Shown here in pieces: positions 1 to 64,000 of a stretch of DNA of 64,000 bases; position 1 is the stretch's first letter; every line of letters begins with the position of its first letter. The stretch covers positions 14,476 through 78,475 of the forward strand of contig CAZKOL010000002.1 of the NCBI GenBank assembly GCA_964554375.1, written 5' to 3'. The notes under the pieces were generated by a model. The model was not told where the DNA came from, made no database searches, and was given only the letters and a program-made list of their open reading frames with translations. Source of the stretch: an uncultured Dehalococcoidales bacterium. GTDB taxonomy: Bacteria; Chloroflexota; Dehalococcoidia; GIF9; UBA5629. Made by a program: the position numbers and the translations under genes.

Positions 1-1186
1 AGGTCATGGCCGTCTTTATGCCGTAAGTATCAGAGAGGGCCCCGGTTACGATGGGGCCCAGCGATGAGCCGAGCAGGTGCTGGATGATAACTGCCAGGGC
101 GACAGAGGTGGCGCGCAACCCGGCGTGAACCACGTCCTGACAGACGGCGAGCGCAGCAGGGATAAAGCTTGTAATGGCGATGCCTACAAGCAGTAGCATG
201 AGGTACTGGCTAATACCTTCGAGAAGCGAAAACGCCAGGTAGACCAACAGCGCCGCGATCAGAATGGATATGGCGCAAAACAGCATCCTGGCTCTTAAAT
301 CTTTCCTGTACCACAGATCGGCCAGGAAGCCGCCCAGCGGCGCCCCGATGATCGCCAGCGCCATGATCGCACTGGCACGTAGGCCGGCCTGGTCTTCAGG
401 GATACCGCCGGCGCGGAAGAAATAGGTGGGCAGCCAGGTGATGATCGAGGTGGTTACGAATACGACAGCGGCGAAGCCAAGGTAGGTGAACCACAGAGTT
501 GGTGTCTGCAGGAACTGCCTGCTGATATCGCGGAAGTTCATTTTTTTCTTGGTTGCGCCCTTGCCTTCGTCCACCGTCTTGACCAGCTCAACGGTTTTGT
601 AGTCCTTGACGAAGAAAAACAGGATGGCCACGACCAGGCCGGGTATGGCTACCAGGCCGAAGGCGTGTTGCCATCCTAGGTTCTTGGCGATTATACCACC
701 CAGAGCGATGCCCACGGCGCTGCCCAGCGGTATGGAAGCGTTCCAGATGCCCAACATGCGGGAACGCTTCTCCTCGGGATATATCCCCGAGATCATGGCG
801 GACCCGCCCGGCGCGTAGCCCGCTTCGCCGATGCCGATGGCCGTCCTGGCGCCGAACAGCGCCTTGAAATTGGGCATAAAGGCGCAGGCCGCCGTGGCGA
901 GGCTCCAGAACACAGCCATCAAACCGATGGTCTTCTTACGGCTCCAGCGGTCGACCAGGATAGATACGGGGAAGGTGAAGATGAGGATGGACCAGTAGAC
1001 CGCGGAGACCAGCATGCCGCACTCAGCGTCCGATATGCCCCAGTCCCTCTGTATAAAAGGGAAGAGGGACGTGACCACTGTGCGGTCCACGTAATCGAAG
1101 AAGTAAAGCAGGAAGAGCAGGACGAATATATACATCCGTGAAGATGAAGATAGCTGGTACCGTTGTGCAGCGGGTTGATTATCCAT
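1..1186 (-). CDS. MFS transporter (3' end outside window)
   Basis: Manual translation from ATG at 1186 (AAGGAG RBS): MDNQPAAQRYQLSSSSRMYIFVLLFLLYFFDYVDR..., with MFS motif LVDRWSRK and multiple TM segments; runs off the window edge. Confidence 0.85.
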   Translation of the reverse strand, partial: MDNQPAAQRYQLSSSSRMYIFVLLFLLYFFDYVDRTVVTSLFPFIQRDWGISDAECGMLVSAVYWSILIFTFPVSILVDRWSRKKTIGLMAVFWSLATAACAFMPNFKALFGARTAIGIGEAGYAPGGSAMISGIYPEEKRSRMLGIWNASIPLGSAVGIALGGIIAKNLGWQHAFGLVAIPGLVVAILFFFVKDYKTVELVKTVDEGKGATKKKMNFRDISRQFLQTPTLWFTYLGFAAVVFVTTSIITWLPTYFFRAGGIPEDQAGLRASAIMALAIIGAPLGGFLADLWYRKDLRARMLFCAISILIAALLVYLAFSLLEGISQYLMLLLVGIAITSFIPAALAVCQDVVHAGLRATSVALAVIIQHLLGSSLGPIVTGALSDTYGIKTAMT

Positions 1187-1207
1187 CACGCTCCTTCATG
1201 AAGATAT

Positions 1208-2131
1208 TTACTTTTTCTTGAGATGCAGCAGTTCCCTGGCCTCTTCAACGGTAGCGATTTCGAAATCCAGCTCGCGGGCGATCCTGACCGCTTTTTCAAC
1301 CAGTTCAGCGTTGGATTTGGCCAGCTCGCCGTGCGAAATATAAATGTTGTCTTCGAGGCCGACCCGGACGCTGTCGGCGCCCAAAAGCATGGCCATTGTG
1401 ATCATGGGGAACTCGTCCTTTCCGATGCCCAGGGCCTGCCACTTGGCATTGGGGAACATCTTCTTGCCCTCTTCGGAGATATACATAAGCTGTTTGGCCG
1501 TAGCGGGCTGGCCGCCTGAAACGCCCAGCGGGTAATCGATGTGGAAAGCCATATTTTTGTCGAACACCCCTTCTTCACACAGCGCCATGGTATTGTAAAG
1601 GTGGCTGACGTCCCAGATCTCCAGTTCCATGCCCCAGCCCCGTTCCAGGATGCCCTTGATAATCTTTCTCTGGAAGGGTGGGGTATTGCTGAAAGTGGAA
1701 AAACCGTACTTACCGATCGACATATCAAACGTGCCCATATTGAGCGTGAGCATATCCGGTTCGGGTTTGATGTCCAGCAGTGCCAGCTTCTGCTCTTCGG
1801 ATGCCGGGATGATCTGCCATGTAGTCGTATCAACCCATGCGCCGATGCCGCCACCGGCCTCGATTACAATCGGGCACTTCTCCCGTATACGTGCCACAAC
1901 GTCGCCCCAGACCTTGATATCAGGAGTGGCCAGCATGTGTATGGGGTCCCTGGCATGGATATGGCACAGGCTCGCTCCCGCGTTATAAGAACGAAGCGCC
2001 TCCTCTGCCACCTCTTCAGGTGTGATCGGCAGGTAAGGTGTCCTTTTGCCGAGGTTGGGAAGGTTTGGTGTGTTTTCATGTAGAGTGTTTGAACCGAACG
2101 GTGCTACCTGGATGATCAGTTTCTTGGCCAT
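1208..2131 (-). CDS. Beta-keto acid cleavage enzyme (BKACE/DUF849, Kce family)
   Basis: LPITPEEVAEEA, HIHARD metal motif, VRVGLEDN; start reset to ATG 2131 behind an AGGAGG RBS. Confidence 0.9.
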   Translation of the reverse strand: MAKKLIIQVAPFGSNTLHENTPNLPNLGKRTPYLPITPEEVAEEALRSYNAGASLCHIHARDPIHMLATPDIKVWGDVVARIREKCPIVIEAGGGIGAWVDTTTWQIIPASEEQKLALLDIKPEPDMLTLNMGTFDMSIGKYGFSTFSNTPPFQRKIIKGILERGWGMELEIWDVSHLYNTMALCEEGVFDKNMAFHIDYPLGVSGGQPATAKQLMYISEEGKKMFPNAKWQALGIGKDEFPMITMAMLLGADSVRVGLEDNIYISHGELAKSNAELVEKAVRIARELDFEIATVEEARELLHLKKK

Positions 2132-2162
2132 GTGTTGTAGTACCTCCTTAATGCATAAAATG

Positions 2163-3197
2163 TTATTTAATATAAGCCGTAATGCTCTGGAATTCTTTGA
2201 GGTTCTCCAAGGAGGGTTTCCTTTTCCCTTCCTCAATTTCCTTTATCAATTTAGTCACCATCTCGTTGGCAGGCGTTTTCAGCCCTACCTCTTTGCCCTT
2301 CCTGACCACGTAGCCGTTGACGAAATCCACTTCGGTCTTGCGTCCTTTTTCGATATCCTGCCACATCGAGGGCTTGGTGGCCTTATGGTTGGCGAACGCG
2401 ATCTCCATTAATTTGGACGCCTTTTCGAAGTCTTCCCTGTTGCGCACCAGGACGATGGATGGCGACACGCCCATCAGGTCGGCGAACTTGACCCCTGCCT
2501 TTATGCCGACGTCATAGGTCTCGGTGATCACAGTGAGCGCTACCTCGCGGGCAGCCTCGTTTTCAATCAGACCGCCATACGTCAGTCCGGCCGTTGTACC
2601 AACACCGGTAAGTGAGGCTGTGATGAGGAGCTTGGTCCAGCGGTCCCCGATGATATTGTCGGCAACCTCGGTGGTGAAGGCTTTGGAGAGCAGTGCGGCA
2701 GTCTCTTCCACTATTATGCTTTTGCCTGTCGGCCACTGCCCGATAATAAATCCGCCGTCTGTGGTCTGCATGAGCTGGCCGGGGCCCTTATTAGTACTAC
2801 CCCAGGTTATGCTGCACGCGATGGTGCGTTCAACACCGACGATTTTAGAGATGGTCTCCTCGTTGATGCCGTTTTGCAGCGAGACCACAGGTGCAGTCTT
2901 GGACATCACTGGCAGCACTGATTTGAGCGCATTTTCCGTATGCAGACCCTTCACTGCCAGCAGGACGATATCAGCCCATCCTGCGTTGTCCTTGCCGCCG
3001 AATTCGGCGGGCAGCATGGCCTTGACCGGGATCAATAGTCGCCTGAAGCCGCTTATCTCCAGGCCGCTGTTCATTCGTTTAACGTGCTCTTTATCGGCGT
3101 CCAGCACGATCACGTTCAGGCCCTGCTTTGTCAGCAGCGCTGCGGTGATGCCGCCGATGGCGCCGCCGCCGACCACTAAAATATTATTGAATCCCAT
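2163..3197 (-). CDS. Ketopantoate reductase (PanE/ApbA) family oxidoreductase
   Basis: GGGAIGG, LAVKG, SLQNG, W-x-KL, SMWQD..GRKTEVDFVNG motifs. Confidence 0.88.
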   Translation of the reverse strand: MGFNNILVVGGGAIGGITAALLTKQGLNVIVLDADKEHVKRMNSGLEISGFRRLLIPVKAMLPAEFGGKDNAGWADIVLLAVKGLHTENALKSVLPVMSKTAPVVSLQNGINEETISKIVGVERTIACSITWGSTNKGPGQLMQTTDGGFIIGQWPTGKSIIVEETAALLSKAFTTEVADNIIGDRWTKLLITASLTGVGTTAGLTYGGLIENEAAREVALTVITETYDVGIKAGVKFADLMGVSPSIVLVRNREDFEKASKLMEIAFANHKATKPSMWQDIEKGRKTEVDFVNGYVVRKGKEVGLKTPANEMVTKLIKEIEEGKRKPSLENLKEFQSITAYIK

Positions 3198-4155
3198 GGG
3201 TGTGTGTACCTCCTTTTGTCCCCGCGGGACGGTTCATCACAATCTCCAGCAGTTGACGGTCGATCTCCTGCATCGTTTCATCACAGCTGCGCCCGGCGTA
3301 ATCATAGAATCCCCGGCCGGTCTTCATGCCGAAGTGGCCTGCTTGCACCAGTTCGCGGATGCGGGCGGCGCGCGGGTCGCTGTGGGCGTTGGGATCGAAG
3401 CTGATAATAGCCTGCCAGATGAGGTCCAACCCGATCAGGTCCATGGTCTTGAAAGGCCCCATCACGGACAGACGCGGGCCCAGGCCGCGTGTAAAGGCGA
3501 AGTCGATCGCCTCCAGGGTGGCCACTCCGCGTCCCAGGAAGTCCAGCGCCGCGGCCATAATGGCCATATTGAACGAGTTGACCAAATAGCCGGGAACGAC
3601 CTTGTCGCAAATGATGGCCTTTTTGCCGATGAGCTGTACCAGGTTTATGGTATCCGCGAATGTTTTATCCGATGTAGCGCTGCCGCGCGCCACTTCTACT
3701 ATCGGCATGACTTCCGGAGGATTGATAAAGTGCGCCAGGATGGTCCTGTCCTTGCGTGCGACCTTTTCGGCTATGCTGTCGATTGACAGGGTGGATGAGT
3801 TGCTGGAAATTATGGTGTGAGGGGAGCATACCTTTTCCAGGTCGGCGAACACGCGGCTTTTTACAGGTAACTCCTCTTTGACAGCCTCAATGATAAAATC
3901 GGCGTTTCCCGCGGCCTCCTCAAGAGATGTCGTTAGCTTGATGGCGGACGTAATGTCCTTCTGGCTGTGGCCGCTTCGGCCGTTCTTATCATTAAACAGA
4001 CCCGCCATAGACCGGAGGCTGGCCGCAGCGCGCTTGAGCGCAACGGGATCAATGTCTGCCAGCGTAACGGGTAAACCGTGGCGGGCGAAAGATACGGCGA
4101 TACCCGGGCCCATCACGCCCGCCCCGATAACAGCAATCCGCTTAATTCCGGGCAT
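3184..4155 (-). CDS. 3-hydroxyacyl-CoA dehydrogenase family protein
   Basis: GAGVMG, IIEAVKE, SNSS, HFINPP..VE, GPF..MDLIGLD, G.KTGRGFYDY; ATG 4155 follows GGAG. Confidence 0.88.
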   Translation of the reverse strand: MPGIKRIAVIGAGVMGPGIAVSFARHGLPVTLADIDPVALKRAAASLRSMAGLFNDKNGRSGHSQKDITSAIKLTTSLEEAAGNADFIIEAVKEELPVKSRVFADLEKVCSPHTIISSNSSTLSIDSIAEKVARKDRTILAHFINPPEVMPIVEVARGSATSDKTFADTINLVQLIGKKAIICDKVVPGYLVNSFNMAIMAAALDFLGRGVATLEAIDFAFTRGLGPRLSVMGPFKTMDLIGLDLIWQAIISFDPNAHSDPRAARIRELVQAGHFGMKTGRGFYDYAGRSCDETMQEIDRQLLEIVMNRPAGTKGGTHTHGIQ

Positions 4156-4186
4156 ATTTATTTGGCAACTCCATATCAAAGCCGGG

Positions 4187-5611
4187 CTACTGAAGCATTG
4201 CCGGCTTTACCTTCTTCCTGGCTTTTTGAATGTAGTAGAGGCCCAGTCCCACGATTATGGCGAGCATGAACAGTATTATGGGCCAGGTGACCTTCTGCAT
4301 CAACAGGAAGACGACCAGCAGCAGCATGAAGATCACATTCATCACGGCGGCGGTGATAGCCGCGAATGATACCAGGCCGGGTTTAAACTTGAATTGCGAT
4401 TGGCCGAACTCCTTGGGGTGAGTTTTATGCAGTCGTGCGGCCGCGATCAGGACCAGGGTGACCATCCACAGCATACCGAAGTTGAGCATCGCTCCATAGA
4501 TGCCGATGGTCTCACCGGCCAGCAGGAGTATGATCACGCTCAGCGCCCAGGGCAGTGTCAGTCCCCAGTGAGGCGTGCCCCAGCGCTTGTTGATATCGGC
4601 CATAAACCTGGGGAAAAAGCCGTCCTTGGCATAAGACATGGCGTAGCGGCCGGAGATTGTCATCACAGCGTGCACCGTGGAGATACAGGCCATCACGGCG
4701 CCACCGATGATGAAATAGTAGAACCAGAATGAATTGGCGCCGAAGATCAGTCTACATGCGGCGCCGAGGTCCTTGGATGCTGCAAGCTGTTCCCAGTTCA
4801 TGACGCCGATGGCGACAATCTCAACCAGCCAGGTGAGGGCAAAAGCGCCGATTATAGCGATGAGCAGACCTCTAGGTATGGTGACACCGGCTTTTTTCAC
4901 CTCGTCGCCCAGCTCGATGCCGAACAGCCCGCCGGCCAGCAGCGTGTAGCATATAGCCGCCGCCGCTACCAGGCCCACCGTCTGCCCCAGCGCGGGCGGC
5001 ATGGCGGGGAATTTCAGGTTACCCGTGAACATGTTCGAGAAGTTGGACCAGTCTATCTGGGGGAAGCCCCCGAAGATGAATGCCAGCAGGGCGGAGATCA
5101 GAAGGAATACCATGCCGAACTGCACCCAGGCGGAGGGCTTGATGCCCACGATGTTGATGATATAGAAGAGGGTGATGGTGATAATAGCGATCAGCACAAC
5201 CCACGATATGCCCAGGCCGGGCACCAGCGCGGGCGCGTCCGGGAACAGCATCATGATGAAGCGGCCGTTGGTGATGGCGAAAAGGGGCAGGCCGCCCAGC
5301 GGCATGGCCACCAGCAGCACCATCACGCCCGCCACCGCCATGGGGTAAGAGGCGAGCTTGCCGTATTGATAGCTGGCCGCCGACTTGGGCGCGATGGACG
5401 TCAGCAGCATGTACGGTATGATGGCGAGGAATACTGGCAGTGCACAGATGATCTGTGCGATGATGAGCGACGGCCCGGTCAGGCCTGCGGCGACCGTGGT
5501 CAGCGTGAACAGGGCGCCGCCGACGTTCAGGCCTATCATGAGGAAGATCAGCAGTATTAACGTGAGCTCCTTTCTGAGGGTACCCTGGGCTGGCTGCGTT
5601 GCTTCTGTCAT
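4187..5611 (-). CDS. APC-family amino acid permease
   Basis: LRKEL N-terminus, about 12 TM helices, GDEVKK, R..YAKDG.FP, GTPHW motifs. Confidence 0.88.
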   Translation of the reverse strand: MTEATQPAQGTLRKELTLILLIFLMIGLNVGGALFTLTTVAAGLTGPSLIIAQIICALPVFLAIIPYMLLTSIAPKSAASYQYGKLASYPMAVAGVMVLLVAMPLGGLPLFAITNGRFIMMLFPDAPALVPGLGISWVVLIAIITITLFYIINIVGIKPSAWVQFGMVFLLISALLAFIFGGFPQIDWSNFSNMFTGNLKFPAMPPALGQTVGLVAAAAICYTLLAGGLFGIELGDEVKKAGVTIPRGLLIAIIGAFALTWLVEIVAIGVMNWEQLAASKDLGAACRLIFGANSFWFYYFIIGGAVMACISTVHAVMTISGRYAMSYAKDGFFPRFMADINKRWGTPHWGLTLPWALSVIILLLAGETIGIYGAMLNFGMLWMVTLVLIAAARLHKTHPKEFGQSQFKFKPGLVSFAAITAAVMNVIFMLLLVVFLLMQKVTWPIILFMLAIIVGLGLYYIQKARKKVKPAMLQ

Positions 5612-5668
5612 CCCTATCTTCTCCTAACAGTTTTATTTGTATGCGCCAGAATCCGTTGGAATTAAGGC

Positions 5669-5696
5669 ATTATACAATTTCCGCTCCCCCTGTCAA
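5669..5696 (-). promoter_or_regulatory. Sigma70-type promoter for the permease-BKACE operon
   Basis: TTGACA-N16-TATAAT on the minus strand, about 60 bp upstream of the ATG at 5611. Confidence 0.7.
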
Positions 5697-5725
5697 CAGG
5701 CTATTAGAACCCGCCTGCCGATACA

Positions 5726-7069
5726 CTATCTGTAAATACTGAAAGCCGTCTCGAAAGCAGCACGGCTTTTCTGTATGTCTTTCTCGGTCATTACGCCCGA
5801 CATGTATACGTGGCCGGGCAGCAGCACCACGCCCGGGTTGCTCAAGAGCAGCGCCAGCCTGATCATAAGGTCGAATTCGAAGACTTCCATCGCCTGGCTC
5901 ATATCGAACTTACCGTTCAGCCCGAAGTGTACGATGCTGTAGATGGCATGGGCCGAGACGTCCATCTTCAGGCCGGCTGCCACTTCGTTGATGACCTTGG
6001 CCAGGTCTGCCGCGCGGGCGATGGAGTTCTGGATGTAGTCACCTTTCTCAAGCTCCTCGATGAAGGCGATGCCGGCCGCCATGGCCAGCGGGTGGGCGCA
6101 GAATGAGCCCATGGGAAAGAGCGGTCCGAAATGCTCGGCCCTGGGGTCCAGTGCGCCGACCACCGACATCACATCCTCCCGTCCACCCACCGCCCCGATG
6201 GGCATGCCGCCGCCGACCGGTTTGCCCAGGCAGGTGAGGTCGGGCGTTATGCCCAGAGCCTGCTGCGCGCCGCCGATGGCCACCCTGAAGCTGGTAGCCA
6301 CCTCGTCAAAGGCCAGCAGTACATTGTACTTAGTGGTGAGATCGCGCAACTGCTTCTGGAAGCCCTCGTTGAGAGGCGCTCCTCCAGAGGAAGCTCCCAA
6401 CGGCTCCAGCACTACAGCCGCCACCTGGTCTTTATTGTCCTGCAGCGCCTTTTCCACGATCCCGATATCGTTGGGCGGCAGGTTGATCAGGTTGTCCCAG
6501 TGGTTATTGGGTATGCCCAGTGTAAAGAGGGTGCCGGAGCCGGCCGCCAGCGCATCGTAAGACAGCACGCCGTTCCAGCCGTGATGGTGACCGGCGAACT
6601 TGATGATCTTGTTTTTGCCGGTGAAAGCCCGGGCGATCTGGCAGACCAGTTCGGTGGCCTCGTTGCCGGAGTTGACTATTTTGATCTTTTTGATTGAGGG
6701 GTAATGCTGCATGACTTTCTGCGCCCACCTGGTGGCCAGTTCCTCGCACATCTCCAGGTGGAAGCCGTATTTATCCAGGGCCTTGTCGATGGCCTTGCGG
6801 ATGGCCGGCGCCTTGTGGCCGATATAGGAGATGCCCTGGTCGATGAACATGTCGATGTACTCGTTGCCGTCCACATCGTAAAGCTTAGAACCTCTGGCAT
6901 TGTCGATAAACAGGGGGTAGGGCCTGTGCCAGATCATGTAGGCGGGAGCGCCCATGGGCACTATGTATTTGCTCGATTCCTCGATGAGCTTTTTGGATTT
7001 GGGTGTCTTCTTCTCGTAAGCGGCTACAACTTCCCGGTACTTCTCCTCGCTAAGTTTGGGTATGCTCAT
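5726..7069 (-). CDS. Class III PLP aminotransferase (GSA-aminomutase-like)
   Basis: DVDGNEYID, NSGNEAT, FDEVATSFR, PDLTCLGKPVGGG (PLP Lys); start reset to ATG 7069 after GGAGG. Confidence 0.88.
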   Translation of the reverse strand: MSIPKLSEEKYREVVAAYEKKTPKSKKLIEESSKYIVPMGAPAYMIWHRPYPLFIDNARGSKLYDVDGNEYIDMFIDQGISYIGHKAPAIRKAIDKALDKYGFHLEMCEELATRWAQKVMQHYPSIKKIKIVNSGNEATELVCQIARAFTGKNKIIKFAGHHHGWNGVLSYDALAAGSGTLFTLGIPNNHWDNLINLPPNDIGIVEKALQDNKDQVAAVVLEPLGASSGGAPLNEGFQKQLRDLTTKYNVLLAFDEVATSFRVAIGGAQQALGITPDLTCLGKPVGGGMPIGAVGGREDVMSVVGALDPRAEHFGPLFPMGSFCAHPLAMAAGIAFIEELEKGDYIQNSIARAADLAKVINEVAAGLKMDVSAHAIYSIVHFGLNGKFDMSQAMEVFEFDLMIRLALLLSNPGVVLLPGHVYMSGVMTEKDIQKSRAAFETAFSIYR

Positions 7070-7252
7070 TTTCACCTCCCCTTCGCCCGCCCGGCCCGCT
7101 GGCCTTACAAGCGGCGGACGCCGTATTTTAAAACACCGTGTTACAAAAAACAACATTTTTGTATAAATTGTTTAACCCCGGCTTCGGTGTCCATATTGTA
7201 CTGCTCTTGTGACTGCGATATACTTACCATAACGAGCAGCATGGGAAGACCG

Positions 7253-8041
7253 ATGGATAAAAGTGTTAAAAAACGGGTAAACTACGGCGCGCAGAAGGTT
7301 GGCGAACGCTGGCTGACCGACCTGCTCAAGAAGGTGCAGTCGGGTGACCTGTCCCTGCAGGACGCAGTTAAGCAATTGAGCGTTCTGCCCTACGAGGATA
7401 TGGTACATGCTAAGCTCGACCACCACCGCAGCCTGCGCACGGGCTTTCCCGAGGTGATCTTTGGACCGGGCAAGACGACGGAGCAGATGGTCGGTATAGC
7501 GGTGCGCATGGCGTCGCATTCGGGCAGGGTGCTGATCACACGCGTCGATATCGATGTATTTAGAGCGGTAAGGAAGAGACTGCCGGATGCCGTTTATAAT
7601 GCGGATGCCCGCGCAATCACCATAGACCGCACAATAAAAAAGGCGGGGAAAGCGGGTATTACTATAGTAACTGGTGGTACAGCAGATATACCCGTGGCCG
7701 AGGAGGCGGCTGTCACGGTCGAGCTGATGGGCAACAGGGTTGAGCGCATTTTCGACGTTGGGGTGGCCGGCATCCACCGCCTGTTCGACCACCTGGAGCA
7801 GCTCAGGAGCGCTAAAGTAATCATTGCCGTGGCCGGCATGGACGGTGTGCTGCCGGCAGTGCTGGGCGGGCTTGTGACCTGTCCGGTTATAGCTGTACCC
7901 ACCAGCGTCGGCTACGGGGCCAATTTTAAGGGAGTTGCGCCCTTGCTGACCATGCTCAACAGCTGTGCGCCGGGCGTGGCCGTGGTCAATATCGATGGAG
8001 GGTTTAATGCAGGCTATCTGGCCGGCCTGATCAACAGATAA
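7253..8041 (+). CDS. larB: Nickel-pincer cofactor biosynthesis protein LarB
   Basis: DHHRSLRTGFPEVIFG, GTADIPVAEEA, DVGVAG, PTSVGYG, LNSCAPG; start uncertain (7241 or 7253). Confidence 0.93.
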   Translation: MDKSVKKRVNYGAQKVGERWLTDLLKKVQSGDLSLQDAVKQLSVLPYEDMVHAKLDHHRSLRTGFPEVIFGPGKTTEQMVGIAVRMASHSGRVLITRVDIDVFRAVRKRLPDAVYNADARAITIDRTIKKAGKAGITIVTGGTADIPVAEEAAVTVELMGNRVERIFDVGVAGIHRLFDHLEQLRSAKVIIAVAGMDGVLPAVLGGLVTCPVIAVPTSVGYGANFKGVAPLLTMLNSCAPGVAVVNIDGGFNAGYLAGLINR

Positions 8042-8043
8042 AA

Positions 8044-8862
8044 ATGCGCAAGCTGGGTGTTAAAAGCAGGACAGCCGATAAGGCGAGCCACCTGGAAAAC
8101 ATAATAGGCAGGATGAATTCCGCCATCGTGGCATATTCGGGTGGTGTGGACAGCACATTCCTTTCCGTAACGGCCACGGACATATTGAAGGACAATGCGC
8201 TGATGGTGCTGGCCAGGTCGCCACTGATGGAGGCTGAGGAATTCGAGGCGGCCAGGAAGCTGGCTGTTGATCTCAAGCTGAAGCTGATGGAGATAGAGTT
8301 CAACCAGCTCGATATACCGGATTTTGCCATCAACACCAGGGATCGTTGCTATCATTGCAAGCTGAACATGCTGGGGATATTAAATGAGGCCGCCCGTGTC
8401 AGGCATATTAAATATGTCTGCGACGGCACCAACTACGACGACCTGAGCGATTACCGGCCGGGTCTGATGGCCATCGCTGAACTGGGTGTGCGCAGCCCAC
8501 TGGCAGAATCGTTTTTAACCAAGAAAGAGATCAGAGCTCTTGCCAGGGCAATCGGGCTGCCGAACTGGCATAAGCCGGCTATGTCCTGCCTGGCCACCAG
8601 GATACCGCACCGGACGCCCATCACGCACGAGGTGCTGGAGAAGGTATCCTCGGGCGAGGCCTTTATCAGGGGGTTGGGGATTGAACATGTCAGGCTGAGG
8701 CACCATCATGATACAGCCAGGATCGAGGTTGATGAGAAAGGGTTCAAGGAGCTCTTTAAAAAGGGCAACCGGCAGGCTGCTGTCGAGGCGATAAAAAAGC
8801 TCGGCTACAATCATGTCACCGTCGATTTGGCGGGCTATCAGATGGGAAGCATGAGCAGGTGA
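8044..8862 (+). CDS. larE: ATP-dependent sulfur transferase LarE
   Basis: SGGVDS PP-loop, RCYHCK, DYRPG, SCLATRIP. Confidence 0.93.
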   Translation: MRKLGVKSRTADKASHLENIIGRMNSAIVAYSGGVDSTFLSVTATDILKDNALMVLARSPLMEAEEFEAARKLAVDLKLKLMEIEFNQLDIPDFAINTRDRCYHCKLNMLGILNEAARVRHIKYVCDGTNYDDLSDYRPGLMAIAELGVRSPLAESFLTKKEIRALARAIGLPNWHKPAMSCLATRIPHRTPITHEVLEKVSSGEAFIRGLGIEHVRLRHHHDTARIEVDEKGFKELFKKGNRQAAVEAIKKLGYNHVTVDLAGYQMGSMSR

Positions 8863-8876
8863 TTTAGAGGATTCGG

Positions 8877-10070
8877 ATGGGGAAAACGGCCTATTTCGAC
8901 CTTTTTGCCGGCTGCAGCGGTGATATGATACTCGGGGCACTGCTGGATGCCGGCCTGTCCCTGACAGAACTTGAGAAGGAACTGGGCAGGCTGCCGCTGA
9001 TGGGCTACAGAGTTACGGCCGAAAAGGTCAAGCGGGGAGCCTTGAGAGCAACACGGGCACGGGTGATACCCGATGATAAGGTCAAACAGCCCGACCGCTC
9101 CTATGGCGATATCGTAGAGCTGGTAGCGGGCAGCCGGCTTTCGGACGAAGTGAAAAAGCGCGCGCTGGATATATTCCGCAACCTGGGTGAGGTCGAGGCT
9201 AAAATCCACGGAGTCAAGATGGAGCTGGTGCACTTTCACGAGATCGGGGCCGTGGATTCCATCGTGGATATCGTGGGGGCAGTTATCGGCTTCGACCTGA
9301 TGGGGATAACGCAATTTTTCGCATCCTCTTTCCCGGCGGCTGTGGGCTCCGTAGAGTGTCGCCACGGCGCCCTGCCGTTGCCGGCGCCGGCAACACTGGA
9401 ATTAATAGCCTGCAAACAGGCGCCTGTTGTCGGTCCTTGCCATGCGGCCATGAATGGCAGGGAACTGGTAACGCCGACCGGCGCCGCCATCGTGACCACG
9501 CTGGCTGATTTCCGCACTCCTCATCTGAACGTGGAAAAGATCGGCTACGGTGCGGGCAGTATGAATGCCGATGAGTATCCCAACGTCATGCGCCTGTGGA
9601 TAGGGCGGGCGCCCGATCTCGACGGCCACGAGGGTATGGTGCTTCTGGAGACAAACATCGATGATATGAATCCGCAGATCTACGACTATGTAATGGAAAG
9701 GCTATTCGCGCAGGGCGCGCTGGATGTCTGGTTTACACATATTCAGATGAAGAAAAACCGTCCCGCCGTTATGCTGAGCGTACTGGCCCCTGGTGATCTT
9801 GAATCGAGGCTGGCGGAGACCATCATGCGTGAGACCTCCACGCTGGGGATACGTGTACGCCACGTCTTCCGCCATATCGCCGGCCGCGATATCGTCGAGT
9901 TTAAGTCAAGCTACGGAAAGGTCAGTGTCAAGGTCAAGCGCTTCGAGGACGAGATAATCAGTATCGCGCCGGAATACGAAGAATGCAAGAAGATTGCCGC
10001 TGAAAAGGCCATCCCGCTGAGGGATGTTTATCGGACGATCGAGGCCGAGTCTCGCAAGCTGATTAAGTAG
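8877..10070 (+). CDS. larC: Nickel insertion protein LarC
   Basis: GCSGDM.LGAL, HFHEIGAVDSIVD, ELVTPTGAA, ETNIDD, MKKNRP, PEYEEC. Confidence 0.93.
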   Translation: MGKTAYFDLFAGCSGDMILGALLDAGLSLTELEKELGRLPLMGYRVTAEKVKRGALRATRARVIPDDKVKQPDRSYGDIVELVAGSRLSDEVKKRALDIFRNLGEVEAKIHGVKMELVHFHEIGAVDSIVDIVGAVIGFDLMGITQFFASSFPAAVGSVECRHGALPLPAPATLELIACKQAPVVGPCHAAMNGRELVTPTGAAIVTTLADFRTPHLNVEKIGYGAGSMNADEYPNVMRLWIGRAPDLDGHEGMVLLETNIDDMNPQIYDYVMERLFAQGALDVWFTHIQMKKNRPAVMLSVLAPGDLESRLAETIMRETSTLGIRVRHVFRHIAGRDIVEFKSSYGKVSVKVKRFEDEIISIAPEYEECKKIAAEKAIPLRDVYRTIEAESRKLIK

Positions 10071-10084
10071 GAGTTCAACACGGA

Positions 10085-10606
10085 TCAACAAACAACCTCC
10101 CGGATGCCGGGGGTGGCTTCGGTCCACGCGATACGGACGTCAATTTCTCTCGGTTTTATTTTATCTTGCCTTTCTAACGGGATTATAGTTAAAATCTCGG
10201 CCATGATCACCGCGGTTATGATCACAGATAACACGCTTGAGAAAAGTCCCAGAAATAGTATTAAAAGGAAAATAAAGAGCCTTGCATCCAGTTTATTTAT
10301 AAGATTTAGAAATGCCCGCTTAAATTGCCTGTTCAGAAAGTGGAGAATAAAAACCAAAATGAGGACTACTTGAAAGATCCCGACAGGTATACCGGAAATC
10401 ATTACCGGCGATTCAACAGCTTCCCAGAATAATCCCCATGACCAATTTCCGACCACACTTACCGCTAGAATGCCCATCAGCAGGAAAAATAACTCAATAT
10501 TTTCATTGATCTTTTTAACGAGGAACGGGAGAATTAACGTACCGACTGAGATCAAGACCAATCCCGTCAGCACAAATACGGATATCTCTTGCTGCGCAAT
10601 CGGCAT
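10085..10606 (-). pseudogene. Truncated DUF1646-like membrane transporter fragment
   Basis: LPF..K.I.EN.E.F and LGL.SSV motifs of the DUF1646/IT-superfamily N-half; the ORF ends after about 5 TMs in a short unrelated tail that meets larC. Confidence 0.55.
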
Positions 10607-10645
10607 TCCCGCACCTTAAAACATGCCATGCAGTTAAATGATTTT

Positions 10646-11107
10646 CTACTGCAATTTACCCGCTGCATGTATCAACAATATCGGCACTGTAGATGCGTGC
10701 AGAATCTTTTCCGCTATACTGCCCCAGATCCAGCGGCTTACGCCGGACCTTCCATGTGTGGCCATGATAATCAACTCAATCGAATTCACGATTACGTAAT
10801 CTATAAGGCTATCAGCTATTTTCCTGGTTAAAACACTGGTTCTCACATCGATTCCCCTTGCTCTCAACCGGTCCGCAAGCTTATTCAAATAATCCTGCGT
10901 TGCCGCCTCTTGATTGTGCTGAATCTGCTCAATAGTCTCCTCATCAAATACAACCCCGCCATGGACCGGCGCCTCAAATTGTTCGACGACCATTATCAGG
11001 TCGAGTTCAGATATTTCTTTCCTTGCCAGGTCTTCCGCATGCGGTAAGGCAAGCTCAGCCAAATCCGATCCATCCAGCGGCGCCATTATTCTCCTGTACA
11101 TATCCAA
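10646..11107 (-). CDS. Universal stress protein
   Basis: PLDGSDLAE.ALP, LIIMATHGRSG..RW..GSIAEKILH. Confidence 0.9.
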   Translation of the reverse strand: MDMYRRIMAPLDGSDLAELALPHAEDLARKEISELDLIMVVEQFEAPVHGGVVFDEETIEQIQHNQEAATQDYLNKLADRLRARGIDVRTSVLTRKIADSLIDYVIVNSIELIIMATHGRSGVSRWIWGSIAEKILHASTVPILLIHAAGKLQ

Positions 11108-11139
11108 CCCCCATACCAGTGAATTTATGACATATACGT

Positions 11140-12387
11140 CTATAAATATATGGTATCTGACGGATTATCCACGGCTATAAACAGAAGGAGATACTCCTTT
11201 ACATGACGGGTTATTAAAAAGTTTTGTTTCACATGTTCATGTCCATTCTTACCAAGCCACGCGGCATAGTCTGGATTACTGAGCATCTGTTTAAGCGCAT
11301 AGGCTGCGCCGTCAACGCTATGGCAGAGAAGCCCTGTTATCTTGTTTCTTACTTGTTGGGGAATCCCCCCCACCTCAGTCGCTACTACCGGTTTACTTTT
11401 CCACAGAGCTTCGCTTATGGTCAGGCCAAAACCCTCTTTCAACGATTTCTGGAATACGACGGTGGCGGCTCTCTGCAAAGCGTTTATCTCAAGGTCACTG
11501 CCGGGAGGAATGGCAAGTATCTTTATATCCGGATCATTGTTGGCGTTTTCCCTGACTTCTTCCAGCACCCGGGACGACTCCGGATCGTCGGTGGCCGTTC
11601 CTCCCGCCAGAACCAGCTGGCAGTCGATACCTTTTCTGACCATCCTGAATGCCTGGATAACGCCAAGCGGGTCCTTTAAATAATCGAAACGGGATATTTG
11701 GACCACCATCGGCTTGCCGTTGTCCAGGCCGTATTTATCGAGCACCGACTGAATCTGAGATTGTGATATCTCCCTGTTTTTGTCGCTCAAAGGGTCGATT
11801 GACGGTGAAATCATATATTGCCTGACGGGCAACTGCTGCGAAAAATCGGGGGCTGAGAATACCGTAGCATCGTATCCCACTACATATTTTCTTAAGAATT
11901 TCCACACGTCTTTATCCGGATGCGAAACATCGATATGGCAACGCCATATCCATTTGCCGCCCAAGGATTCTTTTCTCTCGATCAACATAATCGGCTGCGG
12001 ATCATGGATATAATATATGGCCGCATTTAAAGCCATACTCCCATTGTTTTTGCGGCTTGTCTCCATGAAGATATCCAGGTCGTCTTTAGTGATGCTTTCA
12101 TCCCTGCCGTGCAAAGCGTTATGGAATTTTTTAGTGACATTGAAAAATGCTTCGTCACCCCCGATCACGTCCCAGGTGGCATCGACGCCCAGCTGGTTTA
12201 AAAGCGGGACCATGCGGGTCAGTATCTCCGCCACCCCACCGCCCGAAAATGTCGAATTAATATTGTGGACCTTCCTCCCCGCAAGGTGTGAGCCCAATAT
12301 CTTCAGTTCATCGATTATATTTTTCCCTACGATCGGCTGGTATTCCTCTAACTTGGTTTTATACTGGCTGATTGCTGTGTCATTCAT
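11140..12387 (-). CDS. treT: Trehalose synthase TreT-type GT4 glycosyltransferase
   Basis: NST..GGGVAEIL, HDPQP, WRCHID, SRFD..KDP, EGFGLT.SEA.WK; lies beside otsAB. Confidence 0.85.
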   Translation of the reverse strand: MNDTAISQYKTKLEEYQPIVGKNIIDELKILGSHLAGRKVHNINSTFSGGGVAEILTRMVPLLNQLGVDATWDVIGGDEAFFNVTKKFHNALHGRDESITKDDLDIFMETSRKNNGSMALNAAIYYIHDPQPIMLIERKESLGGKWIWRCHIDVSHPDKDVWKFLRKYVVGYDATVFSAPDFSQQLPVRQYMISPSIDPLSDKNREISQSQIQSVLDKYGLDNGKPMVVQISRFDYLKDPLGVIQAFRMVRKGIDCQLVLAGGTATDDPESSRVLEEVRENANNDPDIKILAIPPGSDLEINALQRAATVVFQKSLKEGFGLTISEALWKSKPVVATEVGGIPQQVRNKITGLLCHSVDGAAYALKQMLSNPDYAAWLGKNGHEHVKQNFLITRHVKEYLLLFIAVDNPSDTIYL

Positions 12388-12395
12388 AGTATTTC

Positions 12396-13769
12396 CTACT
12401 TAATTCGTTTCTCGATGAGTTGAATGATCACTGACCTTAACCCCTCAATAGTCGTAGTATATGGCACAAGATTGTCGATTTTCTCGGCAAGATCGTCTTC
12501 ACCAAAAGCGTCCCTGATCCATACGGAAAAGTCACTGGACCGTTTCTGCAGCCTCAGCCTCGACTCAAATACATGGTAGTAAAGGGAATCTATAGTAATC
12601 TTGCGAAAAACCTCGACAAACTCGCGCAGGTCGGAGGCGAAGTAAGGGGTTGGCACGATGATGTTGACCGCTTTGACGAAATGAAATTCGCGCTCGGCCT
12701 GGGTGAACCGGATATCCGGGTTTTCCGCCATATACTGCTCGATAACCGAGATCAAGGCGGCCTTTAAAGACCCCAGGCTGGTATACTCAAAGGTATCTAT
12801 ATTGGCCAGTTTCTCTGACAGCACAGGATTGTCAAGGGCATCACCGACCCATAAGGCAAAATCATTTGCAGGTTCAGGCGTCAGGAACTGATACTCCTCC
12901 AGGAAATGATGTGTGTGGTAATAAACAATTGAATCCGGCGCCGCTTTAAGTATATTGACCAGCGCGATTAAATTTGTTGCTTTCAGCCCGGTAAGTTCCT
13001 TGAGATGAAGCCTCGTATAGAAGTGAAACGGCTTTGAAGTTTTTTTTAGCGGGCGGCCGTAATTGACGATCGTTTCCCTGACCAGCTTGCTGTTAGGTAT
13101 CACAATGGTATTTTGATCGGGTGTCTTGACGATTATGTTCCTCCACCCCATGGCGATAACATATCCTTCATCGTCAGAGCCGATTTTGATAAAATCGCCC
13201 TCCTTTATAAGACGGCTTGCTGAAATCTCGAATCCGGAGAAAATATTCAATATCGCATCACGCGAGGCCACGATGATCACCAGCATGGCTATGCCAATCA
13301 GCAGTATTAAAGGGGTCACCGGCCAACCCCAAAAGTCAAGCAATATCAATAATCCGACTATAAGAAGAGCCGAACGCACAGCGGTGACCACATATTTTCC
13401 AGGCTGTTTAACGTGTTTGATCTCGCTCAGGTAAATACGCAGCAGCCTCTCGCTCAGGATGATAAGAAGCCAGATAATGGAAATTATGAATACGCTTGCA
13501 ATAACCTTGACTATTAGAATCTTATTTTCTTCCGGTAAGGTGGAGAATGCGACAGCAACATATAAACCGAGCAGAACGAACCAGAAAAAGAAGGGGCCCC
13601 GGGTAGTCTGAATCAGCACATCCCGGCCACCCCACCCCGATTTACTTAATTGCCTGTCCAGATGGTTGTACAGGACGCGTCTCGCCCACAAGCCAATGAT
13701 ACAAAATGCCAGAAACAGCGCAGCCGGCACCACTACAAGCAACCAATTTTGTTCAAACCATTCGATCAT
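12396..13769 (-). CDS. MscS mechanosensitive channel fused to a C-terminal DUF5752-like domain
   Basis: N-terminal TMs, GDFIKIG and IPNSKL (MscS), followed by two repeats with YYHTHH / YYHVFE...NDF..W. Confidence 0.8.
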   Translation of the reverse strand: MIEWFEQNWLLVVVPAALFLAFCIIGLWARRVLYNHLDRQLSKSGWGGRDVLIQTTRGPFFFWFVLLGLYVAVAFSTLPEENKILIVKVIASVFIISIIWLLIILSERLLRIYLSEIKHVKQPGKYVVTAVRSALLIVGLLILLDFWGWPVTPLILLIGIAMLVIIVASRDAILNIFSGFEISASRLIKEGDFIKIGSDDEGYVIAMGWRNIIVKTPDQNTIVIPNSKLVRETIVNYGRPLKKTSKPFHFYTRLHLKELTGLKATNLIALVNILKAAPDSIVYYHTHHFLEEYQFLTPEPANDFALWVGDALDNPVLSEKLANIDTFEYTSLGSLKAALISVIEQYMAENPDIRFTQAEREFHFVKAVNIIVPTPYFASDLREFVEVFRKITIDSLYYHVFESRLRLQKRSSDFSVWIRDAFGEDDLAEKIDNLVPYTTTIEGLRSVIIQLIEKRIK

Positions 13770-13778
13770 GTTCTTATC

Positions 13779-14579
13779 CTACGCAATCTTCAGTACTTCA
13801 GCAAGTAAACTACTCACCTCGGATGTATCGTTTAAGTAATATGCGGCAGCGGACTTCTGCCTGTTGTCGCCGACAAATATCGATATCCCTCCCGCGCTGT
13901 TGATGGCCTGAAAGGCATCCTCATCCGTTAAATCATCCCCAACATACATGGATAGATACGACCCGCGCACATTTTTCGGCACGAACTTCTCTAGGATCAT
14001 CTGTACAGCCTTACCTTTGTTCCAGGGGACGGCGGGCCTGACCTCGTGCACTTTTTTACCCGATGAAGTCTTGATCTTGCCCCCCTTTCTGCCAATATTA
14101 ACAGTATTGTCAAATATGGCCTCGACCTGCTGCAGCTGCTCAGCATCGACCAGCCGGTAATGCACACTGAGGGTCAGGCCTTTATCTTCGACGATTACAC
14201 CCCTGATCCTGGCCGTCGCCTTCGTTAGAATAAGACCTATAATATGCATCGCCGATTTAATTTCATCGGTCAGGGGATGGATAAACCTTATGCCGGGCCC
14301 CTCGATCTCCAGCCCGTGATTTCCTGCGAAAACGATATTGCCCACGCCGACCATCTCCCGTATATCAGAGATCGCCCGGCCGCTTATAATCCCTACAGTT
14401 ACCCCCGGTCTATGCGTCAGTTTATCAAGCATAACTCCAATTCCGTCAGGCAGGCGAGCAATCTCCGGCCGGTCAACTATCGGTGTCAAGGTGCCGTCAT
14501 AGTCGAATAAAATCACCTTGTGTTTCGCGGCTTTTAATTGTTTCCAGATGCTGTTCCAATCGTTGAAAAGATATTCCAT
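13779..14579 (-). CDS. otsB: Trehalose-6-phosphate phosphatase
   Basis: HAD motifs FDYDGTL, SGR, GNHG, HYR, NKG, GDDLTDEDAF. Confidence 0.93.
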   Translation of the reverse strand: MEYLFNDWNSIWKQLKAAKHKVILFDYDGTLTPIVDRPEIARLPDGIGVMLDKLTHRPGVTVGIISGRAISDIREMVGVGNIVFAGNHGLEIEGPGIRFIHPLTDEIKSAMHIIGLILTKATARIRGVIVEDKGLTLSVHYRLVDAEQLQQVEAIFDNTVNIGRKGGKIKTSSGKKVHEVRPAVPWNKGKAVQMILEKFVPKNVRGSYLSMYVGDDLTDEDAFQAINSAGGISIFVGDNRQKSAAAYYLNDTSEVSSLLAEVLKIA

Positions 14580-14594
14580 TGATCCTGAAGCGAT

Positions 14595-16067
14595 TTATTT
14601 AATATCAACCATGGCCGAGATAATATCGGCTGCCCAGCGATAGACATTGTTTTCCCGAACTTTATCGCGCAATTTAGTCATCCTCTTTCTACGCTGACCC
14701 TCAGGCATCTCTATCGCTGCTTTAATTGTCTCAGCGATATCCGCCACAGCATACGGGTTGACCAGCAGGGCATCCTCCAACTCCCTTGCCGCGCCGGTAA
14801 ACCGGCTTAATATGAGCACCCCTTCCCCGTCCGCCCTGCTGGATATGAACTCCTTGGCGACTAGGTTCATACCGTCATGCAGGGAGCTGACAATACAAAA
14901 ACGCGCCAGCCTGTTGAACGCCAACAACGTGACGGGTGATTTATGCTCTTTAACATATATGATAGGCCGCCAGCCGTCAGTCTGATGCTTGTTGTTGATA
15001 TCGTAGATAAGCCTGTCGATCTCAATGTTCAGTTCCTCATATTTCTTGATCTTCATGCGGCTGGGTTCGCCCAATTGAAAAAAGACTATTTTGTTTTTGT
15101 ACTTGTATTTCGGGTATTTTGTCAGCAGCGCATCAATAGCCTTTAGCCTTTCGGGTATGCCCTTGGTGTAATCGATCCTGTCCAGGCCGATACCGATTAT
15201 CTCATCTGTAATGCCGTATTTATTTTTAATAGCCTTCATCTCACTTTCAACTTCCGCCGCCTGACTTTTTTTATTTATGGCCTCGAAATCCACGCTGATG
15301 GGGAACGGCTTGACATATGTTGTGTGATTGCCATGGCTGACAGAAAATTTCTCATTATCGATCCTGCATTCCAATGCCCTGTCAACAGTCTCTAGGAAAT
15401 TATGGCGGTGGTAAGCGATATGAAACCCGAGCAAATCGTTGCCGAGCAATCCATAAAGTATTTCATTTTGCCAGGGACAGACCCTGAATGCTTCCCGGTT
15501 AGGCCAGGGTATATGCCAGAACTGGGCTGTAATAGCACGTGGATTCTTGGCCTTGATCAGCCTGGATACCAGAGTCAAATGATAATCTTGAATAAAGACA
15601 AAAGCCTTGCGATGGCCGATCTCCTCCAGTACCGCATCTGCAAAAAGCCTGTTGACGTTTTTATAAGTATACCAGTCTTCATCATTAAACTTGGGGCGCT
15701 GGAATACTATATGGCAGAGCGGCCACATGGCCTCGTTGGAAAACCCTAAATAATACCTGTCCACTTCCTCGTCGGATAGCCATACACGCTTGAGCTTATA
15801 GCTCCTGCTTTCAGGCGGAACAAGCACGATGTTTTTGCTGTCTACGACCTCTTTGTCCGCGCTGCCGTTGCCATGTGCCACCCATGTTCCGCCACATGCT
15901 CGCATGACAGGATCAAGGGCAGTTGTCAGGCCGCTGGCCGGCACTGTGCACTCGATTTTATCGCCGGCATATGTATGTATGAAAGGCTCTCTGTTAGAAA
16001 CTACAACAAATAGATAGCCAGACAGTTTTTCTTTAACCAGCCTATGTAAATCGGCCTGATTCCACAT
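14595..16067 (-). CDS. otsA: Trehalose-6-phosphate synthase
   Basis: VVSNREP, WPLCH, QDYH, FWHIPWP, DRIDYTKG, DGMNLVAKE. Confidence 0.93.
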   Translation of the reverse strand: MWNQADLHRLVKEKLSGYLFVVVSNREPFIHTYAGDKIECTVPASGLTTALDPVMRACGGTWVAHGNGSADKEVVDSKNIVLVPPESRSYKLKRVWLSDEEVDRYYLGFSNEAMWPLCHIVFQRPKFNDEDWYTYKNVNRLFADAVLEEIGHRKAFVFIQDYHLTLVSRLIKAKNPRAITAQFWHIPWPNREAFRVCPWQNEILYGLLGNDLLGFHIAYHRHNFLETVDRALECRIDNEKFSVSHGNHTTYVKPFPISVDFEAINKKSQAAEVESEMKAIKNKYGITDEIIGIGLDRIDYTKGIPERLKAIDALLTKYPKYKYKNKIVFFQLGEPSRMKIKKYEELNIEIDRLIYDINNKHQTDGWRPIIYVKEHKSPVTLLAFNRLARFCIVSSLHDGMNLVAKEFISSRADGEGVLILSRFTGAARELEDALLVNPYAVADIAETIKAAIEMPEGQRRKRMTKLRDKVRENNVYRWAADIISAMVDIK

Positions 16068-16146
16068 AAAATTTCTCCTCGTCTAATCTATTATCGTATC
16101 CATGTCCTTCGTATGCAACTAGAATTCTCAATGTCCTATACAACTC

Positions 16147-16737
16147 CTACTGGTATATCCTGTAGCTGGACCAGATATTATTAAACCTGCCTTTCAGGTT
16201 GAACGAATAGCCGCTGAGGGTCCAGAAATTGATCAGGCACTGGAGCAACGCATAGAAAATGAAAGCTGAATTAGCCGGATCGACATCTTTCCTGCCGCAC
16301 TCAGTAGCCGCATGCCTGCTAAAAATTCGGGATACGTTATCGATATAATTATTAATGGCATTTACCGTCTCTTTATTGAGCTGCCTATCTCCCATGCTGA
16401 CTACTTCAGTAAATACCTGAAAAAAGATGCCGCGCCTCTTTACCACATTTGCCACGTGCCTTTTCATCAAAGCGTCAAGGTCAGAGGACTCCACCAGTTC
16501 AGCATCCGCCACGTATGACAGATCGTCAATTAATATCCTTTCTGCATAATCTATCAGGAAGTGGTAAATTGCTCGTTTATTGGGGAAGTGCCTGTATATG
16601 GCGGCTTCCGACAGGCCTATCTCGAGGGCAAGATTTTTAATGGTGACATGCTCACCTCCTAGCTTGACTATCAGCTTTGCCGCCGCCGATGCTATTTGCT
16701 TTTGGCGGAATTCCCTTTTCCCCCTCTTAATTACCAT
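16147..16737 (-). CDS. TetR family transcriptional regulator
   Basis: VTIKNLALEIGLSEAAIYRHF HTH. Confidence 0.88.
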   Translation of the reverse strand: MVIKRGKREFRQKQIASAAAKLIVKLGGEHVTIKNLALEIGLSEAAIYRHFPNKRAIYHFLIDYAERILIDDLSYVADAELVESSDLDALMKRHVANVVKRRGIFFQVFTEVVSMGDRQLNKETVNAINNYIDNVSRIFSRHAATECGRKDVDPANSAFIFYALLQCLINFWTLSGYSFNLKGRFNNIWSSYRIYQ

Positions 16738-16778
16738 TTTTCACACAAATCGCACGCCACGTAGTGGCCGATCCATTA

Positions 16779-16800
16779 TGTAAGTGATTATTCACTAACA
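16779..16800. promoter_or_regulatory. Imperfect palindrome, candidate TetR operator
   Basis: TGTAAGTGATTATTCACTAACA about 40 bp upstream of tetR; related sequence at 18341-18360. Confidence 0.45.
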
Positions 16801-16802
16801 TT

Positions 16803-17975
16803 CTAAACAATTTTCACACCTGTGTCAACCGGGAGTGACTCAGGGAATCGGTTAAGCAGCGACTTATAGTAGTCGATAACCTGACGGCTGATATGCTCCC
16901 ACCCGTATTTATTAGCTGTCGCCAGACCGTTTTCCATCAGCCTTATGCGCAATTGTTTGTCATGGATCAATGCCAGCAATGCATCAGCTATTGATTGCCT
17001 GTCAGTGGCCCGGGCCAACACTCCATCGAATTTGTGCGTTACAACACTTGAATACCCGGCGATATCGGTAGCCACAACCGGCGTGCCGCTGGCCATGGCC
17101 TCCAGCAGCACGATTCCGAAGCTCTCCCCTCCCGTCGCCGGCGCACAAAATATGTCTGCGGTCCTGTAGTAATCCGCAAGCATATTAAAAGGCACGAATC
17201 CTGTGAAGACAATCTGGTCCGGTATTAACTTTTTCGCGAGAAGTTCATATCTATATCGCAGCTTCAGGCCGGGACCCACCACGATAAGTCGGAATCCGGG
17301 GAAATCCCTTTTCACATAAGAGCAGGCATAGATGAGGTCTTCTAATCCTTTGCGTTCCTCTAATCTGCCGACGAACAGTATGTTTAGCTTTCCATCTTTA
17401 TATTCATGTCGCAGGGGGCCGTCGGGCCTGTAATGGCCGGTATCAATGCCATTTGGTATGACCTTGTATTCAGCAGGCAGATATTTGGAAATATAGCTAA
17501 GAGCCGGTTTTGAAACCGCTATTTTCCCATGTAGTTTCTTCCCCAGCCTCCTCACAACGGACTGACCCAGCCAGTAAAGTGCTGAGCTCTCATGGCAGGC
17601 ATGGAAGGTGCCGACGTTCACCGCCGTCGATTGCGCCAACGCGCTGAGGCCGATCATGGGGATAAATGGTTCGTGCAAATGCACTATGTCAAAGTTCTCC
17701 TTGTCGAGCACTCTCTTGACCTGGTACGGAAGCCACGGCGACATGGCGATCCGAGCCGTAGTGCCCCCGTATGGTATGGGCAAAGGCAGTCCCACAGATT
17801 TCACATCCTGCTCAAAATACGGCACAACTTTCCCGAATGAGGGCGCAATGACCTTTACATTGTGCCCATATATTTGCAGGTGGTGGGCAAGATGGGTAAC
17901 GTGATTGATTACGCCGCCCGGATGAGAATAGTCATATGAAGAAAACAGTCCAACTTTCATGTTTATGAAATCCAC
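16803..17975 (-). CDS. GT4 glycosyltransferase (PimA-like)
   Basis: PGGV..HV, HLHEP, VGRLEERKG, GESFGIVLLEAMA. Confidence 0.88.
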   Translation of the reverse strand: MDFINMKVGLFSSYDYSHPGGVINHVTHLAHHLQIYGHNVKVIAPSFGKVVPYFEQDVKSVGLPLPIPYGGTTARIAMSPWLPYQVKRVLDKENFDIVHLHEPFIPMIGLSALAQSTAVNVGTFHACHESSALYWLGQSVVRRLGKKLHGKIAVSKPALSYISKYLPAEYKVIPNGIDTGHYRPDGPLRHEYKDGKLNILFVGRLEERKGLEDLIYACSYVKRDFPGFRLIVVGPGLKLRYRYELLAKKLIPDQIVFTGFVPFNMLADYYRTADIFCAPATGGESFGIVLLEAMASGTPVVATDIAGYSSVVTHKFDGVLARATDRQSIADALLALIHDKQLRIRLMENGLATANKYGWEHISRQVIDYYKSLLNRFPESLPVDTGVKIV

Positions 17976-18091
17976 AAAATACGAATAGACATCCTTTCTC
18001 GATACAATACGAACAAATACGGATAATTAATGCTGCCCGCAGTTCAATAAAATCATATTACAAATATGGTAATCGGCGGAAGCTATCGGTA

Positions 18092-18235
18092 TCACCTGAC
18101 CACATAGATATCGATAGGATCACTTACAATAATCCCGGGATGCCCGTCATTGATAACGATCTGGCCGGTTGCTCTGATCGTTTTGTATTTGTACTTATTT
18201 AAAGGATAGCCAAATTTTGTAGCGGAATCAGCCAT
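18092..18235 (-). pseudogene. Possible remnant of an OB-fold protein C-terminus (47 aa)
   Basis: Manual translation MADSATKFGYPLNKYKYKTIRATGQIVINDGHPGIIVSDPIDIYVVR; pattern resemblance only. Confidence 0.25.
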
Positions 18236-18446
18236 GATCGTGAGCCAATTGCATTTCAGCGTATATAGACTAAATATAGGCAGTCGCCTCCTGCTAAAAT
18301 AGCGCTCTGAACTGTATGCCAGCTTGTTATCCTGAGAATCTGTTAGTTAACGTTTACTTATTATTTAATTATATTGTAATACTTCCGTGGATTCAATTAG
18401 TCCATCATTGGCAGTATTTTGCCTTGAAATAACTGGGCCGTCCGTA

Positions 18447-19709
18447 TCACGAGGCAGATTTTGTCTGTTGTCCGAGATTTGAAAAAAACCAGGAATAGAA
18501 CCTCTTGAATTTGGTTTTATCGATAAGGAAAACGAGCAGGGACGTTACAATGATACTGATCAATATAATTGCATACGCAATATTCTGGATAATATCCCCA
18601 CCCGGCATGCCCTGTTGAAAAGGGATGGACGCCAGGACGGCTGCAGCCAGCCCCCTGGGTATTACGACTGCCAGCATCGATGCATCCAGCACAGGCGTGG
18701 ATTTTAGAACAGTAGCCCTTACAACAGGCAAACGAATTATGTAAATAATAACAGTCAAAACAAGTCCAACCAGTATCAGCCACCAGTTTGCCAGCTGCAA
18801 CGAAATACCCATGTACACGAAGAAAAATGTTTTCAGGATAAACACCATCTCGGAAAAAAATGCTTTCTCGGATATATTCAATCCGCTCAGGCCTGCGTTA
18901 TGGCCGTTATTAAGTTTAGGCAATCTCAATGAACCGATATTTCCCAGCGTGATCCCAAATGCCAGCGCTGCTACCGCCCCGCTGTAACCCAGCCATTCAG
19001 CGAGGCCAAAAATAACAAAAACAAACGCTGCAGTGGTAAACTTCGAATTCTGCAAACCGCGCACTTTATTCAGGATGAATGACCAACCAAATGCACTAAC
19101 GGTGCCCAACATTGCAGCCAGTAAAAACGATGCCAGCAGCCTGCCCACTGTCAGCCCTATATCAAAGTCCATGATATCCCCGATTTTGGCAATTTCAATC
19201 AGGCTGATTACAGCTAATACGCTGTATACGTCGGTGATTGATGATTCCAATAGCAGCACGGTCTTTCCCTCATCCTGCATATTTAAATGGCTCAGCATCG
19301 GCACAATAATTGCGGATGAAATTGCCCCTGCCACCGAAGCGAGAATAAATGACTTAACAACTCCTAATCCGGTTAGAAAATAGGCGGCCGCACCGACTGC
19401 TGCGACAGTTACGGCAAAGGTAACCGTGCTGAGCATCAATGTTTCTTTATAGGTTTTACGTAAAGATGAAATAGACAGACCTGTCCCGGCTTCAAACAGG
19501 ATTAAGATAAACGTTACTACGGTGAAAATGGGACCCACCGCACCGAAATGTGTGGGTGACGCGATGCCGAAGAGGGGCCCCAGCAGAAGACCGATAATCA
19601 CCAAAGGCAAGACATCGGGTATCCTGGTGTGCCTGAATATTGCCTCAAATAGATGTGCGGCAAAAATAAGTATGCCGACTAAAGCTATGGCGAGCGCTGC
19701 GTCATGCAT
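18447..19709 (-). CDS. Cation:proton antiporter (CPA1/NhaP-like)
   Basis: TRIPDVL, ILFEAG, LLLES.ITD, FF..MG, PRGLAAAVLA; hydrophobic. Confidence 0.88.
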   Translation of the reverse strand: MHDAALAIALVGILIFAAHLFEAIFRHTRIPDVLPLVIIGLLLGPLFGIASPTHFGAVGPIFTVVTFILILFEAGTGLSISSLRKTYKETLMLSTVTFAVTVAAVGAAAYFLTGLGVVKSFILASVAGAISSAIIVPMLSHLNMQDEGKTVLLLESSITDVYSVLAVISLIEIAKIGDIMDFDIGLTVGRLLASFLLAAMLGTVSAFGWSFILNKVRGLQNSKFTTAAFVFVIFGLAEWLGYSGAVAALAFGITLGNIGSLRLPKLNNGHNAGLSGLNISEKAFFSEMVFILKTFFFVYMGISLQLANWWLILVGLVLTVIIYIIRLPVVRATVLKSTPVLDASMLAVVIPRGLAAAVLASIPFQQGMPGGDIIQNIAYAIILISIIVTSLLVFLIDKTKFKRFYSWFFSNLGQQTKSAS

Positions 19710-19860
19710 TAATTGTAATAACCTTTAACCGACAGGGATTTGCTTCTCAGTACGATATTATCGTTTCTATATTTAGAACACGGCTATTTCTATAGCGTCA
19801 TTGAATTCACATATTCTTTGTCTCAGAAAGCAGGACATTTACCTGCTCCCGATAAGCATC

Positions 19861-21078
19861 TCAGGTCGGCGCTGACGTAGCTTCTTCCTCGGCCGGTTCT
19901 CCGCCGTAAATAATAACACCTAAAGCCGAAATAACTACCGTAGTTATAATGATTGTCATAATTATATCCGGGTAAACGGCAGCATTTATTATACCCGCGG
20001 CAACCACCAGCTGTATCAGCACTGCCGCAGACTCTCCTCTGGCTAACATCGTAGTCAATATACCCCTGTTTGAGAATAATGTACGGTTGCCTATCGAAGT
20101 AAGAAGCACTGCAAAATATCGTACCAGCAGTAATACCAGTGATATAACAACGCCCAGCACTACTAACATCGGATCTCCAAAGGTGATTATTAAGCCGAGA
20201 TATATAAAAAAGAAGGTTTTTATGAAGAAATATATCTGAGCAGTAAATCTCCTCATTATTTCAGTAGCTTCAGCGGTGCGTTTTAGTTTAAGCAGTTTAC
20301 TTACTCCAACGCCATTCCCCAGAATCAAACCGAAAACCAGGGCAAATATAACGCCGCTGCCGTTAATTTGTTCAACGGCATAATATAGAAGTAGCACAAC
20401 AGCCAGGGTCAAAATATCGTTATACTCTTCTTTTTGCAGCAATGTCAGTATCCAGAGCCAGAATAATCCTGCGATGACTCCCACTGATAGCCCAAGAAGA
20501 AATTGTGTAACTATATCTACGCCAACGGTCGATAGCGAAATACCTGCTTCCCCGGCAACAACGGATTCCAATAGTACCAACGCAATCACGATTATAACGG
20601 GGCTGTTTAATACAGACTCCAAGATTAAAAGCGACGAAGCCTGTTCAGGCACTCTGGCACGGCATATAAGCGGCATTACTATGGCGGAGCTTGTACCCCC
20701 CACGATAGTTCCAAGCAAAATGCTGTTCATCAATTTCCAGTCAAATAAATAATAGGCCAGGGCTGCCACGGCAGCTATGCTGAATGCCACGCCAAATAAC
20801 ACGAGGATTAATGTTCGAGGCGCACTTGACAGAACCCTGGTAAATTCAAATTCTATGCCAGCGTTAAATATAATGACAACTAAAGCTAAGCTGGCAATTA
20901 GCTGGGAAAAAGGCGCTATCTGAGCCGGGTCAACCCATTTGAGGACAGGCCCTATCAGGAAACCCAGTGCCAGGAGAATCAGTATGTCAGGAAATCTCGT
21001 TTTCTTACAAAGGAAATCCGCCAGGAAACCGATGACAAGTAGAATCCCGATCAACCCGAATACATCTACAACAGACAT
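19861..21078 (-). CDS. Cation:proton antiporter (CPA1/NhaP-like), paralogue of the neighbour
   Basis: RFPDIL, GTSSAIV.P, LILES, KTFFFIYLG, ARG. Confidence 0.88.
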   Translation of the reverse strand: MSVVDVFGLIGILLVIGFLADFLCKKTRFPDILILLALGFLIGPVLKWVDPAQIAPFSQLIASLALVVIIFNAGIEFEFTRVLSSAPRTLILVLFGVAFSIAAVAALAYYLFDWKLMNSILLGTIVGGTSSAIVMPLICRARVPEQASSLLILESVLNSPVIIVIALVLLESVVAGEAGISLSTVGVDIVTQFLLGLSVGVIAGLFWLWILTLLQKEEYNDILTLAVVLLLYYAVEQINGSGVIFALVFGLILGNGVGVSKLLKLKRTAEATEIMRRFTAQIYFFIKTFFFIYLGLIITFGDPMLVVLGVVISLVLLLVRYFAVLLTSIGNRTLFSNRGILTTMLARGESAAVLIQLVVAAGIINAAVYPDIIMTIIITTVVISALGVIIYGGEPAEEEATSAPT

Positions 21079-21081
21079 ATA

Positions 21082-21678
21082 CTAATCACCTTGATCCGAA
21101 AGTCCTGTTCTCAATGTGCTGAGAATGGCTTTGAACTTATCCTTGGGATCGAAGCTGTAATTGCTTAAGGTCCAGACATTTGATAAACCCTGAACCACGC
21201 TGAATATCAAAAAGGCGGTCGCATCTACATCGATATCTCTGCGTAACTTCCCCCTACTGACCTCTTCCTTTAATATGGTTTTTAATTTCTCGATATATCT
21301 TTTTATCGTATCATAAATACGCCCGTTTAACTTGTTATCACCAAGACTGATTATTTCCGCTATAACTTGGAATGATATACCGCGCCGCATCTCGATAGAC
21401 GAGAGATGACGTAATAGGATGGTTTCAAGCACATCGCCATCTCCGTCACCCTCGACGTCCATGTCCAAGATCAGGCTGCTCTCAATATTTTCCACGAGTA
21501 AATACAGGATGTCTTTTTTGCTTTTGAAATGCCGGTAAATCGCCGCCTCGCTAAATCCCACTTCCTCGGCAATCCTCCTGACCGTCACGTTTTCGCTGCC
21601 GATTTTAATGACCAGCTTCCGGGCCGCATTAACTATTTGCTCTTTACGAGGCAACTTGCTTTTGGAGCTTCTAACCAT
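21082..21678 (-). CDS. TetR family transcriptional regulator
   Basis: VTVRRIAEEVGFSEAAIYRHF; clear paralogue of 16147-16737 (RRGI.FQV, WTLS.YSF). Confidence 0.88.
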   Translation of the reverse strand: MVRSSKSKLPRKEQIVNAARKLVIKIGSENVTVRRIAEEVGFSEAAIYRHFKSKKDILYLLVENIESSLILDMDVEGDGDGDVLETILLRHLSSIEMRRGISFQVIAEIISLGDNKLNGRIYDTIKRYIEKLKTILKEEVSRGKLRRDIDVDATAFLIFSVVQGLSNVWTLSNYSFDPKDKFKAILSTLRTGLSDQGD

Positions 21679-21921
21679 ATCTTTTCACTGCTACCAGAAA
21701 ATTTCAGACTTTAGATGCTAATAATTGTGGATATTATATACTTTTTAATAATCAGGTAAACAATCAAGTAACTGCTTCCTATGACCTTCCGTGATCCCAC
21801 TCCCACCCAAGACTTGATAACCAGGAGAAAGCCGGTTCTGTCGGGGCAGCAGTTTCGCACATCCTTATGAGCCGATGGAATTGACCGTTATAAACTTGAA
21901 GATTAGAATGCAGACAAGGAG

Positions 21922-22143
21922 GTGGGTCGTATGAAGAAGAATGAAGGAACAGCGGACCGGGTCATCAGGATAATAGTGGGCATACTTCTTATCGGGTTGA
22001 GTGTATATTTTCAGAGCTCCTGGGGTATGTGGGCGATGATAGTGCTGGTCGTCCTTGGATTGATCGCGCTTATAACAGGTATAACAGGGTTTTGTGGCCT
22101 ATATGCGCTCTGCAAGATAGATACCCTTAAGAAGGGTGAATAG
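21922..22143 (+). CDS. DUF2892 (YgaP-like) small membrane protein
   Basis: NEG..DR.IR, two TMs, TGFCGLY motif; AAGGAG RBS. Confidence 0.82.
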   Translation: MGRMKKNEGTADRVIRIIVGILLIGLSVYFQSSWGMWAMIVLVVLGLIALITGITGFCGLYALCKIDTLKKGE

Positions 22144-22281
22144 GTGGAAACTGGCCGGGTACAGCTCCTGGCTCAGGTATATCGGAAGAGAAGCATATTT
22201 GCGAATGCGCCAGCCTGAACCGGCGATGAATATCAGCAGGCAGGCACAGATGATCAGCAGCAACTCAATAGCTTGCTGATT

Positions 22282-22605
22282 TTAAACGCAGCCCGTGGGC
22301 TTGGGTAGTCCTGCTACCTTGCATGCGCCTTTGGCCAGGCCGCTGGGGAAAAGCTTGTAAATGGTCTTGAGATCGAAACCGGTCTGCTTGATGACCGTCC
22401 TGATGGGCGGTGCAATCTCGAACTCAAGGAAGTACTTGCGCAGGTAATCTATCACCTTCCAGTGGTCCTCACTCATAGGATAGGCTTCCTCCGTCTTGGC
22501 AATATCTTCGGCCACGGCCTTGTCCCATTTCTCTGGCTCCTGTATGAAGCCATCTTCGTCTATATCGAGTTCCTTTCCGCCAAGTATAACTTTAGGCATG
22601 CTCAA
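22282..22605 (-). CDS. dsrC: Sulfur carrier DsrC
   Basis: DEDGF, EDHWKVI.YLR, LFPSG, C-terminal ACKVAGLPKPTGCV with both conserved Cys. Confidence 0.95.
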   Translation of the reverse strand: MSMPKVILGGKELDIDEDGFIQEPEKWDKAVAEDIAKTEEAYPMSEDHWKVIDYLRKYFLEFEIAPPIRTVIKQTGFDLKTIYKLFPSGLAKGACKVAGLPKPTGCV

Positions 22606-22664
22606 TTCTCCTGCTGTTTATTTGTCTTTCGAATATTTATCGGGATATTCGTCGAACCTTTCCT

Positions 22665-24146
22665 TTATCCTCTGGTTATAACTGTCATTTTCTTTTCTGC
22701 AGCTTGCCTGGTGGCGGCCAGCCTCACGAAATTACTTGCCCAGGAAGGCACTCCACGAGCATGCAGGTGCATGTACGAGGCGAGGACATTCTTATATATA
22801 AAGCCGTCATTCCTGCCGTCGATCCCGTTGCCTCTGGTTACGCAATAGGCGAAGCGCGTCCTGCCCACGTTCAATAGCCTGGAATGGTGAAACTCGTGGC
22901 CCTTGAGCAGTGTGCCTGGGGGGAAGAAAGGGTTTCGCCCCGTGACCTTGGCTGATACATAGCCGTGCCCCTGCGGCTTTTTCTCGATTGCCGCGTCGGC
23001 CGGTATTACACCGCACATACTGTGGCGCCTTCCCCCGCTGCTTACGGAACGGCAAAGGTACATCAATCCCGCACATTCGGCGTAGACCGGCAACCCGGAT
23101 TCCACACCTGCGCTGATGTCCCGGCGCAGGCTGGCGTTGGCCTCAAGCTCGGCGGCGTACAGTTCGGGGAAGCCGCCGCCGATATACAGGGCATCAATTG
23201 CCGGCAGGTGGTTATCCTTCAGGGAATCGATATATATAAGCTGCGCTCCGTTTTGTTGCAGAGCATCGAGGTTCTCTGGGTAGTAGAAGCTGAAAGCCTT
23301 ATCTGCCAGGACGCCGATTCTAACCGGCGTGACTGTGGATTGCTTCATCGATAGGCTGCTCGTGACATCGCCAGCAAAGCTAGTCAATCTCACTGAATCA
23401 TGAGCGTTATCATCATGCTGGGCAGCGCAGCTGTCTTTGATAACACCGGTCAGGGCTTGCCCGCTGCGGGCGATATTCAGTATACGGTCGATATCAGCAT
23501 ACTGTCTGAGGACGCTTCCGATCCGGTCGATGATGGTTGCGGCCTCGGCTTGCTCCTGCAGCGGGACGATGCCGAGATGCTGTTCCCGTATTACGAGACG
23601 ATCATCCCTGGGTATTGCGCCCAGCACGGGTATACTGCAATGCTGCTCAACTGCCCTTACCACGGTCCGCTCGTGCCTGGAGTTGCCAACGTGGTTCAAT
23701 ATCACGCCAGCGACAGGCGTAGCCGGCTCAAAATCAACATAACCGCGAACCATGGCAGCGGCGCTACGTGTCATGCGGGAGCAATTGATGACCAGTATGA
23801 TGGGCGCCTGCAGTTCGCGCGCCAACCATGCCGAGCTGCCCTCGCCATTCTCAGAGGCGCTGTCGTAGAGGCCCATGGAGGCCTCGATGAGCGCCAGGTC
23901 TACCCCTTCGCAATCCTCATGGAAACCCTTTATCAGCGTAGCATGGTTGAACATGAAAAGGTCGAGGTTGCTGCAGGGGACGCCGGCGGCCGCTGTAAGC
24001 CAGGACGGATCAATATAGTCGGGCCCTTTCTTGAAAGGCTTGACCTTCATACCTCTCTCCCTCAGGGCGGCGCACAGACCTATGGCCACGGCAGTCTTGC
24101 CCGAGCGCCCCTGGGGGGCGGCGATCATCAATCGCGCTGTCTGCAT
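22665..24146 (-). CDS. dsrN: Siroheme amidase DsrN (cobyrinate a,c-diamide synthase family)
   Basis: GRSGKT, KKGPDYID, FSFYY, GGGFPE, AECAG, GHEFH; lies within the dsr operon. Confidence 0.85.
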   Translation of the reverse strand: MQTARLMIAAPQGRSGKTAVAIGLCAALRERGMKVKPFKKGPDYIDPSWLTAAAGVPCSNLDLFMFNHATLIKGFHEDCEGVDLALIEASMGLYDSASENGEGSSAWLARELQAPIILVINCSRMTRSAAAMVRGYVDFEPATPVAGVILNHVGNSRHERTVVRAVEQHCSIPVLGAIPRDDRLVIREQHLGIVPLQEQAEAATIIDRIGSVLRQYADIDRILNIARSGQALTGVIKDSCAAQHDDNAHDSVRLTSFAGDVTSSLSMKQSTVTPVRIGVLADKAFSFYYPENLDALQQNGAQLIYIDSLKDNHLPAIDALYIGGGFPELYAAELEANASLRRDISAGVESGLPVYAECAGLMYLCRSVSSGGRRHSMCGVIPADAAIEKKPQGHGYVSAKVTGRNPFFPPGTLLKGHEFHHSRLLNVGRTRFAYCVTRGNGIDGRNDGFIYKNVLASYMHLHARGVPSWASNFVRLAATRQAAEKKMTVITRG

Positions 24147-24159
24147 GTAATGTTTCCTG

Positions 24160-24360
24160 CTACTTCTTGAGCTGTATATAGGATGTCCCCAGATAGATGT
24201 ACTCTATCTTGTTTTCCTTGGCCAGCTCGGCGATAGCCTTGTCCACCAGCGGCTTGTCTACTTCGATCGCGCGTGCCACATCGCGGTTTTTAGCTTTGCT
24301 GACCGTGCCCAGGTATTTCAAAACTCTCTCTTTGAGTTCCTCGCTAACTCCATCAGTCAT
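24160..24360 (-). CDS. dsrD: DsrD-like small winged-helix protein (66 aa)
   Basis: Directly after dsrB with AGGAG RBS; MTDGVSEELKERVLKYL...LAKENKIEYIYLGTSY resembles the DsrD wHTH. Confidence 0.7.
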   Translation of the reverse strand: MTDGVSEELKERVLKYLGTVSKAKNRDVARAIEVDKPLVDKAIAELAKENKIEYIYLGTSYIQLKK

Positions 24361-24373
24361 CTTGTCACTCCTT

Positions 24374-25438
24374 TTACCACCTGAACTGTGTAGTGGTACG
24401 GAAGGTATCCACGCCGTGTGTGAAATCATCGATATGGTATTCGGTAAAGGGTATGCCTGTCAGCTTAAAGAAAGTCTCCCAGCCGACGCGGTCTATCCAC
24501 TCGCCCATTCTCTCGTCGGGGAGCGCATGACTGGCATAGACCTCGACGATGTTTTTAATGGCGCTCACAACCTCAGGCCAGCGGGGCGGGTTATTGGGAA
24601 TGTATGGGATGGCCAGGCGGGAGAACATGGGTGCGCTGCGGGCATTGGAGACCTTGCCACCCACGTAAATTGCCAGGCCGTCGCCCTCGCTATCGGCAAG
24701 CGGCATAGCCGGACAGACCGTGAAGCAGTTGCCGCAGTACATGCATTTCTCCTCGTTGACCACAAGTCCCTTTACGTTTGCGTCAGGGCTCTTGCGTATG
24801 GCGCCGGTAGGGCAGGAAGCCAGAGTGGTGGGTATCTCGCAAACAGCGGTAACCTTGCTGTTGTCGACCTTTGGTGGCTTAGTGTGTATGCCCACGATGG
24901 CGATGTCGGAGCAGTGCACCGCGCCGCACATGTTGATACAGCAGGCCAGTGCTACCCTCAGCTTGGCCGGCAGCTTCATGCTGGTGAAGTAAGGGTATAA
25001 CTCATCCATAATGGCCTTGACGACTCCGGAGGCATCGGTGGCCGCGCTGTGGCAATGCACCCAGCCCTGCGTATGTATGATATTGGATATGGACTTGCCC
25101 GTACCTCCCACCGGCAGGCCGATTTTTTGAACGGCTGCGATAATGGGTTCAACGTTCTCCTTTTTAGGCGTCATGAATTCGATATTGTAACGGCTGGTGA
25201 AGCGCAGCTTGCCGTCGCAGTATTTATCGGCGATATCGCAGATATCGCGTATGAAATCGATGCTGACCAGCCTGCAAGAGCCCGCCCTTACGGTCCAGAC
25301 TTCATCGCCGCTCTCCGATACATGTCTGAGCACGCCGGGCTTTATTATATCGTGGTACTTCCACTTTCCATAATTTTTCTCGATAACCGCTGGAATCATT
25401 TTCTTATAGCTTGGGGGACCGATATCGCTTTTTCCCAT
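24374..25438 (-). CDS. dsrB: Dissimilatory sulfite reductase beta subunit
   Basis: [46 protein letters not shown]. Confidence 0.97.
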
Positions 25439-25459
25439 TCTATCTCTCCTTCAATATAA

Positions 25460-26629
25460 TTAATCGAAGAATACGTATGGATTCGCCCTGGGCTTATAGA
25501 CCATTTGGGGAACAGGTTTGAGATCAACGGCGCGCAGGAAGGTTTTGAATCCCATCCTCTCGATCAACTCGGCGACGCGCTCGCGCGTTCGTCCATTCTC
25601 ATCCCACCAATCCCAGATCTTGCGCAGCAGCTCCTTGGCCTCATCGTAGGGCGGCTCCATTTTCATGAAGGGAACCAGCACCCATGAGAGGTAAGCGCCC
25701 TTGATAATGGGGGCCTTGCCGCCTATAAGTATGGTGGCGCCTCTTTCCAACCCGGGCCTCAGTGCTTTGGGCATCTTGTTGATGCAGTGCATGCAGCGCA
25801 CGCAGTCGGCTGCCCGCAGGCTAAGCTCCTGCTGCTTCTCATCCCAGGCCAGCGCTTTGGTCGGGCATTTGTCAGTGACGATGCCCCTGATATCAAAACC
25901 GTTCTTAACGTATTTGCGGACTTCGTCCTGGTCGATGCGCAGCGTATCGCGCCATGTGCCGATGATAGTAAAATCGGCGCGGGCAATGGCGGCCACGCCG
26001 TCGTTGGGGCATCCCGAGATCTTGATCTTGAATTTATAAGGCCAACGGGGGCGGTGTATCTCGTCCTGGAACTCCTGGGTGAGGTTGCTGCAAATATCCA
26101 GCGTATCGATACAGGAGTACTCGCAGCGGGCGGGGCCAACACAGCAACTGATGGTGCGCAGCGCTGAACCTGAGCCGCCCAGATCGAAGCCTGCCTCGGT
26201 CAACTCGTCGAAGCAGGGCTGCAGGTTCTGTGTGTTAGTGCCGAGGAGTATGATGTCTCCCGTAGAGCCGTGGAAGTTGGTCAGGCCGCTGCCGTATTTC
26301 TCCCAGATATCGCATATATTGCGCAAAGCCTCGGTTGTATAAAACCACCCGGCCGGCTGGTTGATACGCATGGTGTGGAACATCTCGACAGCGGGGAATT
26401 TGTCGGGAACATCCACGTACCTGCCGATAACGCCCGCGCCGTAGCCGGTCACACCTACGATGCCCCCGTGCTTCCAATGAGTGATCTTGTCCTTGAAGGA
26501 GAGCTCCTGCACGCCCAGCAGATCTTTGGCTGCAGTGTTCTTCCTGGCAGCCCGCTTGATCTCTTTCACATAGCTGGGCCAGGGCCCGATTTCAAGGTCG
26601 TTGATTAAGGGTGTATCTCTGTCTGCCAT
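25460..26629 (-). CDS. dsrA: Dissimilatory sulfite reductase alpha subunit
   Basis: [47 protein letters not shown]. Confidence 0.97.
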
Positions 26630-26732
26630 GTACTGCGCCTCCTGGTTATTTAATCAGATCAAGGTTGATACTAAATAATACTACTTACAGGTATAATCGG
26701 GCCTGATCCTTTTCCCGCCCGTTAATAGTTAG

Positions 26733-26757
26733 ATTATACATTATTTGTATAATTTGT
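26733..26757. promoter_or_regulatory. Palindromic element ATTATACA-N5-TGTATAAT(TTGT), copy 1
   Basis: In the dsrA/GRE divergent intergenic region; 24/25 identical to 45812-45836. Confidence 0.7.
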
Positions 26758-26815
26758 AAACTGATATAATTAGGCTGGATATTTCATTTTGGAAGGTCCG
26801 AGATTATAATTTGAA

Positions 26816-29518
26816 GTGGCAATTAAGATGATAGAGGTTAATCGTTCTTTGGCTGAAACTGGTTCTGCCATGACAGTATCGAATAGTTCGTTGGAAGCAT
26901 TGCCGCGGTTGCAGAAGTTGCGCGAGGATATTCTCATCTCACCCTATCACGTCTGTACGCAGAAAGCTTCACTGCTTACCGCTTATTTTAGCAGAAATAC
27001 AAACAAAGACCGGTGGGATAAGCTGTTGTCGTCAATCCAATATCGCTTTTACCGTAAGGGCCTGGAAAAGTCGGCTAAATCCATACCTCAAAAGAGGTGG
27101 CAGGCAGCCCTCAATAACAAGCTAAATTCAATGCTGTTAAAGAGGCGCAATGTTTCCACAAGTGATTCTGTCCTCCAGTATGCCGGGGCATTCAAATACA
27201 TACTTGAAAATATGAAATTGAAGGTATATGACGGTGAGCTGATAGCGGGCAATCCGTCTGCCTGGCGGGTAGGCGCCCCCATCCATCCCGACCTGGGCGG
27301 CCTGCTCATGCTGCCGGAGATAAGGGGTATATCCAGGCGCAGGCAAAATCCCATGGCCATTGAGCCGGCTCAACTTAAAGAACTGGAGCAGGAGATTTTC
27401 CCATTCTGGTTTAATCGTTCAGTGCTGGCGCTGACACCTCTTTTGAGCAACGACCCCGACCTCTTTAATTCGATGCTGGAGGGCAGGTACTTTATACTGA
27501 CGCAGTTCTCAGGAATTTCGCATGTTACACCGGATCATCCGGCCGTGCTCAGGCTGGGCTTCAACGGTATAGCGCAGGAGATACGGGACAAATTGGAGGA
27601 AGCAAAGACGGAGTTAGAAGTATACGTTGCGGACGGGTCTGAAGACCCGTCCCTACACGTAGGGGCGGACCTTAAGGTCCGCCCGGATGCAGATCGGGTG
27701 AATAACCCGTCTGCACAAATCACTGAAAAAATCGCCTTCTACGAGGCGGCTCTGGTCTGCGCTGAGGCTGCCGCCGATTACGGTAAGCGATGGAGCAAAT
27801 TCCTTGAGCAGGAGGCTATTAGATCCAGTGATGAAGTGCGAAAACAGGAGTTGATGCGGCTGTCGGAGGTATTTAACCGCGTGCCTGCGGAGCCGGCGGA
27901 GACTTTTTATGAGGCCTTGCAGTGCGTTTTTATCACGCACGTCATGCTGCACTACGAGAACTTTCAGCACGGCATCTCCTTCGGGCGCATGGACCAGTAC
28001 CTTTATCCTTACTATAAACGCGATATCGAATCCGGCAGGTTGACCCGCGGGCAGGCTGCCGAACTGATGGGCTGTTTTATTGCCAAAGCGGGCGAACTGC
28101 TGCCTCTTTTCTTTGACCGCGCCACCGAGTATTTCAGCGGCCTGTCTTCGGCCTCGGGCATAACGCTGGGGGGACGTGTAGCCGATGGCAGCGACGGCGT
28201 GAACGGACTATCTTATCTATTCCTGCAGGCTTATGACCAGGTGAGGCTCAGGCAGCCAAACTTTCATGTCAGGGTTAATAAAGATACTCCGGTCGAATTC
28301 ATGGATCTCTGTTGCGAGGTGCTCAAGAAGGGCGGCGGACTGCCGGCCTTCTTCAATGACGATGAGATACCATCAGCTCTGGAAAAATCAGGCATTGACA
28401 GGCAGGATGCTGAGGACTATTCCATAGTTGGTTGCGTGGAATGGGGAGTACCGGGGAAAAGCTTCCCTGCAGCCGGTGCGATTTTCCTGAATATGCCCAT
28501 GGCTTTGCACCTGGCCTTACATAATGGAGAATATAGCGGCGTGCAATTCGGGCCGCGCACGGGTGAAATAAACCAGCTCAATAACATGGAAACCATTGCA
28601 TCTGCTTTCAGAGTACAGCTTGAGAATATGATAATGCGTGCCACCTTTGGGAACAATGCAATCGAGCAAACCCACGCCGCTCATCGCCCCACGCCATTCC
28701 TGTCCAGCGTAGTGGATGGCTGTTTGGATAAGGGCATGGAGGTCAATGCCGGTGGCGCAAAGTACAATTCCACGGGCTGCCAGTGCATAGGCCTGGCCGA
28801 TACAGTGGATGCCCTGACAGCCATCGAACAAATCGTATTTAAAGAAGGCAGGCTATCTTTGGCGGAACTGGTCAGTGCTGTGGATGCTAATTTTACAGGT
28901 TATGCTGAGTTACAGGCGATTATTTTGAATCGAATACCTAAATATGGCGAGAATGAGGAAAGGCCCAACTATTACGCCCGCATGGTATCCGCTATTTACA
29001 CCGGGCTGGTAACACGATGCGACAACCCGCGCGGAGGTAAATACTACCCCGGGTTCTGGTCCATGACCACGCACCAGGGCTTCGGTGCGCGCACAGGCGC
29101 CCTGCCGGGCGGCCGCCTCTCCGGACTTCCTCTGGCCAATGGCATCTCGCCCTGCAATGGACGTGACAGGAACGGCCCGACGGCTTCGATGTCTTCGGCA
29201 GCCTGTATAGATAATAACCTGGTCGCCAACGGCTATGCGCTCAACGAGAAGCTTGACCTGGGAATGATCAAAGACCCTTCGCGCAATCGCCTGGTGGAAG
29301 CGTTGATTCTCGGTTTCTTCGCCAGCGGTGGAATGCAGGTGCAGTTCAACGTCGTTGATCCTGCCATTCTCATCGATGCAAAGGAGCACCCAGGCCAGTA
29401 TGTGGGGCTGGTTGTGCGTGTTTCCGGGTACTCGGCGTATTTCAATGACCTGACAGAATCGATGAAGGCCGAGCTGATACAGCGCACAGCGCACGATCTC
29501 AATTCGTGCTCGTGTTAG
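26816..29518 (+). CDS. Glycyl radical enzyme (PFL2/eliminase type), substrate unknown
   Basis: SFGRMDQYLYPYY, GCVE active-site loop, C-terminal LVVRVSGYSAYF glycyl radical motif; start uncertain. Confidence 0.92.
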   Translation: MAIKMIEVNRSLAETGSAMTVSNSSLEALPRLQKLREDILISPYHVCTQKASLLTAYFSRNTNKDRWDKLLSSIQYRFYRKGLEKSAKSIPQKRWQAALNNKLNSMLLKRRNVSTSDSVLQYAGAFKYILENMKLKVYDGELIAGNPSAWRVGAPIHPDLGGLLMLPEIRGISRRRQNPMAIEPAQLKELEQEIFPFWFNRSVLALTPLLSNDPDLFNSMLEGRYFILTQFSGISHVTPDHPAVLRLGFNGIAQEIRDKLEEAKTELEVYVADGSEDPSLHVGADLKVRPDADRVNNPSAQITEKIAFYEAALVCAEAAADYGKRWSKFLEQEAIRSSDEVRKQELMRLSEVFNRVPAEPAETFYEALQCVFITHVMLHYENFQHGISFGRMDQYLYPYYKRDIESGRLTRGQAAELMGCFIAKAGELLPLFFDRATEYFSGLSSASGITLGGRVADGSDGVNGLSYLFLQAYDQVRLRQPNFHVRVNKDTPVEFMDLCCEVLKKGGGLPAFFNDDEIPSALEKSGIDRQDAEDYSIVGCVEWGVPGKSFPAAGAIFLNMPMALHLALHNGEYSGVQFGPRTGEINQLNNMETIASAFRVQLENMIMRATFGNNAIEQTHAAHRPTPFLSSVVDGCLDKGMEVNAGGAKYNSTGCQCIGLADTVDALTAIEQIVFKEGRLSLAELVSAVDANFTGYAELQAIILNRIPKYGENEERPNYYARMVSAIYTGLVTRCDNPRGGKYYPGFWSMTTHQGFGARTGALPGGRLSGLPLANGISPCNGRDRNGPTASMSSAACIDNNLVANGYALNEKLDLGMIKDPSRNRLVEALILGFFASGGMQVQFNVVDPAILIDAKEHPGQYVGLVVRVSGYSAYFNDLTESMKAELIQRTAHDLNSCSC
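27626..27716. repeat. Cluster of three GTAG-type REP-like palindromes inside the GRE coding frame
   Basis: Minus-strand GTAGGGACGGGTCTTCAGACCCGTCC, plus-strand GTAGGGGCGGACCTTAAGGTCCGCCC, and a degenerate third hairpin GCAGATCGGGTGAATAACCCGTCTGC. Confidence 0.7.
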
Positions 29519-29582
29519 GGCGCCATACATGGCGCAGCAGCCATAGACTATTAGCATATTCGCCGATAATTGCAGAACACAC

Positions 29583-30410
29583 ATGCAGCAACTTGAGATT
29601 ATTGCCTTCGTGACCTCACTGGTGTCCCTGCAGATCGCAGTGGTTTTGTATATATGGGGTTTTATTTCCGCCACGTTGGGCAAGAGGCCGTCTGACAATA
29701 ATGCGTCGCGCTTCGCCATGCCTGTATTGTTACTGTCCTGGCTTGCACTCACAATTACGTTGATCGCTCATGCTATCCAGGCCGGGCATATCCCCGCCAC
29801 CGATATGTTCGAATTTTCCATGTCATTCGGCTGGGGCATACTGACGGTTATATTGGTTTTCAGGTGGTGGCACAAGAACGATATGATCAGCGCGGCGGGA
29901 GCGCTGGTGACCCTTGCCATGCTTGTTTATGCATTCACCCTGCCTGTCCAGCACCAGCCGTTGCCACCGGCGCTGAGCCAGACCTGGCTGCTTAATCTTC
30001 ATGTATCCTGCGCCATCATCGCCTATGGTTTATTTGCGCTCGGATTCGTTTGTGGTGTCCTCTATCTCACCAGGCGAAGGTTTGCCGCTCCCATTGTGCC
30101 CGCCCCTCAAATCCTCGATAGGCTGGGGTACCGCTCGGCATTAGCCGGCTTCTGCTTCATGACAATCGTTATCGTGGTTGGATCGGCCTGGGCTGAAATC
30201 GCCTGGGGCAGCTACTGGTCATGGGACCCCAAGGAGACCGCCGCGCTTGTGACATGGCTCATTTATGGAGGCTACCTGATCATGAGGCTGGCGCTTAAGT
30301 GGAGGGACAGCCCCAGCGCATGGTTCCTGGTCATCGGTTTCCTGGCCGTGCTGGTCACATTCTTCGGCAATTACTTTTTCGGCGGTCTGCACAGCTACGC
30401 TGCAACATGA
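29583..30410 (+). CDS. ccsA: Cytochrome c biogenesis protein CcsA/ResC (system II)
   Basis: WGSYWSWDPKET WWD motif, LHV and GLHSY His motifs. Confidence 0.92.
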   Translation: MQQLEIIAFVTSLVSLQIAVVLYIWGFISATLGKRPSDNNASRFAMPVLLLSWLALTITLIAHAIQAGHIPATDMFEFSMSFGWGILTVILVFRWWHKNDMISAAGALVTLAMLVYAFTLPVQHQPLPPALSQTWLLNLHVSCAIIAYGLFALGFVCGVLYLTRRRFAAPIVPAPQILDRLGYRSALAGFCFMTIVIVVGSAWAEIAWGSYWSWDPKETAALVTWLIYGGYLIMRLALKWRDSPSAWFLVIGFLAVLVTFFGNYFFGGLHSYAAT

Positions 30411-30467
30411 AAGCCCGCATGTAACCGGCAAACAGATTTCCCCGCAAACATATATATTGCTACGTCT

Positions 30468-30509
30468 CTATTCCACTGGCTACCTGGGTATCAGATCGTC
30501 TATCTCTGC
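30468..30509 (-). repeat. Degenerate copy of the 3' end of the R-M gene
   Basis: Translates AEIDDLIPR*PVE*, versus the R-M C-terminus AKIDELIPGWPVE* at 31672-31713. Confidence 0.65.
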
Positions 30510-30698
30510 TACTAACTCAAGCTGGCCCAACTTGTATGTCGGGCATTTCGCCGCTCAAGAGATGTCAGGCATTTGCGCATCGCTGGAATCGTTAGGCTTA
30601 GGCAAGGCTGTCCCGCAATTGCTGCAAAAGTTACTCTCCTCTTCAAGCCCGCGATTGGGACATTTTATTTTTATGGTTTACCCCTTTGGTGGTTGGGC

Positions 30699-31655
30699 TT
30701 ACACCTTTAGGAAATCATCCATCTTTTTAGTATTGAGGGCATGGGAAGGCGAAAGTTTTAGTATCTTGGCTATTATGAACTCAGTGAACCTTATGAAAGA
30801 AATCACATCATCATATACTGAGTCATACTCAGAAGAATGCTTGGCACTATTTTTCGGGTCGACTTCGGGAAAACTCCCAAAGTGGACGAGCCTATTTCTG
30901 ATTTTTATCCACTTCTCAATTTGCCTTCTATTCTCCTCTGTTATATTGTCCTTTATTTCGGACTTTACAAAAAGGAAAGCTACTTTATCAGACGAGTGTA
31001 TTCGCCTTAACCTGTCTTCTGGAAGCCATTCATGATTAAGAACCGCAAATAAATGCTCCCATATTATCCAGCAAAGAATAAAGGCTATATCCGGAGAACG
31101 ACTACGGAAAGCTTGTTGTGCTAAAAATAACAGATATCCCCTCTGGTATTTTTGTTTCCACTCTTCAGTCCCAATCAATTCATATATCTGATTAAGGCAT
31201 TTTTCGAAACCAATGTTGTAGCCGCTCAAAGGGTCGGTGGGGTCTATAAGTCGTTTCTCGTAAGGAATGGAGGCCCCAAGCACTCCCCCAGAGGGATAAA
31301 GCCGCGGGTCTGCTATTATTACCTTGCCGGTATCGTCATCAATTGCGTTATCGACCGCAAAGACATCACGCCTAGTAAAAATGGAGAGGAGGAGCAGGAT
31401 GTCACTCAGGGCAGTCTCGCTACTGTAAGCCCAGGCGAGAGCTGCCTCTTGTTCGTGTTCAGGGATTTCCACATATGCAGTTACGGCATGTTTTCCCGTA
31501 TTGGCATGAATCTCAAACTCTGAGTAAGATGTAATTAAGTGTTGCAGGCTGGTTATTCTATTCTGATAGTCATCTACCCTGGTAAACTGATATCCAAAGA
31601 TGGTCAAGTCAGGACAGTTACGAGAAAATTCTAGGTTGTAAACTTCTTTTCTCAT
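30699..31655 (-). CDS. Hypothetical protein with HEPN-type RxxxxH motif (ApeA-like)
   Basis: W..WEHL followed by RNRLVH; AT-rich; directly downstream of the R-M gene. Confidence 0.55.
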   Translation of the reverse strand: MRKEVYNLEFSRNCPDLTIFGYQFTRVDDYQNRITSLQHLITSYSEFEIHANTGKHAVTAYVEIPEHEQEAALAWAYSSETALSDILLLLSIFTRRDVFAVDNAIDDDTGKVIIADPRLYPSGGVLGASIPYEKRLIDPTDPLSGYNIGFEKCLNQIYELIGTEEWKQKYQRGYLLFLAQQAFRSRSPDIAFILCWIIWEHLFAVLNHEWLPEDRLRRIHSSDKVAFLFVKSEIKDNITEENRRQIEKWIKIRNRLVHFGSFPEVDPKNSAKHSSEYDSVYDDVISFIRFTEFIIAKILKLSPSHALNTKKMDDFLKV

Positions 31656-31671
31656 CCCACGAACTACTCCC

Positions 31672-34600
31672 TCACTCCACCGGCCACCCAGGAATGAGTT
31701 CGTCTATCTTTGCCATCCGCCGTATGGTCTCTTTAAGAGCGACCGCCATTTTCTGGTAATGGGTCAGCTCGTCATAGGTCAGTGTCCTACCTTTGCGGTC
31801 TTTGAGCCACTTCTGGCAGACCTGGTAGCCGCCGATATGGAAATTCCAGACTTCAGGCGGCACGCCCTCGAAATATTGTTCCTTATTGATGTACACTCTA
31901 CCAACTCTTTCATCATAGCTTACCTTATCCACTATATTTGAGCCTGCCACAGGGTACTTGGTGATAAGGTTATTCAGTAGGGGTGATTCCATGAGGTGAA
32001 GAGATACCAACTCGGTTCCTTTCGCTGCCAGCGACTTGAATAGGGCTCTATCGGAAGTCAGTGGCAGTCGCGGGAAGTCCATCTTGAGGAACTCGGCATA
32101 GCGGCTGCGGTAAGTGGGCGAGTGGAAGATGGCATAAGCGTAATTGAAGATATCCTCCGGACCAAAGGTCTGCTCAATGTCGCCTTTGCCATCTTCAACG
32201 AATTTTAGACCCAGCTTCTCCGAAACGGCCTTGATGAACTCAGTGTTCAGGTTGGGACGGCGGTGACCAGCCTCAAGCTGCATCTCGCCTGCGGTTGGGT
32301 AGAGGTAGAGGGGGACAAGGCTAGTAATATCATAGGCGGACAATGCTTTGTGTCCAATAACGAAGCGTGTGGCGAGAGTATCCCATTGGTCACGAGTCTG
32401 ACGCGTGATTAGTAACGACAGGTTCTTACCAGCAAGCATATGACGCATGACTTGTTTTACGGTGCGCCAGACTAAAGAGTCATGGTAGAAGATAAGCCTA
32501 GTATCGAAAGGGCGGTATAATACGGGCTTGATAAACTGCTCAAGGTTTTTTTCTTGTCTGATAAGTTGCCTTGCATGACTGACATTCCAACCCAGTTTTT
32601 GAGGTATTGCTAGTTGTTCACACACAACCGTGTCTGCTTCCTGTGAATCGCGAAACAGTGAAGCTCTTTCAATCAGCGGTTCCGCTTCAAAGTCAATTAC
32701 GATATCATCTCTAGCTGTAGTCATGCCAACGCCATTGACAGGGAAAATGTCAGTTATTTTCCAGCCCCTCATGTATTCATCTAATTCAGCTTCATCTCTC
32801 GGCATGAACAAATAAAATGGACTGGAGGGCTTAAGCTCCTTCCAATCAGACCTGTTGATATCTGTTTCAGCCAGGGCTTGATACTTGCCTTCCCGTATTC
32901 CCCATAGTTCGTCATAGTGAACTGTTGCAGGGCTATTCTTGCCCCGTTCTTTAACAAAAATACCAATAGCTACCCCTTGCTGGATATCGAATACATTCTC
33001 GTCCTTGCCGCCATCCGGGGCAACCTCTTTTTTCTTGGCGTTGCCGTGCAGGTTCAGGATGTATATATCGGTGAAAGTGCTCATCAGTGACTGCCGCAGG
33101 CCTCGGAAGGTGGGGTTATCCAGGTAGGAGTGGTTGGTAATGAAACCCAGGATACCCTGTCCCGTGCGCTCGATGCGCCATTGGCCAAATGCCAGGAATT
33201 TAACGTAGTCGTCCTGCAACCACTTGGGGTTCTTTTCACCCAGTGGCTTGCCATCAATGGTCTTGTATCGCTCCACCAGTCGTCTCGCCCAATCACCCTT
33301 GTTTGCCGAATGCCCGGAATAAGGCGGATTGCCCAGCACCACCATTATCGGCTCATCCTTCTTCACTCTGGCGGCCGCATTGGCTTCCTCGCTTATCCAC
33401 CGGGCAAATAGCGTATCTGAGTGTTTAATCGCCTCGTCCAGCGTATTGGTCAGGTATATACCCAGCCGCTGCTCACTCTCGAACTCGTAGCCCGTCTCCT
33501 GAAGCAAGAGGCCCAGCTTGAGATGGGCAATCGCGTATGGGGGCATTAGCAGTTCAAAGCCGAAGATGCGGGGTAAGAGCTTTTCCTCTACGTAGTTGTT
33601 CCACATGCCCTGCTGGCCTTTACCAGCCGTAGCTTGATAAATCTCGTTTATTATCTTGTAGAGGAAGGTTGCCGTGCCCACCGCCGGGTCCAGGATAAGC
33701 GTCTTCTCGTCCGCCAGCCCCTGCGGCTTATTGAAGCTGGTTTTTAAAAGGTAATCTATAGAGCGCACGATGTAGCTGACCACAGGCTCGGGCGTATAGT
33801 AAACGCCGCGCATCTCCCGTATCTTCGGATCGTAGGCTTTGAGGAAGGTCTCGTAGAAATGCACCACAGGGTCTTCTTTGCCGGAACGACGTCCGAAGTC
33901 TTTAAGTAGGCTATATATATCGGCTTGAGCCAGTAGCTGAGATAAATCGTCAACAAGCCATGCTATGCGGTCATCAAGGTCAGGTCCCGCAATCTGGTTA
34001 AAAAGCTTGCGCAGGAAAGGATTGGTTTTCGGCAGGAGATAAGCGGCATTCCGTCGGGTAAAATCCTTATTTTCAGGAGCAGTACAGCGGGCGGCAAACA
34101 AGCCGTAGGCAATGGTCTGCGCATACATATCGGCAAAATACTCGATCGACAGGTCAGGGATGAGGTTTTCTCGGAAAGCGGCAAGCTGGCTGTGCAGGCT
34201 GCCCTTTTCCGGTTCCTTCTCAAAAGCTTTAATGATGAGATTGCGAATCAGGTGTGCCTGCCGGGCCATACGCTGGGCCAATTCCCTGGGTGTACCCACG
34301 CCTGTGGCTTTATGTGCGAGAAAACTATCCAGAAGCTCGGCTACCGCCTGAATGCCGTCTTTATCCCGCTTAATACGGCCTTCTTTTGCGGCTGTACCGA
34401 GGCGCGCTGAAAGCCGGCGCTCGCCATTCACGTACCAGCGAAACTCAAGGTAATCGGTCAGGACAAGGTTACTGAGTGAATCGCGATAGCGTTTTAGCTG
34501 TTCCGATTTCTCCTCTTCATCGAGGTTCTTGTCGATATCCTTGGCCTCAATATAGCCAATGGTTGCTGAGCCTTTTCTGACGATGAAGTCAGGGGCGCCG

Positions 34601-34764
34601 CACTCGATATGTTTCGGCTCGTTGGTGGCGGTGATTCCCGTATCCAGGCGCTCAACCAGTGTTTCCAGCGCCGAACGGTGGGTGTGCTCGGTGGCATCAC
34701 CCTGCGCCAGCTTTTTCTCAATGGCGTTTATATAATGCTGAAATGGCTTCAAATCTTCCGCCAA
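31672..34764 (-). CDS. Single-polypeptide restriction-modification enzyme (nuclease, N6-adenine MTase, type ISP-like specificity domain)
   Basis: GAPDF...IEAK PD-(D/E)xK, GVYYTP, ILDPAVGT, GNPPY, YRPFD, IGGYQV.QKWLKDRK. Confidence 0.88.
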   Translation of the reverse strand: MAEDLKPFQHYINAIEKKLAQGDATEHTHRSALETLVERLDTGITATNEPKHIECGAPDFIVRKGSATIGYIEAKDIDKNLDEEEKSEQLKRYRDSLSNLVLTDYLEFRWYVNGERRLSARLGTAAKEGRIKRDKDGIQAVAELLDSFLAHKATGVGTPRELAQRMARQAHLIRNLIIKAFEKEPEKGSLHSQLAAFRENLIPDLSIEYFADMYAQTIAYGLFAARCTAPENKDFTRRNAAYLLPKTNPFLRKLFNQIAGPDLDDRIAWLVDDLSQLLAQADIYSLLKDFGRRSGKEDPVVHFYETFLKAYDPKIREMRGVYYTPEPVVSYIVRSIDYLLKTSFNKPQGLADEKTLILDPAVGTATFLYKIINEIYQATAGKGQQGMWNNYVEEKLLPRIFGFELLMPPYAIAHLKLGLLLQETGYEFESEQRLGIYLTNTLDEAIKHSDTLFARWISEEANAAARVKKDEPIMVVLGNPPYSGHSANKGDWARRLVERYKTIDGKPLGEKNPKWLQDDYVKFLAFGQWRIERTGQGILGFITNHSYLDNPTFRGLRQSLMSTFTDIYILNLHGNAKKKEVAPDGGKDENVFDIQQGVAIGIFVKERGKNSPATVHYDELWGIREGKYQALAETDINRSDWKELKPSSPFYLFMPRDEAELDEYMRGWKITDIFPVNGVGMTTARDDIVIDFEAEPLIERASLFRDSQEADTVVCEQLAIPQKLGWNVSHARQLIRQEKNLEQFIKPVLYRPFDTRLIFYHDSLVWRTVKQVMRHMLAGKNLSLLITRQTRDQWDTLATRFVIGHKALSAYDITSLVPLYLYPTAGEMQLEAGHRRPNLNTEFIKAVSEKLGLKFVEDGKGDIEQTFGPEDIFNYAYAIFHSPTYRSRYAEFLKMDFPRLPLTSDRALFKSLAAKGTELVSLHLMESPLLNNLITKYPVAGSNIVDKVSYDERVGRVYINKEQYFEGVPPEVWNFHIGGYQVCQKWLKDRKGRTLTYDELTHYQKMAVALKETIRRMAKIDELIPGWPVE

Positions 34765-34972
34765 GGCGCTACACCTCCAAAAAGTCCTGTAACTCCTTAC
34801 GTTTTTCTACCATTGGCGCCCATCATGCCTTCCATATCAGCTTAACCCTTAAAGCTTTGTACCTAAACCTCAGATACCCTTTGGCGGCATTATACTACAT
34901 GAACAGCTCACACGAAATAGTGCAAAGCACTATACTGCGGAGAACTTTCCACCAGGGAGGGTTCTATGATAC

Positions 34973-35000
34973 TTGACAATATGATACATTAGATTATAAT
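34973..35000 (+). promoter_or_regulatory. Consensus sigma70 promoter upstream of the NYN gene
   Basis: TTGACA-N16-TATAAT. Confidence 0.75.
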
Positions 35001-35015
35001 TAGCACAGTTGATTC

Positions 35016-35067
35016 CCCTACTTTTTCGTAGGTAGGGCACAAAAGCCGCTCTTTGAGCGGCTTTTGT
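35016..35067 (+). other. Two-hairpin structured leader or terminator-like element before the NYN gene
   Basis: CCCTACTT/AGGTAGGG stem and perfect 13-bp stem ACAAAAGCCGCTC-TTT-GAGCGGCTTTTGT. Confidence 0.55.
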
Positions 35068-35081
35068 ATTTGAGGATGTAG

Positions 35082-35738
35082 TTGACGGCTAATGTATACG
35101 TAGACGGTTTTAACCTGTATTACGGTTCGCTCGCGCATTCCCGCCATAAATGGCTGAATATAGCCACCATGTGCCATATTCTTTTACCCAGGCTTACTAT
35201 TAAGCACATTCGGTACTTCACCGCTATTGTCAAACCACTGGATCATGACCCAGGAGCTCCCCTGCGGCAAAAGATATATTTGCGAGCTTTAGAGACAATC
35301 CCTAATCTTAAAATAGTGCGGGGTCTATTTGTTGGATGGCCTCGTTTAATGCCCCAATATCCTCTTGCGTATACAGATCTTATTAGCCCCCCGAAGAATC
35401 CCCCTCAGAAAGTACAAATATTAAAGCGGGAGGAAAAAGGCTCTGACGTAAATTTGGCCTCATATTTATTAATAGATTGTTTCGATAAGGATTTTGATGA
35501 GGCTGTCGTAATATCCAATGATTCAGACCTTGCCACACCCATCGAATTTGTAGTTAGGAAATTTAAAAAATCAGTGATACTCGTGAATCCTGACCGGCAT
35601 AATCCACCAAGTGGAAAGTTGATAAGCGTGGCCAGTTCGCATATGCCCAAGATAAATAATAGTGTGTTAGAGAGGTCGCAATTCTCTGATACGCTCTCTG
35701 ATTCCCGCGGAAATTTTACGAAGCCAGCAAGCTGGTAG
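35082..35738 (+). CDS. NYN domain (LabA/DUF88, PIN-like) nuclease
   Basis: YVDGFNLYY, EEKGSDVNLA, ISNDSDL acidic motifs. Confidence 0.88.
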   Translation: MTANVYVDGFNLYYGSLAHSRHKWLNIATMCHILLPRLTIKHIRYFTAIVKPLDHDPGAPLRQKIYLRALETIPNLKIVRGLFVGWPRLMPQYPLAYTDLISPPKNPPQKVQILKREEKGSDVNLASYLLIDCFDKDFDEAVVISNDSDLATPIEFVVRKFKKSVILVNPDRHNPPSGKLISVASSHMPKINNSVLERSQFSDTLSDSRGNFTKPASW

Positions 35739-35755
35739 CGGGTTCGGTTTTTTAA

Positions 35756-35950
35756 AGCGTTTGTGTCAATATCATCTCTTCATCTAAAACAGCGCCGCGG
35801 CATTTCTTAAGGAAAATAAGGGATTATAGGGAATTCCACCGGCCGGACTTTATCTCTGTAACAAACACTGTTAAAAGCGGTGTGCAACTTAAGGATTTCG
35901 ATTTCTATTTTGATTACGTGGAAGCAAAATTTGCTGCGCTAGAATTCTAA
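35756..35950 (+). pseudogene. Startless C-terminal remnant, possibly of an AbiEii-like toxin
   Basis: Open frame ...SSKTAPRHFLRKIRDYREFHRPDFISVTNTVKSGVQLKDFDFYFDYVEAKFAALEF* whose stop overlaps the AbiEi-like stop; family call from memory. Confidence 0.45.
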
Positions 35951-36822
35951 AATCCACGGGGATAGTAAAGTCTCCATTCTTTTGAGTATTCCCTTTCTTT
36001 CATCTGATGGGTAAGATAGAAATCATATTTGAAATCAAATTGCTTTAACAACTCGATCTGAGTTTCTTTGTAAACTCCAGCTTTGTGAAGATAAAACCCG
36101 ATGGCCTGGTGATATGGGTAAATGTAGTTTAATTTTCGTAACAGGGCTGTAAGTTTATTGATCGAAACCCTTCCCTGGGCTTTCCGATATGTATTGAGAA
36201 CTTCGTATATTCCGCCAGCGTAAAATGGCCTTACAGCTATATCGATCAGCGTCCTTTCAATGTCGGTAACTTGTAATTTTTCATTTTCATCGGTGACAAT
36301 TTCCATGACCCCCCGCCTGTTGGTAAATTGCCCGTTGACCATACATATTTTGTAATCTTCGAATATAGCAGTATTGCTGGATATCCTGGCAGGGCTTGAA
36401 AACGCCCTGTCTATGCCGCTTTGCAACAATACATTATCACTGCGGGCCTTCTCTGATTGTTCAAAGTTGACGTATACAGTTTTGGGGACCTGTTCAGTTA
36501 AGTTGTGCAAAAAAGTGGCTGTATAGTGGGTTAAGTAAGAATTATTTTCTAAACTAAGCGCCAGGCTCAAAGTCGACGCATCGCCCCAGGTGAATCTTGT
36601 TACCCTCCTTATCGGAAAATCAAAATCAACCTTTTTTATTTTTGTATATAGAAGCATCAGTTTAATGAATTCCCGCGTGGTTAAGCTCACAGGGAGCCGC
36701 CAGAACCCCCTGTTTTTTTCAAGTATTATCGAGATATCCAGGTATGCGAATACATTCTTGCCAGAGTTATCAAACTCAGCAATGATGTCCCTTTTTGATA
36801 TCTGAAAACGTGACTTAGCCAT
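35947..36822 (-). CDS. AbiEi-like type IV TA antitoxin / transcriptional regulator
   Basis: YLTHYTA..LH.LT.Q.P and VTDIERTLIDIAVRP.Y.GG AbiEi motifs. Confidence 0.75.
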   Translation of the reverse strand: MAKSRFQISKRDIIAEFDNSGKNVFAYLDISIILEKNRGFWRLPVSLTTREFIKLMLLYTKIKKVDFDFPIRRVTRFTWGDASTLSLALSLENNSYLTHYTATFLHNLTEQVPKTVYVNFEQSEKARSDNVLLQSGIDRAFSSPARISSNTAIFEDYKICMVNGQFTNRRGVMEIVTDENEKLQVTDIERTLIDIAVRPFYAGGIYEVLNTYRKAQGRVSINKLTALLRKLNYIYPYHQAIGFYLHKAGVYKETQIELLKQFDFKYDFYLTHQMKEREYSKEWRLYYPRGF

Positions 36823-36837
36823 TTATACTCATACATT

Positions 36838-36865
36838 CTATAATAGGTATATATACCTATTATAG
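36838..36865. promoter_or_regulatory. Perfect 28-bp palindrome upstream of the AbiEi-like gene
   Basis: CTATAATAGGTATATATACCTATTATAG; a second 20-bp palindrome with the same core at 36923-36942. Confidence 0.6.
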
Positions 36866-37056
36866 TAATGAAATCAGCAAATGCCAGATACTGTATATTT
36901 AGTGTGCATATTATATTTTATTATATAGTATATATACTATATGGTCTTATTTTTAAGTTAAGTACCTGACCAACACCTATTTGGTTTTAGCTATATATGC
37001 AGTTGGGGTATAGTTAGTGAGCTATGACTTCATAGATCGGGGAGGATTTGCGTAGG

Positions 37057-37602
37057 TTAGTGTAGAGGCACGAGCTTCGCCCTGGAGAGTTTGACCAGGT
37101 AGATCACCAGAGAGACTGCGGCGTAGAGGAGACCCAGCAGGATCAGGCTGAACTTGCAGGCGGCGCAGTATGCGGCTACCTGCGGGTAGGGGTCAACAGG
37201 GCTGCCGTACATCATGGTTATCAGGGCGTAGTTCTCCACGGCATCGAAAATAGCCGCCAGCCACAGCCCCCAGGCCAGCAGCATGCCGAGATTGCGCCAC
37301 CCGCTTCGTGAGACGACCCCGGCGCCTATCACACAGGCCAAAGCTATGGTAGTTGAATACACGGGCATGTAAAGGTAATCGAAGCCCAGGTTAAAGCATG
37401 TCTGTAGCCTGGCCAGGGTATCCCAGGCGCCGATGATTGCAGATGATTTTGCCACGCTGCCGGCCAATTCGAAATCCACTATATTTGGTTTGAAAGGGCC
37501 GATCAGGCGGAATACCACGCTGATGCCTATGGTTGCGGCCAGCAGCCATAGAAAGGTCGGCAACCTCTTGCCCTGCGGTATGGTGTTCAGCGGATGGTAC
37601 AT
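37057..37602 (-). CDS. Hypothetical membrane protein
   Basis: Four TM segments, DY.Y...Y, D.VEN and KF motifs. Confidence 0.7.
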   Translation of the reverse strand: MYHPLNTIPQGKRLPTFLWLLAATIGISVVFRLIGPFKPNIVDFELAGSVAKSSAIIGAWDTLARLQTCFNLGFDYLYMPVYSTTIALACVIGAGVVSRSGWRNLGMLLAWGLWLAAIFDAVENYALITMMYGSPVDPYPQVAAYCAACKFSLILLGLLYAAVSLVIYLVKLSRAKLVPLH

Positions 37603-37654
37603 TTCAACAGCTTAATTATCTTCAGCCGGACAGCATTTGTCAACGACTACAAAT

Positions 37655-38809
37655 TTATTGTTTCCCCTGTCTGACACCCAGGACTACCTTGAACAGCAGA
37701 GTCAATACCAGCCCGCCCATTGCCCAGACGCCCATTGTTATGAGTATTTCAATCAGGGTAGGCGTGTACTCTGATATCTCGCCTAAAGGCGAGGGGATGA
37801 ATCCCGGTATGACGAGCCCGAGGCCCTTGTCGATCCAGATGGCGATGAAAACAGCCGCGCAGGCCAGTGCCAGGGTCCCGTGGTTTTTGCGCGACGAAGG
37901 TATGACCAGCATAACAATGGCTGTGCAGGCCAACAGGATGGAGGCCCATGTCCAGGGTACGAGGTTGTAATGGTTGTCCAATCCGAACAGCAGGTACTGG
38001 AAATGGGCCATAGCCTCGGGCGCCTGGCTATAAAAAACGGTAAAGACTTCCAGAATCAGGAAGAACACGGTTATGATGATGGCGTAGGCTACGATTTTAG
38101 CCACACTATCCAGGGCTTGGTTGCCCGGGTCGAAGCCGCCCCATTTTTTCATGGCCAGCGCCAGCAATATTAAAAGGGCGGGGCCGGAGGCGAAGGCTGA
38201 GGCCAGGAAACGCGGCGCCAGTAAAGCGGTCAGCCAGAAGAGCCGTGCCGCCAGGCCCGCATAAATGAATGCGGTGACCGTATGAATGCTGATCGCCCAT
38301 ACGATAGATACGATGGCCAGGGGTTTTAGCCAGGCCGGGGGCTCCACCTCTTTATATTCGGCATCCAGCGCCACCCAGCCCATGACAATGTTGAGCAGCA
38401 GGTAAACCGTGAGCACGACCACGTCCCAGAAAATAATTGAGCCGGGTGAGGGATAAAGGATAATATTAAAGACCCTGGCGGGCTGTCCAAGATCCACCAG
38501 GATGAAGGTAATTGCCACCAGGCAGGCCGCTACGGCCATGAACTCGCCCAGGATCAGTATGCGGCGGAACTCCCTAGTATTGTGCAGGTAATAGGGGATA
38601 ACCAGCATGACGGCGGAGGCGGCCACGCCGACGAAGAACGTGAAATTGGCGATGTACAGGCCCCAGGAAATGTCCCTGCTCAAGCCGGTTACAGCCAGGC
38701 CGATGTCCCACTGTTGAAGATAGGCGGCCAGGCCGGCGGCCATAAATAGGAGCAGGCCGCTTATCAGCAGCCAGTATTTCTTCCCGCCCTTCAGTATGTT
38801 TTCAATCAA
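37655..38809 (-). CDS. dsrP: DsrP (NrfD-family membrane subunit)
   Basis: WGLYIANFTFFVGVAASA, VDLGQP.R, SIHTVTAF, PRFLASAF. Confidence 0.92.
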   Translation of the reverse strand: MIENILKGGKKYWLLISGLLLFMAAGLAAYLQQWDIGLAVTGLSRDISWGLYIANFTFFVGVAASAVMLVIPYYLHNTREFRRILILGEFMAVAACLVAITFILVDLGQPARVFNIILYPSPGSIIFWDVVVLTVYLLLNIVMGWVALDAEYKEVEPPAWLKPLAIVSIVWAISIHTVTAFIYAGLAARLFWLTALLAPRFLASAFASGPALLILLALAMKKWGGFDPGNQALDSVAKIVAYAIIITVFFLILEVFTVFYSQAPEAMAHFQYLLFGLDNHYNLVPWTWASILLACTAIVMLVIPSSRKNHGTLALACAAVFIAIWIDKGLGLVIPGFIPSPLGEISEYTPTLIEILITMGVWAMGGLVLTLLFKVVLGVRQGKQ

Positions 38810-38817
38810 TGTAGATC

Positions 38818-39591
38818 CTACAGCAAATAGTAGACCTGCGGCCGGGTACCCAGTCCGTCCTTGCGACGCAGGTTGAATTGAGATGATATCAGCTTGTACA
38901 CTTCAGTGCCCGGTTTCAAGTATCCGAATGTCAGCGCGCCGCTGCTGCAAGCTTCAACGCAGGCAGGCTGCAGCCCTTCGGCCAGCCTTTCTTCGCAGAA
39001 ATTGCATTTTTCGACCACGCCTTTGGTGCGGGTTGGATAGCTATTCTCTATGGTCTTGATATAAGGGCGCGGATCGCGCCAGTTGAAGCTGCGGGAGCCG
39101 TAGGGACAGGCTGCCATGCAATAGCGGCAACCTATACAGCGATGGTAGTCCATCATGACAATTCCATCGTCCCGCTTCCATGTTGCCTGGGTGGGGCACA
39201 CCTTAACGCAGGGCGGATTGTCACAATGGTTACAAAGCACAAGCACCCTGCGGTCCTGCAGTGGTTCCGCCACCAAGCTGTCTTCCTGATCGGGGAAGGC
39301 CTGGTCGTAGCTGACGTCCCACAGCCACTTGATGTCCTCCTTGCGGTTGCCTATGTCCGGGACATTGTGCACCCGGTGGCAGGCAGCTATGCAGTCTGCG
39401 CAACCATCTGCGGACTTGCAGGCATTGAGGTTGACTGCCATGACAAGGCGCCCGTCGGAAGCCGGGCCGTTGAGAGCCCTGGCGGCGGAAGGCTTTGAGA
39501 TAAGGTCGAGGGCAGGTTTGGCAGCCAGGGCAAGCAGGCCGAGCGCTGTGAGTTTGAGGAAAGAACGGCGGTCGATATTCATATTGCTCAT
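38818..39591 (-). CDS. dsrO: DsrO periplasmic Fe-S protein with Tat signal
   Basis: DRRSFLK Tat motif; CNHCDNPPCVKVCP, CIGCRYCMAACP, CNFC. Confidence 0.92.
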   Translation of the reverse strand: MSNMNIDRRSFLKLTALGLLALAAKPALDLISKPSAARALNGPASDGRLVMAVNLNACKSADGCADCIAACHRVHNVPDIGNRKEDIKWLWDVSYDQAFPDQEDSLVAEPLQDRRVLVLCNHCDNPPCVKVCPTQATWKRDDGIVMMDYHRCIGCRYCMAACPYGSRSFNWRDPRPYIKTIENSYPTRTKGVVEKCNFCEERLAEGLQPACVEACSSGALTFGYLKPGTEVYKLISSQFNLRRKDGLGTRPQVYYLL

Positions 39592-39989
39592 TGCGTTCCC
39601 TGCAGCGGCGCATTCACCGGTGGCACATTATGACAGTCCCAGCAGTTTGGGGCTGTGCCCGTATAGTTATGGCAGCGGTCGCAGAAATCAGCCTTGCTGG
39701 GGTGGCATTTGAGGCAGGTTCCTGTGAGGTTGATATCGAATGTACGGTTATCGCTGGATATGTATAGACTATTGCCCTGCCTCACAGACTGGTCTCGCCA
39801 CTGCTGCACAAGCTGCATATGGTACTCCCTCATATATTGCGCCGATTCTACACACTGATTCTCGCTGGCCGGCAATACAGGATCTGGACGATAATCGGCT
39901 TTACCGCTGGCCGCCATGTACCAGACGGGGAAGCTGGCCAGGCAGAGGAAAATGGCCAGGCCGCCGATTATCTTGCCTTTATCATACAC
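39588..39989 (-). CDS. dsrJ: DsrJ triheme cytochrome c
   Basis: CV...MR..HM plus three CxxCH (CLKCH, CDRCH, CWDCH). Confidence 0.92.
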   Translation of the reverse strand: MYDKGKIIGGLAIFLCLASFPVWYMAASGKADYRPDPVLPASENQCVESAQYMREYHMQLVQQWRDQSVRQGNSLYISSDNRTFDINLTGTCLKCHPSKADFCDRCHNYTGTAPNCWDCHNVPPVNAPLQGTQ

Positions 39990-41616
39990 CGTGTTGCCCG
40001 CCTTCTGTAGGCGTATTTGCAGTCAGGGGCTCGCCTCTCAAGTCTGTCTCCCTCTTTTTCTCTCCTTGCATGACGAGGGCGTTGCCGAGCAGTTCATGCA
40101 CTCCCGCCGTCTCAACTCCAGGCGCCCAGTATTCCAGTAGAGGAGGGAATGAAGCCTTGTCGATAGCACAGATGCAGGCCAGCACGTTCACCCCATGCTT
40201 TTCCTGGACGTACTTCACAGCGTTGGCACGAGGGTAACCGCCGCGCAGCCGCACCTCCATATTCTCGTCGGGACCGAGTCCGGCCCCGCTTCCGCAGCAG
40301 AATGTGCGCTCCCTGATGGTGTTCTCAGGCATCTCATAGAAGTGGTTACATGTATTATTTATTATATAGCGGGGCTCCTCTAACAGTCCCATAGCCCTGG
40401 CCGGGTTGCAGGAATCGTGGTAGGTCACTTTCCATTTATCGTTCCGCCCGGGGTCGAGCTTGAGCTTGCCGCTGTGGATAAGGTCTGCCGTAAACTCGCA
40501 GATGTGTACCATTTTGGTCGACCTGGCGTTGTCAAATCTGGCGCCGGTTACAGGCGAGACCGGCTCCTCGAGAAATGAGGGAGGACCGTTGAAAGTGTCC
40601 ATAAACTGGTGGATAACGCGCCACATGTGCCCGCATTCGCCGCCCAGCACCCATTTAACCTTTAACCTCTCGGCTTCAGCGTATATTTTGGCGTTCAGGC
40701 TCTTTGCCAGTTCGGCCGAGTGGAAAAAACCGAAGTTCCCGCTCTCCGAGGCATAGGTGCTGAAAGTATAATCAAGTCCGATCTCGTGGAAGAGCATGAG
40801 GTAACCCATCAGCGTGTACCAGGCGGGGCTGGCAAAGAAATCGGCGGAAGGCGTGACAAAAAGGATCTCGGCGCCCTTCTTGTTGATGGGAACATCTACA
40901 TCAATACCTGTAATGGCCTTGATATCATCTTGCGCTGATTCCAGGCTCTGTTTCATAGCGTGCGGCGGAATGCCCAGGTGGTTGCCGGTGCGGAATGAGT
41001 TGGAAGCCGGGCTGACCACCCATTCGGAAGTGCAGCCCACCAGGTTCAGCAACTCGCGTCCCAGCATGGTGATCTCGCAGGTGTCAATGCCGTAGGGACA
41101 GAAGACGGAGCACCGCCTGCATTCCGAGCACTGGTAGAAGTAGTAATACCACTCCTTCACTACCTTCTCGTCCAGTGACCTGGCGCCGCCCAGCTTTCCC
41201 CAGAGCCTGCCTCCAACGGTAAAATACCGCCGATATACCGACCGCAGCAATTCAGCCCTCATCACCGGCATGTTCTTGGGATCACCGGATCCAATGAAAT
41301 AATGGCACTTGTCCGAGCAGGCGCCGCAACGCACACATATATCAAGATACAATTTCAAGGAACGGTATTTACCCAGGCGATCTTTCATACCTTCTAAAAT
41401 AATACGTTTGAAATCCGGCGGTAACTTCCAGTCAGCGTCCTGCGGGTTCCACCGGCGCGGGTTGGGCAGGTGTAAACTCTCCTGGCTCTTGAGAGGTGCG
41501 GCATAGCAGTAGGAACCTTTGGTAAACTCGACGGACGGGTCCATCCAGTCCCGATGGTGAGGATGGTAGTCGATGCCGGCCATCTCTTCAGGCCTGATTA
41601 TCTTATCTGCCATCAT
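39982..41616 (-). CDS. dsrK: DsrK (HdrD-like Fe-S/CCG subunit)
   Basis: CVRCGACSDKC, CSECRRCSVFCP, GECGH, YHDSCN, CCGSG, CAID. Confidence 0.94.
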   Translation of the reverse strand: MMADKIIRPEEMAGIDYHPHHRDWMDPSVEFTKGSYCYAAPLKSQESLHLPNPRRWNPQDADWKLPPDFKRIILEGMKDRLGKYRSLKLYLDICVRCGACSDKCHYFIGSGDPKNMPVMRAELLRSVYRRYFTVGGRLWGKLGGARSLDEKVVKEWYYYFYQCSECRRCSVFCPYGIDTCEITMLGRELLNLVGCTSEWVVSPASNSFRTGNHLGIPPHAMKQSLESAQDDIKAITGIDVDVPINKKGAEILFVTPSADFFASPAWYTLMGYLMLFHEIGLDYTFSTYASESGNFGFFHSAELAKSLNAKIYAEAERLKVKWVLGGECGHMWRVIHQFMDTFNGPPSFLEEPVSPVTGARFDNARSTKMVHICEFTADLIHSGKLKLDPGRNDKWKVTYHDSCNPARAMGLLEEPRYIINNTCNHFYEMPENTIRERTFCCGSGAGLGPDENMEVRLRGGYPRANAVKYVQEKHGVNVLACICAIDKASFPPLLEYWAPGVETAGVHELLGNALVMQGEKKRETDLRGEPLTANTPTEGGQHGV

Positions 41617-42623
41617 TGCTCCACAGGCGCATTATTCGTTTCAACGGGGATACCGGACTTAATCATGGGCTGCCTGAATTCGTCCTCGTATTCAGCATAG
41701 GTATGCACCCTGACAGGCCTGTTCCAGGGGTTTATATGCCTCACCCTGCGGCTGTCGTTCTTGAGGTTGCGGGTGGGACTGAGCAGTATGCCGGCAGCGT
41801 GCATCATCTTGCTGAAAGGGAAGTAGGCTATTAAAGTGCAGCCAAGCAGCAGGTGGATATAGAAAGGAAGGCCGATGCCGGCAGGTACCACAGGCCTGAA
41901 GGTGATTACACTTATAGCCAGTTCTTTGACTGCAACCAGATCGACCTTGAATACGGAGCGCATGAGGATGCCGGAGATCACCACCGCCAGTATAAGGGAC
42001 AGCGCCAGGTAGTCAGAGGCCAGAGAGATATACCTGACCTGTGCGGATACCAGTCGCCTGATAAACAGGTACGTTAGCGCAATAAGTATGATGAAATCCG
42101 TGATAAAAAGGGCCGGCAGGGCCAGCTGTAACACACCATCGATTGTAGAAATCAATATTGATGGCAGAAATACCGGCTCGGTGAAAAAGCGCAGGTGACG
42201 TATGAGGATTATGAGCAGTGACCAGTGGAAGGCCAGACCACCCAACCAGAGCCAGCGGCTGCCTCCGTAGATCAGCCTGTGCTCACCTGCCTGCTGCATG
42301 CTGCTATTGCGGAAGAGCGAACGGAATAAGAATATCTCCAGCAACATGCGCCATGCCACAGCCCAGTTATCAGCGGGGTTTTCGATTTTATCGCTTTTTA
42401 TCCAGTCGAGGGACAATTCCTGCCCGCACGTGGTCGGAATGTTGAACGGGACCGGCGATTGCGCCCAGCGTATCACCCGATATATGAACCCGCTAATGAA
42501 AGCTGCTATTGCGATGTAGGGAAGCACTACGGCGAAGATAAACTGCGATGAGGGAACGACAAAACTGATAGTCGCCAGTGAGACTACGGCGGCAACTGCA
42601 AACAGGGGCCAGACTATTTTCAT
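41613..42623 (-). CDS. dsrM: DsrM (NarI-like cytochrome b)
   Basis: PVPF.IPTTCGQ, FRSLFRN, FHW...RHLR, PFSK.MH, SPTRN. Confidence 0.94.
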   Translation of the reverse strand: MKIVWPLFAVAAVVSLATISFVVPSSQFIFAVVLPYIAIAAFISGFIYRVIRWAQSPVPFNIPTTCGQELSLDWIKSDKIENPADNWAVAWRMLLEIFLFRSLFRNSSMQQAGEHRLIYGGSRWLWLGGLAFHWSLLIILIRHLRFFTEPVFLPSILISTIDGVLQLALPALFITDFIILIALTYLFIRRLVSAQVRYISLASDYLALSLILAVVISGILMRSVFKVDLVAVKELAISVITFRPVVPAGIGLPFYIHLLLGCTLIAYFPFSKMMHAAGILLSPTRNLKNDSRRVRHINPWNRPVRVHTYAEYEDEFRQPMIKSGIPVETNNAPVEQ

Positions 42624-42630
42624 AACGCTT

Positions 42631-43134
42631 TCATACCTTGCGTATGCTCATTATCCTGGCCTTGAAATCATCGGCCTTTGCTGCTTCCTTAACCGAGAGA
42701 TCCCGGATTTGGCTCTTCATTTTTGTATAAAGCTCGGTTGAAGTATATGCAAGGAGGTCTATTTTTATTTCAAGCTCATTCAGTTCGTCCTGCAGCCCAT
42801 ATGTTATGGACCCGCCAATTACCTGGCCTCTTAAAACAGTTTTCAAGTCGAGCATAAACGCAACTGCCTGTGAGGGTGTGAAATCCTGCACCGCCCTTAT
42901 TCTAATAATTTTTTCCAGGCAGTTGTGCAATGTACCGGGGTCATCTCCCCTTATCAGCGCGTCCAGCAGTTGTCCGGCGCTGGTCGAAATAGCGTATCCT
43001 ACGGGGTTGCTGAACCTGTCGCCACCGCCCAGCAGGAAATTACCCCCTTCAGGCGTATAAGAATCAAATATTCCGCGAAGCCATATCTGTAATATGGCCT
43101 CTTTTTTCTGCAGCAGAAGATGTTCCAGGTTCAT
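42631..43134 (-). CDS. dsrT: DsrT (RsbRD-N-like)
   Basis: DRFSNPVGY and IRIRAVQDFTPSQAV motifs; directly before dsrM. Confidence 0.88.
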   Translation of the reverse strand: MNLEHLLLQKKEAILQIWLRGIFDSYTPEGGNFLLGGGDRFSNPVGYAISTSAGQLLDALIRGDDPGTLHNCLEKIIRIRAVQDFTPSQAVAFMLDLKTVLRGQVIGGSITYGLQDELNELEIKIDLLAYTSTELYTKMKSQIRDLSVKEAAKADDFKARIMSIRKV

Positions 43135-43232
43135 TTATAATTTTGCCTTTTTAAATAGTATTTCGAGTTCGTTTCCCTTAATAAGGCAGTATATTTTATT
43201 ATCGCTGCCGATACAAGGTTAGACCTGGACGA

Positions 43233-43997
43233 TCATGCCACTTCCTCAGCGATATCAGCCGTGATTCTCTCGCGCAGGGCTATAAATACATTGTCAGTCA
43301 GACGCCGCGGGTAGCTCAGGTTCACAGGATAAATGCTTTTTACTGCGCCGGGGCCGGATTTCATGACTACAACTCTTTCAGCAAGGTAAACTGCCTCTTC
43401 CACGCTGTGCGTGACGAAAACAATGGTTTTTCTGTCCACATTCCAGATGCCGAGCAGATCTTTCTGCATAAGGTAGCGTGTCTGAGCATCGAGGGAACCG
43501 AAAGGCTCGTCCATCAGCAGCACTTCCGGATCATTGGCCAGAGCCCGTGCGATAGCCACCCGCTGCTTCATACCGCCGGAAAGCTCGGACGGGTACTTGT
43601 GGCCGCTGCCTGAAAGTCCAACCAGTTCGATGCAGCGTTCGGCGGTCCGCAGGCGTTCTGCCAGAGGTACTTTTAGCACCTCCGGGCCGAATACCACGTT
43701 GCCCGTCACGTCCCTCCAGGGGAACAGCGCGAAATCCTGGAAGACCAGTCCTCTATCCGGACCAGGCGCTATCACCGGCTTCCCGTCGATGTAGATAGCC
43801 CCCGAGCTGGCATGTTCAAGGCCGGCAACGAGTTTAAGTAGTGTGGTCTTGCCGCAGCCGGAGGATCCTACCAGGCAAACGAATTCACCGTCGCCTATTG
43901 ACAGGTTGAAATCGCGCAGGGCTACGGTGGAGGCGCCGCCCCTTTTTTCCATGAAGGTCTTGCTGACGCCGTCGATGATAAGCTTCCGACCGCTCAT
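43233..43997 (-). CDS. NitT/TauT family ABC transporter ATP-binding protein
   Basis: GSSGCGKT, VFQDFALFPW, LSGGMKQR, MDEPFGSLD. Confidence 0.92.
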   Translation of the reverse strand: MSGRKLIIDGVSKTFMEKRGGASTVALRDFNLSIGDGEFVCLVGSSGCGKTTLLKLVAGLEHASSGAIYIDGKPVIAPGPDRGLVFQDFALFPWRDVTGNVVFGPEVLKVPLAERLRTAERCIELVGLSGSGHKYPSELSGGMKQRVAIARALANDPEVLLMDEPFGSLDAQTRYLMQKDLLGIWNVDRKTIVFVTHSVEEAVYLAERVVVMKSGPGAVKSIYPVNLSYPRRLTDNVFIALRERITADIAEEVA

Positions 43998-44722
43998 GCT
44001 GCCTTCCAGAAAAGAATTTTATCCTCGAGCTTTTTGAGGCCGATAAACATAAGGTAACCTGCGATGCCGATCATAAGCATGCCTGCCACGGTCTTGGATG
44101 CCTCCATAGTGGAGTAATAATACATTATCATGTAACCGAGGCCGGAGTTGGAGCCGGTCAATTCAGCCGCTACAAGGCACATCCATCCTATTCCGATGCC
44201 GATTCGCAGGCCCGCCATGATCGAAGGGGCAGCCGATGGTACGCCAACCTTAATCAGTATCTGCCAGGGGCCTGCGCCAAGTGTTTTGGCCACCTCTATC
44301 AGCTTGGGCGGAGTGTTCTCCATGCCAAGTACTGTATTGAGCAGGATGGGGAAAAAGGCGCCCAGCCAGATGAGAAAGACCGCCGGCTTAAAGCCAAGTC
44401 CAAACCATAGCATGGACAGGGGTATCCATGCCAGGGGCGGGATGGGGCGCAATATCTCAATGACGGGCTCAAGCAGGTCACGCGCATTTCGCCACCAGCC
44501 GATGATGATGCCGAGAAAAACACCGGTGACGGCCGCCAGGGCAAAACCGGCGAGCACCCTCCACAGGCTGATAAGTGTGTTGCCCATCAGCTCTCCCGCC
44601 CATGCCATCCCGGGCGGGCCGGGCGCGGCCAGCAGCTGACCCAGTGCGACGATGACGGAAACGGGAGTGGGGAAAAGCTGAGGCAGATTGGACAGGAGGG
44701 CTGCACCCTCCCAGATCAGCAA
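43994..44722 (-). CDS. NitT/TauT family ABC permease (SsuC/TauC-like)
   Basis: LRPIPPLAWIP, EVAKTLGA, LVAAEL...GLGY; start uncertain. Confidence 0.9.
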   Translation of the reverse strand: MLIWEGAALLSNLPQLFPTPVSVIVALGQLLAAPGPPGMAWAGELMGNTLISLWRVLAGFALAAVTGVFLGIIIGWWRNARDLLEPVIEILRPIPPLAWIPLSMLWFGLGFKPAVFLIWLGAFFPILLNTVLGMENTPPKLIEVAKTLGAGPWQILIKVGVPSAAPSIMAGLRIGIGIGWMCLVAAELTGSNSGLGYMIMYYYSTMEASKTVAGMLMIGIAGYLMFIGLKKLEDKILFWKAA

Positions 44723-44762
44723 AAAGAGGACGATCGAAATAAGCCGTAAAGGACGCGTGTCT

Positions 44763-45761
44763 TCACCTCTGGAGGTATTTGGTATCCACCACCGTATCGA
44801 CGAACGTGTCTAAATCCGGTACATCACTGGCTGTTATGATGGGCTTGATAGCCCCTTTTTCACCGAGGCTGATGATCTCACTGACGAACCTCTTAATATC
44901 GTCCCTGCTAAGAGAATAGGTGTACTTAACACGCCCGAAGGCGTTGTCAATGATGGCGGGATCCAGCCTGGTCCATTTGCCGGCGATGGCTTTGGCCTCG
45001 GCTGGATTAGCCTCTATAAAATCAATAGCCCTGCGGTGTGCGCGTATTACGGACGCAACGGTGCTCTCATGGGAACGGACGAAATCACCTCCGGTTACGA
45101 TCACGCAACAAGGATGACCGGGCCAGATGTCCTTTGATTCTACCAGTACTTTGCCGTACCCGCCCACCACGGACCTGGCCACAAAGGGCTCCCAGACAAA
45201 GTACCCGTTAATGCGTCCCGTCTGCAGAGACTGCGGCATGTCCGGGGGTTTGACCGTGCCGGGGAAAAGCTCGATGTCGTTATAACCTAAATTATTGCCT
45301 GCCAGCAGCATCCCGAACATCACATATTGGATAGATCCGGGTGCTGGGGTGGCTATCTTTTTCGATTTCAGTTCGGCAACGCTATTGATATCCATGCCGG
45401 TTACCAGGCCTGATCCTTCCAGGTTGACGCCTGATACGATGGAAAGCGGGATCTTGCGAGCCGCCGCCAGCATGGCCGGCGCCACACCGACATAGCCCAT
45501 ATCTATCTGGTTGGCTGCCAGCGCATCCATCTCTGCAGGACCGGCATCAAATGGTCCCACCACTTCCACATTCAGCCCCTCCTCAAGAAAAAAACCCCTG
45601 TCCTGCGCCACAAAAAACGGCAGATGGTGAAGGTCGCCCAGAAGGTAACCGATACGTACCGTCGAAGGCGCCATAGGTGCGCACCCTGACAGGCTGCCAA
45701 TCGAGGTGAACACCAGCGACGCCAGGATAAAACTTGTCAGAAGCTTAAATATAAGGTTCAT
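44763..45761 (-). CDS. NitT/TauT family substrate-binding lipoprotein (SsuA/TauA/NrtA-like)
   Basis: Lipobox LSGC, VRIGYL...HHLP, WEPF, WPGHPCC. Confidence 0.88.
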   Translation of the reverse strand: MNLIFKLLTSFILASLVFTSIGSLSGCAPMAPSTVRIGYLLGDLHHLPFFVAQDRGFFLEEGLNVEVVGPFDAGPAEMDALAANQIDMGYVGVAPAMLAAARKIPLSIVSGVNLEGSGLVTGMDINSVAELKSKKIATPAPGSIQYVMFGMLLAGNNLGYNDIELFPGTVKPPDMPQSLQTGRINGYFVWEPFVARSVVGGYGKVLVESKDIWPGHPCCVIVTGGDFVRSHESTVASVIRAHRRAIDFIEANPAEAKAIAGKWTRLDPAIIDNAFGRVKYTYSLSRDDIKRFVSEIISLGEKGAIKPIITASDVPDLDTFVDTVVDTKYLQR

Positions 45762-45811
45762 CTAATACCCCTGATTCAGCAAATTATACCAGCAACAAGG
45801 CGGTTGATTAA

Positions 45812-45836
45812 ATTATACAATATTTGTATAATTTGT
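45812..45836. promoter_or_regulatory. Palindromic element ATTATACA-N5-TGTATAAT(TTGT), copy 2
   Basis: In the ABC/larA-like divergent intergenic region; 24/25 identical to 26733-26757. Confidence 0.7.
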
Positions 45837-45960
45837 CTAATGCCAGATGTATGGATCAATTGGTTTGGTTTGGTGGTATTGCTGTGATATCATGAGGCCG
45901 CCTTTGAATCTGATCAGTAGATTAATCGCGATCTGTCTTAATCATTAAAGGAGGATACCG

Positions 45961-47415
45961 GTGAGTAATAAAATCATCCAGGCAGATTATTGGGACAGGA
46001 AGATAGATATCGAGGTGCCGGAAGAGACGGTGATCGGGGAGATCCCCAATCCTACGGTTCTGCAGGACCCAGAAAAAGCCATACGGGAGGCTATTGCAAA
46101 GCCCATCGGCGCTCCTCCCCTGGCCGAACTGGCCAAAAAGGCGCGCAACGGCAAAGTCACTATCGGTTTTGACGACCCTTCGCGGCCCGGGAAGCCAAGG
46201 CAGATGATCATCCCCATTCTCATAGAAGAGCTGCTTAAGGCCGGTGTACGGGAGGAAAACATATATCTGCTCTCCGGCAGCGGCAATCACTGCAAATGGA
46301 CCGCCCCGCAGTTAAGGGCTTACCTGGGCCCGGCCATCTATGACAGGTTTGCCCCGGCCGGCAGTGCCTCGAGGGTGCTAAACCATGATTGCCATGATCC
46401 GGAGAACCTTGTATATATGGGCACATCTTCCCTGGGCGATTATGTTGAGTATAACCGGGCGCTGGAAGATTCCGAGCTTTTTATTTATACGGGGACCGTT
46501 GTGGTTTCGAACTGGGGAGGCATGACGGGGACCGGCGTCATAATCGGTTTTCCCAGCACGCGCAGCATGACCTCAACACACGGTTTTCCGGTGGTTGGCC
46601 ATCCTGATTCCTGCCACGCAAATCAGCATACCATGATGTATCGTTCTCACAAGGAAGCAATCATGGCCCAGATTGAAAAATATACCGGAAAGCGCGTATT
46701 TTACGTGGATGTTGTCCCCAGCGCCGGGGGAGCCCCGGCGGGTGTATTCGCCGGTTATTCACCCGAGATTAACACGCCCACCTGGAAATTTGCCGAAAGT
46801 GTCTATCATATGGAGGTGCCCCAGGCTGATGTGCTTATTTACGGCGTGCCCCGCTACTCGCTGTACGGCGAGACCAGCAATCCACTGATAGCGCTCGCCG
46901 CAGCATGTGCCCCCGTACGCATGTGGGTCAACAAGCCCGTGTTGAGGGAGGGTGGAGTAGTCATAGCCCTGGCACACTGCGACGGGACCATAGACGAGAG
47001 GTCGCATCCTTCATATGCAGAAATACTCGACCTTTACCGGAACTGTTTTTCCATGCAGGAACTGTCTATTTACCAGGAGGAGTTTATGCACCGCGAGGAC
47101 CTCATCTTTAAATACAGGCACGCCTATGCATATGCGCCGGTGCACGGCTTCTGGCTGATGTATGAGAGTGAGTATGCGCTAAACCATGCCAATAAAATCA
47201 TCATGGCCGGCGTGCCGGGCATGGACAATCCCCTGGCGCAGGTGCAGGTCAGCGGTACCGGAGGGCCCGGCTCGGTGCGCGACGTCGGCTGCACGCCTGC
47301 CAGGAATTTCGCTGACGCAATGAAAATTGCCGAAAAATTCGTCGGTAAGAATCCCCGGGTCATGGCCTGTCCGTCTTTCTGGACCAGAGTCAGGCCCAGG
47401 TTTTACGTAAAGTAA
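45961..47415 (+). CDS. LarA-family (DUF2088) nickel-pincer-dependent enzyme, divergent
   Basis: AIAKPIGAPPL, DDPSRP, GNH, NHDC.D, VLREGGVVI..A.C; AAAGGAGG RBS; larBEC present in the window. Confidence 0.8.
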   Translation: MSNKIIQADYWDRKIDIEVPEETVIGEIPNPTVLQDPEKAIREAIAKPIGAPPLAELAKKARNGKVTIGFDDPSRPGKPRQMIIPILIEELLKAGVREENIYLLSGSGNHCKWTAPQLRAYLGPAIYDRFAPAGSASRVLNHDCHDPENLVYMGTSSLGDYVEYNRALEDSELFIYTGTVVVSNWGGMTGTGVIIGFPSTRSMTSTHGFPVVGHPDSCHANQHTMMYRSHKEAIMAQIEKYTGKRVFYVDVVPSAGGAPAGVFAGYSPEINTPTWKFAESVYHMEVPQADVLIYGVPRYSLYGETSNPLIALAAACAPVRMWVNKPVLREGGVVIALAHCDGTIDERSHPSYAEILDLYRNCFSMQELSIYQEEFMHREDLIFKYRHAYAYAPVHGFWLMYESEYALNHANKIIMAGVPGMDNPLAQVQVSGTGGPGSVRDVGCTPARNFADAMKIAEKFVGKNPRVMACPSFWTRVRPRFYVK

Positions 47416-47453
47416 AATAATTTCCAGTCATTATATTAATCAGGAGGCGTAAA

Positions 47454-47669
47454 ATGCGTCTACAATCTTATCAGGGCGAACTTAAGGACCACCTGCAATA
47501 CCTGGGAATCTGGGACAACCTGGTTGCCGGCAAGCTCAAATGCTTTGTCTGCAAAGTTAAGCTGAGCGCTGACAACTTCGGGCTGGCTTTCCGCAATTTC
47601 GAGAAGATAGAGACAACCTGTAACAGGCTTGACTGTATACGTACGGTTACGCACGTATTAAAAGACTGA
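47454..47669 (+). CDS. Small hypothetical protein with CxxC...Cx4C
   Basis: AGGAGG RBS; CFVC and CNRLDC; in-operon position. Confidence 0.65.
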   Translation: MRLQSYQGELKDHLQYLGIWDNLVAGKLKCFVCKVKLSADNFGLAFRNFEKIETTCNRLDCIRTVTHVLKD

Positions 47670-47701
47670 GCCTTAATAAATTAGGATGCAGGAGAGATAG
47701 A

Positions 47702-49198
47702 ATGACAACTTTTTACGATAGCCGAAGGCCGTATGACAATTATGATTCAACCACCCGGGAATGGGACGCCATTTTTATCGGCGGCGGAGCTTCAGGAAGG
47801 TTCGGTTCCTCGTACTTCCGCGCCATGGGCGGCAACCAGCTTACCATCGAGGCCGATAACCACCTGGGCGGCAAATGCTGCAAGAACGCCTGCGTGTTGC
47901 ATCACTATCTTTACGAGATAGCCGTTGAGTTGGACAAGGCGCGGATCTGGGATAAAAAAGAATACTGGCCCAAGTTCCCCAGGAAAAACGGGAAAGTCGA
48001 AATACTACCCGTCCTGAGAGATTACCATATCGGCCGCGAATATGTATTTGATTTCATGTTCCACCAGAGTAAAGAACAGCTTAAACTTCAGTTCATGTTA
48101 AACCAACGGGCCTCGGTGCTTGATCCTCATACTGTATCAGTACAGGGCAAGGGAGAGTTTAAGACAAAGAACATCATTGTAGCGGCTGGCGCCGGGCCCT
48201 CTGTTCCACCCGTGCCCGGCGCCAATCTTAAAGGCGTATATACCTATGCGGACTTTCTCGAGCTTGATTACGAGCCGAAAGATGTAGTGGTGGTAGGCGC
48301 TTCCAAGAGCGGGCTGCCCTGGGCATGTTTTTTCAACGCTGTCGGTTGTAACACTACCGTAGTCGAGATGATGCCCGCCCTCAGCCAGTTCCCCATTGAC
48401 GATGATGTGCGGGAATACACGCTACGCATGATGAAACTCAGGGGATTGCCGGTGCTGGACGAAACCACATTGGTCTCCATCAACGGTACCGGCTCGGTCA
48501 AGTCGGTGACGGTAAAGGGAAAAGACGGTGTAGAGAAGATGATTAAAGCTGACCTGGTCTACCTGGGAACAGGGTGCACACCTCGCTCGGATATAGTTAC
48601 GTCGATCGGGGTAAAGACGGGTCCTAAAAAAGAGATAATCATTGACAAGTATATGGCGACCAACACACCCGGGGTATACGCCTGCGGCGATATCACGGGA
48701 GGGGTCATGGAGATGTGGAAGGCCAGGCAGGGTGGCATGATGGCGGCCAAGAACATACTTGGCTCACCGGCTGAATTTGAGACTGATCTGTTTGCTGATA
48801 CGGTGCACACATTCTATGAGACTACCTGGGTCGGAATGACGGAGAAAGAGGCCAGGGAGAAGGTCGGGAAGGTCTTTGTGGTCAGGATGCCGATTCAGGG
48901 CTATAAGAACTGGCTGCCCCTGCCTCTGGCTGAGGGAACAATGGAGTATGCCCAACAGTGGCCGGACCTTTCCGGGTTCCAAAAGATTATCTACGATGCC
49001 AGGACCCGTAAGTTCCTGGGTGCTCAGCATGTTGGCTACGGGGGCAAGGACTCATTCCAGTACCTGCTTTACATGCTCAAGAAGGGCGCGACCATCGACG
49101 AGATAGCCAATCTGACTGAGCTCTTCATCAACCCGACGCATTATATCCAGCTTTCACGGTTGCGCTCGGGTATGGAGAATCTTGTAGACCTGGGTTAG
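47702..49198 (+). CDS. Homologue of 2-ketopropyl-CoM oxidoreductase/carboxylase (FAD disulfide oxidoreductase family)
   Basis: DAIFIGGG.SGRFGS.Y.RAMGG, GG.C..NAC..HH, QSKEQL, MEM.KAR, SGFQKI, HVGYG.KD.FQYL and ELF.NPTH.IQLSRLR match Xanthobacter 2-KPCC (XecC) as remembered. Confidence 0.85.
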   Translation: MTTFYDSRRPYDNYDSTTREWDAIFIGGGASGRFGSSYFRAMGGNQLTIEADNHLGGKCCKNACVLHHYLYEIAVELDKARIWDKKEYWPKFPRKNGKVEILPVLRDYHIGREYVFDFMFHQSKEQLKLQFMLNQRASVLDPHTVSVQGKGEFKTKNIIVAAGAGPSVPPVPGANLKGVYTYADFLELDYEPKDVVVVGASKSGLPWACFFNAVGCNTTVVEMMPALSQFPIDDDVREYTLRMMKLRGLPVLDETTLVSINGTGSVKSVTVKGKDGVEKMIKADLVYLGTGCTPRSDIVTSIGVKTGPKKEIIIDKYMATNTPGVYACGDITGGVMEMWKARQGGMMAAKNILGSPAEFETDLFADTVHTFYETTWVGMTEKEAREKVGKVFVVRMPIQGYKNWLPLPLAEGTMEYAQQWPDLSGFQKIIYDARTRKFLGAQHVGYGGKDSFQYLLYMLKKGATIDEIANLTELFINPTHYIQLSRLRSGMENLVDLG

Positions 49199-49224
49199 AG
49201 CCCGTACATATATACTGAATAAAT

Positions 49225-50052
49225 ATGAAGTTTAAAGAGTATACGGGGAAAATTGCCTTTATCGCGGGTGGATCGAGCGGCATAGGTCTGGCCTGTGCAG
49301 AATTGCTGGCCGCCAGGGGCGCCGAGGTGGTGATCTTCGCCCGGGGCCAGGAGCAACTTGACAGTGCGTTGCAGGAAATTGAACGGAACAGAGTATTTGA
49401 AAAACAGCGTTTCCTGGCTGTCCAGCTTGATGTATCACAACGCGCACAGGCTGAAAATCTGCTTAAAAAGACGGCTGTGGATTTCGGCAGCCCGGACATT
49501 CTCATAAATAGCGCCGGCACTTCGTATCCTCAGCGATTCGAAGATATATCCTATGCCAAATTCGATGAAATTGTTCGGGTAAATCTGAACGGGACCTGGA
49601 ACGTTGTTTCCATCCTGTTGCCTTATATGAAAGAGCGGGGTGGCGCTATTGTTAACGTGTCCTCAGTTGCCGGCTATATCGGGGTTTTCGGCATGACCGC
49701 TTACAGCGCGTCCAAATTCGCGGTGATTGGTTTCTCCGAGGCATTAAGGAGTGAATTGAAGCGGTTCAATATCACCGTCTCCGTGCTGTGCCCGCCGGAC
49801 GTTGATACTCCTATGCTTGCGAGAGCAGAAAAGATCAAGCCTGAGGAAACTAAGGCCATCTCAGCAACGGCCAGGGTCATGAAAGCGGAGGAGGTGGCAA
49901 AGGCGGTAATCGATGCTCTGGCAAAGGGGGGGTTCTTGATTCTGCCCAGCTCCAACGTCAGGTTCACATACAATATGAAAAGGCTGTTTCCCTGGCTGGT
50001 CGAGTCGATAACTGACAACCAGATAAGTAAGTTCCAGAAAAGGGCTGCCTGA
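49225..50052 (+). CDS. Short-chain dehydrogenase/reductase
   Basis: GGSSGIG, NSAG, VSS, YSASK, PPDVDT. Confidence 0.9.
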   Translation: MKFKEYTGKIAFIAGGSSGIGLACAELLAARGAEVVIFARGQEQLDSALQEIERNRVFEKQRFLAVQLDVSQRAQAENLLKKTAVDFGSPDILINSAGTSYPQRFEDISYAKFDEIVRVNLNGTWNVVSILLPYMKERGGAIVNVSSVAGYIGVFGMTAYSASKFAVIGFSEALRSELKRFNITVSVLCPPDVDTPMLARAEKIKPEETKAISATARVMKAEEVAKAVIDALAKGGFLILPSSNVRFTYNMKRLFPWLVESITDNQISKFQKRAA

Positions 50053-50122
50053 TCAGGTGGACGATTTAACTATGCTCTTATCCCCGCAGGTATAATATCT
50101 CCAGTCGTATTTTAATAATAAA

Positions 50123-51457
50123 TTATTCACCCAGTCGGATAATATTATCCGCTTTAATGCCGACAGTGCATCCGCGCGTATCAAATACCAGCTTCGAGTT
50201 CTTGATGATAGATTTCAGGTCATAACAACTGTGGTCGGCCGCTATCACCACGCAGTCGTAATAGCTCAATACTTTCTTTTCGAGCTTAATTGACCTGAGC
50301 CTGTGGTTTGCCTCTTTAATACTTGCTATATAGGGATCATGATAATGGACCGAGGCTTTCTTTTCGATAAGCAGGTCTATCACCCTCAGGGCGGGAGACT
50401 CCCTCAGATCCTCGATGTCTTTCTTGTAGGCCACGCCCAGAATGAGTATTTTAGCCCCCTTGACGCTTTTGCTACGGGTGTTGAGAGTATCCACAACCCG
50501 CTCCACAATGTATTCAGGCATTGTTTCATTTATTTCAGCAGACAGCTCGATGAACCTGGTGTGAAAAAAGTATTCCCTGGCCTTGCTCGCGAGGTAGTAT
50601 GGATCAAGTGGAATACAGTGTCCTCCTACACCGGGACCCGGGTAGAACGGCATGTAACCGAAAGGCTTGGTGGATGCGGCCTTGATAACCTCCCAGACGT
50701 TGATATTCATTTTTTCGCAAAGCTTGGCAAGTTCGTTTACCAGCGCGATATTAACGCTGCGGAATACGTTCTCGAAGACTTTGTCCATCTCGGCCACTTC
50801 CGGCGTGGAAACCTGGAGGACTTTGTCAGATACATGCTGGTACAGTGCAGCAGCGAGCTTGGTAGATGTGGGTTCCATGCCCCCGACAACTTTAGGGGTG
50901 TTCCGGATAGTAAATTTCCGGCTGCCCGGGTCGATGCGCTCGGGCGAGAAGGTCAGGAAATAGTCCACACCCACCTTCAGTCCGGTGGATTCCAGTATCG
51001 GTAGTACTATCTCCCGGGTGGTGCCGGGGTAGGTTGTGCTCTCCAGGATAACGAGATGTCCCAATCGCAAGAAACGGGCGATATCGTTGGTGGCACTGAC
51101 GATGTAAGTTAGATCGGGCTCCTTGGTCTTGGTCAGGGGAGTCGGTACACAAATAATGATGGCATCTACCCTGCGCAAGGCCGATTGACTGGTGGCAGCC
51201 TTTAACCTCCCGCTGGAAACAGCTTTTTTCAGCCGTGCTGATTCTATATCCAGCAGGTAAGATGTACCCCGGATAATCTTATTGACACGTCCCTTATCCG
51301 AGTCAATGCCGGTGACATTAAATCCTGCCTCTGCAAAGGCCAGCGCCAGGGGCAGTCCCACGTATCCCAATCCCACGATACATACATCGGCTGATTTATC
51401 ACGGATCCTGCTTTCCAGGTTTCTCAGGTCGTTCACGCTTAATTCTGGCCGCGCCAT
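50123..51457 (-). CDS. UDP-N-acetylhexosamine dehydrogenase (WecC/WbpA family)
   Basis: GLGYVG, CVPTP, ESTTYPG, SPERIDPG, GGHCIP, DLRESP. Confidence 0.9.
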   Translation of the reverse strand: MARPELSVNDLRNLESRIRDKSADVCIVGLGYVGLPLALAFAEAGFNVTGIDSDKGRVNKIIRGTSYLLDIESARLKKAVSSGRLKAATSQSALRRVDAIIICVPTPLTKTKEPDLTYIVSATNDIARFLRLGHLVILESTTYPGTTREIVLPILESTGLKVGVDYFLTFSPERIDPGSRKFTIRNTPKVVGGMEPTSTKLAAALYQHVSDKVLQVSTPEVAEMDKVFENVFRSVNIALVNELAKLCEKMNINVWEVIKAASTKPFGYMPFYPGPGVGGHCIPLDPYYLASKAREYFFHTRFIELSAEINETMPEYIVERVVDTLNTRSKSVKGAKILILGVAYKKDIEDLRESPALRVIDLLIEKKASVHYHDPYIASIKEANHRLRSIKLEKKVLSYYDCVVIAADHSCYDLKSIIKNSKLVFDTRGCTVGIKADNIIRLGE

Positions 51458-51604
51458 TTTACCCTCACATATGGTAATTCATTTACCATTCAATCAAATT
51501 ATGCATAGTTTAACCGTGAGGTGAAACCGTGTCAAAAGGGATTGAGAATTGAACCATATAATCACATAAATACCAGCTAGATTAACAATTTCAGGTTACC
51601 ATAA

Positions 51605-51632
51605 TTGACATATTCAGTTATTTGACTATAAT
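51605..51632 (+). promoter_or_regulatory. Consensus sigma70 promoter of the histidine kinase
   Basis: TTGACA-N16-TATAAT, 9 bp before the GTG at 51642. Confidence 0.7.
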
Positions 51633-51641
51633 GGAAGCTAA

Positions 51642-52880
51642 GTGAGTATGCAGCAGCAGAGTCAACCAAAAAACAAGTACTTGTACGTGCTTTCCGATAT
51701 ATCTGATATCGTAGCAAGTTCCCTATCCGACAAGGAGATACTGGACGGTGTCCTCTGGGAGCTTGGGAATGTGATCGATCTTGATGCCTGCTGGGTGCAG
51801 AAGTACAGTCCCGTCAATAAGACGCTGATGCTGGTAATACAGCACGGTTTACCCGATGAGATGATCAAGGAACTGGAAGTGGTCGAGGAGGGTACCGGCG
51901 TTATAGGAGCAGTTGTACAAACGCGCAAACCGCTTTTCTGTAACGATATTTCTGCTGATGCTAATTACCGATGGGAATCAGCCGCAGAAAATGGATACCT
52001 ATCGTTTATCGCGTGTCCGGTGATATCGGGAGGGCAGTTGTTGGGCCTTATCGCGGGGTCTTCCACCAGGACAGGGATTTTTACGGTTAACGAGCTTAAA
52101 CTGATGTCAGCCGTCAGCTCGAGCATTTCGGAAGTATGCGGCAGGGTTAAGTGCGGCCAGGAAGACAGCGAGGCTGCAAGCCAACAGGATGAGATCACGC
52201 ATACACACCTGTTTTTAAGTGCCCTGAGCCATGAATTGAAGACACCGCTTACCGCGATCATTGCTTCCACAGGCTTATTGATAGAGGAACTGGATAAAAA
52301 ACAGGAGACTGTATTGCTGAAGCTGGCGCAGAATATATCCCGCAGTGCGGCCAGCCTGCGGAACCGTCTCAATGAGTTGATTAGCCTGTCTAAAAATAAG
52401 GATGAGTCATACGGGATCGCAAAGAAGGACTTCGACTTCTCAATGCTGGCCGCTGAGGTCGCTGACCAGGTATTATCGCTGGCCAAAGAGAAGAAGCAGA
52501 CGCTCAATTTAGAGGTTGCCCCGTATATGAAAATCAATGCGGATGATCAGCGGATCGAGCAGGTGCTGTTGAACCTTTTATCAAATGCAATTAAGTTTAC
52601 CCCGGAAAACGGACAGATCTTTCTGAGGGCTGAAAAAGATGGGAACAGGCTGGTTGTCAACGTACAGGATACAGGGCCGGGCATAGCAAATGAAGAGAAA
52701 CGGAAACTATTTGTTCCATATTACCATCCGTCTACTGACAGGTCCGGCATACCCGGGTTAGGATTGGGGTTGGCTATCAGCAAGCAAATCGTAGAGTTAC
52801 ACGGCGGGGCAATTTGGGTTCAGAGCGAGGTTGGCAAGGGCAGCAATTTCTCTTTTTCGCTGCCGTTACATGAAAAATAA
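51642..52880 (+). CDS. GAF-domain sensor histidine kinase
   Basis: GAF domain, SHELKTPL H-box, [20 protein letters not shown]. Confidence 0.92.
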
Positions 52881-52897
52881 CAGGGAGCTGCGGCTTT

Positions 52898-53644
52898 ATG
52901 CAGGAACCATTAAAAATACTACTTATAGAGGATAATGCCGATATCAGGGAGGTGACCTGCCTGATATTTGAGATGCACATGCCTGAGGCCACGGTCATTC
53001 AGGCGGTAAAGGGCGCTGATGGTCTGTCTTTGATGAAGTCTGAGAAGCCCGACCTGGTCATTCTTGACCTTGGACTTCCCGATATGGATGGTATGAAGGT
53101 GCTGAAGGAGATACGCGGCCACAGCGATATACCCATCATCATATTAACCATACGAGGTGATGAGACCGACAAGGTGAGGGGACTGGAGATGGGTGCTGAC
53201 GATTACATGGTCAAGCCTTTTAATCATAATGAGTTGCTTGCGCGTATCAGGGCTGTGCTGAGACACCGCCAGAAAAAGGTAGCCGATAAAAAGCAAGCGG
53301 TTACGGCTGGCAAGCCGGTTGAGGTTAAAACTATGCCGTTGGGGAAGAAAGTCAGGGTAGACGTATCCAAAGGGTTGGCGCATAAGAATGGAGGACAGAT
53401 TAAGCTAACTGCTACCGAGTTGAATTTGTTGAAGTGTCTTACTGCGCACGAGGGCAAGACCATGTCCGGGGAAGATATACTCATCAGGGTCTGGGGCATA
53501 GAGTATGCAGATTCTATATTGCACCTGCAGCAATATATACGTCACCTGCGTGAAAAATTAGAGGATAACCCGGACAACCCGGAGATTATCGTTGGAGCGG
53601 AGGACGGATATAAAGTTGCGCAAAATGCGATTGAATATATATGA
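52898..53644 (+). CDS. OmpR-family response regulator
   Basis: IEDN, LDLGLPDMDG, KPF, C-terminal wHTH (LREKLE). Confidence 0.92.
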   Translation: MQEPLKILLIEDNADIREVTCLIFEMHMPEATVIQAVKGADGLSLMKSEKPDLVILDLGLPDMDGMKVLKEIRGHSDIPIIILTIRGDETDKVRGLEMGADDYMVKPFNHNELLARIRAVLRHRQKKVADKKQAVTAGKPVEVKTMPLGKKVRVDVSKGLAHKNGGQIKLTATELNLLKCLTAHEGKTMSGEDILIRVWGIEYADSILHLQQYIRHLREKLEDNPDNPEIIVGAEDGYKVAQNAIEYI

Positions 53645-53683
53645 AGTTAAAAATAAAAATAATTAATTTATTCACGTGAGGGA

Positions 53684-55930
53684 ATGGTTATGAGTCAAAT
53701 TCTCTTTCTTTCAAGTGACCTTGTATTAAAAGAGAAGAATATCGAGATCCTGCAGCAGAGCGGACTTGACGCAATTGGAACGCAGGGATGCCTTGACGGG
53801 CTGATGATGATGGACAAGAACAACTTTGACGTCGTAGTGATTGACGACGAGCTGTCGGATGTAAGTGGTTATGAAGCGTGTCTCAAGGTCAGGCAGCAGC
53901 AGGGAGCCATGATCGTTCTTCTCGGGACTATCCCGGACTCGGATGCGTGGTCCCGGGTAGAGGAGTTGGGTTTCGATCTTTATTTGCGCAAACCTATCAG
54001 CCCCAGGGAGCTGCTGGCGCGTATTAAAGCTCTTTTGAGGCGGCCGGGCGCGGAAAAGGAGGCCGTTGACGCTACGGCCGTGAAGCCGGCATCCTCTCCT
54101 CAAGAAGATGTTACACAGGCAAAGGCTAAAGCGAAAGAAATGTATACTCAGACTGCAGCGCCACAACAGGCAGTGCCGGCTCCAGAGCGGATAATAATCA
54201 AGCCTCGACCCGAGCCACAGAGGTTTGAAGCTACCCCATAACAGCAGGCGCCACCGGTACAACAGCCATACGTACGACAACAGGAGGCGTCGATTCAGCA
54301 GCAGGTAAATGTACAGCCGCCGGTCCCGCCGGCTATGCCTTCAACCCCGCTCAGGCCATTACAGGAAGCACTGGAAAAGCCGGTTGTGATAGCTCCCAGG
54401 CAGGCAACCCCTCAAAGGCAGGAACAATCGCCTGTAATAGTGCCTCCGCTTGATCGCGACGCTAAAAAGCAGCCCACCGCGCCCTTTATTATCAATACTC
54501 AGGTACAGCAAGTGACTTCCGCGCCCAGAGTACAGGCGCAACCTGCACAGCAGGAGGCTGAGGGCGCCGTCCTCGAGGACCCGCGGGTTATCAAGCTCGT
54601 CGATGCGCTGGTGAGTGGCAAGCTTCCCGATATCAACCCTGTTGTCGATTTCGGCTATAAAAATGGGTATGCTTACCCGTCCGTTAGCAGCATGCTTGAC
54701 ACTTCCGAGGTTGAAACCATAAATATACTCGAGTCCCTTGCCAGTAGCGGAATACTGATTAGGGAAACGTATGAAAAATTCTATGTTGATCCTGATGGGC
54801 TATTTCAGCTTGTTCCTATCGAAAGGTGCCCCCGCTGTGACTCCTCCAACATAGTCAAAGGACAACTTGTGGAACATTTCTCCTGCGGATATGTAGGACT
54901 CGATAGGGATTTTAAACAGGAGAGCCGGTATGTTTGCCCCAAGTGCCGAAAGGATTTGAGATTGATCGGCACAGATTACCGCAATGTTGGCATACATTAC
55001 AGGTGCCAGGACTGTAGCGAGGTCTTTACCGTGCCGGTTGTGAAATGGCGCAATATGAAGACACGCAAAATATGGACCTCCGAAGAGCTGAAAGAAGTTG
55101 AGGCGTATTCATACCAGTTCAGCCCCGATAAGAAGGGCTGGCTGGAATTCCAGCTTAAACCTAAAACCCAGCTTGTAGATTTTCTCAAGCACCAGGGCTA
55201 CCAGGTTCACGAACTGGCGCAGCTTACGGGCCGCTCCGGTGCGGTGCATACCGTGGATGTGCTTGCCATCAGGGATGATATTATCACCAAGATCAATCTC
55301 GGCATAGGTATTCTCGTCGCCCCTTCGGGGGAACCCGAGGTGGGACTTGAGGCGCTTTTCAAGTTCGATACGCGGGCTTATGACATCGGCATAAACTATA
55401 AGGTGGTAATAGCTATTCCCAGGCTCGGGCAGGAGGCATTGAATTTCGCCGGCAGGCAGATGATCAGGGCTTTTGAAGCTAAAACTCTGGCAACCGTGGT
55501 TGCGGATATCACGCACCTTGACCGTTCGAGTATCGGTATGCAGAGCAGGGTTGAAGCTGGAGTAAACCATGCCGGGTCGGTCTCGGCCAATGCAAGGAGC
55601 CTCATTGTGGGGTTCCTACGCAACAGGGGTTATGAAGTGTACGAGCGAGCCCTGATTCTCGGCAAATCAGGTATCGAACATATTTTCGATATTTTTGCCA
55701 GGCGCGATGACAAAATCGTGGTACCCACGGTTGCCATAGGCATCGGCAGCGAAACGGGACAGACGGTTGGCCTGGATGAATTATCAAAGTTTGATGCTGC
55801 GGCCTTTGACGCGGGTATCCGCAATAAAGTATTCCTGGGACTGTCGGAGATAAGCATGCAGGCCAAGCAATTTGCCATGCAGCAAAAAATCGACATAATA
55901 GAGCAGCAGGACCTGCGCAAATTGACATGA
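53684..55930 (+). pseudogene. Receiver + Pro/Gln linker + TackOD1-like Zn domain + two Mrr-like domains, interrupted by one in-frame TAA at 54239-54241
   Basis: ORFs 53684-54241 and 54335-55930 share a frame with 31 sense codons between them; CPRC..EHFSCG..CPKC..CQDC; G.SG..H..D repeated twice. Confidence 0.7.
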
Positions 55931-55985
55931 TTGACGTTAGCAGGTTAACCGAAATACATTGTGCAGACTGGTTGATAACCGCTGA

Positions 55986-57518
55986 ATGCCGATGAAAAAT
56001 ATCGCAGTTTTTATCGTTGCGGCCCTTTTTCTGATACTGCTTATGGGCATATTTTATTTTATGCCCGCAGAATCAGTTTGGATAGCCCTCGGCGCACTCA
56101 TCGTCATCCTTGTATTCCATTTTCTATCAAGGCTGGTGAAAGGCAAACAGTCCAGGGAGTCAAAACCAAGCCCCTGGCAGAACCTCACTTCGTTGCTTGT
56201 AATATTTGCGATTATCTTCATAATTTTCGTGGCAACACTGTGGGATGTGGTTCCTTCTGCCCTGGTACATGTGCTCCTGGTTTCGTTGATATTCACCATG
56301 CTGATCAATTTCCTGACTGTGCCTCTGGCGATTTTCCACAAGTTGAGGGAGAAAAAGGAGATATTCCGGCCGAGCACCTATAAGCCGCGTGTCAGCATCA
56401 TTGTGCCTGCATACAACGAAGAGAAAGTGCTGGCGAGGACTCTGGAAGCTCTGCTCGAAGCTGAGTATGCCGATAAAGAGATTATAGTGGTCGACGACGG
56501 ATCCAAGGACAACACATATTCTGTGGCAAGTGAATTCAGCCGGCGTGGTGTTAAGGTGGTACGGCGTCTCAACGGCGGGAAATTCGCCGCGCTGAATACG
56601 GGCATCGCTGTTTCCTCTGGTGAAATAATAATGACTGTTGATGCCGACAGCATGGTGGCACGTGCTGCCATAACTGAGATGGTCAGGGGCTTTGAAGATC
56701 CCCAGGTGGGGGGTGTGGCGGGGAACCTGAAGGTGTTTAACCGCAATAACTTGTTGACCAAGCTTCAAGCTCTGGAATACATTGTCCAAATTCAGATCGT
56801 CAGGAGGGCGTTCGAGAATTTCGGTTCCCTGACTGTCGCCTCAGGTGCTTTCAGCGCTTTTCGCAAGTCAGCGCTCGAGGAGGCGGGATACTATGATCCC
56901 GATTACCTGCTCGAAGACTTCGACATGACCATTAAGATGCTTAAGTCGCACCAGATACTGCATGGCAGCAACGAGGCGATCTGTTACACAGAGGCCCCGG
57001 AAACCTTCCGAGATGTCTACCGGCAACGGCTGAGCTGGTTCCGCGGCGATTTTCAAAATTTCTGGAAACACAGGGATGCTTTCTTCAACCCCAGGTTTGG
57101 AATCATGAATAAGCTCACGTTTCCCTACATGCTTTTATCTATGACACTGGTGCCTTTTGCCAGCCTGGTTGTTGTGGTAACTTCGGTCATAATGCTCATC
57201 GACGGCGAATGGATGACCCTGGTGATGGCCTTTGCTCTCTTCGCTGTATTACAATTGCTCTTGTCCATACTTGCTATACTGGTGGCCGATGATGATCTCA
57301 AACTGGCGTTATATTCGCCGCTCTTCATTATCGGATATAAGCAGTTCTTGGATTTTACTATGATCAAGGCCATGATAGATATAATCGTGGCCGGTGGCAC
57401 ATACCTCAGGCGTGAGAGGGTCACCCGGATCGGGGACGTACCGCATGCCCAGTTACCTGCTCAGGCAGGTCCTGTGCTTGAACTGCCTGCTAAGTCCGTA
57501 AAAGGGGTGGGAAATTGA
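55986..57518 (+). CDS. GT2 processive glycosyltransferase (PgaC/IcaA-like)
   Basis: PAYNEE, DDGSKD, GGK..ALN, DAD, ED, QRLSW; flanking TMs. Confidence 0.88.
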   Translation: MPMKNIAVFIVAALFLILLMGIFYFMPAESVWIALGALIVILVFHFLSRLVKGKQSRESKPSPWQNLTSLLVIFAIIFIIFVATLWDVVPSALVHVLLVSLIFTMLINFLTVPLAIFHKLREKKEIFRPSTYKPRVSIIVPAYNEEKVLARTLEALLEAEYADKEIIVVDDGSKDNTYSVASEFSRRGVKVVRRLNGGKFAALNTGIAVSSGEIIMTVDADSMVARAAITEMVRGFEDPQVGGVAGNLKVFNRNNLLTKLQALEYIVQIQIVRRAFENFGSLTVASGAFSAFRKSALEEAGYYDPDYLLEDFDMTIKMLKSHQILHGSNEAICYTEAPETFRDVYRQRLSWFRGDFQNFWKHRDAFFNPRFGIMNKLTFPYMLLSMTLVPFASLVVVVTSVIMLIDGEWMTLVMAFALFAVLQLLLSILAILVADDDLKLALYSPLFIIGYKQFLDFTMIKAMIDIIVAGGTYLRRERVTRIGDVPHAQLPAQAGPVLELPAKSVKGVGN

Positions 57519-57589
57519 TTATATCCCCGTTTCAATATATCTCAGCTTAAAGCCTGGCAACGCGTGAATAACAGGGAAAGAAACAATTA

Positions 57590-58558
57590 ATGAGCGATAT
57601 CCTGAAAAAATATGACGGGCAGCGGGTACTGGTAACGGGTGGTGCGGGATTCATAGGGTCTCACCTTGTGGAAAAACTGGTTGACCTGGGCGCCCGTGTC
57701 TCTGTTATCGATACCATGCTGTGCGGCAACAAAATAGAACACCTTGAAGGTCATAAGAACCTATCCATCCACCGGCTGGACGTTACAGATATCACGGCTA
57801 TCGGGCCGCTGTTCAAAGGACAGGATATGGTTTTTCACCTGGCGGCCATGGTGGGAGTGGAAGAGACGCAGGATGAGCCTGTGAAACTGCTGAATGTCGA
57901 AGTTGGTGGCACCTCGAATGTCATATCTCTGGCAGCCAAGAACAAAATCAGGCGCTTCATCTCCGCGTCATCATCGGAGGTGTACGGCGATTCTTCTGCC
58001 CCCATGGTGGAAGAGGGACCTTTCAACCCCAAATCCACATATGCCTTGACCAAGCTTATGGGTGAACATTACTGCCAGGCCTACTACCAGAAATTCGGTC
58101 TCGAATATGCGGCCTTGCGTTATTTCAATGTCTATGGCCCGCGCCAGGATGATCGTTTTGTATTGTCCCGTTTCATCAATAGAGCTTTGAATGGTGAGGA
58201 GCTCCGCATATACGGAGACGGGAACCAGACCCGCGATTTTACATATATAGACGATAGCATTCGCATGTCACTTCTGGCCGGGTTGCTGGATGGAGGTGTT
58301 AACCAGGAGCTAAACTTCGGCACCGGAAAAGCTGTATCAATCAATACGCTTGCCGATATGGTGCTGACCTCCCTCAAGCTGAAAGGACAGATAAAAACAA
58401 CGTATGTAAATTACGATCGTCTAAGGTCGTTTGAAATAGAGGTATTTAACCGCGTAGCCGACACCACTAAAGCAGAGACGCTGCTGGGATACAAACCTGT
58501 TACCGATTTGAAAGCAGGTTTGCAGAAATGTATTGACTGGTACAAAAATCGGGCGTAA
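57590..58558 (+). CDS. NAD-dependent nucleotide-sugar epimerase/dehydratase
   Basis: TGGAGFIGSH, SSSEVYG, YALTK, RYFNVYGPRQ. Confidence 0.9.
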   Translation: MSDILKKYDGQRVLVTGGAGFIGSHLVEKLVDLGARVSVIDTMLCGNKIEHLEGHKNLSIHRLDVTDITAIGPLFKGQDMVFHLAAMVGVEETQDEPVKLLNVEVGGTSNVISLAAKNKIRRFISASSSEVYGDSSAPMVEEGPFNPKSTYALTKLMGEHYCQAYYQKFGLEYAALRYFNVYGPRQDDRFVLSRFINRALNGEELRIYGDGNQTRDFTYIDDSIRMSLLAGLLDGGVNQELNFGTGKAVSINTLADMVLTSLKLKGQIKTTYVNYDRLRSFEIEVFNRVADTTKAETLLGYKPVTDLKAGLQKCIDWYKNRA

Positions 58559-58571
58559 CCGCTGATTACGG

Positions 58572-60410
58572 CTACGTATCGCCGATCTTGTAACGGTACC
58601 ATTGTTCAAAGGTCATTATCGTTGCGAACGACTTGAACCACTTGATGATAGCATCCAGTTTTTCAAGCTTGACCATGTCCGGCTTACCATCTTTACCAAG
58701 AAAACAATCGGGGTGCATCCCTATAGCTGCCACTCCCAGTGCGCTCATGGTGCTGCAGATACTTATCCCGTAGTCGTTGTATTCGATAGATTCACCCCAG
58801 GCGTCTATATAAATGCAGTAGTCCTTTTGTTTCATGGGCTTGTCCAGATTGATAACATCGGTCCATTGGCAGTTGTACCAGATGCACATATCGGATGCCG
58901 TGGGGATTCTGTACATACCCTTAGCCGGATCGATGTGGCAATTGTAGTCAACCGGATCCAATGACGGACATGGTTCAACCGATTTGTGTACCGAGAATAT
59001 TTTATAACCGGCATCCTGTATCGCTTTATATCCGAGTTCATCGTAATAATCCGTGGGGACGGTAAAAGATACGGGATTGATGCCGAAGTATTTCAGGAAC
59101 TTGCATCGCGCTTGAATCAGCTTGAATTTTAATTCTTCATAGGATACCTTGGCTTTTTCCGCCTCAGCCTTTGCAGCGTACACGTTTATGCACGGATTGT
59201 CTTCAAGGTGCTCAAGGTATTTTTGACTTATATCCAGTTGATAGTAGGTCCAGTCATAGCCGTGGACACTGATGCCAACCACATTCTCATCAACGTATTT
59301 TTTTAACCAGGGGATCTTATATGAATCGGTGCCATCGACATTGGAGACCACCCCGCAATCCAATGGTACCCCGTTTCGCTGGAAAAGCTTTATTATTTCC
59401 TGCACCACGTCTTCCCGGTATCCCTTGGCAACATCGTCCAGCCTGAAAATGATTACGGGCCCACCGTTATATGGTGGTAACGGCCGCTTGATACCGACAG
59501 AGTCCGCGGGACACCCGGTGATATACTGGTACCAGTTCTCCAGCGTGGTGATAGCTCCAAGCTCGTGGTAGGACTTAACGAGGCTTGATAACTGTAATAG
59601 TTTGGCAGGATCCGGCTTATCATTTACGTCCAATACCGATGTTACGGGTAATTCGATAACGGCCACTCCGAGGCTGTTAATGCTCTGTTTGACCGCATCG
59701 TACAATTTGGTGGATGTATCGGACTTTTGCGAGAAGTCGATCTTGCCAACTATGGGCAAACGGTAAAGTCCTCCGGCATCCATCTGGCCTGACCATGTCA
59801 GCGGTTTAATTGAAGGTGTGAGCACATCCGCATCGCTGTAAGCGATGACCTTGAATCCGCTGTCCTGTAGTGCCCCATAGTTGGCCTCATTGATAGCCGC
59901 AGTGGGTAGCAAACAGGTAAAAGTCGGCGAACCGAATATGTATTTAAGCTGATCGCGAGTCAATACAAGGTTGGCTGTAAATGCTGCGTATTCGTCACCG
60001 GTTAGTGAGGACTGAGAACCCAGCCACGTAACCGAATTACCGTCAACGCTTGTATCGATGATACCTGCATCTGAGAAATAGGTCAGTTCCCTGGTGTTTT
60101 CATTCTGGCCGTAATTCTTGGCTGGGGGTTTTACAGCAACATCGAGGGGCGCATCGTTTTCCGCGAATACGCGGATGATCTGGCTCACAGCATCTGTGGG
60201 TACGTCACCATCGATCTGATCGAGGATGAAAATGACAGCGCCGCCTCCCTCGTACGGCAGCGTCTGCATCACTCTTGAGTGTGGTGACGGAATTGACTGT
60301 GAAGTTGCCGGTATCACCTCAGGTTGGGCAAGGGGAGCGGTGCAGCCGATAGAAAACAGTAAAACCAGGCATAATAAAAGATTGACCAACTGTAACGCCA
60401 ATGAGTTCAT
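58572..60410 (-). CDS. Lipoprotein with tandem polysaccharide deacetylase-like (DUF2334/CE4) domains
   Basis: Lipobox SIGC; second domain has FRLDD, HGYD, MHP; first domain degenerate (FILDQ); start reset to ATG 60410. Confidence 0.72.
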   Translation of the reverse strand: MNSLALQLVNLLLCLVLLFSIGCTAPLAQPEVIPATSQSIPSPHSRVMQTLPYEGGGAVIFILDQIDGDVPTDAVSQIIRVFAENDAPLDVAVKPPAKNYGQNENTRELTYFSDAGIIDTSVDGNSVTWLGSQSSLTGDEYAAFTANLVLTRDQLKYIFGSPTFTCLLPTAAINEANYGALQDSGFKVIAYSDADVLTPSIKPLTWSGQMDAGGLYRLPIVGKIDFSQKSDTSTKLYDAVKQSINSLGVAVIELPVTSVLDVNDKPDPAKLLQLSSLVKSYHELGAITTLENWYQYITGCPADSVGIKRPLPPYNGGPVIIFRLDDVAKGYREDVVQEIIKLFQRNGVPLDCGVVSNVDGTDSYKIPWLKKYVDENVVGISVHGYDWTYYQLDISQKYLEHLEDNPCINVYAAKAEAEKAKVSYEELKFKLIQARCKFLKYFGINPVSFTVPTDYYDELGYKAIQDAGYKIFSVHKSVEPCPSLDPVDYNCHIDPAKGMYRIPTASDMCIWYNCQWTDVINLDKPMKQKDYCIYIDAWGESIEYNDYGISICSTMSALGVAAIGMHPDCFLGKDGKPDMVKLEKLDAIIKWFKSFATIMTFEQWYRYKIGDT

Positions 60411-60442
60411 GTTGTTATCATAAGACCTTGATACCTTCGAAG

Positions 60443-61816
60443 TCAAAGTGTGGCGTAGAGCGCTCTGGCGGCCTCGATAAGCTTGGGGTCGGTTGTATAT
60501 TGAAGGCACATCTCTATGTCGGATTTCGCCTGCTCGTAATCACCCATGTTCTTATGTATTATAGCCCGCGTAAAATAGGCCCAGGCAAAATCATATTGAA
60601 GCCGTATGGCTTCGTTTATATCGGACAACGCTTTTTCGAACATGCCCTTGCCATTATAAGCCCAGGCACGGTTTGACCAGGCCGCTGACAGCTTGGGGTT
60701 TAATGATATGGCAAAGTCGCAATCAGCTATAGCCAGGTCGAATTGCCTTAAATTATTGAAGGCCCAGGCGCGCGTGACGTAAACAATGGCTAATTCGGGA
60801 CTCAGGTCAATAGCCTTCGTAACGTCGGCGATGGCCAGTCGGTATTCCTCCTTCAAAATATATCCGCGTGCCCGCATGTTATAAGCGAGGGCGGATTTGG
60901 GATTCAATTCGATGGCCTTGTTGCAGTCATCCATGCCCATCTGCCACCAGTCTTTAGAGAGATCATAAGGATATTTCTCGAAGTAAGCCCAGGCGCGTTG
61001 AGTATATGCAAACGGCAGGTTGGGATTGAGTTTAATAGCGGTATCGCAGTCAGCTATGGCAAGGTCGTAATTACCCCTGGCTATCTGTGCCCAGGCGCGG
61101 TTCACGTAGGCAGTGGCAACCCTGGGATCTAAACTGATCGCTGTGTCGCAATCCTCGATAGCCGATTCATACACAGAAAGCTGGTTATATACCCAGGCGC
61201 GGTTGACGTATGCCAGCGGCAGCGTGGGGTCGATCTCAATAGCTTTATTGCAGTCAGCCATTGCATCTTCATACTGGCCCATCTCGTTATAGTCCATGGC
61301 GCGGAATATATAGGCTATAGCCCTATCCGGCTCAACGGCGATACCATCGGTGCATGCGACTACAGATTCCCGGTACTTGCCCAGGCCATAGAGCGCCCAG
61401 CCTTTATTGATGTAGCCCAGGGCAAGCTTTGGATTTAATTCAATGGCCTTTTCCGAGTCGTCCAGCGCCAGCGTATAAAGGCCTTTTTCATTATAGGCGG
61501 AGGCGCGCGTGGTATATGCTAATGCGATATCATGTTTTTTATTAAGGGCTTTGCTGCAGTCCGCAATAGCCAGGTCATACTCGCCTATTTGGTTATAGGA
61601 CAATGCCCTGTTGATATAGAAGAAAGGCTGGTTTGAATCCATGCTGATAGCCTTTGTATACTCGGCGATAGCCTTATCCCACTGCTTTTCGCTGTATAAT
61701 TCATTTGCTGCTTTATAGCGGTCGATGGGGCGGTCAAAGATAAAGCAGGATAAGGAAAGCGCTGAGATACAGATTAATAGGATAATGCTGGCTGTTTTAT
61801 TCCAAATGGTATTCAT
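60443..61816 (-). CDS. TPR-repeat lipoprotein
   Basis: LSLSC lipobox; many 34-aa repeats AY.NRA..Y...AIADC..AI.L.P. Confidence 0.9.
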   Translation of the reverse strand: MNTIWNKTASIILLICISALSLSCFIFDRPIDRYKAANELYSEKQWDKAIAEYTKAISMDSNQPFFYINRALSYNQIGEYDLAIADCSKALNKKHDIALAYTTRASAYNEKGLYTLALDDSEKAIELNPKLALGYINKGWALYGLGKYRESVVACTDGIAVEPDRAIAYIFRAMDYNEMGQYEDAMADCNKAIEIDPTLPLAYVNRAWVYNQLSVYESAIEDCDTAISLDPRVATAYVNRAWAQIARGNYDLAIADCDTAIKLNPNLPFAYTQRAWAYFEKYPYDLSKDWWQMGMDDCNKAIELNPKSALAYNMRARGYILKEEYRLAIADVTKAIDLSPELAIVYVTRAWAFNNLRQFDLAIADCDFAISLNPKLSAAWSNRAWAYNGKGMFEKALSDINEAIRLQYDFAWAYFTRAIIHKNMGDYEQAKSDIEMCLQYTTDPKLIEAARALYATL

Positions 61817-61863
61817 AAACCTTATCCCACACCTGCTATATTAAAAAATGACCTGGTAGATAA

Positions 61864-62586
61864 TTATTTGTATACCTTCCACTTCCACTTAAGTTCCGGC
61901 AGCTGCAAGCAATCCATGCTGGTGACATAAATCACCTGTTCTGAGGGTAATATGGTACTCTCAACCACTTTGCCGCTGACGGTGACCTCCGTCATCATCC
62001 ATTCGTTGTGTTTATTGATTATACGTCCCTGGTGCCAGCAATTCACGGTATCGCTGGCGGTATTTCTGTTGCGGTCGATTATTTCCCAGACAACGTATTT
62101 ATTCGGGTAGTAGCTCCAGCCCTCGTATAGTGGCTCGGTCGTGATATTGTCGGAGCTGCTCTTAGGCCAGATAATTGCTCCGTCTGCTGTTTTAACGATA
62201 ACCAGGAATTTGGTAGATATTTCGTAGCGTCCGTCGGATGCCCTTAACGTATATAACGTAATTTCCCGCGGTGATATCGAGACATTTCCGGAATTTCCGC
62301 TTACACTCCCGATGGCCGGATCGATTGAAAGTGAAGTAGCGCCGGACACTTTCCAGGAAAGAACGGTATTTTCGCCCAGTTTTATGGTTTTAGGTTGAGC
62401 GGTAAAGGACTTAATATCAAGAGATGCCGGGGCGGTTATATTGCCCGTTACAGAAGGATTACCTTCCGGAGGTTTTACCTGTACAGGCAATTCGTCAACA
62501 GTACAAGAGACCCCGACCAAGAGGAATAGCGATATTAAAAATGATACTGTCAACGAAGAGTATCGCCGTTCCAACTTAAACAACAT
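61864..62586 (-). CDS. Hypothetical lipoprotein with Ig-like domain
   Basis: VGVSC lipobox; I.SF.A.P..I..G....LSW.V.GAT, YTL.A. Confidence 0.7.
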   Translation of the reverse strand: MLFKLERRYSSLTVSFLISLFLLVGVSCTVDELPVQVKPPEGNPSVTGNITAPASLDIKSFTAQPKTIKLGENTVLSWKVSGATSLSIDPAIGSVSGNSGNVSISPREITLYTLRASDGRYEISTKFLVIVKTADGAIIWPKSSSDNITTEPLYEGWSYYPNKYVVWEIIDRNRNTASDTVNCWHQGRIINKHNEWMMTEVTVSGKVVESTILPSEQVIYVTSMDCLQLPELKWKWKVYK

Positions 62587-62760
62587 ATCGAATTAAATTC
62601 TGACGATCATTCTTAAAGATACCGATTCAATTATAGCGTCCCTTTGATGTTTTGGGAATAAGCAGGTGTATTTGTAGTTCTTACTTTGAATAAAAAATTG
62701 AATCATGCCAAAATAACCTGGCCTTTTTAAAGATATAAATAGGGCATTTAACGAAAAGAT

Positions 62761-63678
62761 ATGCCTGAAGACAAAGAAAAAAAGCTGGTTAACCACAGCA
62801 AAGCCAAGGAACATTCCATTTTGCTTGGCCTGTTGCTGGGGATATTCGGGCTGATAACCGGCATAATTGCCGCAGTTATAGCCAATTCGCTGACCCTCGA
62901 GTCGGAGATTCTTAAAAATATAGGGCTGGTCACCGCCGTGTTTTTGTCCTACCTGAGCATCAGGAAGGTCAACCGCGGCCGTACAGAGGGGTATAACTAT
63001 GGGTACGGCAAGCTTGAAAGCGTCTCGGGCCTTATCGTGGCAACGGTACTTGTTATATCGCTGATAATCGTGATCGGGCATACCATCGAGAGGTTTCAAC
63101 ACCCGGTGGAACTGCATGCGGGCGGTGTTGACCTTGCCATCGTGTTCTCGGCTGTAGCGCTGTTAACCAGCGCATGGCTGTGGCGGCACGATTACCACCT
63201 GACAAAGGAGGAATATTCACCGGTACTGGAATCGCTCTGGCGCATGTACCGCTCTAAAACCGTCGCGTCTATGCTGGTTATAATTTCACTGGCGTTGAGC
63301 GCCATATTCAGTGATCAACCCTGGGCAACCTACGTCGACCCGGTCGTCTCCGTTATCATCGGGCTCTTCATCGTCCAGTCCATATACAATATCAGCGCCA
63401 TGTCTGTCTACGACCTGCTGGACCGTGCCCTGGAAGAGTCTCTCCAGATCGTCATCCTCAGGGAGCTGGCACATTATTTTGACGAATACGAGGCTATTCA
63501 CGGAATACGTTCAAGGCGGTCAGGAGCCAATGTATATGTTGAGATCTTTTTGGAATTCGACGGCGACAGGAAGATGGCCGAGGTGCAAAAGGTAATAGAT
63601 GACATCAGGACCGGCCTGGAAAGTAAGATTAACGGCAGCGAGATAATAATCTCACCTGCTACAGCAGACGTAGCATGA
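62761..63678 (+). CDS. Cation diffusion facilitator-fold transporter (atypical metal site)
   Basis: YNYGYGKLES, DPVVS, LLDRAL, IRSRRSG; six TMs plus C-terminal domain. Confidence 0.85.
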   Translation: MPEDKEKKLVNHSKAKEHSILLGLLLGIFGLITGIIAAVIANSLTLESEILKNIGLVTAVFLSYLSIRKVNRGRTEGYNYGYGKLESVSGLIVATVLVISLIIVIGHTIERFQHPVELHAGGVDLAIVFSAVALLTSAWLWRHDYHLTKEEYSPVLESLWRMYRSKTVASMLVIISLALSAIFSDQPWATYVDPVVSVIIGLFIVQSIYNISAMSVYDLLDRALEESLQIVILRELAHYFDEYEAIHGIRSRRSGANVYVEIFLEFDGDRKMAEVQKVIDDIRTGLESKINGSEIIISPATADVA

Positions 63679-63735
63679 CGTTTAAGGCGGGTATTATAAA
63701 GGAACATTGCGATCAGCAGACGGTGGATAGCAGGC

Positions 63736-64000
63736 ATGGATGACAATACACTGACGATAGAGAGTGCAATCATGGAGGACATACCCAGGATTGTCGAATT
63801 TGTGGTTAACTGGTTGCAGAGGAGGGGATTGGATAAGTATGTTTTTGCACTCGAGACGGCTGTTGATGAAGCAAGTACCAACGTGGTAAAGCACGCTTAC
63901 GGCGGGAAAGGCGGTTTCTACCAGATTTCCTGTGCGCTATCTGGCGCCGATATAATTGTCACTATCAGGGACCATGGTGATAAATTTGACCCTGGATCTG
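63736..64000 (+). CDS. RsbW-like anti-sigma factor Ser/Thr kinase (partial)
   Basis: Manual translation ...LETAVDEASTNVVKHAYG...IRDHGDKFDP (HATPase_c). Confidence 0.82.
   Translation, partial: MDDNTLTIESAIMEDIPRIVEFVVNWLQRRGLDKYVFALETAVDEASTNVVKHAYGGKGGFYQISCALSGADIIVTIRDHGDKFDPGS

Follow-up and report, generated by a model that had tools for sequence, protein, structure and literature searches.

A near-identical palindrome in two divergent promoter regions of a Dehalococcoidales bacterium may tie dsr and sulfonate-type genes together

A single operator lying over two divergent promoters is a familiar arrangement, as in bioO/BirA of E. coli (bioA/bioBFCD) and in tetO/TetR of Tn10 (tetA/tetR). 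Regulators of the LysR type recognise T-N11-A boxes, such as the ATAC-N7-GTAT of the BenM/CatR group, and in Desulfovibrio the genes of sulfate and sulfite reduction are regulated by Rex and HcpR, whose consensus is of the TGTGA/TCACA type. A further operator over divergent promoters is that of AcrR at the acrR/acrAB bidirectional promoter, as described in the available part of PMC12825309. In the accessible portions of two reports, symmetric -10 elements give bidirectional promoters (Warman et al., bioRxiv 10.1101/2020.01.31.928960; PMC12825309), a class there described as having overlapping or shared -10 elements and divergent starts 7-25 bp apart, with 18 bp the commonest distance (bioRxiv 10.1101/2020.01.31.928960). 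For the dsr genes of Dehalococcoidia nothing comparable was found in print in the text available to us.

Here we analysed two intergenic regions in a 64,000-nucleotide stretch of DNA (the window) from the 2,156,956-base genome of an uncultured Dehalococcoidales bacterium, in which the initial annotation had reported two 25-mers identical at 24 of 25 positions and built as a dyad. Both are present, their sole difference lying at position 9, inside N5, and at both sites the dyad has the 21-bp form ATTATACA-N5-TGTATAAT (8-N5-8):

26733 to 26753, no strand: site 1 palindrome, ATTATACA-TTATT-TGTATAAT, exact match in window and genome
45812 to 45832, no strand: site 2 palindrome, ATTATACA-ATATT-TGTATAAT, exact match in window and genome

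Site 2 is a perfect 25-bp palindrome over 45810-45834, and extending the dyad to 10-N5-10 leaves 0/20 mismatches there, 1/20 at site 1 and 4/20 at the next best place in the genome. Scanning the window for ATTATACA-N5-TGTATAAT gave the two exact matches and one more at 3 mismatches, as compared with 0.29 expected, and three matches were reached in none of 100 shuffled windows. Across the whole genome the exact copies are the same two, with two further places at 2 mismatches; the pattern read backwards gave none, and the first-order Markov expectation is 0.0002 exact copies per genome. The dyad was thus rightly taken to be real, being far beyond chance and confined in this genome to these two intergenic regions, and the genome-wide scan that had been proposed as a check shows that the motif is not common at unrelated promoters. 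When the consensus 29-mers of the sites are compared, 28 of 29 positions are the same.

The palindromes lie between two divergent gene pairs, as the initial annotation had placed them. Site 1 is flanked by dsrA on the minus strand and by a PFL2-family glycyl radical enzyme (GRE) on the plus strand, the likely start of the latter being a TTG at 26849, in line with the ATG of relatives:

25460 to 26629, minus: dsrA, first gene of the leftward unit (NIR_SIR domain)
24374 to 25438, minus: dsrB, after dsrA in the leftward unit
24160 to 24360, minus: small winged-helix ORF in the DsrD position, after dsrB in the leftward unit
22665 to 24146, minus: dsrN-like gene (CobB/CobQ domains)
22282 to 22605, minus: dsrC (DsrC domain)
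26816 to 29518, plus: GRE, PFL2/glycerol-dehydratase family (domain and sequence matches)
29583 to 30410, plus: CcsB-like cytochrome c assembly gene (ccsB), after the GRE

Site 2 is flanked by an SsuA-family-like binding protein (minus) and a LarA-like protein (plus):

37057 to 45761, minus: leftward unit from site 2 (domain and sequence matches)
44763 to 45761, minus: SsuA-like binding protein, adjoining site 2
43233 to 45761, minus: ABC genes of the leftward unit (binding protein, permease, ATPase)
42631 to 43134, minus: RsbRD_N protein at the dsrT position of the leftward unit
37655 to 42623, minus: dsrM, K, J, O and P of the leftward unit
37057 to 37602, minus: 181-aa membrane protein of the leftward unit
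45961 to 50052, plus: rightward unit from site 2 (domain and sequence matches)
45961 to 47415, plus: LarA-like protein, adjoining site 2
47702 to 49198, plus: 2-oxopropyl-CoM reductase-like (2-KPCC-like) oxidoreductase, 498 aa (1mo9 match)
49225 to 50052, plus: short-chain dehydrogenase of the rightward unit

Over its full length the 498-aa oxidoreductase matches 2-oxopropyl-CoM reductase (1mo9), with E 1e-126, the next oxidoreductases following at 1e-27.

The phylogenetic footprinting suggested with the initial annotation showed the palindrome to be kept at both loci across relatives. In loci collected via their proteins, independently of the motif, site 1 lies upstream of 11/11 GRE orthologues (10 exact, and G012 with 1 mismatch) and upstream of dsrA in G001, G006 and G011, and it was found in 11 of 79 dsrA loci of public genomes, all titled Dehalococcoidia or Chloroflexota. 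Its partner is always dsrA, the other neighbour being GRE plus ccsB, ccsB alone, or none. Of 15 LarA-anchored loci, 14 have site 2, which also occurs in G041/G181 and in genera g9, g29 and g34; across four genera its partner is always the SsuA-like binding protein. In the alignments the palindrome and its flanks stand out as an invariant island amid diverged intergenic DNA. Exactly two copies occur in 14 of the 17 genomes of the genus and one in G011 (77% complete), and G003 and G014 have no copy, nor any dsrA or LarA-like match. Order-wide, the palindrome is found in 22 of 202 genomes, all of one family (0/125 in the other families), and the backwards control pattern matched in 1 genome. Since it is conserved in this way, the palindrome pair is, on the strength of these sequence comparisons, a real shared control element. 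Moreover, since it is also beyond chance and unique to both intergenic regions, the four transcription units are tied together, which agrees with the claim that they belong to one group.

Each palindrome half at both sites is an exact TATAAT, the -10 hexamer of sigma-70 type promoters. The two hexamers stand back to back, 9 bp apart, each inside the spacer of the other promoter; at site 1 they occupy 26733-26738 (minus, towards dsrA) and 26748-26753 (plus, towards GRE/ccsB). Around them lie the following elements:

26755 to 26760, minus: -35-like TTTACA of site 1, 16 bp from the dsrA-facing TATAAT; TTTGTAAAC invariant in 12/12 aligned loci
26762 to 26770, plus: canonical extended -10 TGATATAAT on the GRE side, 17 bp downstream of the site 1 plus-strand hexamer; TGnTATAAT in 9/12 aligned loci
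26674 to 26682, minus: dsrA-proximal -10-like box TAGTATTAT, 47-51 nt from the palindrome; TGGTATTAT in most relatives
45804 to 45809, plus: -35-like TTGATT of site 2, 17 bp from the larA-facing TATAAT; TTGATTAA invariant in 21/21 aligned loci
45834 to 45839, minus: -35-like TAGACA of site 2, 16 bp from the binding-protein-facing TATAAT; TATACA in some relatives
45783 to 45791, minus: canonical extended -10 TGGTATAAT, 22 nt before the start codon of the binding protein; most of 21 aligned loci have ATTATA[CT]CA here, G198 clearly not
45885 to 45893, plus: conserved TGnTATCAT/TATTAT box in the larA leader (site 2 alignment)

Conserved, asymmetric -35-like hexamers thus accompany three of the four directions, at 16, 16 and 17 bp, and none was found for the GRE direction, where ATAGTT/ACAGTT match at no more than 1/6 positions. 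Since the TG of TGTATAAT abuts its hexamer, with no n between them, it is not a canonical TGn extended -10, and a genome scan for TGNTATAAT missed both palindrome sites. TATAAT pairs and TGNTATAAT boxes are common in the genome, the latter at 117 as compared with 54 expected, and no other promoter there has the design of the palindrome. The nearby canonical TGnTATAAT boxes, on all four sides, could be the real promoters. In the contexts without a GRE (G011, L156, L158 and L224) the ccsB start codon lies only 14-15 nt past the palindrome, so that the far hexamer is the only plausible -10 for ccsB there. Contigs from RNA runs hold the locus; such contigs cannot show starts.

These elements bear on the view that back-to-back -10 boxes could explain the dyad, with a shared spacer and flank left over. 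The first half stands, both arms being TATAAT. The flank TTGT, however, is part of the minus-strand -35-like hexamer (TTTACA at site 1, TAGACA at site 2), and N5 is not fixed, reading TTATT, ATATT, AGATT, AGAAT, GGATT or TTAAT among relatives, a variation that any model allows.

We consider that there is roughly an even chance, judged from sequence, that the palindrome forms the core of overlapping divergent promoters and is at the same time the operator of a putative dimeric regulator. It would then be a compact module of divergent promoters, employed at two places in the genome and no more. Polymerase would start leftwards into dsrABDNC at site 1 and into the binding protein, the ABC genes and dsrTMKJOP at site 2, and rightwards into GRE-ccsB at site 1 and into larA, the 2-KPCC-like gene and the dehydrogenase at site 2, with predicted starts at about 26726 (minus), 26760 (plus), 45805 (minus) and 45839 (plus), 6-8 nt downstream of the hexamers. 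Since each hexamer falls within the spacer of the other promoter, polymerase could not hold both directions at once, and, with both -10 elements lying under the dyad, the binding of a symmetric dimer there would shut or switch all four units together. We infer that the hexamers fire as promoters, that a transcription factor binds the palindrome, and that such a dimeric regulator accounts for the near identity of the two sites. As is expected of an operator, the dyad symmetry lies over the core elements of both promoters, with both -10 hexamers inside the palindrome, and conservation extends to positions that polymerase does not read. No regulator is named in this reading.

The second possibility, which we regard as rather unlikely, is that polymerase alone explains the element: two strong housekeeping-sigma promoters would stand back to back without a dedicated regulator, and the likeness of the loci would reflect a module copied between them or the selection of both towards consensus. 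What this predicts is seen in the perfect TATAAT halves, in the conserved -35-like hexamers that three of the four directions have at 16-17 bp, and in the four contexts with ccsB starting just past the palindrome; in addition, no regulator was found among the candidates tried. Very high expression is expected of dsrAB and also counts here. A 1-nt insertion at site 1 of a sister lineage (L062, L063) breaks the dyad and leaves TTTACA-N17-CATAAT in place, so that in this lineage the evolution of the site is that of a promoter rather than an operator, which tells against a palindrome that is both. The same dyad also stands beside consensus TTGACA in AT-rich metagenome contigs that are unrelated, and such an arrangement may therefore be selected by polymerase alone. 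However, polymerase does not contact the CA/TG that adjoins each hexamer and never varies in the alignments anchored on proteins, nor the AA/TT by which the dyad is extended and which both sites conserve, nor the site 1 spacer, which reads AATA in 28/28 contexts; the invariance of the half-sites themselves in the motif-collected contexts is partly built in, because those contexts were gathered by motif. Moreover the 9-bp hexamer distance is the same at two loci and across four genera, and the genome's other consensus promoters lack this design. As judged from the alignments, contacts with RNA polymerase leave the CA/TG, the AA/TT and the identical geometry at two loci unexplained. In G006 (a single genome) the palindrome is intact although no divergent gene remains beside the site, so its far half is kept with no gene to drive.

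Improbable, in our view, is a pure operator or upstream site, at which a dimeric activator or repressor would bind between real extended -10 promoters flanking it, namely the boxes at 26762-26770, 26674-26682, 45783-45791 and 45885-45893. The palindrome centre would then lie at about -34/-76 from the predicted starts at site 1 and about -46/-78 at site 2. Each of the four sides does have a conserved TGnTATAAT or TGnTATTAT box, TGNTATAAT occurs at twice its expected frequency, and the TG of the palindrome is out of extended -10 register. This leaves unexplained the conserved asymmetric -35-like hexamers, rightly spaced from the palindrome hexamers, and in the four contexts lacking a GRE a second promoter would not fit ahead of ccsB. 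Between the palindrome and the dsrA-proximal box the spacing ranges from 47 to 51 nt, so that helical phasing is not kept, and the box positions differ between the two sites.

Finally, it is very improbable that the palindrome has no role in transcription, being a chance repeat, a recombination or attachment site or an RNA hairpin: the two 29-mers are direct repeats bordering a 19-kb gene block and the palindrome could form a weak A/U hairpin, but chance is excluded by the window, shuffle and genome counts, the window showed no integrase or recombinase gene, in G006 and G009 the sites are on separate contigs and elsewhere 12-19 kb apart with each keeping its gene partner, a rearrangement breakpoint in G006 falls outside the palindrome, and both sites are in promoter positions.

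Among the candidates tried as cognate regulator, none fits. A DNA search did not find the TetR gene at 21082-21678 beside dsrC in G006, 38 of 77 family genomes, the motif-less G014 among them, have the MerR/HTH_17 protein, and the rest of the contig holds no further transcription factor besides a third TetR. A LysR-type regulator was rejected: PF00126 has 0 matches in this genome (93.7% complete) and scored in 13 of 14 control genomes. DsrD, which the initial annotation had proposed, is an unlikely regulator and a poor candidate, the small ORF after dsrB having no Pfam DsrD match and no PDB DsrD chain at E<=1, and the DNA binding of Desulfovibrio vulgaris DsrD, an allosteric activator of DsrAB, being reported as non-specific in the available part of PMC8794893. 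A single-sequence model of the ORF (pLDDT 70) has three helices and a short wing, and is closest to Z-alpha and Lrp/AsnC winged helices, weakly so (Foldseek E>=0.01).

Returning to the overlapping promoters with an operator, we tentatively propose that the two sites could be the regulon of a putative dimeric regulator coupling uptake and breakdown of an organosulfonate (coenzyme-M-like or other) to sulfite respiration. Its sulfonate side would comprise the SsuA-type ABC transporter, the LarA-like isomerase, the 2-oxopropyl-CoM-reductase-like enzyme, the dehydrogenase and the GRE, and its sulfite side dsrAB, the ORF in the DsrD position, dsrNC, dsrTMKJOP and cytochrome c assembly. The operator may have arisen at the transporter/larA promoter, where four genera have it, and later have been captured by a laterally acquired dsrA promoter, with the GRE then inserted behind; at the dsrA promoter two genera have a perfect palindrome and a third a degenerate one. 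If true, this would be a traceable case of regulon growth. Taken alone, a promoter/operator palindrome is an ordinary kind of element. Confined to the dsrAB and transporter/dsrMKJOP/2-oxopropyl-CoM-reductase-like promoters, it is sequence-level evidence for one working unit; it points to organosulfonate-fed sulfite respiration and bears on how uncultured, dsrAB-carrying Dehalococcoidia obtain sulfite. The 25-bp element also offers a concrete bait for the regulator and, as a compact and highly conserved divergent promoter, is amenable to tests in vitro.

Compared with the known systems, the element resembles Rex and HcpR sites in being palindromic and upstream of dissimilatory sulfur genes, but the TGTGA/TCACA consensus does not match it and Desulfovibrio belongs to another phylum. 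Its inner part, ATAC-N7-GTAT, has the form of a LysR-type box and is flanked by divergent genes, those for sulfonate-type transport among them, in a genome where, unlike in LysR-type systems, no PF00126 HTH was found. As in the promoters of Warman et al., so far as the available text describes them, a pseudo-symmetric sequence would give divergent transcription with one polymerase orientation excluding the other, but here the hexamers are separate and 9 bp apart, so that the predicted starts are about 34 bp apart. With bioO/BirA, tetO/TetR and AcrR it shares one dyad in a short divergent intergenic region, over the core elements of both promoters, an arrangement in which one protein can control both directions. 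Unlike in those systems, the palindrome has no adjacent cognate regulator gene, and the operator-like site is shared by two loci.

The two 25-mers at 26733-26757 and 45812-45836, presented in the initial annotation as near-identical, lie where it placed them and differ in a single base, within the spacer. Each holds a palindrome of two 8-bp halves, ATTATACA and TGTATAAT, around five free positions, with one TATAAT hexamer per half set back to back, and the second copy can be read further, as a perfect palindrome of 25 bp (45810-45834). Within the window the exact ATTATACA-N5-TGTATAAT dyad occurred twice; with up to three mismatches allowed there were three matches against 0.29 expected, a number reached in none of 100 shuffles. 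A scan of the whole source genome (2.16 Mb in 176 contigs, 93.7% complete, 53.8% G+C) returned these two exact copies only, with none for a backwards-read control and 0.0002 expected per genome on a first-order Markov estimate, and two exact TATAAT hexamers at a 9-bp distance were found nowhere else in it. When the pattern was extended to 10-N5-10 the two sites had 0 and 1 mismatches in 20 positions and the next best position in the genome had 4; the dyad set has no weaker members there. Two positions on other contigs (C6:8172 and C39:1962, two mismatches each) were dropped as copies, their spacers being G+C-rich or unrelated; one lies between two ORFs, about 70 nt past the first and about 250 nt short of the second, and the other overlaps an ORF start. 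The genome-wide scan, a check already suggested in the initial annotation, thus confined the motif to the two sites, and it is not common at other promoters.

Genes flanking the two copies of the palindrome
Site 1 (26733-26753), leftward on the minus strand: dsrA, dsrB, a small ORF, a dsrN-like amidase gene, dsrC
Site 1, rightward on the plus strand: PFL2-family glycyl radical enzyme (GRE, 900 aa), then a CcsB-like cytochrome c assembly gene (ccsB)
Site 2 (45812-45832), leftward on the minus strand: SsuA-family-like binding protein, permease, ATPase, RsbRD_N protein (dsrT position), dsrMKJOP, 181-aa membrane protein
Site 2, rightward on the plus strand: LarA-like protein, oxidoreductase, short-chain dehydrogenase
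31672-34764: type ISP restriction-modification gene, with NYN, HEPN-like and AbiEi-like ORFs as neighbours

The labels first given to the genes at both sites hold, the exception being 'DsrD', which the sequence did not confirm. Along its entire length the oxidoreductase matched 1mo9, a 2-oxopropyl-CoM reductase, with an E value of 1e-126; the value for other members of the family was 1e-27. The gene block is broken up by a type ISP restriction-modification island (about 30.4-37.06 kb; 30399-37056). One contig of the metatranscriptome library X3 runs from 30398 straight to 37057 with 198 different letters in place of the island, so related strains lack it, and because of this join the low RNA-contig cover of 32254-36922 is uninformative.

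For the analysis of conservation, related loci were gathered by protein matches and not by motif. The palindrome stood upstream of the GRE orthologue in all 11 genomes of the genus that have one (73-85% identity), exact in ten and with one mismatch in G012. In the alignment at site 1, within intergenic DNA that has diverged, about 35 bp do not vary: the palindrome, flanked by TTGTAAAC and, at its other end, by TTAA. Site 2 was present in 14 of 15 LarA-anchored loci; the sequence of the remaining locus breaks off 131 nt before the gene, and that genome has its site on another contig. The consensus 29-mers of the two sites are identical at 28 of 29 positions. Among 17 genomes of the genus, 14 carried exactly two copies, one (G011, 77% complete) carried a single copy and two (G003 and G014) carried none; no dsrA or LarA-like matches were found in these last two.

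Over the whole order, the motif (up to one mismatch) occurred in 22 of 202 genomes, all of one family, and in none of 125 genomes from the other four families; a control pattern matched one genome. In G023 (within an ORF), G175 and G200 (one mismatch each) the contexts were unrelated. In 11 of 79 public dsrA loci, each of them from this lineage, the palindrome stood some 120 nt upstream; it was missing from the other 68, ten further Chloroflexota among them. At least 118 metagenome stretches contained the motif, and of 80 of these, 12 were by dsrA and 9 by either larA or the binding protein; the other 59 were unrelated, with no match to the neighbour proteins and for the most part AT-rich. In five such unrelated AT-rich contigs (L162, L177, L195, L202 and L228) the dyad directly follows a consensus TTGACA with 16-17 bp geometry, and placing an inverted TATAAT within the spacer of a promoter may be a design of wider use.

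Each site has one constant partner. At site 1 this is dsrA, and the opposite neighbour varies: GRE plus ccsB in most genomes, ccsB alone in G001, G011, G024 and three metagenome contigs, and no divergent gene in G006, where the upstream gene is co-oriented with dsrA and homology stops about 20 nt past the palindrome. From this variation it would follow that the GRE was inserted between the palindrome and ccsB. At site 2, found in four genera (g1, g9, g29 and g34), the binding-protein gene is constant and larA lies opposite in three of the four; g29 carries this site alone, and G182 has a fragment of the binding-protein gene and no larA. In a sister lineage (loci L062 and L063) site 1 reads TTTACA-AGTTATACAAGAAATGT-CATAAT, in which one inserted base breaks the dyad and the -35 and -10 are still there, 17 bp apart; a genome of this lineage with the broken site 1 has a perfect site 2.

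The anatomy of both sites is promoter-like. Both halves of the palindrome finish in an exact TATAAT, and a -35-like hexamer stands 16 bp upstream toward dsrA (TTTACA) and toward the binding protein (TAGACA or TATACA); the shared flank, put forward in the initial annotation as something that back-to-back -10 boxes could not explain, turned out to be part of these hexamers. Toward larA the upstream hexamer is TTGATT, at 17 bp, which all 21 aligned loci share unchanged, and in the GRE direction no -35 is present. Being asymmetric, the flanking hexamers do not fit a symmetric protein site; they are what a promoter needs. In genome G011 and at the loci L156, L158 and L224 only 14-15 nt separate the palindrome from the start codon of ccsB, so the far hexamer is the only possible -10 and a very short leader is implied. 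Together the -35 hexamers and this geometry support the hexamers acting as promoters. The hexamers are 9 bp apart at both loci, from which a distance of about 34 bp between the divergent starts is predicted, and two polymerase sites on the palindrome would overlap almost completely.

Not every conserved position is accounted for in this way. The halves were rejected as extended -10 elements: in TGTATAAT the TG abuts the hexamer whereas the canonical form is TGnTATAAT, and the CA/TG pair is therefore unexplained by known polymerase contacts. This pair shows zero variation in the protein-anchored alignments, the dyad's AA/TT extension is conserved too, and in 28 of 28 distinct site-1 contexts the spacer is AATA; as these contexts were gathered by motif, weight attaches only to positions that the search pattern left free.

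The element is very likely, indeed almost certainly, functional and common to both loci. As to its nature, we give an even chance to a promoter combined with the operator of a symmetric regulator. Such a regulator, whose binding is our proposal, would also occupy the palindrome; we infer it because some constrained positions are not read by polymerase, because the design is unique, and because of G006. Polymerase alone, with no dedicated regulator, is a possible but somewhat improbable account: no regulator was found, in the sister lineage the promoter persists with a broken dyad, and the same dyad lies beside a consensus TTGACA in unrelated contigs, but polymerase contacts leave the CA/TG pair, the AA/TT extension and the AATA spacer unexplained. 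We think it unlikely that the palindrome is purely an operator between flanking TGn promoters, a reading based on the conserved TGnTATAAT or TGnTATTAT boxes close by on all four sides; the TGn-box motif occurs 117 times in the genome against 54 expected, twice the expectation, and the -35 hexamers and ccsB geometry favour promoters within the palindrome itself. Any other explanation has only a marginal chance.

For the symmetric regulator of the promoter-operator reading, no candidate could be named. The initial annotation had offered DsrD, but PMC8794893 reports that the DsrD of Desulfovibrio vulgaris binds DNA non-specifically and activates DsrAB allosterically, and the ORF in the DsrD position (24160-24360, minus strand, 66 aa) gave no Pfam DsrD match and no detectable DsrD sequence signature. 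Its structural model, of moderate confidence, is a three-helix winged helix that appears most like Z-alpha (TM about 0.7, E at least 0.01), with predicted likeness to Z-alpha and Lrp-type winged helices that is weak. The inner palindrome ATAC-N7-GTAT resembles LysR boxes; a LysR-type regulator was rejected, there being no LysR-type HTH in the 93.7% complete genome. The TetR gene downstream of dsrC (21082-21678) was undetected beside dsrC in G006 by a DNA search, which a diverged gene could escape. This gene and a second TetR gene (16147-16737) each adjoin a Na+/H+ exchanger gene (19861-21078 and 18447-19709, respectively), and the two are probably local regulator-transporter pairs unrelated to the palindrome. 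A MerR/HTH_17 (MerR/BldC-type HTH) protein (G000:C2:13577-14272, minus strand, on the same contig of the source genome) adjoins the larA operon in G198, and 38 of the 77 family genomes encode it; it was set aside as it heads the ahbC/ahbD heme operon in the source genome and is present in the motif-less G014. Upstream of its gene there are TCTATAGA-type repeats and the palindrome is absent; in this protein, as in the one at L147:5810-6460, the C-terminal domain bears a weak resemblance to RsbRD_N, which is the domain found in the dsrT-position protein. In neither G181 nor G198 does the larA operon have the OmpR-type response regulator (52898-53644) as its neighbour, and elsewhere on the contig there are heme and siroheme genes and one further TetR.

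The dsrA leader was also considered. Most genomes of the genus, one subclade excepted, carry the inverted repeat GCAGGC-N8-GCCTGC there (26690-26712, minus-strand RNA), and at one pair the alternatives G-U, A-U and G-C are compatible with pairing on the dsrA mRNA strand only. RNAalifold returned no consensus structure for the leader, and the covariation score of a manual helix (78% paired) was equalled in 69 of 500 shuffles and is not significant; a dsrA start upstream of the hairpin was rejected, as the hairpin lacks statistical support. Parts of the window were present in 15 metatranscriptome runs, and among the contigs of four libraries compared over 26251-46250 no listed piece spans either intergenic region.

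The linked genes have features of their own. The GRE (26816-29518) belongs to the PFL2/glycerol dehydratase family below every equivalog cut-off, its scores against the isethionate lyase, sulfopropanediol dehydratase, CutC and HypD equivalogs all falling far short. It has about 110 additional N-terminal residues and no adjacent activase gene, at least three paralogues lie on other contigs of the genome, and its orthologues were found in this genus only, each directly behind the palindrome. At site 2 the genes for the LarA-like protein, the 2-oxopropyl-CoM reductase (2-KPCC) homologue and the short-chain dehydrogenase (45961-50052) adjoin the SsuA-like ABC transporter (43233-45761), and judged by homology the set may be a pathway by which a sulfite-reducing member of the Dehalococcoidia handles a hydroxy-sulfonate or a thioether of the coenzyme-M type. 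LarA-cofactor genes (larB-like, larE-like, larC) and a complete siroheme/alternative heme cluster (hemA, C, D/cobA, B, L, sirC-like, ahbC, ahbD) share the dsr contig (6704-10070 and, just left of the window, G000:C2:3671-14272); G003 and G014, which lack the motif, have the larBEC region as well. DsrA is 85-93% identical in public contigs of uncultured Dehalococcoidia (Chloroflexota), the next closest, at about 80%, being from Syntrophorhabdaceae and other Desulfobacterota. The protein (25460-26629) is nearer to Desulfobacterota (about 80%) than to several other Dehalococcoidia (71-79%), and lateral acquisition of dsrAB by this lineage would fit.

The value of the palindrome is that, in a sulfite reducer not yet cultured, it connects dsrAB and dsrMKJOP with a sulfonate-type transporter, a glycyl radical enzyme and a 2-oxopropyl-CoM-reductase-like operon as a single unit, and that it is a precise bait for the putative regulator. 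Among the matches listed, a full-text literature search with both 8-mers gave no bacterial operator and a search of the Dehalococcoides MarR literature gave nothing useful, and in the literature listed we found nothing on dsr cis-regulation in Dehalococcoidia or on this palindrome sequence. The element is of an ordinary kind, in a new place. Operators that overlap two divergent promoters are represented by bioO and tetO, to which the palindrome may by analogy be likened. A further likeness is to the AcrR site at acrR/acrAB, as described in PMC12825309. In contrast, bidirectional promoters of the shared or overlapping -10 class have divergent starts 7-25 bp apart according to bioRxiv 10.1101/2020.01.31.928960, and with a predicted distance of about 34 bp the palindrome falls outside that class.

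Follow-up and report, generated by a model that had tools for sequence, protein, structure and literature searches.

A Lys61-Type Member of the 2-KPCC Family Encoded beside DsrMKJOP in a Sulfite-Respiring Dehalococcoidia Bacterium

Gene Neighborhood of the 2-KPCC-like Gene

The window analyzed here is a stretch of 64,000 nucleotides from an uncultured bacterium of the Dehalococcoidia, an anaerobic sulfite respirer whose genome is 93.7% complete, and the features relevant to the present work are collected in Table 1. The gene of central interest, which is present as a single copy in the host genome and is preceded by an AGGAG ribosome-binding site 8–12 nt 5′ of the ORF, encodes a flavoprotein (P0001) of the 2-KPCC family. 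It is flanked by a LarA-like gene, a short ORF with four Cys, a classical short-chain dehydrogenase (SDR) gene and, in divergent orientation, the genes of an ABC importer.

Table 1. Features of the Window Considered in This Analysis
Coordinates	Strand	Feature	Supporting evidence
1208..7156	-	Aminotransferase (class III), amino-acid permease, 3-hydroxyacyl-CoA-DH-like, ApbA/PanE-like reductase, BKACE	Orthologues follow the KPCC-like gene in L031
6704..10070	+	larB, larE, larC: nickel-pincer cofactor synthesis for the LarA-like enzyme	LarB NF033503 290 bits; LarE TIGR00268 303 bits; Ni_insertion E 1.7e-132
43233..43997	-	ABC ATPase (SaoA/TauB/nitrate type)	
43994..44722	-	ABC permease (TauC/SsuC/SaoP-like)	
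44763..45761	-	Substrate-binding protein of the ABC importer (NMT1/SsuA/TauA type), in divergent orientation to the LarA-like gene	SsuA_fam E 3.1e-42, below cut-off
45762..45960	.	Intergenic region separating the divergent importer and LarA-like operon	Promoter-like hexamers on both strands
45961..47415	+	LarA-like nickel-pincer-nucleotide enzyme; nearest relatives in the orphan single-His LarA subfamily	Lar_N E 4.5e-34
47454..47669	+	71-aa conserved ORF carrying four Cys (CxxC ... CxxxxC), located between LarA-like and KPCC-like genes	AGGAGG precedes
47702..49198	+	2-KPCC-family flavoprotein, Lys61 / putative NADH type (P0001, 498 aa)	PDB 1mo9 E 1.1e-126; Foldseek 7mgo/7mgn/1mo9
49225..50052	+	Classical SDR, 26 nt downstream of the KPCC-like gene	adh_short E 1.1e-55

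The 2-KPCC-like gene is inseparable from the LarA-like gene and the four-Cys ORF. The LarA-like gene is linked to it in all 13 genome loci that reach upstream; of 77 family genomes, 19 contain the LarA-like gene, and these are the 19 that contain the 2-KPCC-like gene. A 60%-identical LarA-like orthologue again adjoins a KPCC-like gene in L036, a distant locus. The product of the LarA-like gene, the sole Lar_N protein of the host genome, carries the Lar_N domain and the first catalytic His, and larB, larE and larC are also present (the LarB domain begins at residue 238 of the listed ORF, such that this ORF is probably over-extended). The best structural relatives are the single-His LarA enzymes of Streptococcus plurextorum and Blautia wexlerae (9Q2U/9Q3K/9Q3J, E 1.3e-52 and 9.4e-43, with 9q2u the best PDB match at the former value), the catalytic His115 of which is kept as His110. 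In the HMMER alignment, which is sequence-based, Asn185 of 9q2u aligns to Ser-Asn, and the cofactor-linking Lys195 falls in a gap. A second catalytic His is needed for a two-base racemase. According to the accessible text of PMC12611868, the single-His subfamily is without this residue and is found with glycolytic genes, and its authors suggest a role in carbohydrate metabolism, whereas the neighbor described here lies in a sulfonate/thioether context.

The 71-residue ORF found no Pfam family in a Pfam search; it has full-length matches (66–100% identity) in 26 other loci (L001–L015, L026–L035 and L037), with a partial match at the start of L025. The SDR gene is adjacent to the 2-KPCC-like gene in 12 of 15 genome loci, being missing in L011, L012 and L014, and its assignment as an HPCDH orthologue was rejected, as S-HPCDH (4gh5) is absent among its best 60 PDB matches. 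For the ABC substrate-binding protein, which occurs in all 11 genome loci that reach that far, the best PDB matches are taurine-binding TauA (6ssy, E 5e-13) and then SsuA (2x26, 1e-8). The hexamers in the divergent intergenic region have 11/12 and 10/12 matches, but the number of such sites in the scanned region is not above that in shuffles; the promoter and terminator scan likewise gave nothing above shuffles, and a search of the window with Rfam gave no match.

DsrMKJOP directly adjoins the operon, and dsrAB is 21 kb away. Of the 19 KPCC-positive family genomes, 17 contain DsrA, compared with 6 of the 58 others, although kinship and the physical linkage of these genes on one island confound counts of this kind. 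A glycyl-radical enzyme adjoins dsrAB; its identification as an isethionate sulfite-lyase was rejected (E 1.8e-100 for the IslA structure vs 4.6e-152 for Archaeoglobus PFL2), as was that as a DHPS enzyme (HpfG/HpsG models at 427–429 bits vs a cut-off of 1000). The host genome gave no AprA match, and the sulfite would therefore have to come from another source. The minus-strand operon that includes BKACE (Table 1) is tentatively linked to the 2-KPCC-like gene, and a BKACE orthologue is present in 18 of the 19 KPCC-positive family genomes.

Family Membership and Active-Site Residues

2-KPCC is a flavoenzyme that cuts coenzyme-M (CoM) thioethers and fixes CO2, known from aerobic alkene and epoxide metabolism, and it is by far the closest characterized relative of P0001. 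Among PDB sequences, phmmer places 2-KPCC first (1mo9_A, 426.7 bits), with an alignment that spans residues 14–497 of P0001 and 37–523 of 2-KPCC, whereas the best match outside 2-KPCC is a dihydrolipoyl dehydrogenase at 1.1e-27. The structural comparison proposed in an earlier note on this DNA gives the same picture, in that the top Foldseek matches of an AF2 monomer model (pLDDT 81.5) are 2-KPCC chains (E 1e-53, TM 0.85–0.86), with the best E3 at 5e-35. Searching 1.84 billion representatives, we observed scores that step down from 1105 bits for its own cluster to 422 bits for canonical 2-KPCC and then to 301 and 252 bits, with the remaining full-length rows among the matches listed at 165 bits or less. 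Based on the PDB match, the Foldseek ranking and these score steps, the product is a 2-KPCC-family enzyme and not an E3. Annotation pipelines would nevertheless probably call it dihydrolipoamide dehydrogenase, as the earlier note had anticipated: close cluster representatives are named dihydrolipoamide dehydrogenase or E3 component by JGI, and TIGR01350 is the best NCBIfam model, at 181.3 bits against a cut-off of 408.8.

The protein shares with disulfide reductases of the DSOR family (glutathione reductase, dihydrolipoamide dehydrogenase) the FAD/NAD(P) two-dinucleotide fold (Pyr_redox_2, E 9.7e-43), the CxxxxC motif and the dimerization domain (Pyr_redox_dim, E 1.9e-15), but scores far below their family cut-offs, has Phe/His where the alignment places their His-Glu acid-base dyad, and possesses the putatively sulfonate-binding Arg pair specific to the 2-KPCC family. 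Its fold is that of 2-KPCC, to which it is about 45% identical across the full length. It is 25 residues shorter, and its N-terminal part is the shorter one, since the alignment begins at residue 14 vs 37.

In the phmmer alignment, the redox-active Cys59 and Cys64 (CCKNAC) correspond to Cys82 and Cys87 of 2-KPCC (CPHNAC), Phe475 and His480 (ELFINPTH) to Phe501 and His506 (ELFLNPTH), and Met119 to Met140. Arg33, within GRFG, and Arg342, within KAR, are equivalent by alignment to Arg56 and Arg365, which bind the CoM sulfonate in 2-KPCC. The Cys pair, the Arg pair and the Phe/His dyad had all been read from the sequence by the earlier note, and each of these assignments holds. The same is true of its further observation that the His84/His137 pair is absent, with Lys61 and Phe116 in its place. 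In 2-KPCC, this pair presumably lies near the substrate carbonyl and stabilizes the enolate, a role that reportedly goes back to Nocek 2002 and Kofoed 2011. Further changes from 2-KPCC include Pro83 to Cys60, Gly138 to Asp117, Asn141 to Phe, Trp75 to Asp, Phe77 to His and Ser81 to Lys. We note, however, that residues 474–498, including the Phe475/His480 segment, fall below pLDDT 50 in the monomer model, such that the dyad geometry is not readable there.

At the end of the second strand of the NAD(P) Rossmann unit (model strand 217–221), the protein has Glu222 followed by Met223, where 2-KPCC has Val followed by Arg, and the NADPH-type Arg after this strand is thus absent. This is the acidic VVEMM, in place of VRT, from which NADH specificity had been suggested.

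Conservation and Operon Contexts across Relatives

Residue counts from a 51-row alignment of 2-KPCC-family sequences establish that this pattern is reproducible across the Lys61 group and is not due to chance. Lys61 and an acidic residue 222 occur together in all 17 full-length rows of the group, none of which has the His pair, while His at both positions with no acid at 222 is found in all 30 canonical rows. Of the canonical rows compared, 29/29 have the Arg that follows the second Rossmann strand, whereas it is replaced at position 223 in 16/16 Lys61-group rows compared. Because acidic 222 is found throughout the Lys61 group and in 0/30 canonical rows, and this Arg is replaced, P0001 is predicted to prefer NADH. 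Other elements are common to both groups: GRFG is found in 48/48 rows covering the region and the second Arg in 51/51, the Cys pair is kept in 16 of the 17 full-length Lys61-group rows (P0017 is without the second Cys), and the Phe475/His480 dyad is kept in all 19 Lys61-group rows that cover it. Position 116 is more variable, being Tyr in nine of the 17 rows, Phe in seven and Gln in one. In a quick tree with outgroups, the canonical clade is monophyletic (SH-aLRT 99) and the Lys61 group is either its sister or a basal grade, with P0019 outside; we do not, therefore, claim the Lys61 group as one clade.

The gene contexts of the relatives are informative with regard to function. Three members in Dadabacteria-type operons (L016, L023 and L024), which are 60–63% identical to P0001, share with it Lys61, Asp117, an acidic residue 222 (Asp), Trp339 and Phe475/His480, but have Pro60, Tyr116, Tyr120 and Tyr121. 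Their loci hold an EaCoMT-like gene, two HPCDH-like SDRs (best PDB match S-HPCDH 4gh5, E 1.7e-62), CoA-transferase subunits and an acyl-CoA synthetase, the first three being parts of canonical epoxide-carboxylase operons; in 17 loci, a counterpart of the MetE-like (EaCoMT-like) gene, 45–59% identical to it, is likewise found near a canonical 2-KPCC gene. No Dsr genes were found near these relatives within the loci fetched, and L024 also has a separate CoA-disulfide-reductase-like gene. By contrast, the neighbors of P0001 are the LarA-like gene, the four-Cys ORF, a different SDR and the importer. In L025, the 2-KPCC-like gene is followed by a BKACE gene, for which 3,5-dioxohexanoate:acetyl-CoA acetone transferase is the top model (E 2.6e-95). 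In L031, the genes immediately 3′ of the 2-KPCC-like gene, in the same orientation, are orthologues of the aminotransferase (79%), ApbA (76%) and BKACE (80%).

Within the Dehalococcoidia sub-lineage, Tyr114 and His121 are found near Phe116, and the pocket as a whole (Cys60, Tyr114, Phe116, Phe120 and His121) differs from that of the EaCoMT-linked members at each of these five positions. In contrast to the hosts of 2-KPCC, the host genome has no HPCDH-like match and no match to the EaCoMT family (Meth_synt_2) or to ComA and ComD of CoM synthesis, and thus the EaCoMT, R-/S-HPCDH and CoM-biosynthesis hallmark was not found in it. The differing pocket and the missing EaCoMT-family and CoM-synthesis matches make a substrate other than 2-ketopropyl-CoM likely for this sub-lineage, while the same missing matches, together with the conserved importer, point to uptake rather than synthesis of a CoM-like compound.

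Candidate Reactions and Biological Implications

Taking these observations into account, the best explanation, which we consider to have about an even chance of being correct, is that the product is an FAD-containing, NADH-preferring sister enzyme of 2-KPCC that catalyzes the same chemistry, reductive C–S cleavage with carboxylation. The reduced Cys59/Cys64 pair would attack a 2-oxoalkyl thioether at its sulfur, and Arg33 and Arg342 would hold the remaining half of the thioether, a 2-sulfoethyl (CoM-like) group; Phe475 would shield the departing enolate from protons, CO2 would capture it at the Arg342/His480 anion pocket to form a β-keto acid, and NADH would re-reduce the disulfide via FAD. 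The enolate-polarizing role of His84/His137 could be taken over by Lys61, assisted by Tyr116 in most Lys61-group members and possibly by Tyr114 or His121 in the Dehalococcoidia sub-lineage. The thioether, or CoM itself, may be imported by the divergent TauA/SsuA-like ABC transporter, the LarA-like enzyme and the SDR may bring it to the keto level, and the β-keto acid may be handed to a BKACE-type enzyme.

The earlier note had instead described a CoM-recognizing reductase with a different reaction. The Arg pair and the NADH signature are in keeping with the first part of this description; the second part, that loss of the His pair points to a non-carboxylating reaction, fares less well, as relatives with Lys61, Asp117, acidic 222 and Tyr116 sit in canonical-style operons, β-keto-acid cleavage enzymes follow the gene in L025 and L031, and both the proton-excluding Phe and the Arg/His pocket are kept. 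PMC8358701, where 2-KPCC is presented as the sole carboxylase among the disulfide oxidoreductases, ties both of these elements to carboxylation: Arg365 and His506 flank an anion pocket that is the proposed site of CO2 binding and acetoacetate formation, and the F501H variant yields 90% acetone.

Several points nevertheless weigh against carboxylation. The two His credited with stabilizing the enolate in 2-KPCC are absent, and Phe116 is unable to form hydrogen bonds; the operon argument transfers only indirectly, since the pocket differs at the five positions given above. No enzyme able to make a CoM thioether was found in the host genome, and we know of no natural source of such thioethers. 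In addition, the SDR is not HPCDH-like and is not always adjacent, the LarA subfamily may belong to carbohydrate metabolism, the best scores of the substrate-binding protein lie below curated cut-offs, the genome co-occurrence is confounded and the dyad segment is poorly modeled.

The strongest alternative, albeit rather unlikely, is a thioether reductase that does not carboxylate, in which the Cys pair would again attack a CoM-type thioether, 2-oxoalkyl or otherwise activated, but the carbanion would then be protonated, with Lys61 or His121 as donor, to give a ketone or aldehyde and a thiol sulfonate. The replaced His pair, the invariant and protonatable Lys61 and the restriction of His121 to the Dehalococcoidia sub-lineage are consistent with this, as is the formation of acetone by 2-KPCC once a proton source is introduced (PMC8358701, accessible text). 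However, there is no obvious reason for the strict retention of Phe475 and the His480/Arg342 pocket if protons are welcome, and the β-keto-acid-handling genes that follow relatives would be out of place.

We regard as less probable still an NADH:CoM-disulfide (or mixed CoM disulfide) reductase that would regenerate or liberate imported CoM. The DSOR scaffold, the retained Arg pair that binds CoM in 2-KPCC and an importer in a host with no CoM-synthesis match would all suit such an enzyme, but the acid-base His of disulfide reductases, which would be expected to be needed, is Phe in P0001. This explanation also leaves the obligate LarA-like pairing and the EaCoMT, SDR, CoA-transferase and BKACE contexts of relatives unaccounted for, and L024 has its own CoA-disulfide-reductase-like gene.

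Reductive desulfonation, with the Cys pair cleaving the C–S bond of a β-keto sulfonate supplied by the SDR or the LarA-like enzyme, and with sulfite passing to DsrAB, appears very unlikely. The adjoining Dsr genes, the lack of an AprA match in the host and the DsrA co-occurrence all speak for it, although the latter is confounded by linkage on one island and relatives in Dadabacteria-type operons have no Dsr context within the loci fetched. Attack of a thiolate on the sulfur of a sulfonate has no known precedent, and the Arg pair, which lies one CoM length from the Cys in 2-KPCC, fits a thioether rather than a directly attacked sulfonate. An ordinary dihydrolipoamide dehydrogenase, finally, can be set aside despite the JGI names and the TIGR01350 match, as this model scores far short of its cut-off, the His-Glu dyad is absent and the match to 2-KPCC is 100 orders of magnitude better than that to any E3.

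A broader scenario can also be put forward, which we consider doubtful: sulfite-respiring Dehalococcoidia of methanogenic sediments and peat would scavenge CoM or CoM thioethers from methanogens or alkane-oxidizing archaea, import them, bring them to the keto level through the LarA-like enzyme and the SDR, and cleave the C–S bond with CO2 fixation by the NADH-dependent sister of 2-KPCC, with the freed sulfonate feeding sulfite to DsrAB, possibly via the glycyl-radical enzyme next to dsrAB. Such a scavenging pathway would give the orphan single-His LarA enzymes their first physiological role, and the sister of 2-KPCC would be the first CoM-dependent carboxylase to act outside the aerobic metabolism of alkenes and epoxides.

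In the literature searched, we found no connection of 2-oxopropyl-CoM reductase to Chloroflexi, Dehalococcoidia or Dadabacteria, no mention of mercaptoethanesulfonate among organosulfonate-respiration papers and, for 2-KPCC homologues, only the canonical enzyme. What is new here is the setting of the KPCC-like gene, with DsrMKJOP, the importer, the LarA-like enzyme and the four-Cys ORF, which hints at an unrecognized anaerobic use of coenzyme-M-like compounds. For the family, the His pair is not a constant: it can be replaced by Lys (plus Tyr), with NADH apparently used instead of NADPH and with members in strict anaerobes in the genomes of which CoM synthesis gave no match, and the Lys61 group thus offers natural variants for probing enolate stabilization and proton exclusion. 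For the orphan LarA enzymes, the obligate pairing gives a concrete lead on the substrate, which may be a hydroxy-thioether or hydroxy-sulfonate, and for the sulfite-respiring Dehalococcoidia it is a pointer to an unrecognized organosulfur substrate.

Fold and active-site residues of the KPCC-like protein

The KPCC-like gene, preceded by an AGGAG ribosome-binding site, encodes a 498-residue protein (the query, P0001; residue numbers are its own unless labelled otherwise) with Pyr_redox_2 and Pyr_redox_dim domains, for which none of the 25 best NCBIfam models reached its cut-off, the top one being dihydrolipoyl dehydrogenase TIGR01350 (181 bits vs 408.8). Against PDB sequences, the top match was the CoM-thioether-cleaving, CO2-fixing 2-KPCC of Xanthobacter (1mo9_A, E 1.1e-126, residues 14-497 to 37-523), with dihydrolipoyl dehydrogenase (E3) as the second-best family (E 1.1e-27). 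In a structure search with an AlphaFold model (15 sequences of the query's group as input; pLDDT 81.5, pTM 0.84), 2-KPCC chains came out on top (E 1e-53 to 5e-52, TM 0.85-0.86), with E3 enzymes from E 5e-35. By fold and core residues the query belongs to the 2-KPCC family, and it falls outside characterised 2-KPCC on the His pair, the NADPH signature and the operon.

The residue equivalences proposed in the earlier note were borne out by the HMMER alignment. The redox Cys pair is kept (C59=C82, C64=C87, with C60=P83 between), as are both sulfonate-binding Arg residues (R33=R56, which we take to bind the CoM sulfonate, and R342=R365) and the Phe/His dyad (F475=F501, H480=H506), while Lys and Phe stand in place of His84 and His137 (K61, F116; also D117=G138, M119=M140), the pair that presumably stabilises the enolate in 2-KPCC. 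The nucleotide site is likewise acidic and NADH-type, as had been suggested: the second strand of the NAD(P) Rossmann unit (217-221 in the model) is closed by Glu222 and then Met223, whereas 2-KPCC has Val and then Arg.

The Lys61 group and the canonical group

A word-indexed search with the query found 50 relatives at E <= 1e-40 among 8000 scored candidates. When 1.84 billion cluster representatives were searched exhaustively, the bit scores were 1105 for the query's own cluster, 422 for canonical 2-KPCC, then 301 and 252, with <=165 for other full-length rows among the matches listed, and 60 proteins reached E <= 1e-30; this drop in score shows that the family is compact.

In a 51-row alignment, Lys61 and an acidic residue at 222 are present in all 17 full-length rows of the query's group (P0001-14, 17-19), with Tyr (9), Phe (7) or Gln (1) at 116, whereas in the canonical rows the 61 and 116 equivalents are both His (30/30) and 222 is never acidic (0/30). 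The K61-type pattern is thus a trait of the whole group and not an oddity of the query. Elsewhere the site is shared: GRFG occurs in 48/48 rows spanning that motif, the second Arg (R342) in 51/51, the dyad Phe in every row of both groups, and the dyad His in 23/30 canonical rows and, counting fragments, in 19/19 of the query's group. The residue sets of the two groups are disjoint at nine positions (Lys61 group/canonical: 52 D/W, 54 H/F, 58 K/S, 61 K/H, 100 E/S, 117 D/A, 206 P/E, 223 M/R, 350 K/R), four of them in the ten residues up to the redox motif, this motif included.

A quick IQ-TREE analysis, with P0050, P0051 and P0053 (clade C) as the outgroup, recovered the canonical group as monophyletic (SH-aLRT 99) and placed the Lys61 group either as sister to it or as a basal grade, P0019 falling outside. 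Clade C shares the Arg pair and the Phe/His dyad and lacks both His residues; under this rooting the His pair therefore looks derived in the canonical clade, not lost in the query's group. A literature search found no description of a non-His clade of the 2-KPCC family, and no paper linking the family to Chloroflexi, Dehalococcoidia or Dadabacteria.

Clade C is itself a third clade of the family, with no His or Lys at 61 and a different Cys motif. Among metagenome relatives of the canonical clade (loci L038-L099), most carry SCPH[QL]AC and ELFLNPEH, with Glu before the dyad His, unlike the Xanthobacter-type SCPHNAC and NPTH; this large group may be a further functional variant.

Genomic setting and conservation of the locus

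Features of the window around the KPCC-like gene
Feature	Positions (nt)	Strand	Remark
Set orthologous to genes downstream in L031	1208-7156		beside larBEC
Aminotransferase gene	5726-7156	-	
larB, larE, larC	6704-10070		
Listed larB ORF	6704-8041	+	
Lower G+C block	10000-22000		0.44-0.48 vs 0.52-0.58 around
dsrAB	24374-26629		
Glycyl-radical enzyme	26816-29518	+	900 aa; directly adjoins dsrAB
Type ISP restriction-modification enzyme	31672-34764	-	
dsrMKJOP	37655-42623		
RsbRD_N-domain protein	42631-43134	-	small; between dsrM and ABC importer
ABC importer	43233-45761	-	
LarA-like	45961-47415	+	first after ABC importer
Four-Cys ORF		+	71 aa; second
KPCC-like	47702-49198	+	third
SDR		+	fourth
TackOD1 + Mrr_cat nuclease-domain protein	54335-55930	+	downstream of two-component system

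The genome (2.16 Mb, 93.7% complete) holds one KPCC-like gene, and its sole Lar_N protein is the LarA-like one of the query operon; the LarA subfamily closest to it is described, in an excerpt of PMC12611868, as of unknown function. The importer's binding protein has taurine-binding TauA (E 5e-13) and SsuA as its nearest matches. This 93.7%-complete genome gave no match to the Meth_synt_2/EaCoMT (epoxyalkane:CoM transferase) family, to ComA or ComD, or to AprA. With DsrAB and DsrMKJOP present and AprA unmatched, the organism appears to respire sulfite (organosulfonate) and not to reduce sulfate.

We note several further features of the window. The glycyl-radical enzyme shows homology from about residue 300 (some 300 N-terminal residues are without a match) and is closest to the PFL2/glycerol-dehydratase class, far under the DHPS-enzyme model cut-offs and with the IslA structure as a distant match only; it is a candidate new sulfonate-cleaving enzyme of its kind. 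The larB ORF as listed shares ~450 nt with the aminotransferase gene and its LarB domain begins only at residue 238; translation probably starts much further downstream, which would leave room for a divergent promoter region. The RsbRD_N protein keeps its position in related loci reaching that far (37-62% identity), and the low-G+C block carries genes for trehalose synthesis and two Na+/H+ exchangers, along with TetR regulators.

All 15 of the closest genome loci, at 84-94% identity, come from MAGs labelled Dehalococcoidia, Dehalococcoidales, Chloroflexota or Chloroflexia. The LarA-like gene lies upstream of the KPCC-like gene in 13/13 of these reaching far enough, the binding-protein gene is present in 11/11 of those extending to it, and the SDR follows in 12/15 (missing in L011, L012 and L014); the four-Cys ORF was found in 26 other loci. 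The KPCC-like gene occurs in 2/301 genomes sampled evenly from the class and in 19/77 family genomes, the LarA-like gene being in exactly these 19. DsrA is found in 23 of the 77 (17/19 KPCC-positive, 6/58 others), a beta-keto-acid cleavage enzyme (BKACE) orthologue in 21 (18/19 KPCC-positive among them) and LarC in 27 (17/19), counts that are not independent, since most positives belong to one genus and a single island carries the genes, which drop out together when a contig is missing. Independent support for the KPCC-like/LarA-like link is given by locus L036. Its divergent KPCC-like gene (50% identity) has a clade-C paralogue (35%) on one side and, on the other, a LarA-like orthologue (60%) with genes for a binding protein (36%) and a permease (51%) after it.

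The tandem pair of L036 (2405-5574), a clade-C protein (redox motif CHVCRC; 35% identical to P0001) and a Lys61-type protein that has Ala in place of its second redox Cys, might assemble as a heterodimer in which one disulfide is active. In a genome of the same genus, which has both the KPCC-like gene and the LarA-like gene (the latter split into two matches), the DsrA match (G326:C10:99387-100530) is interrupted by four in-frame stops (2 TGA, 2 TAA); the dsr locus may be decaying, or the assembly may be wrong there.

The reaction suggested by the operons of relatives

Three Lys61-group loci (L016, a MAG labelled Candidatus Dadabacteria, L023 and L024), all with K61, Y116, D117, D222, W339, F475 and H480, share the order aldehyde dehydrogenase, two CoA-transferase subunits, ADP-forming acyl-CoA synthetase, SDR, MEDS regulator, MetE-like gene, KPCC-like gene and SDR; L024 adds an aminotransferase, a cysteine/cysteate-synthase-like gene, a second MetE-like gene and a CoA-disulfide-reductase-like gene. 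Their MetE-like protein has 45-59% identical counterparts near canonical 2-KPCC genes in 17 loci, where counterparts of the SDRs and CoA-transferase also occur, and the best PDB match of the downstream SDR is 4gh5 (E 1.7e-62), S-hydroxypropyl-CoM dehydrogenase according to an excerpt of PMC12810213. The Lys/Tyr/NADH active-site type is thus found in operons of epoxide-carboxylase parts, which by homology appear to include a beta-keto-acid-activating enzyme. Elsewhere, the KPCC-like gene is followed in L025 by a BKACE gene (best model 3,5-dioxohexanoate:acetyl-CoA acetone transferase, E 2.6e-95) and in L031, directly, by an aminotransferase, permease, ApbA-like reductase and BKACE.

In excerpts of PMC8358701, Phe501 of 2-KPCC blocks the access of protons, with the F501H variant giving 90% acetone, and CO2 is proposed to bind, and acetoacetate to form, in an anion pocket with Arg365 and His506 flanking it. 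The kept Phe475 and Arg342/His480 pocket, taken together with the relatives' operons, favour retained carboxylation over the different, non-2-KPCC reaction that the earlier note had put forward, and reductive C-S cleavage with carboxylation is the best-supported reaction, which we hold with moderate confidence. Among the rival readings, a protonating thioether reductase is unlikely, a CoM-disulfide reductase somewhat less likely still, and a reductive desulfonase feeding DsrAB very improbable.

The substrate of the query's sub-lineage (pocket C60, Y114, F116, F120, H121) is probably not that of the EaCoMT-linked L016, L023 and L024, judging from their differing pocket (P60, Y116, Y120, Y121). 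In the carboxylating reaction, NADH would drive 2-KPCC-type reductive cleavage of the C-S bond in a 2-oxoalkyl thioether of a CoM-like sulfonate, and carboxylation would yield a beta-keto acid. Import, not synthesis, would provide the substrate or CoM, and the LarA-like enzyme and the SDR would supply the keto form; the use of NADH by the query may balance an NAD-linked oxidation step.
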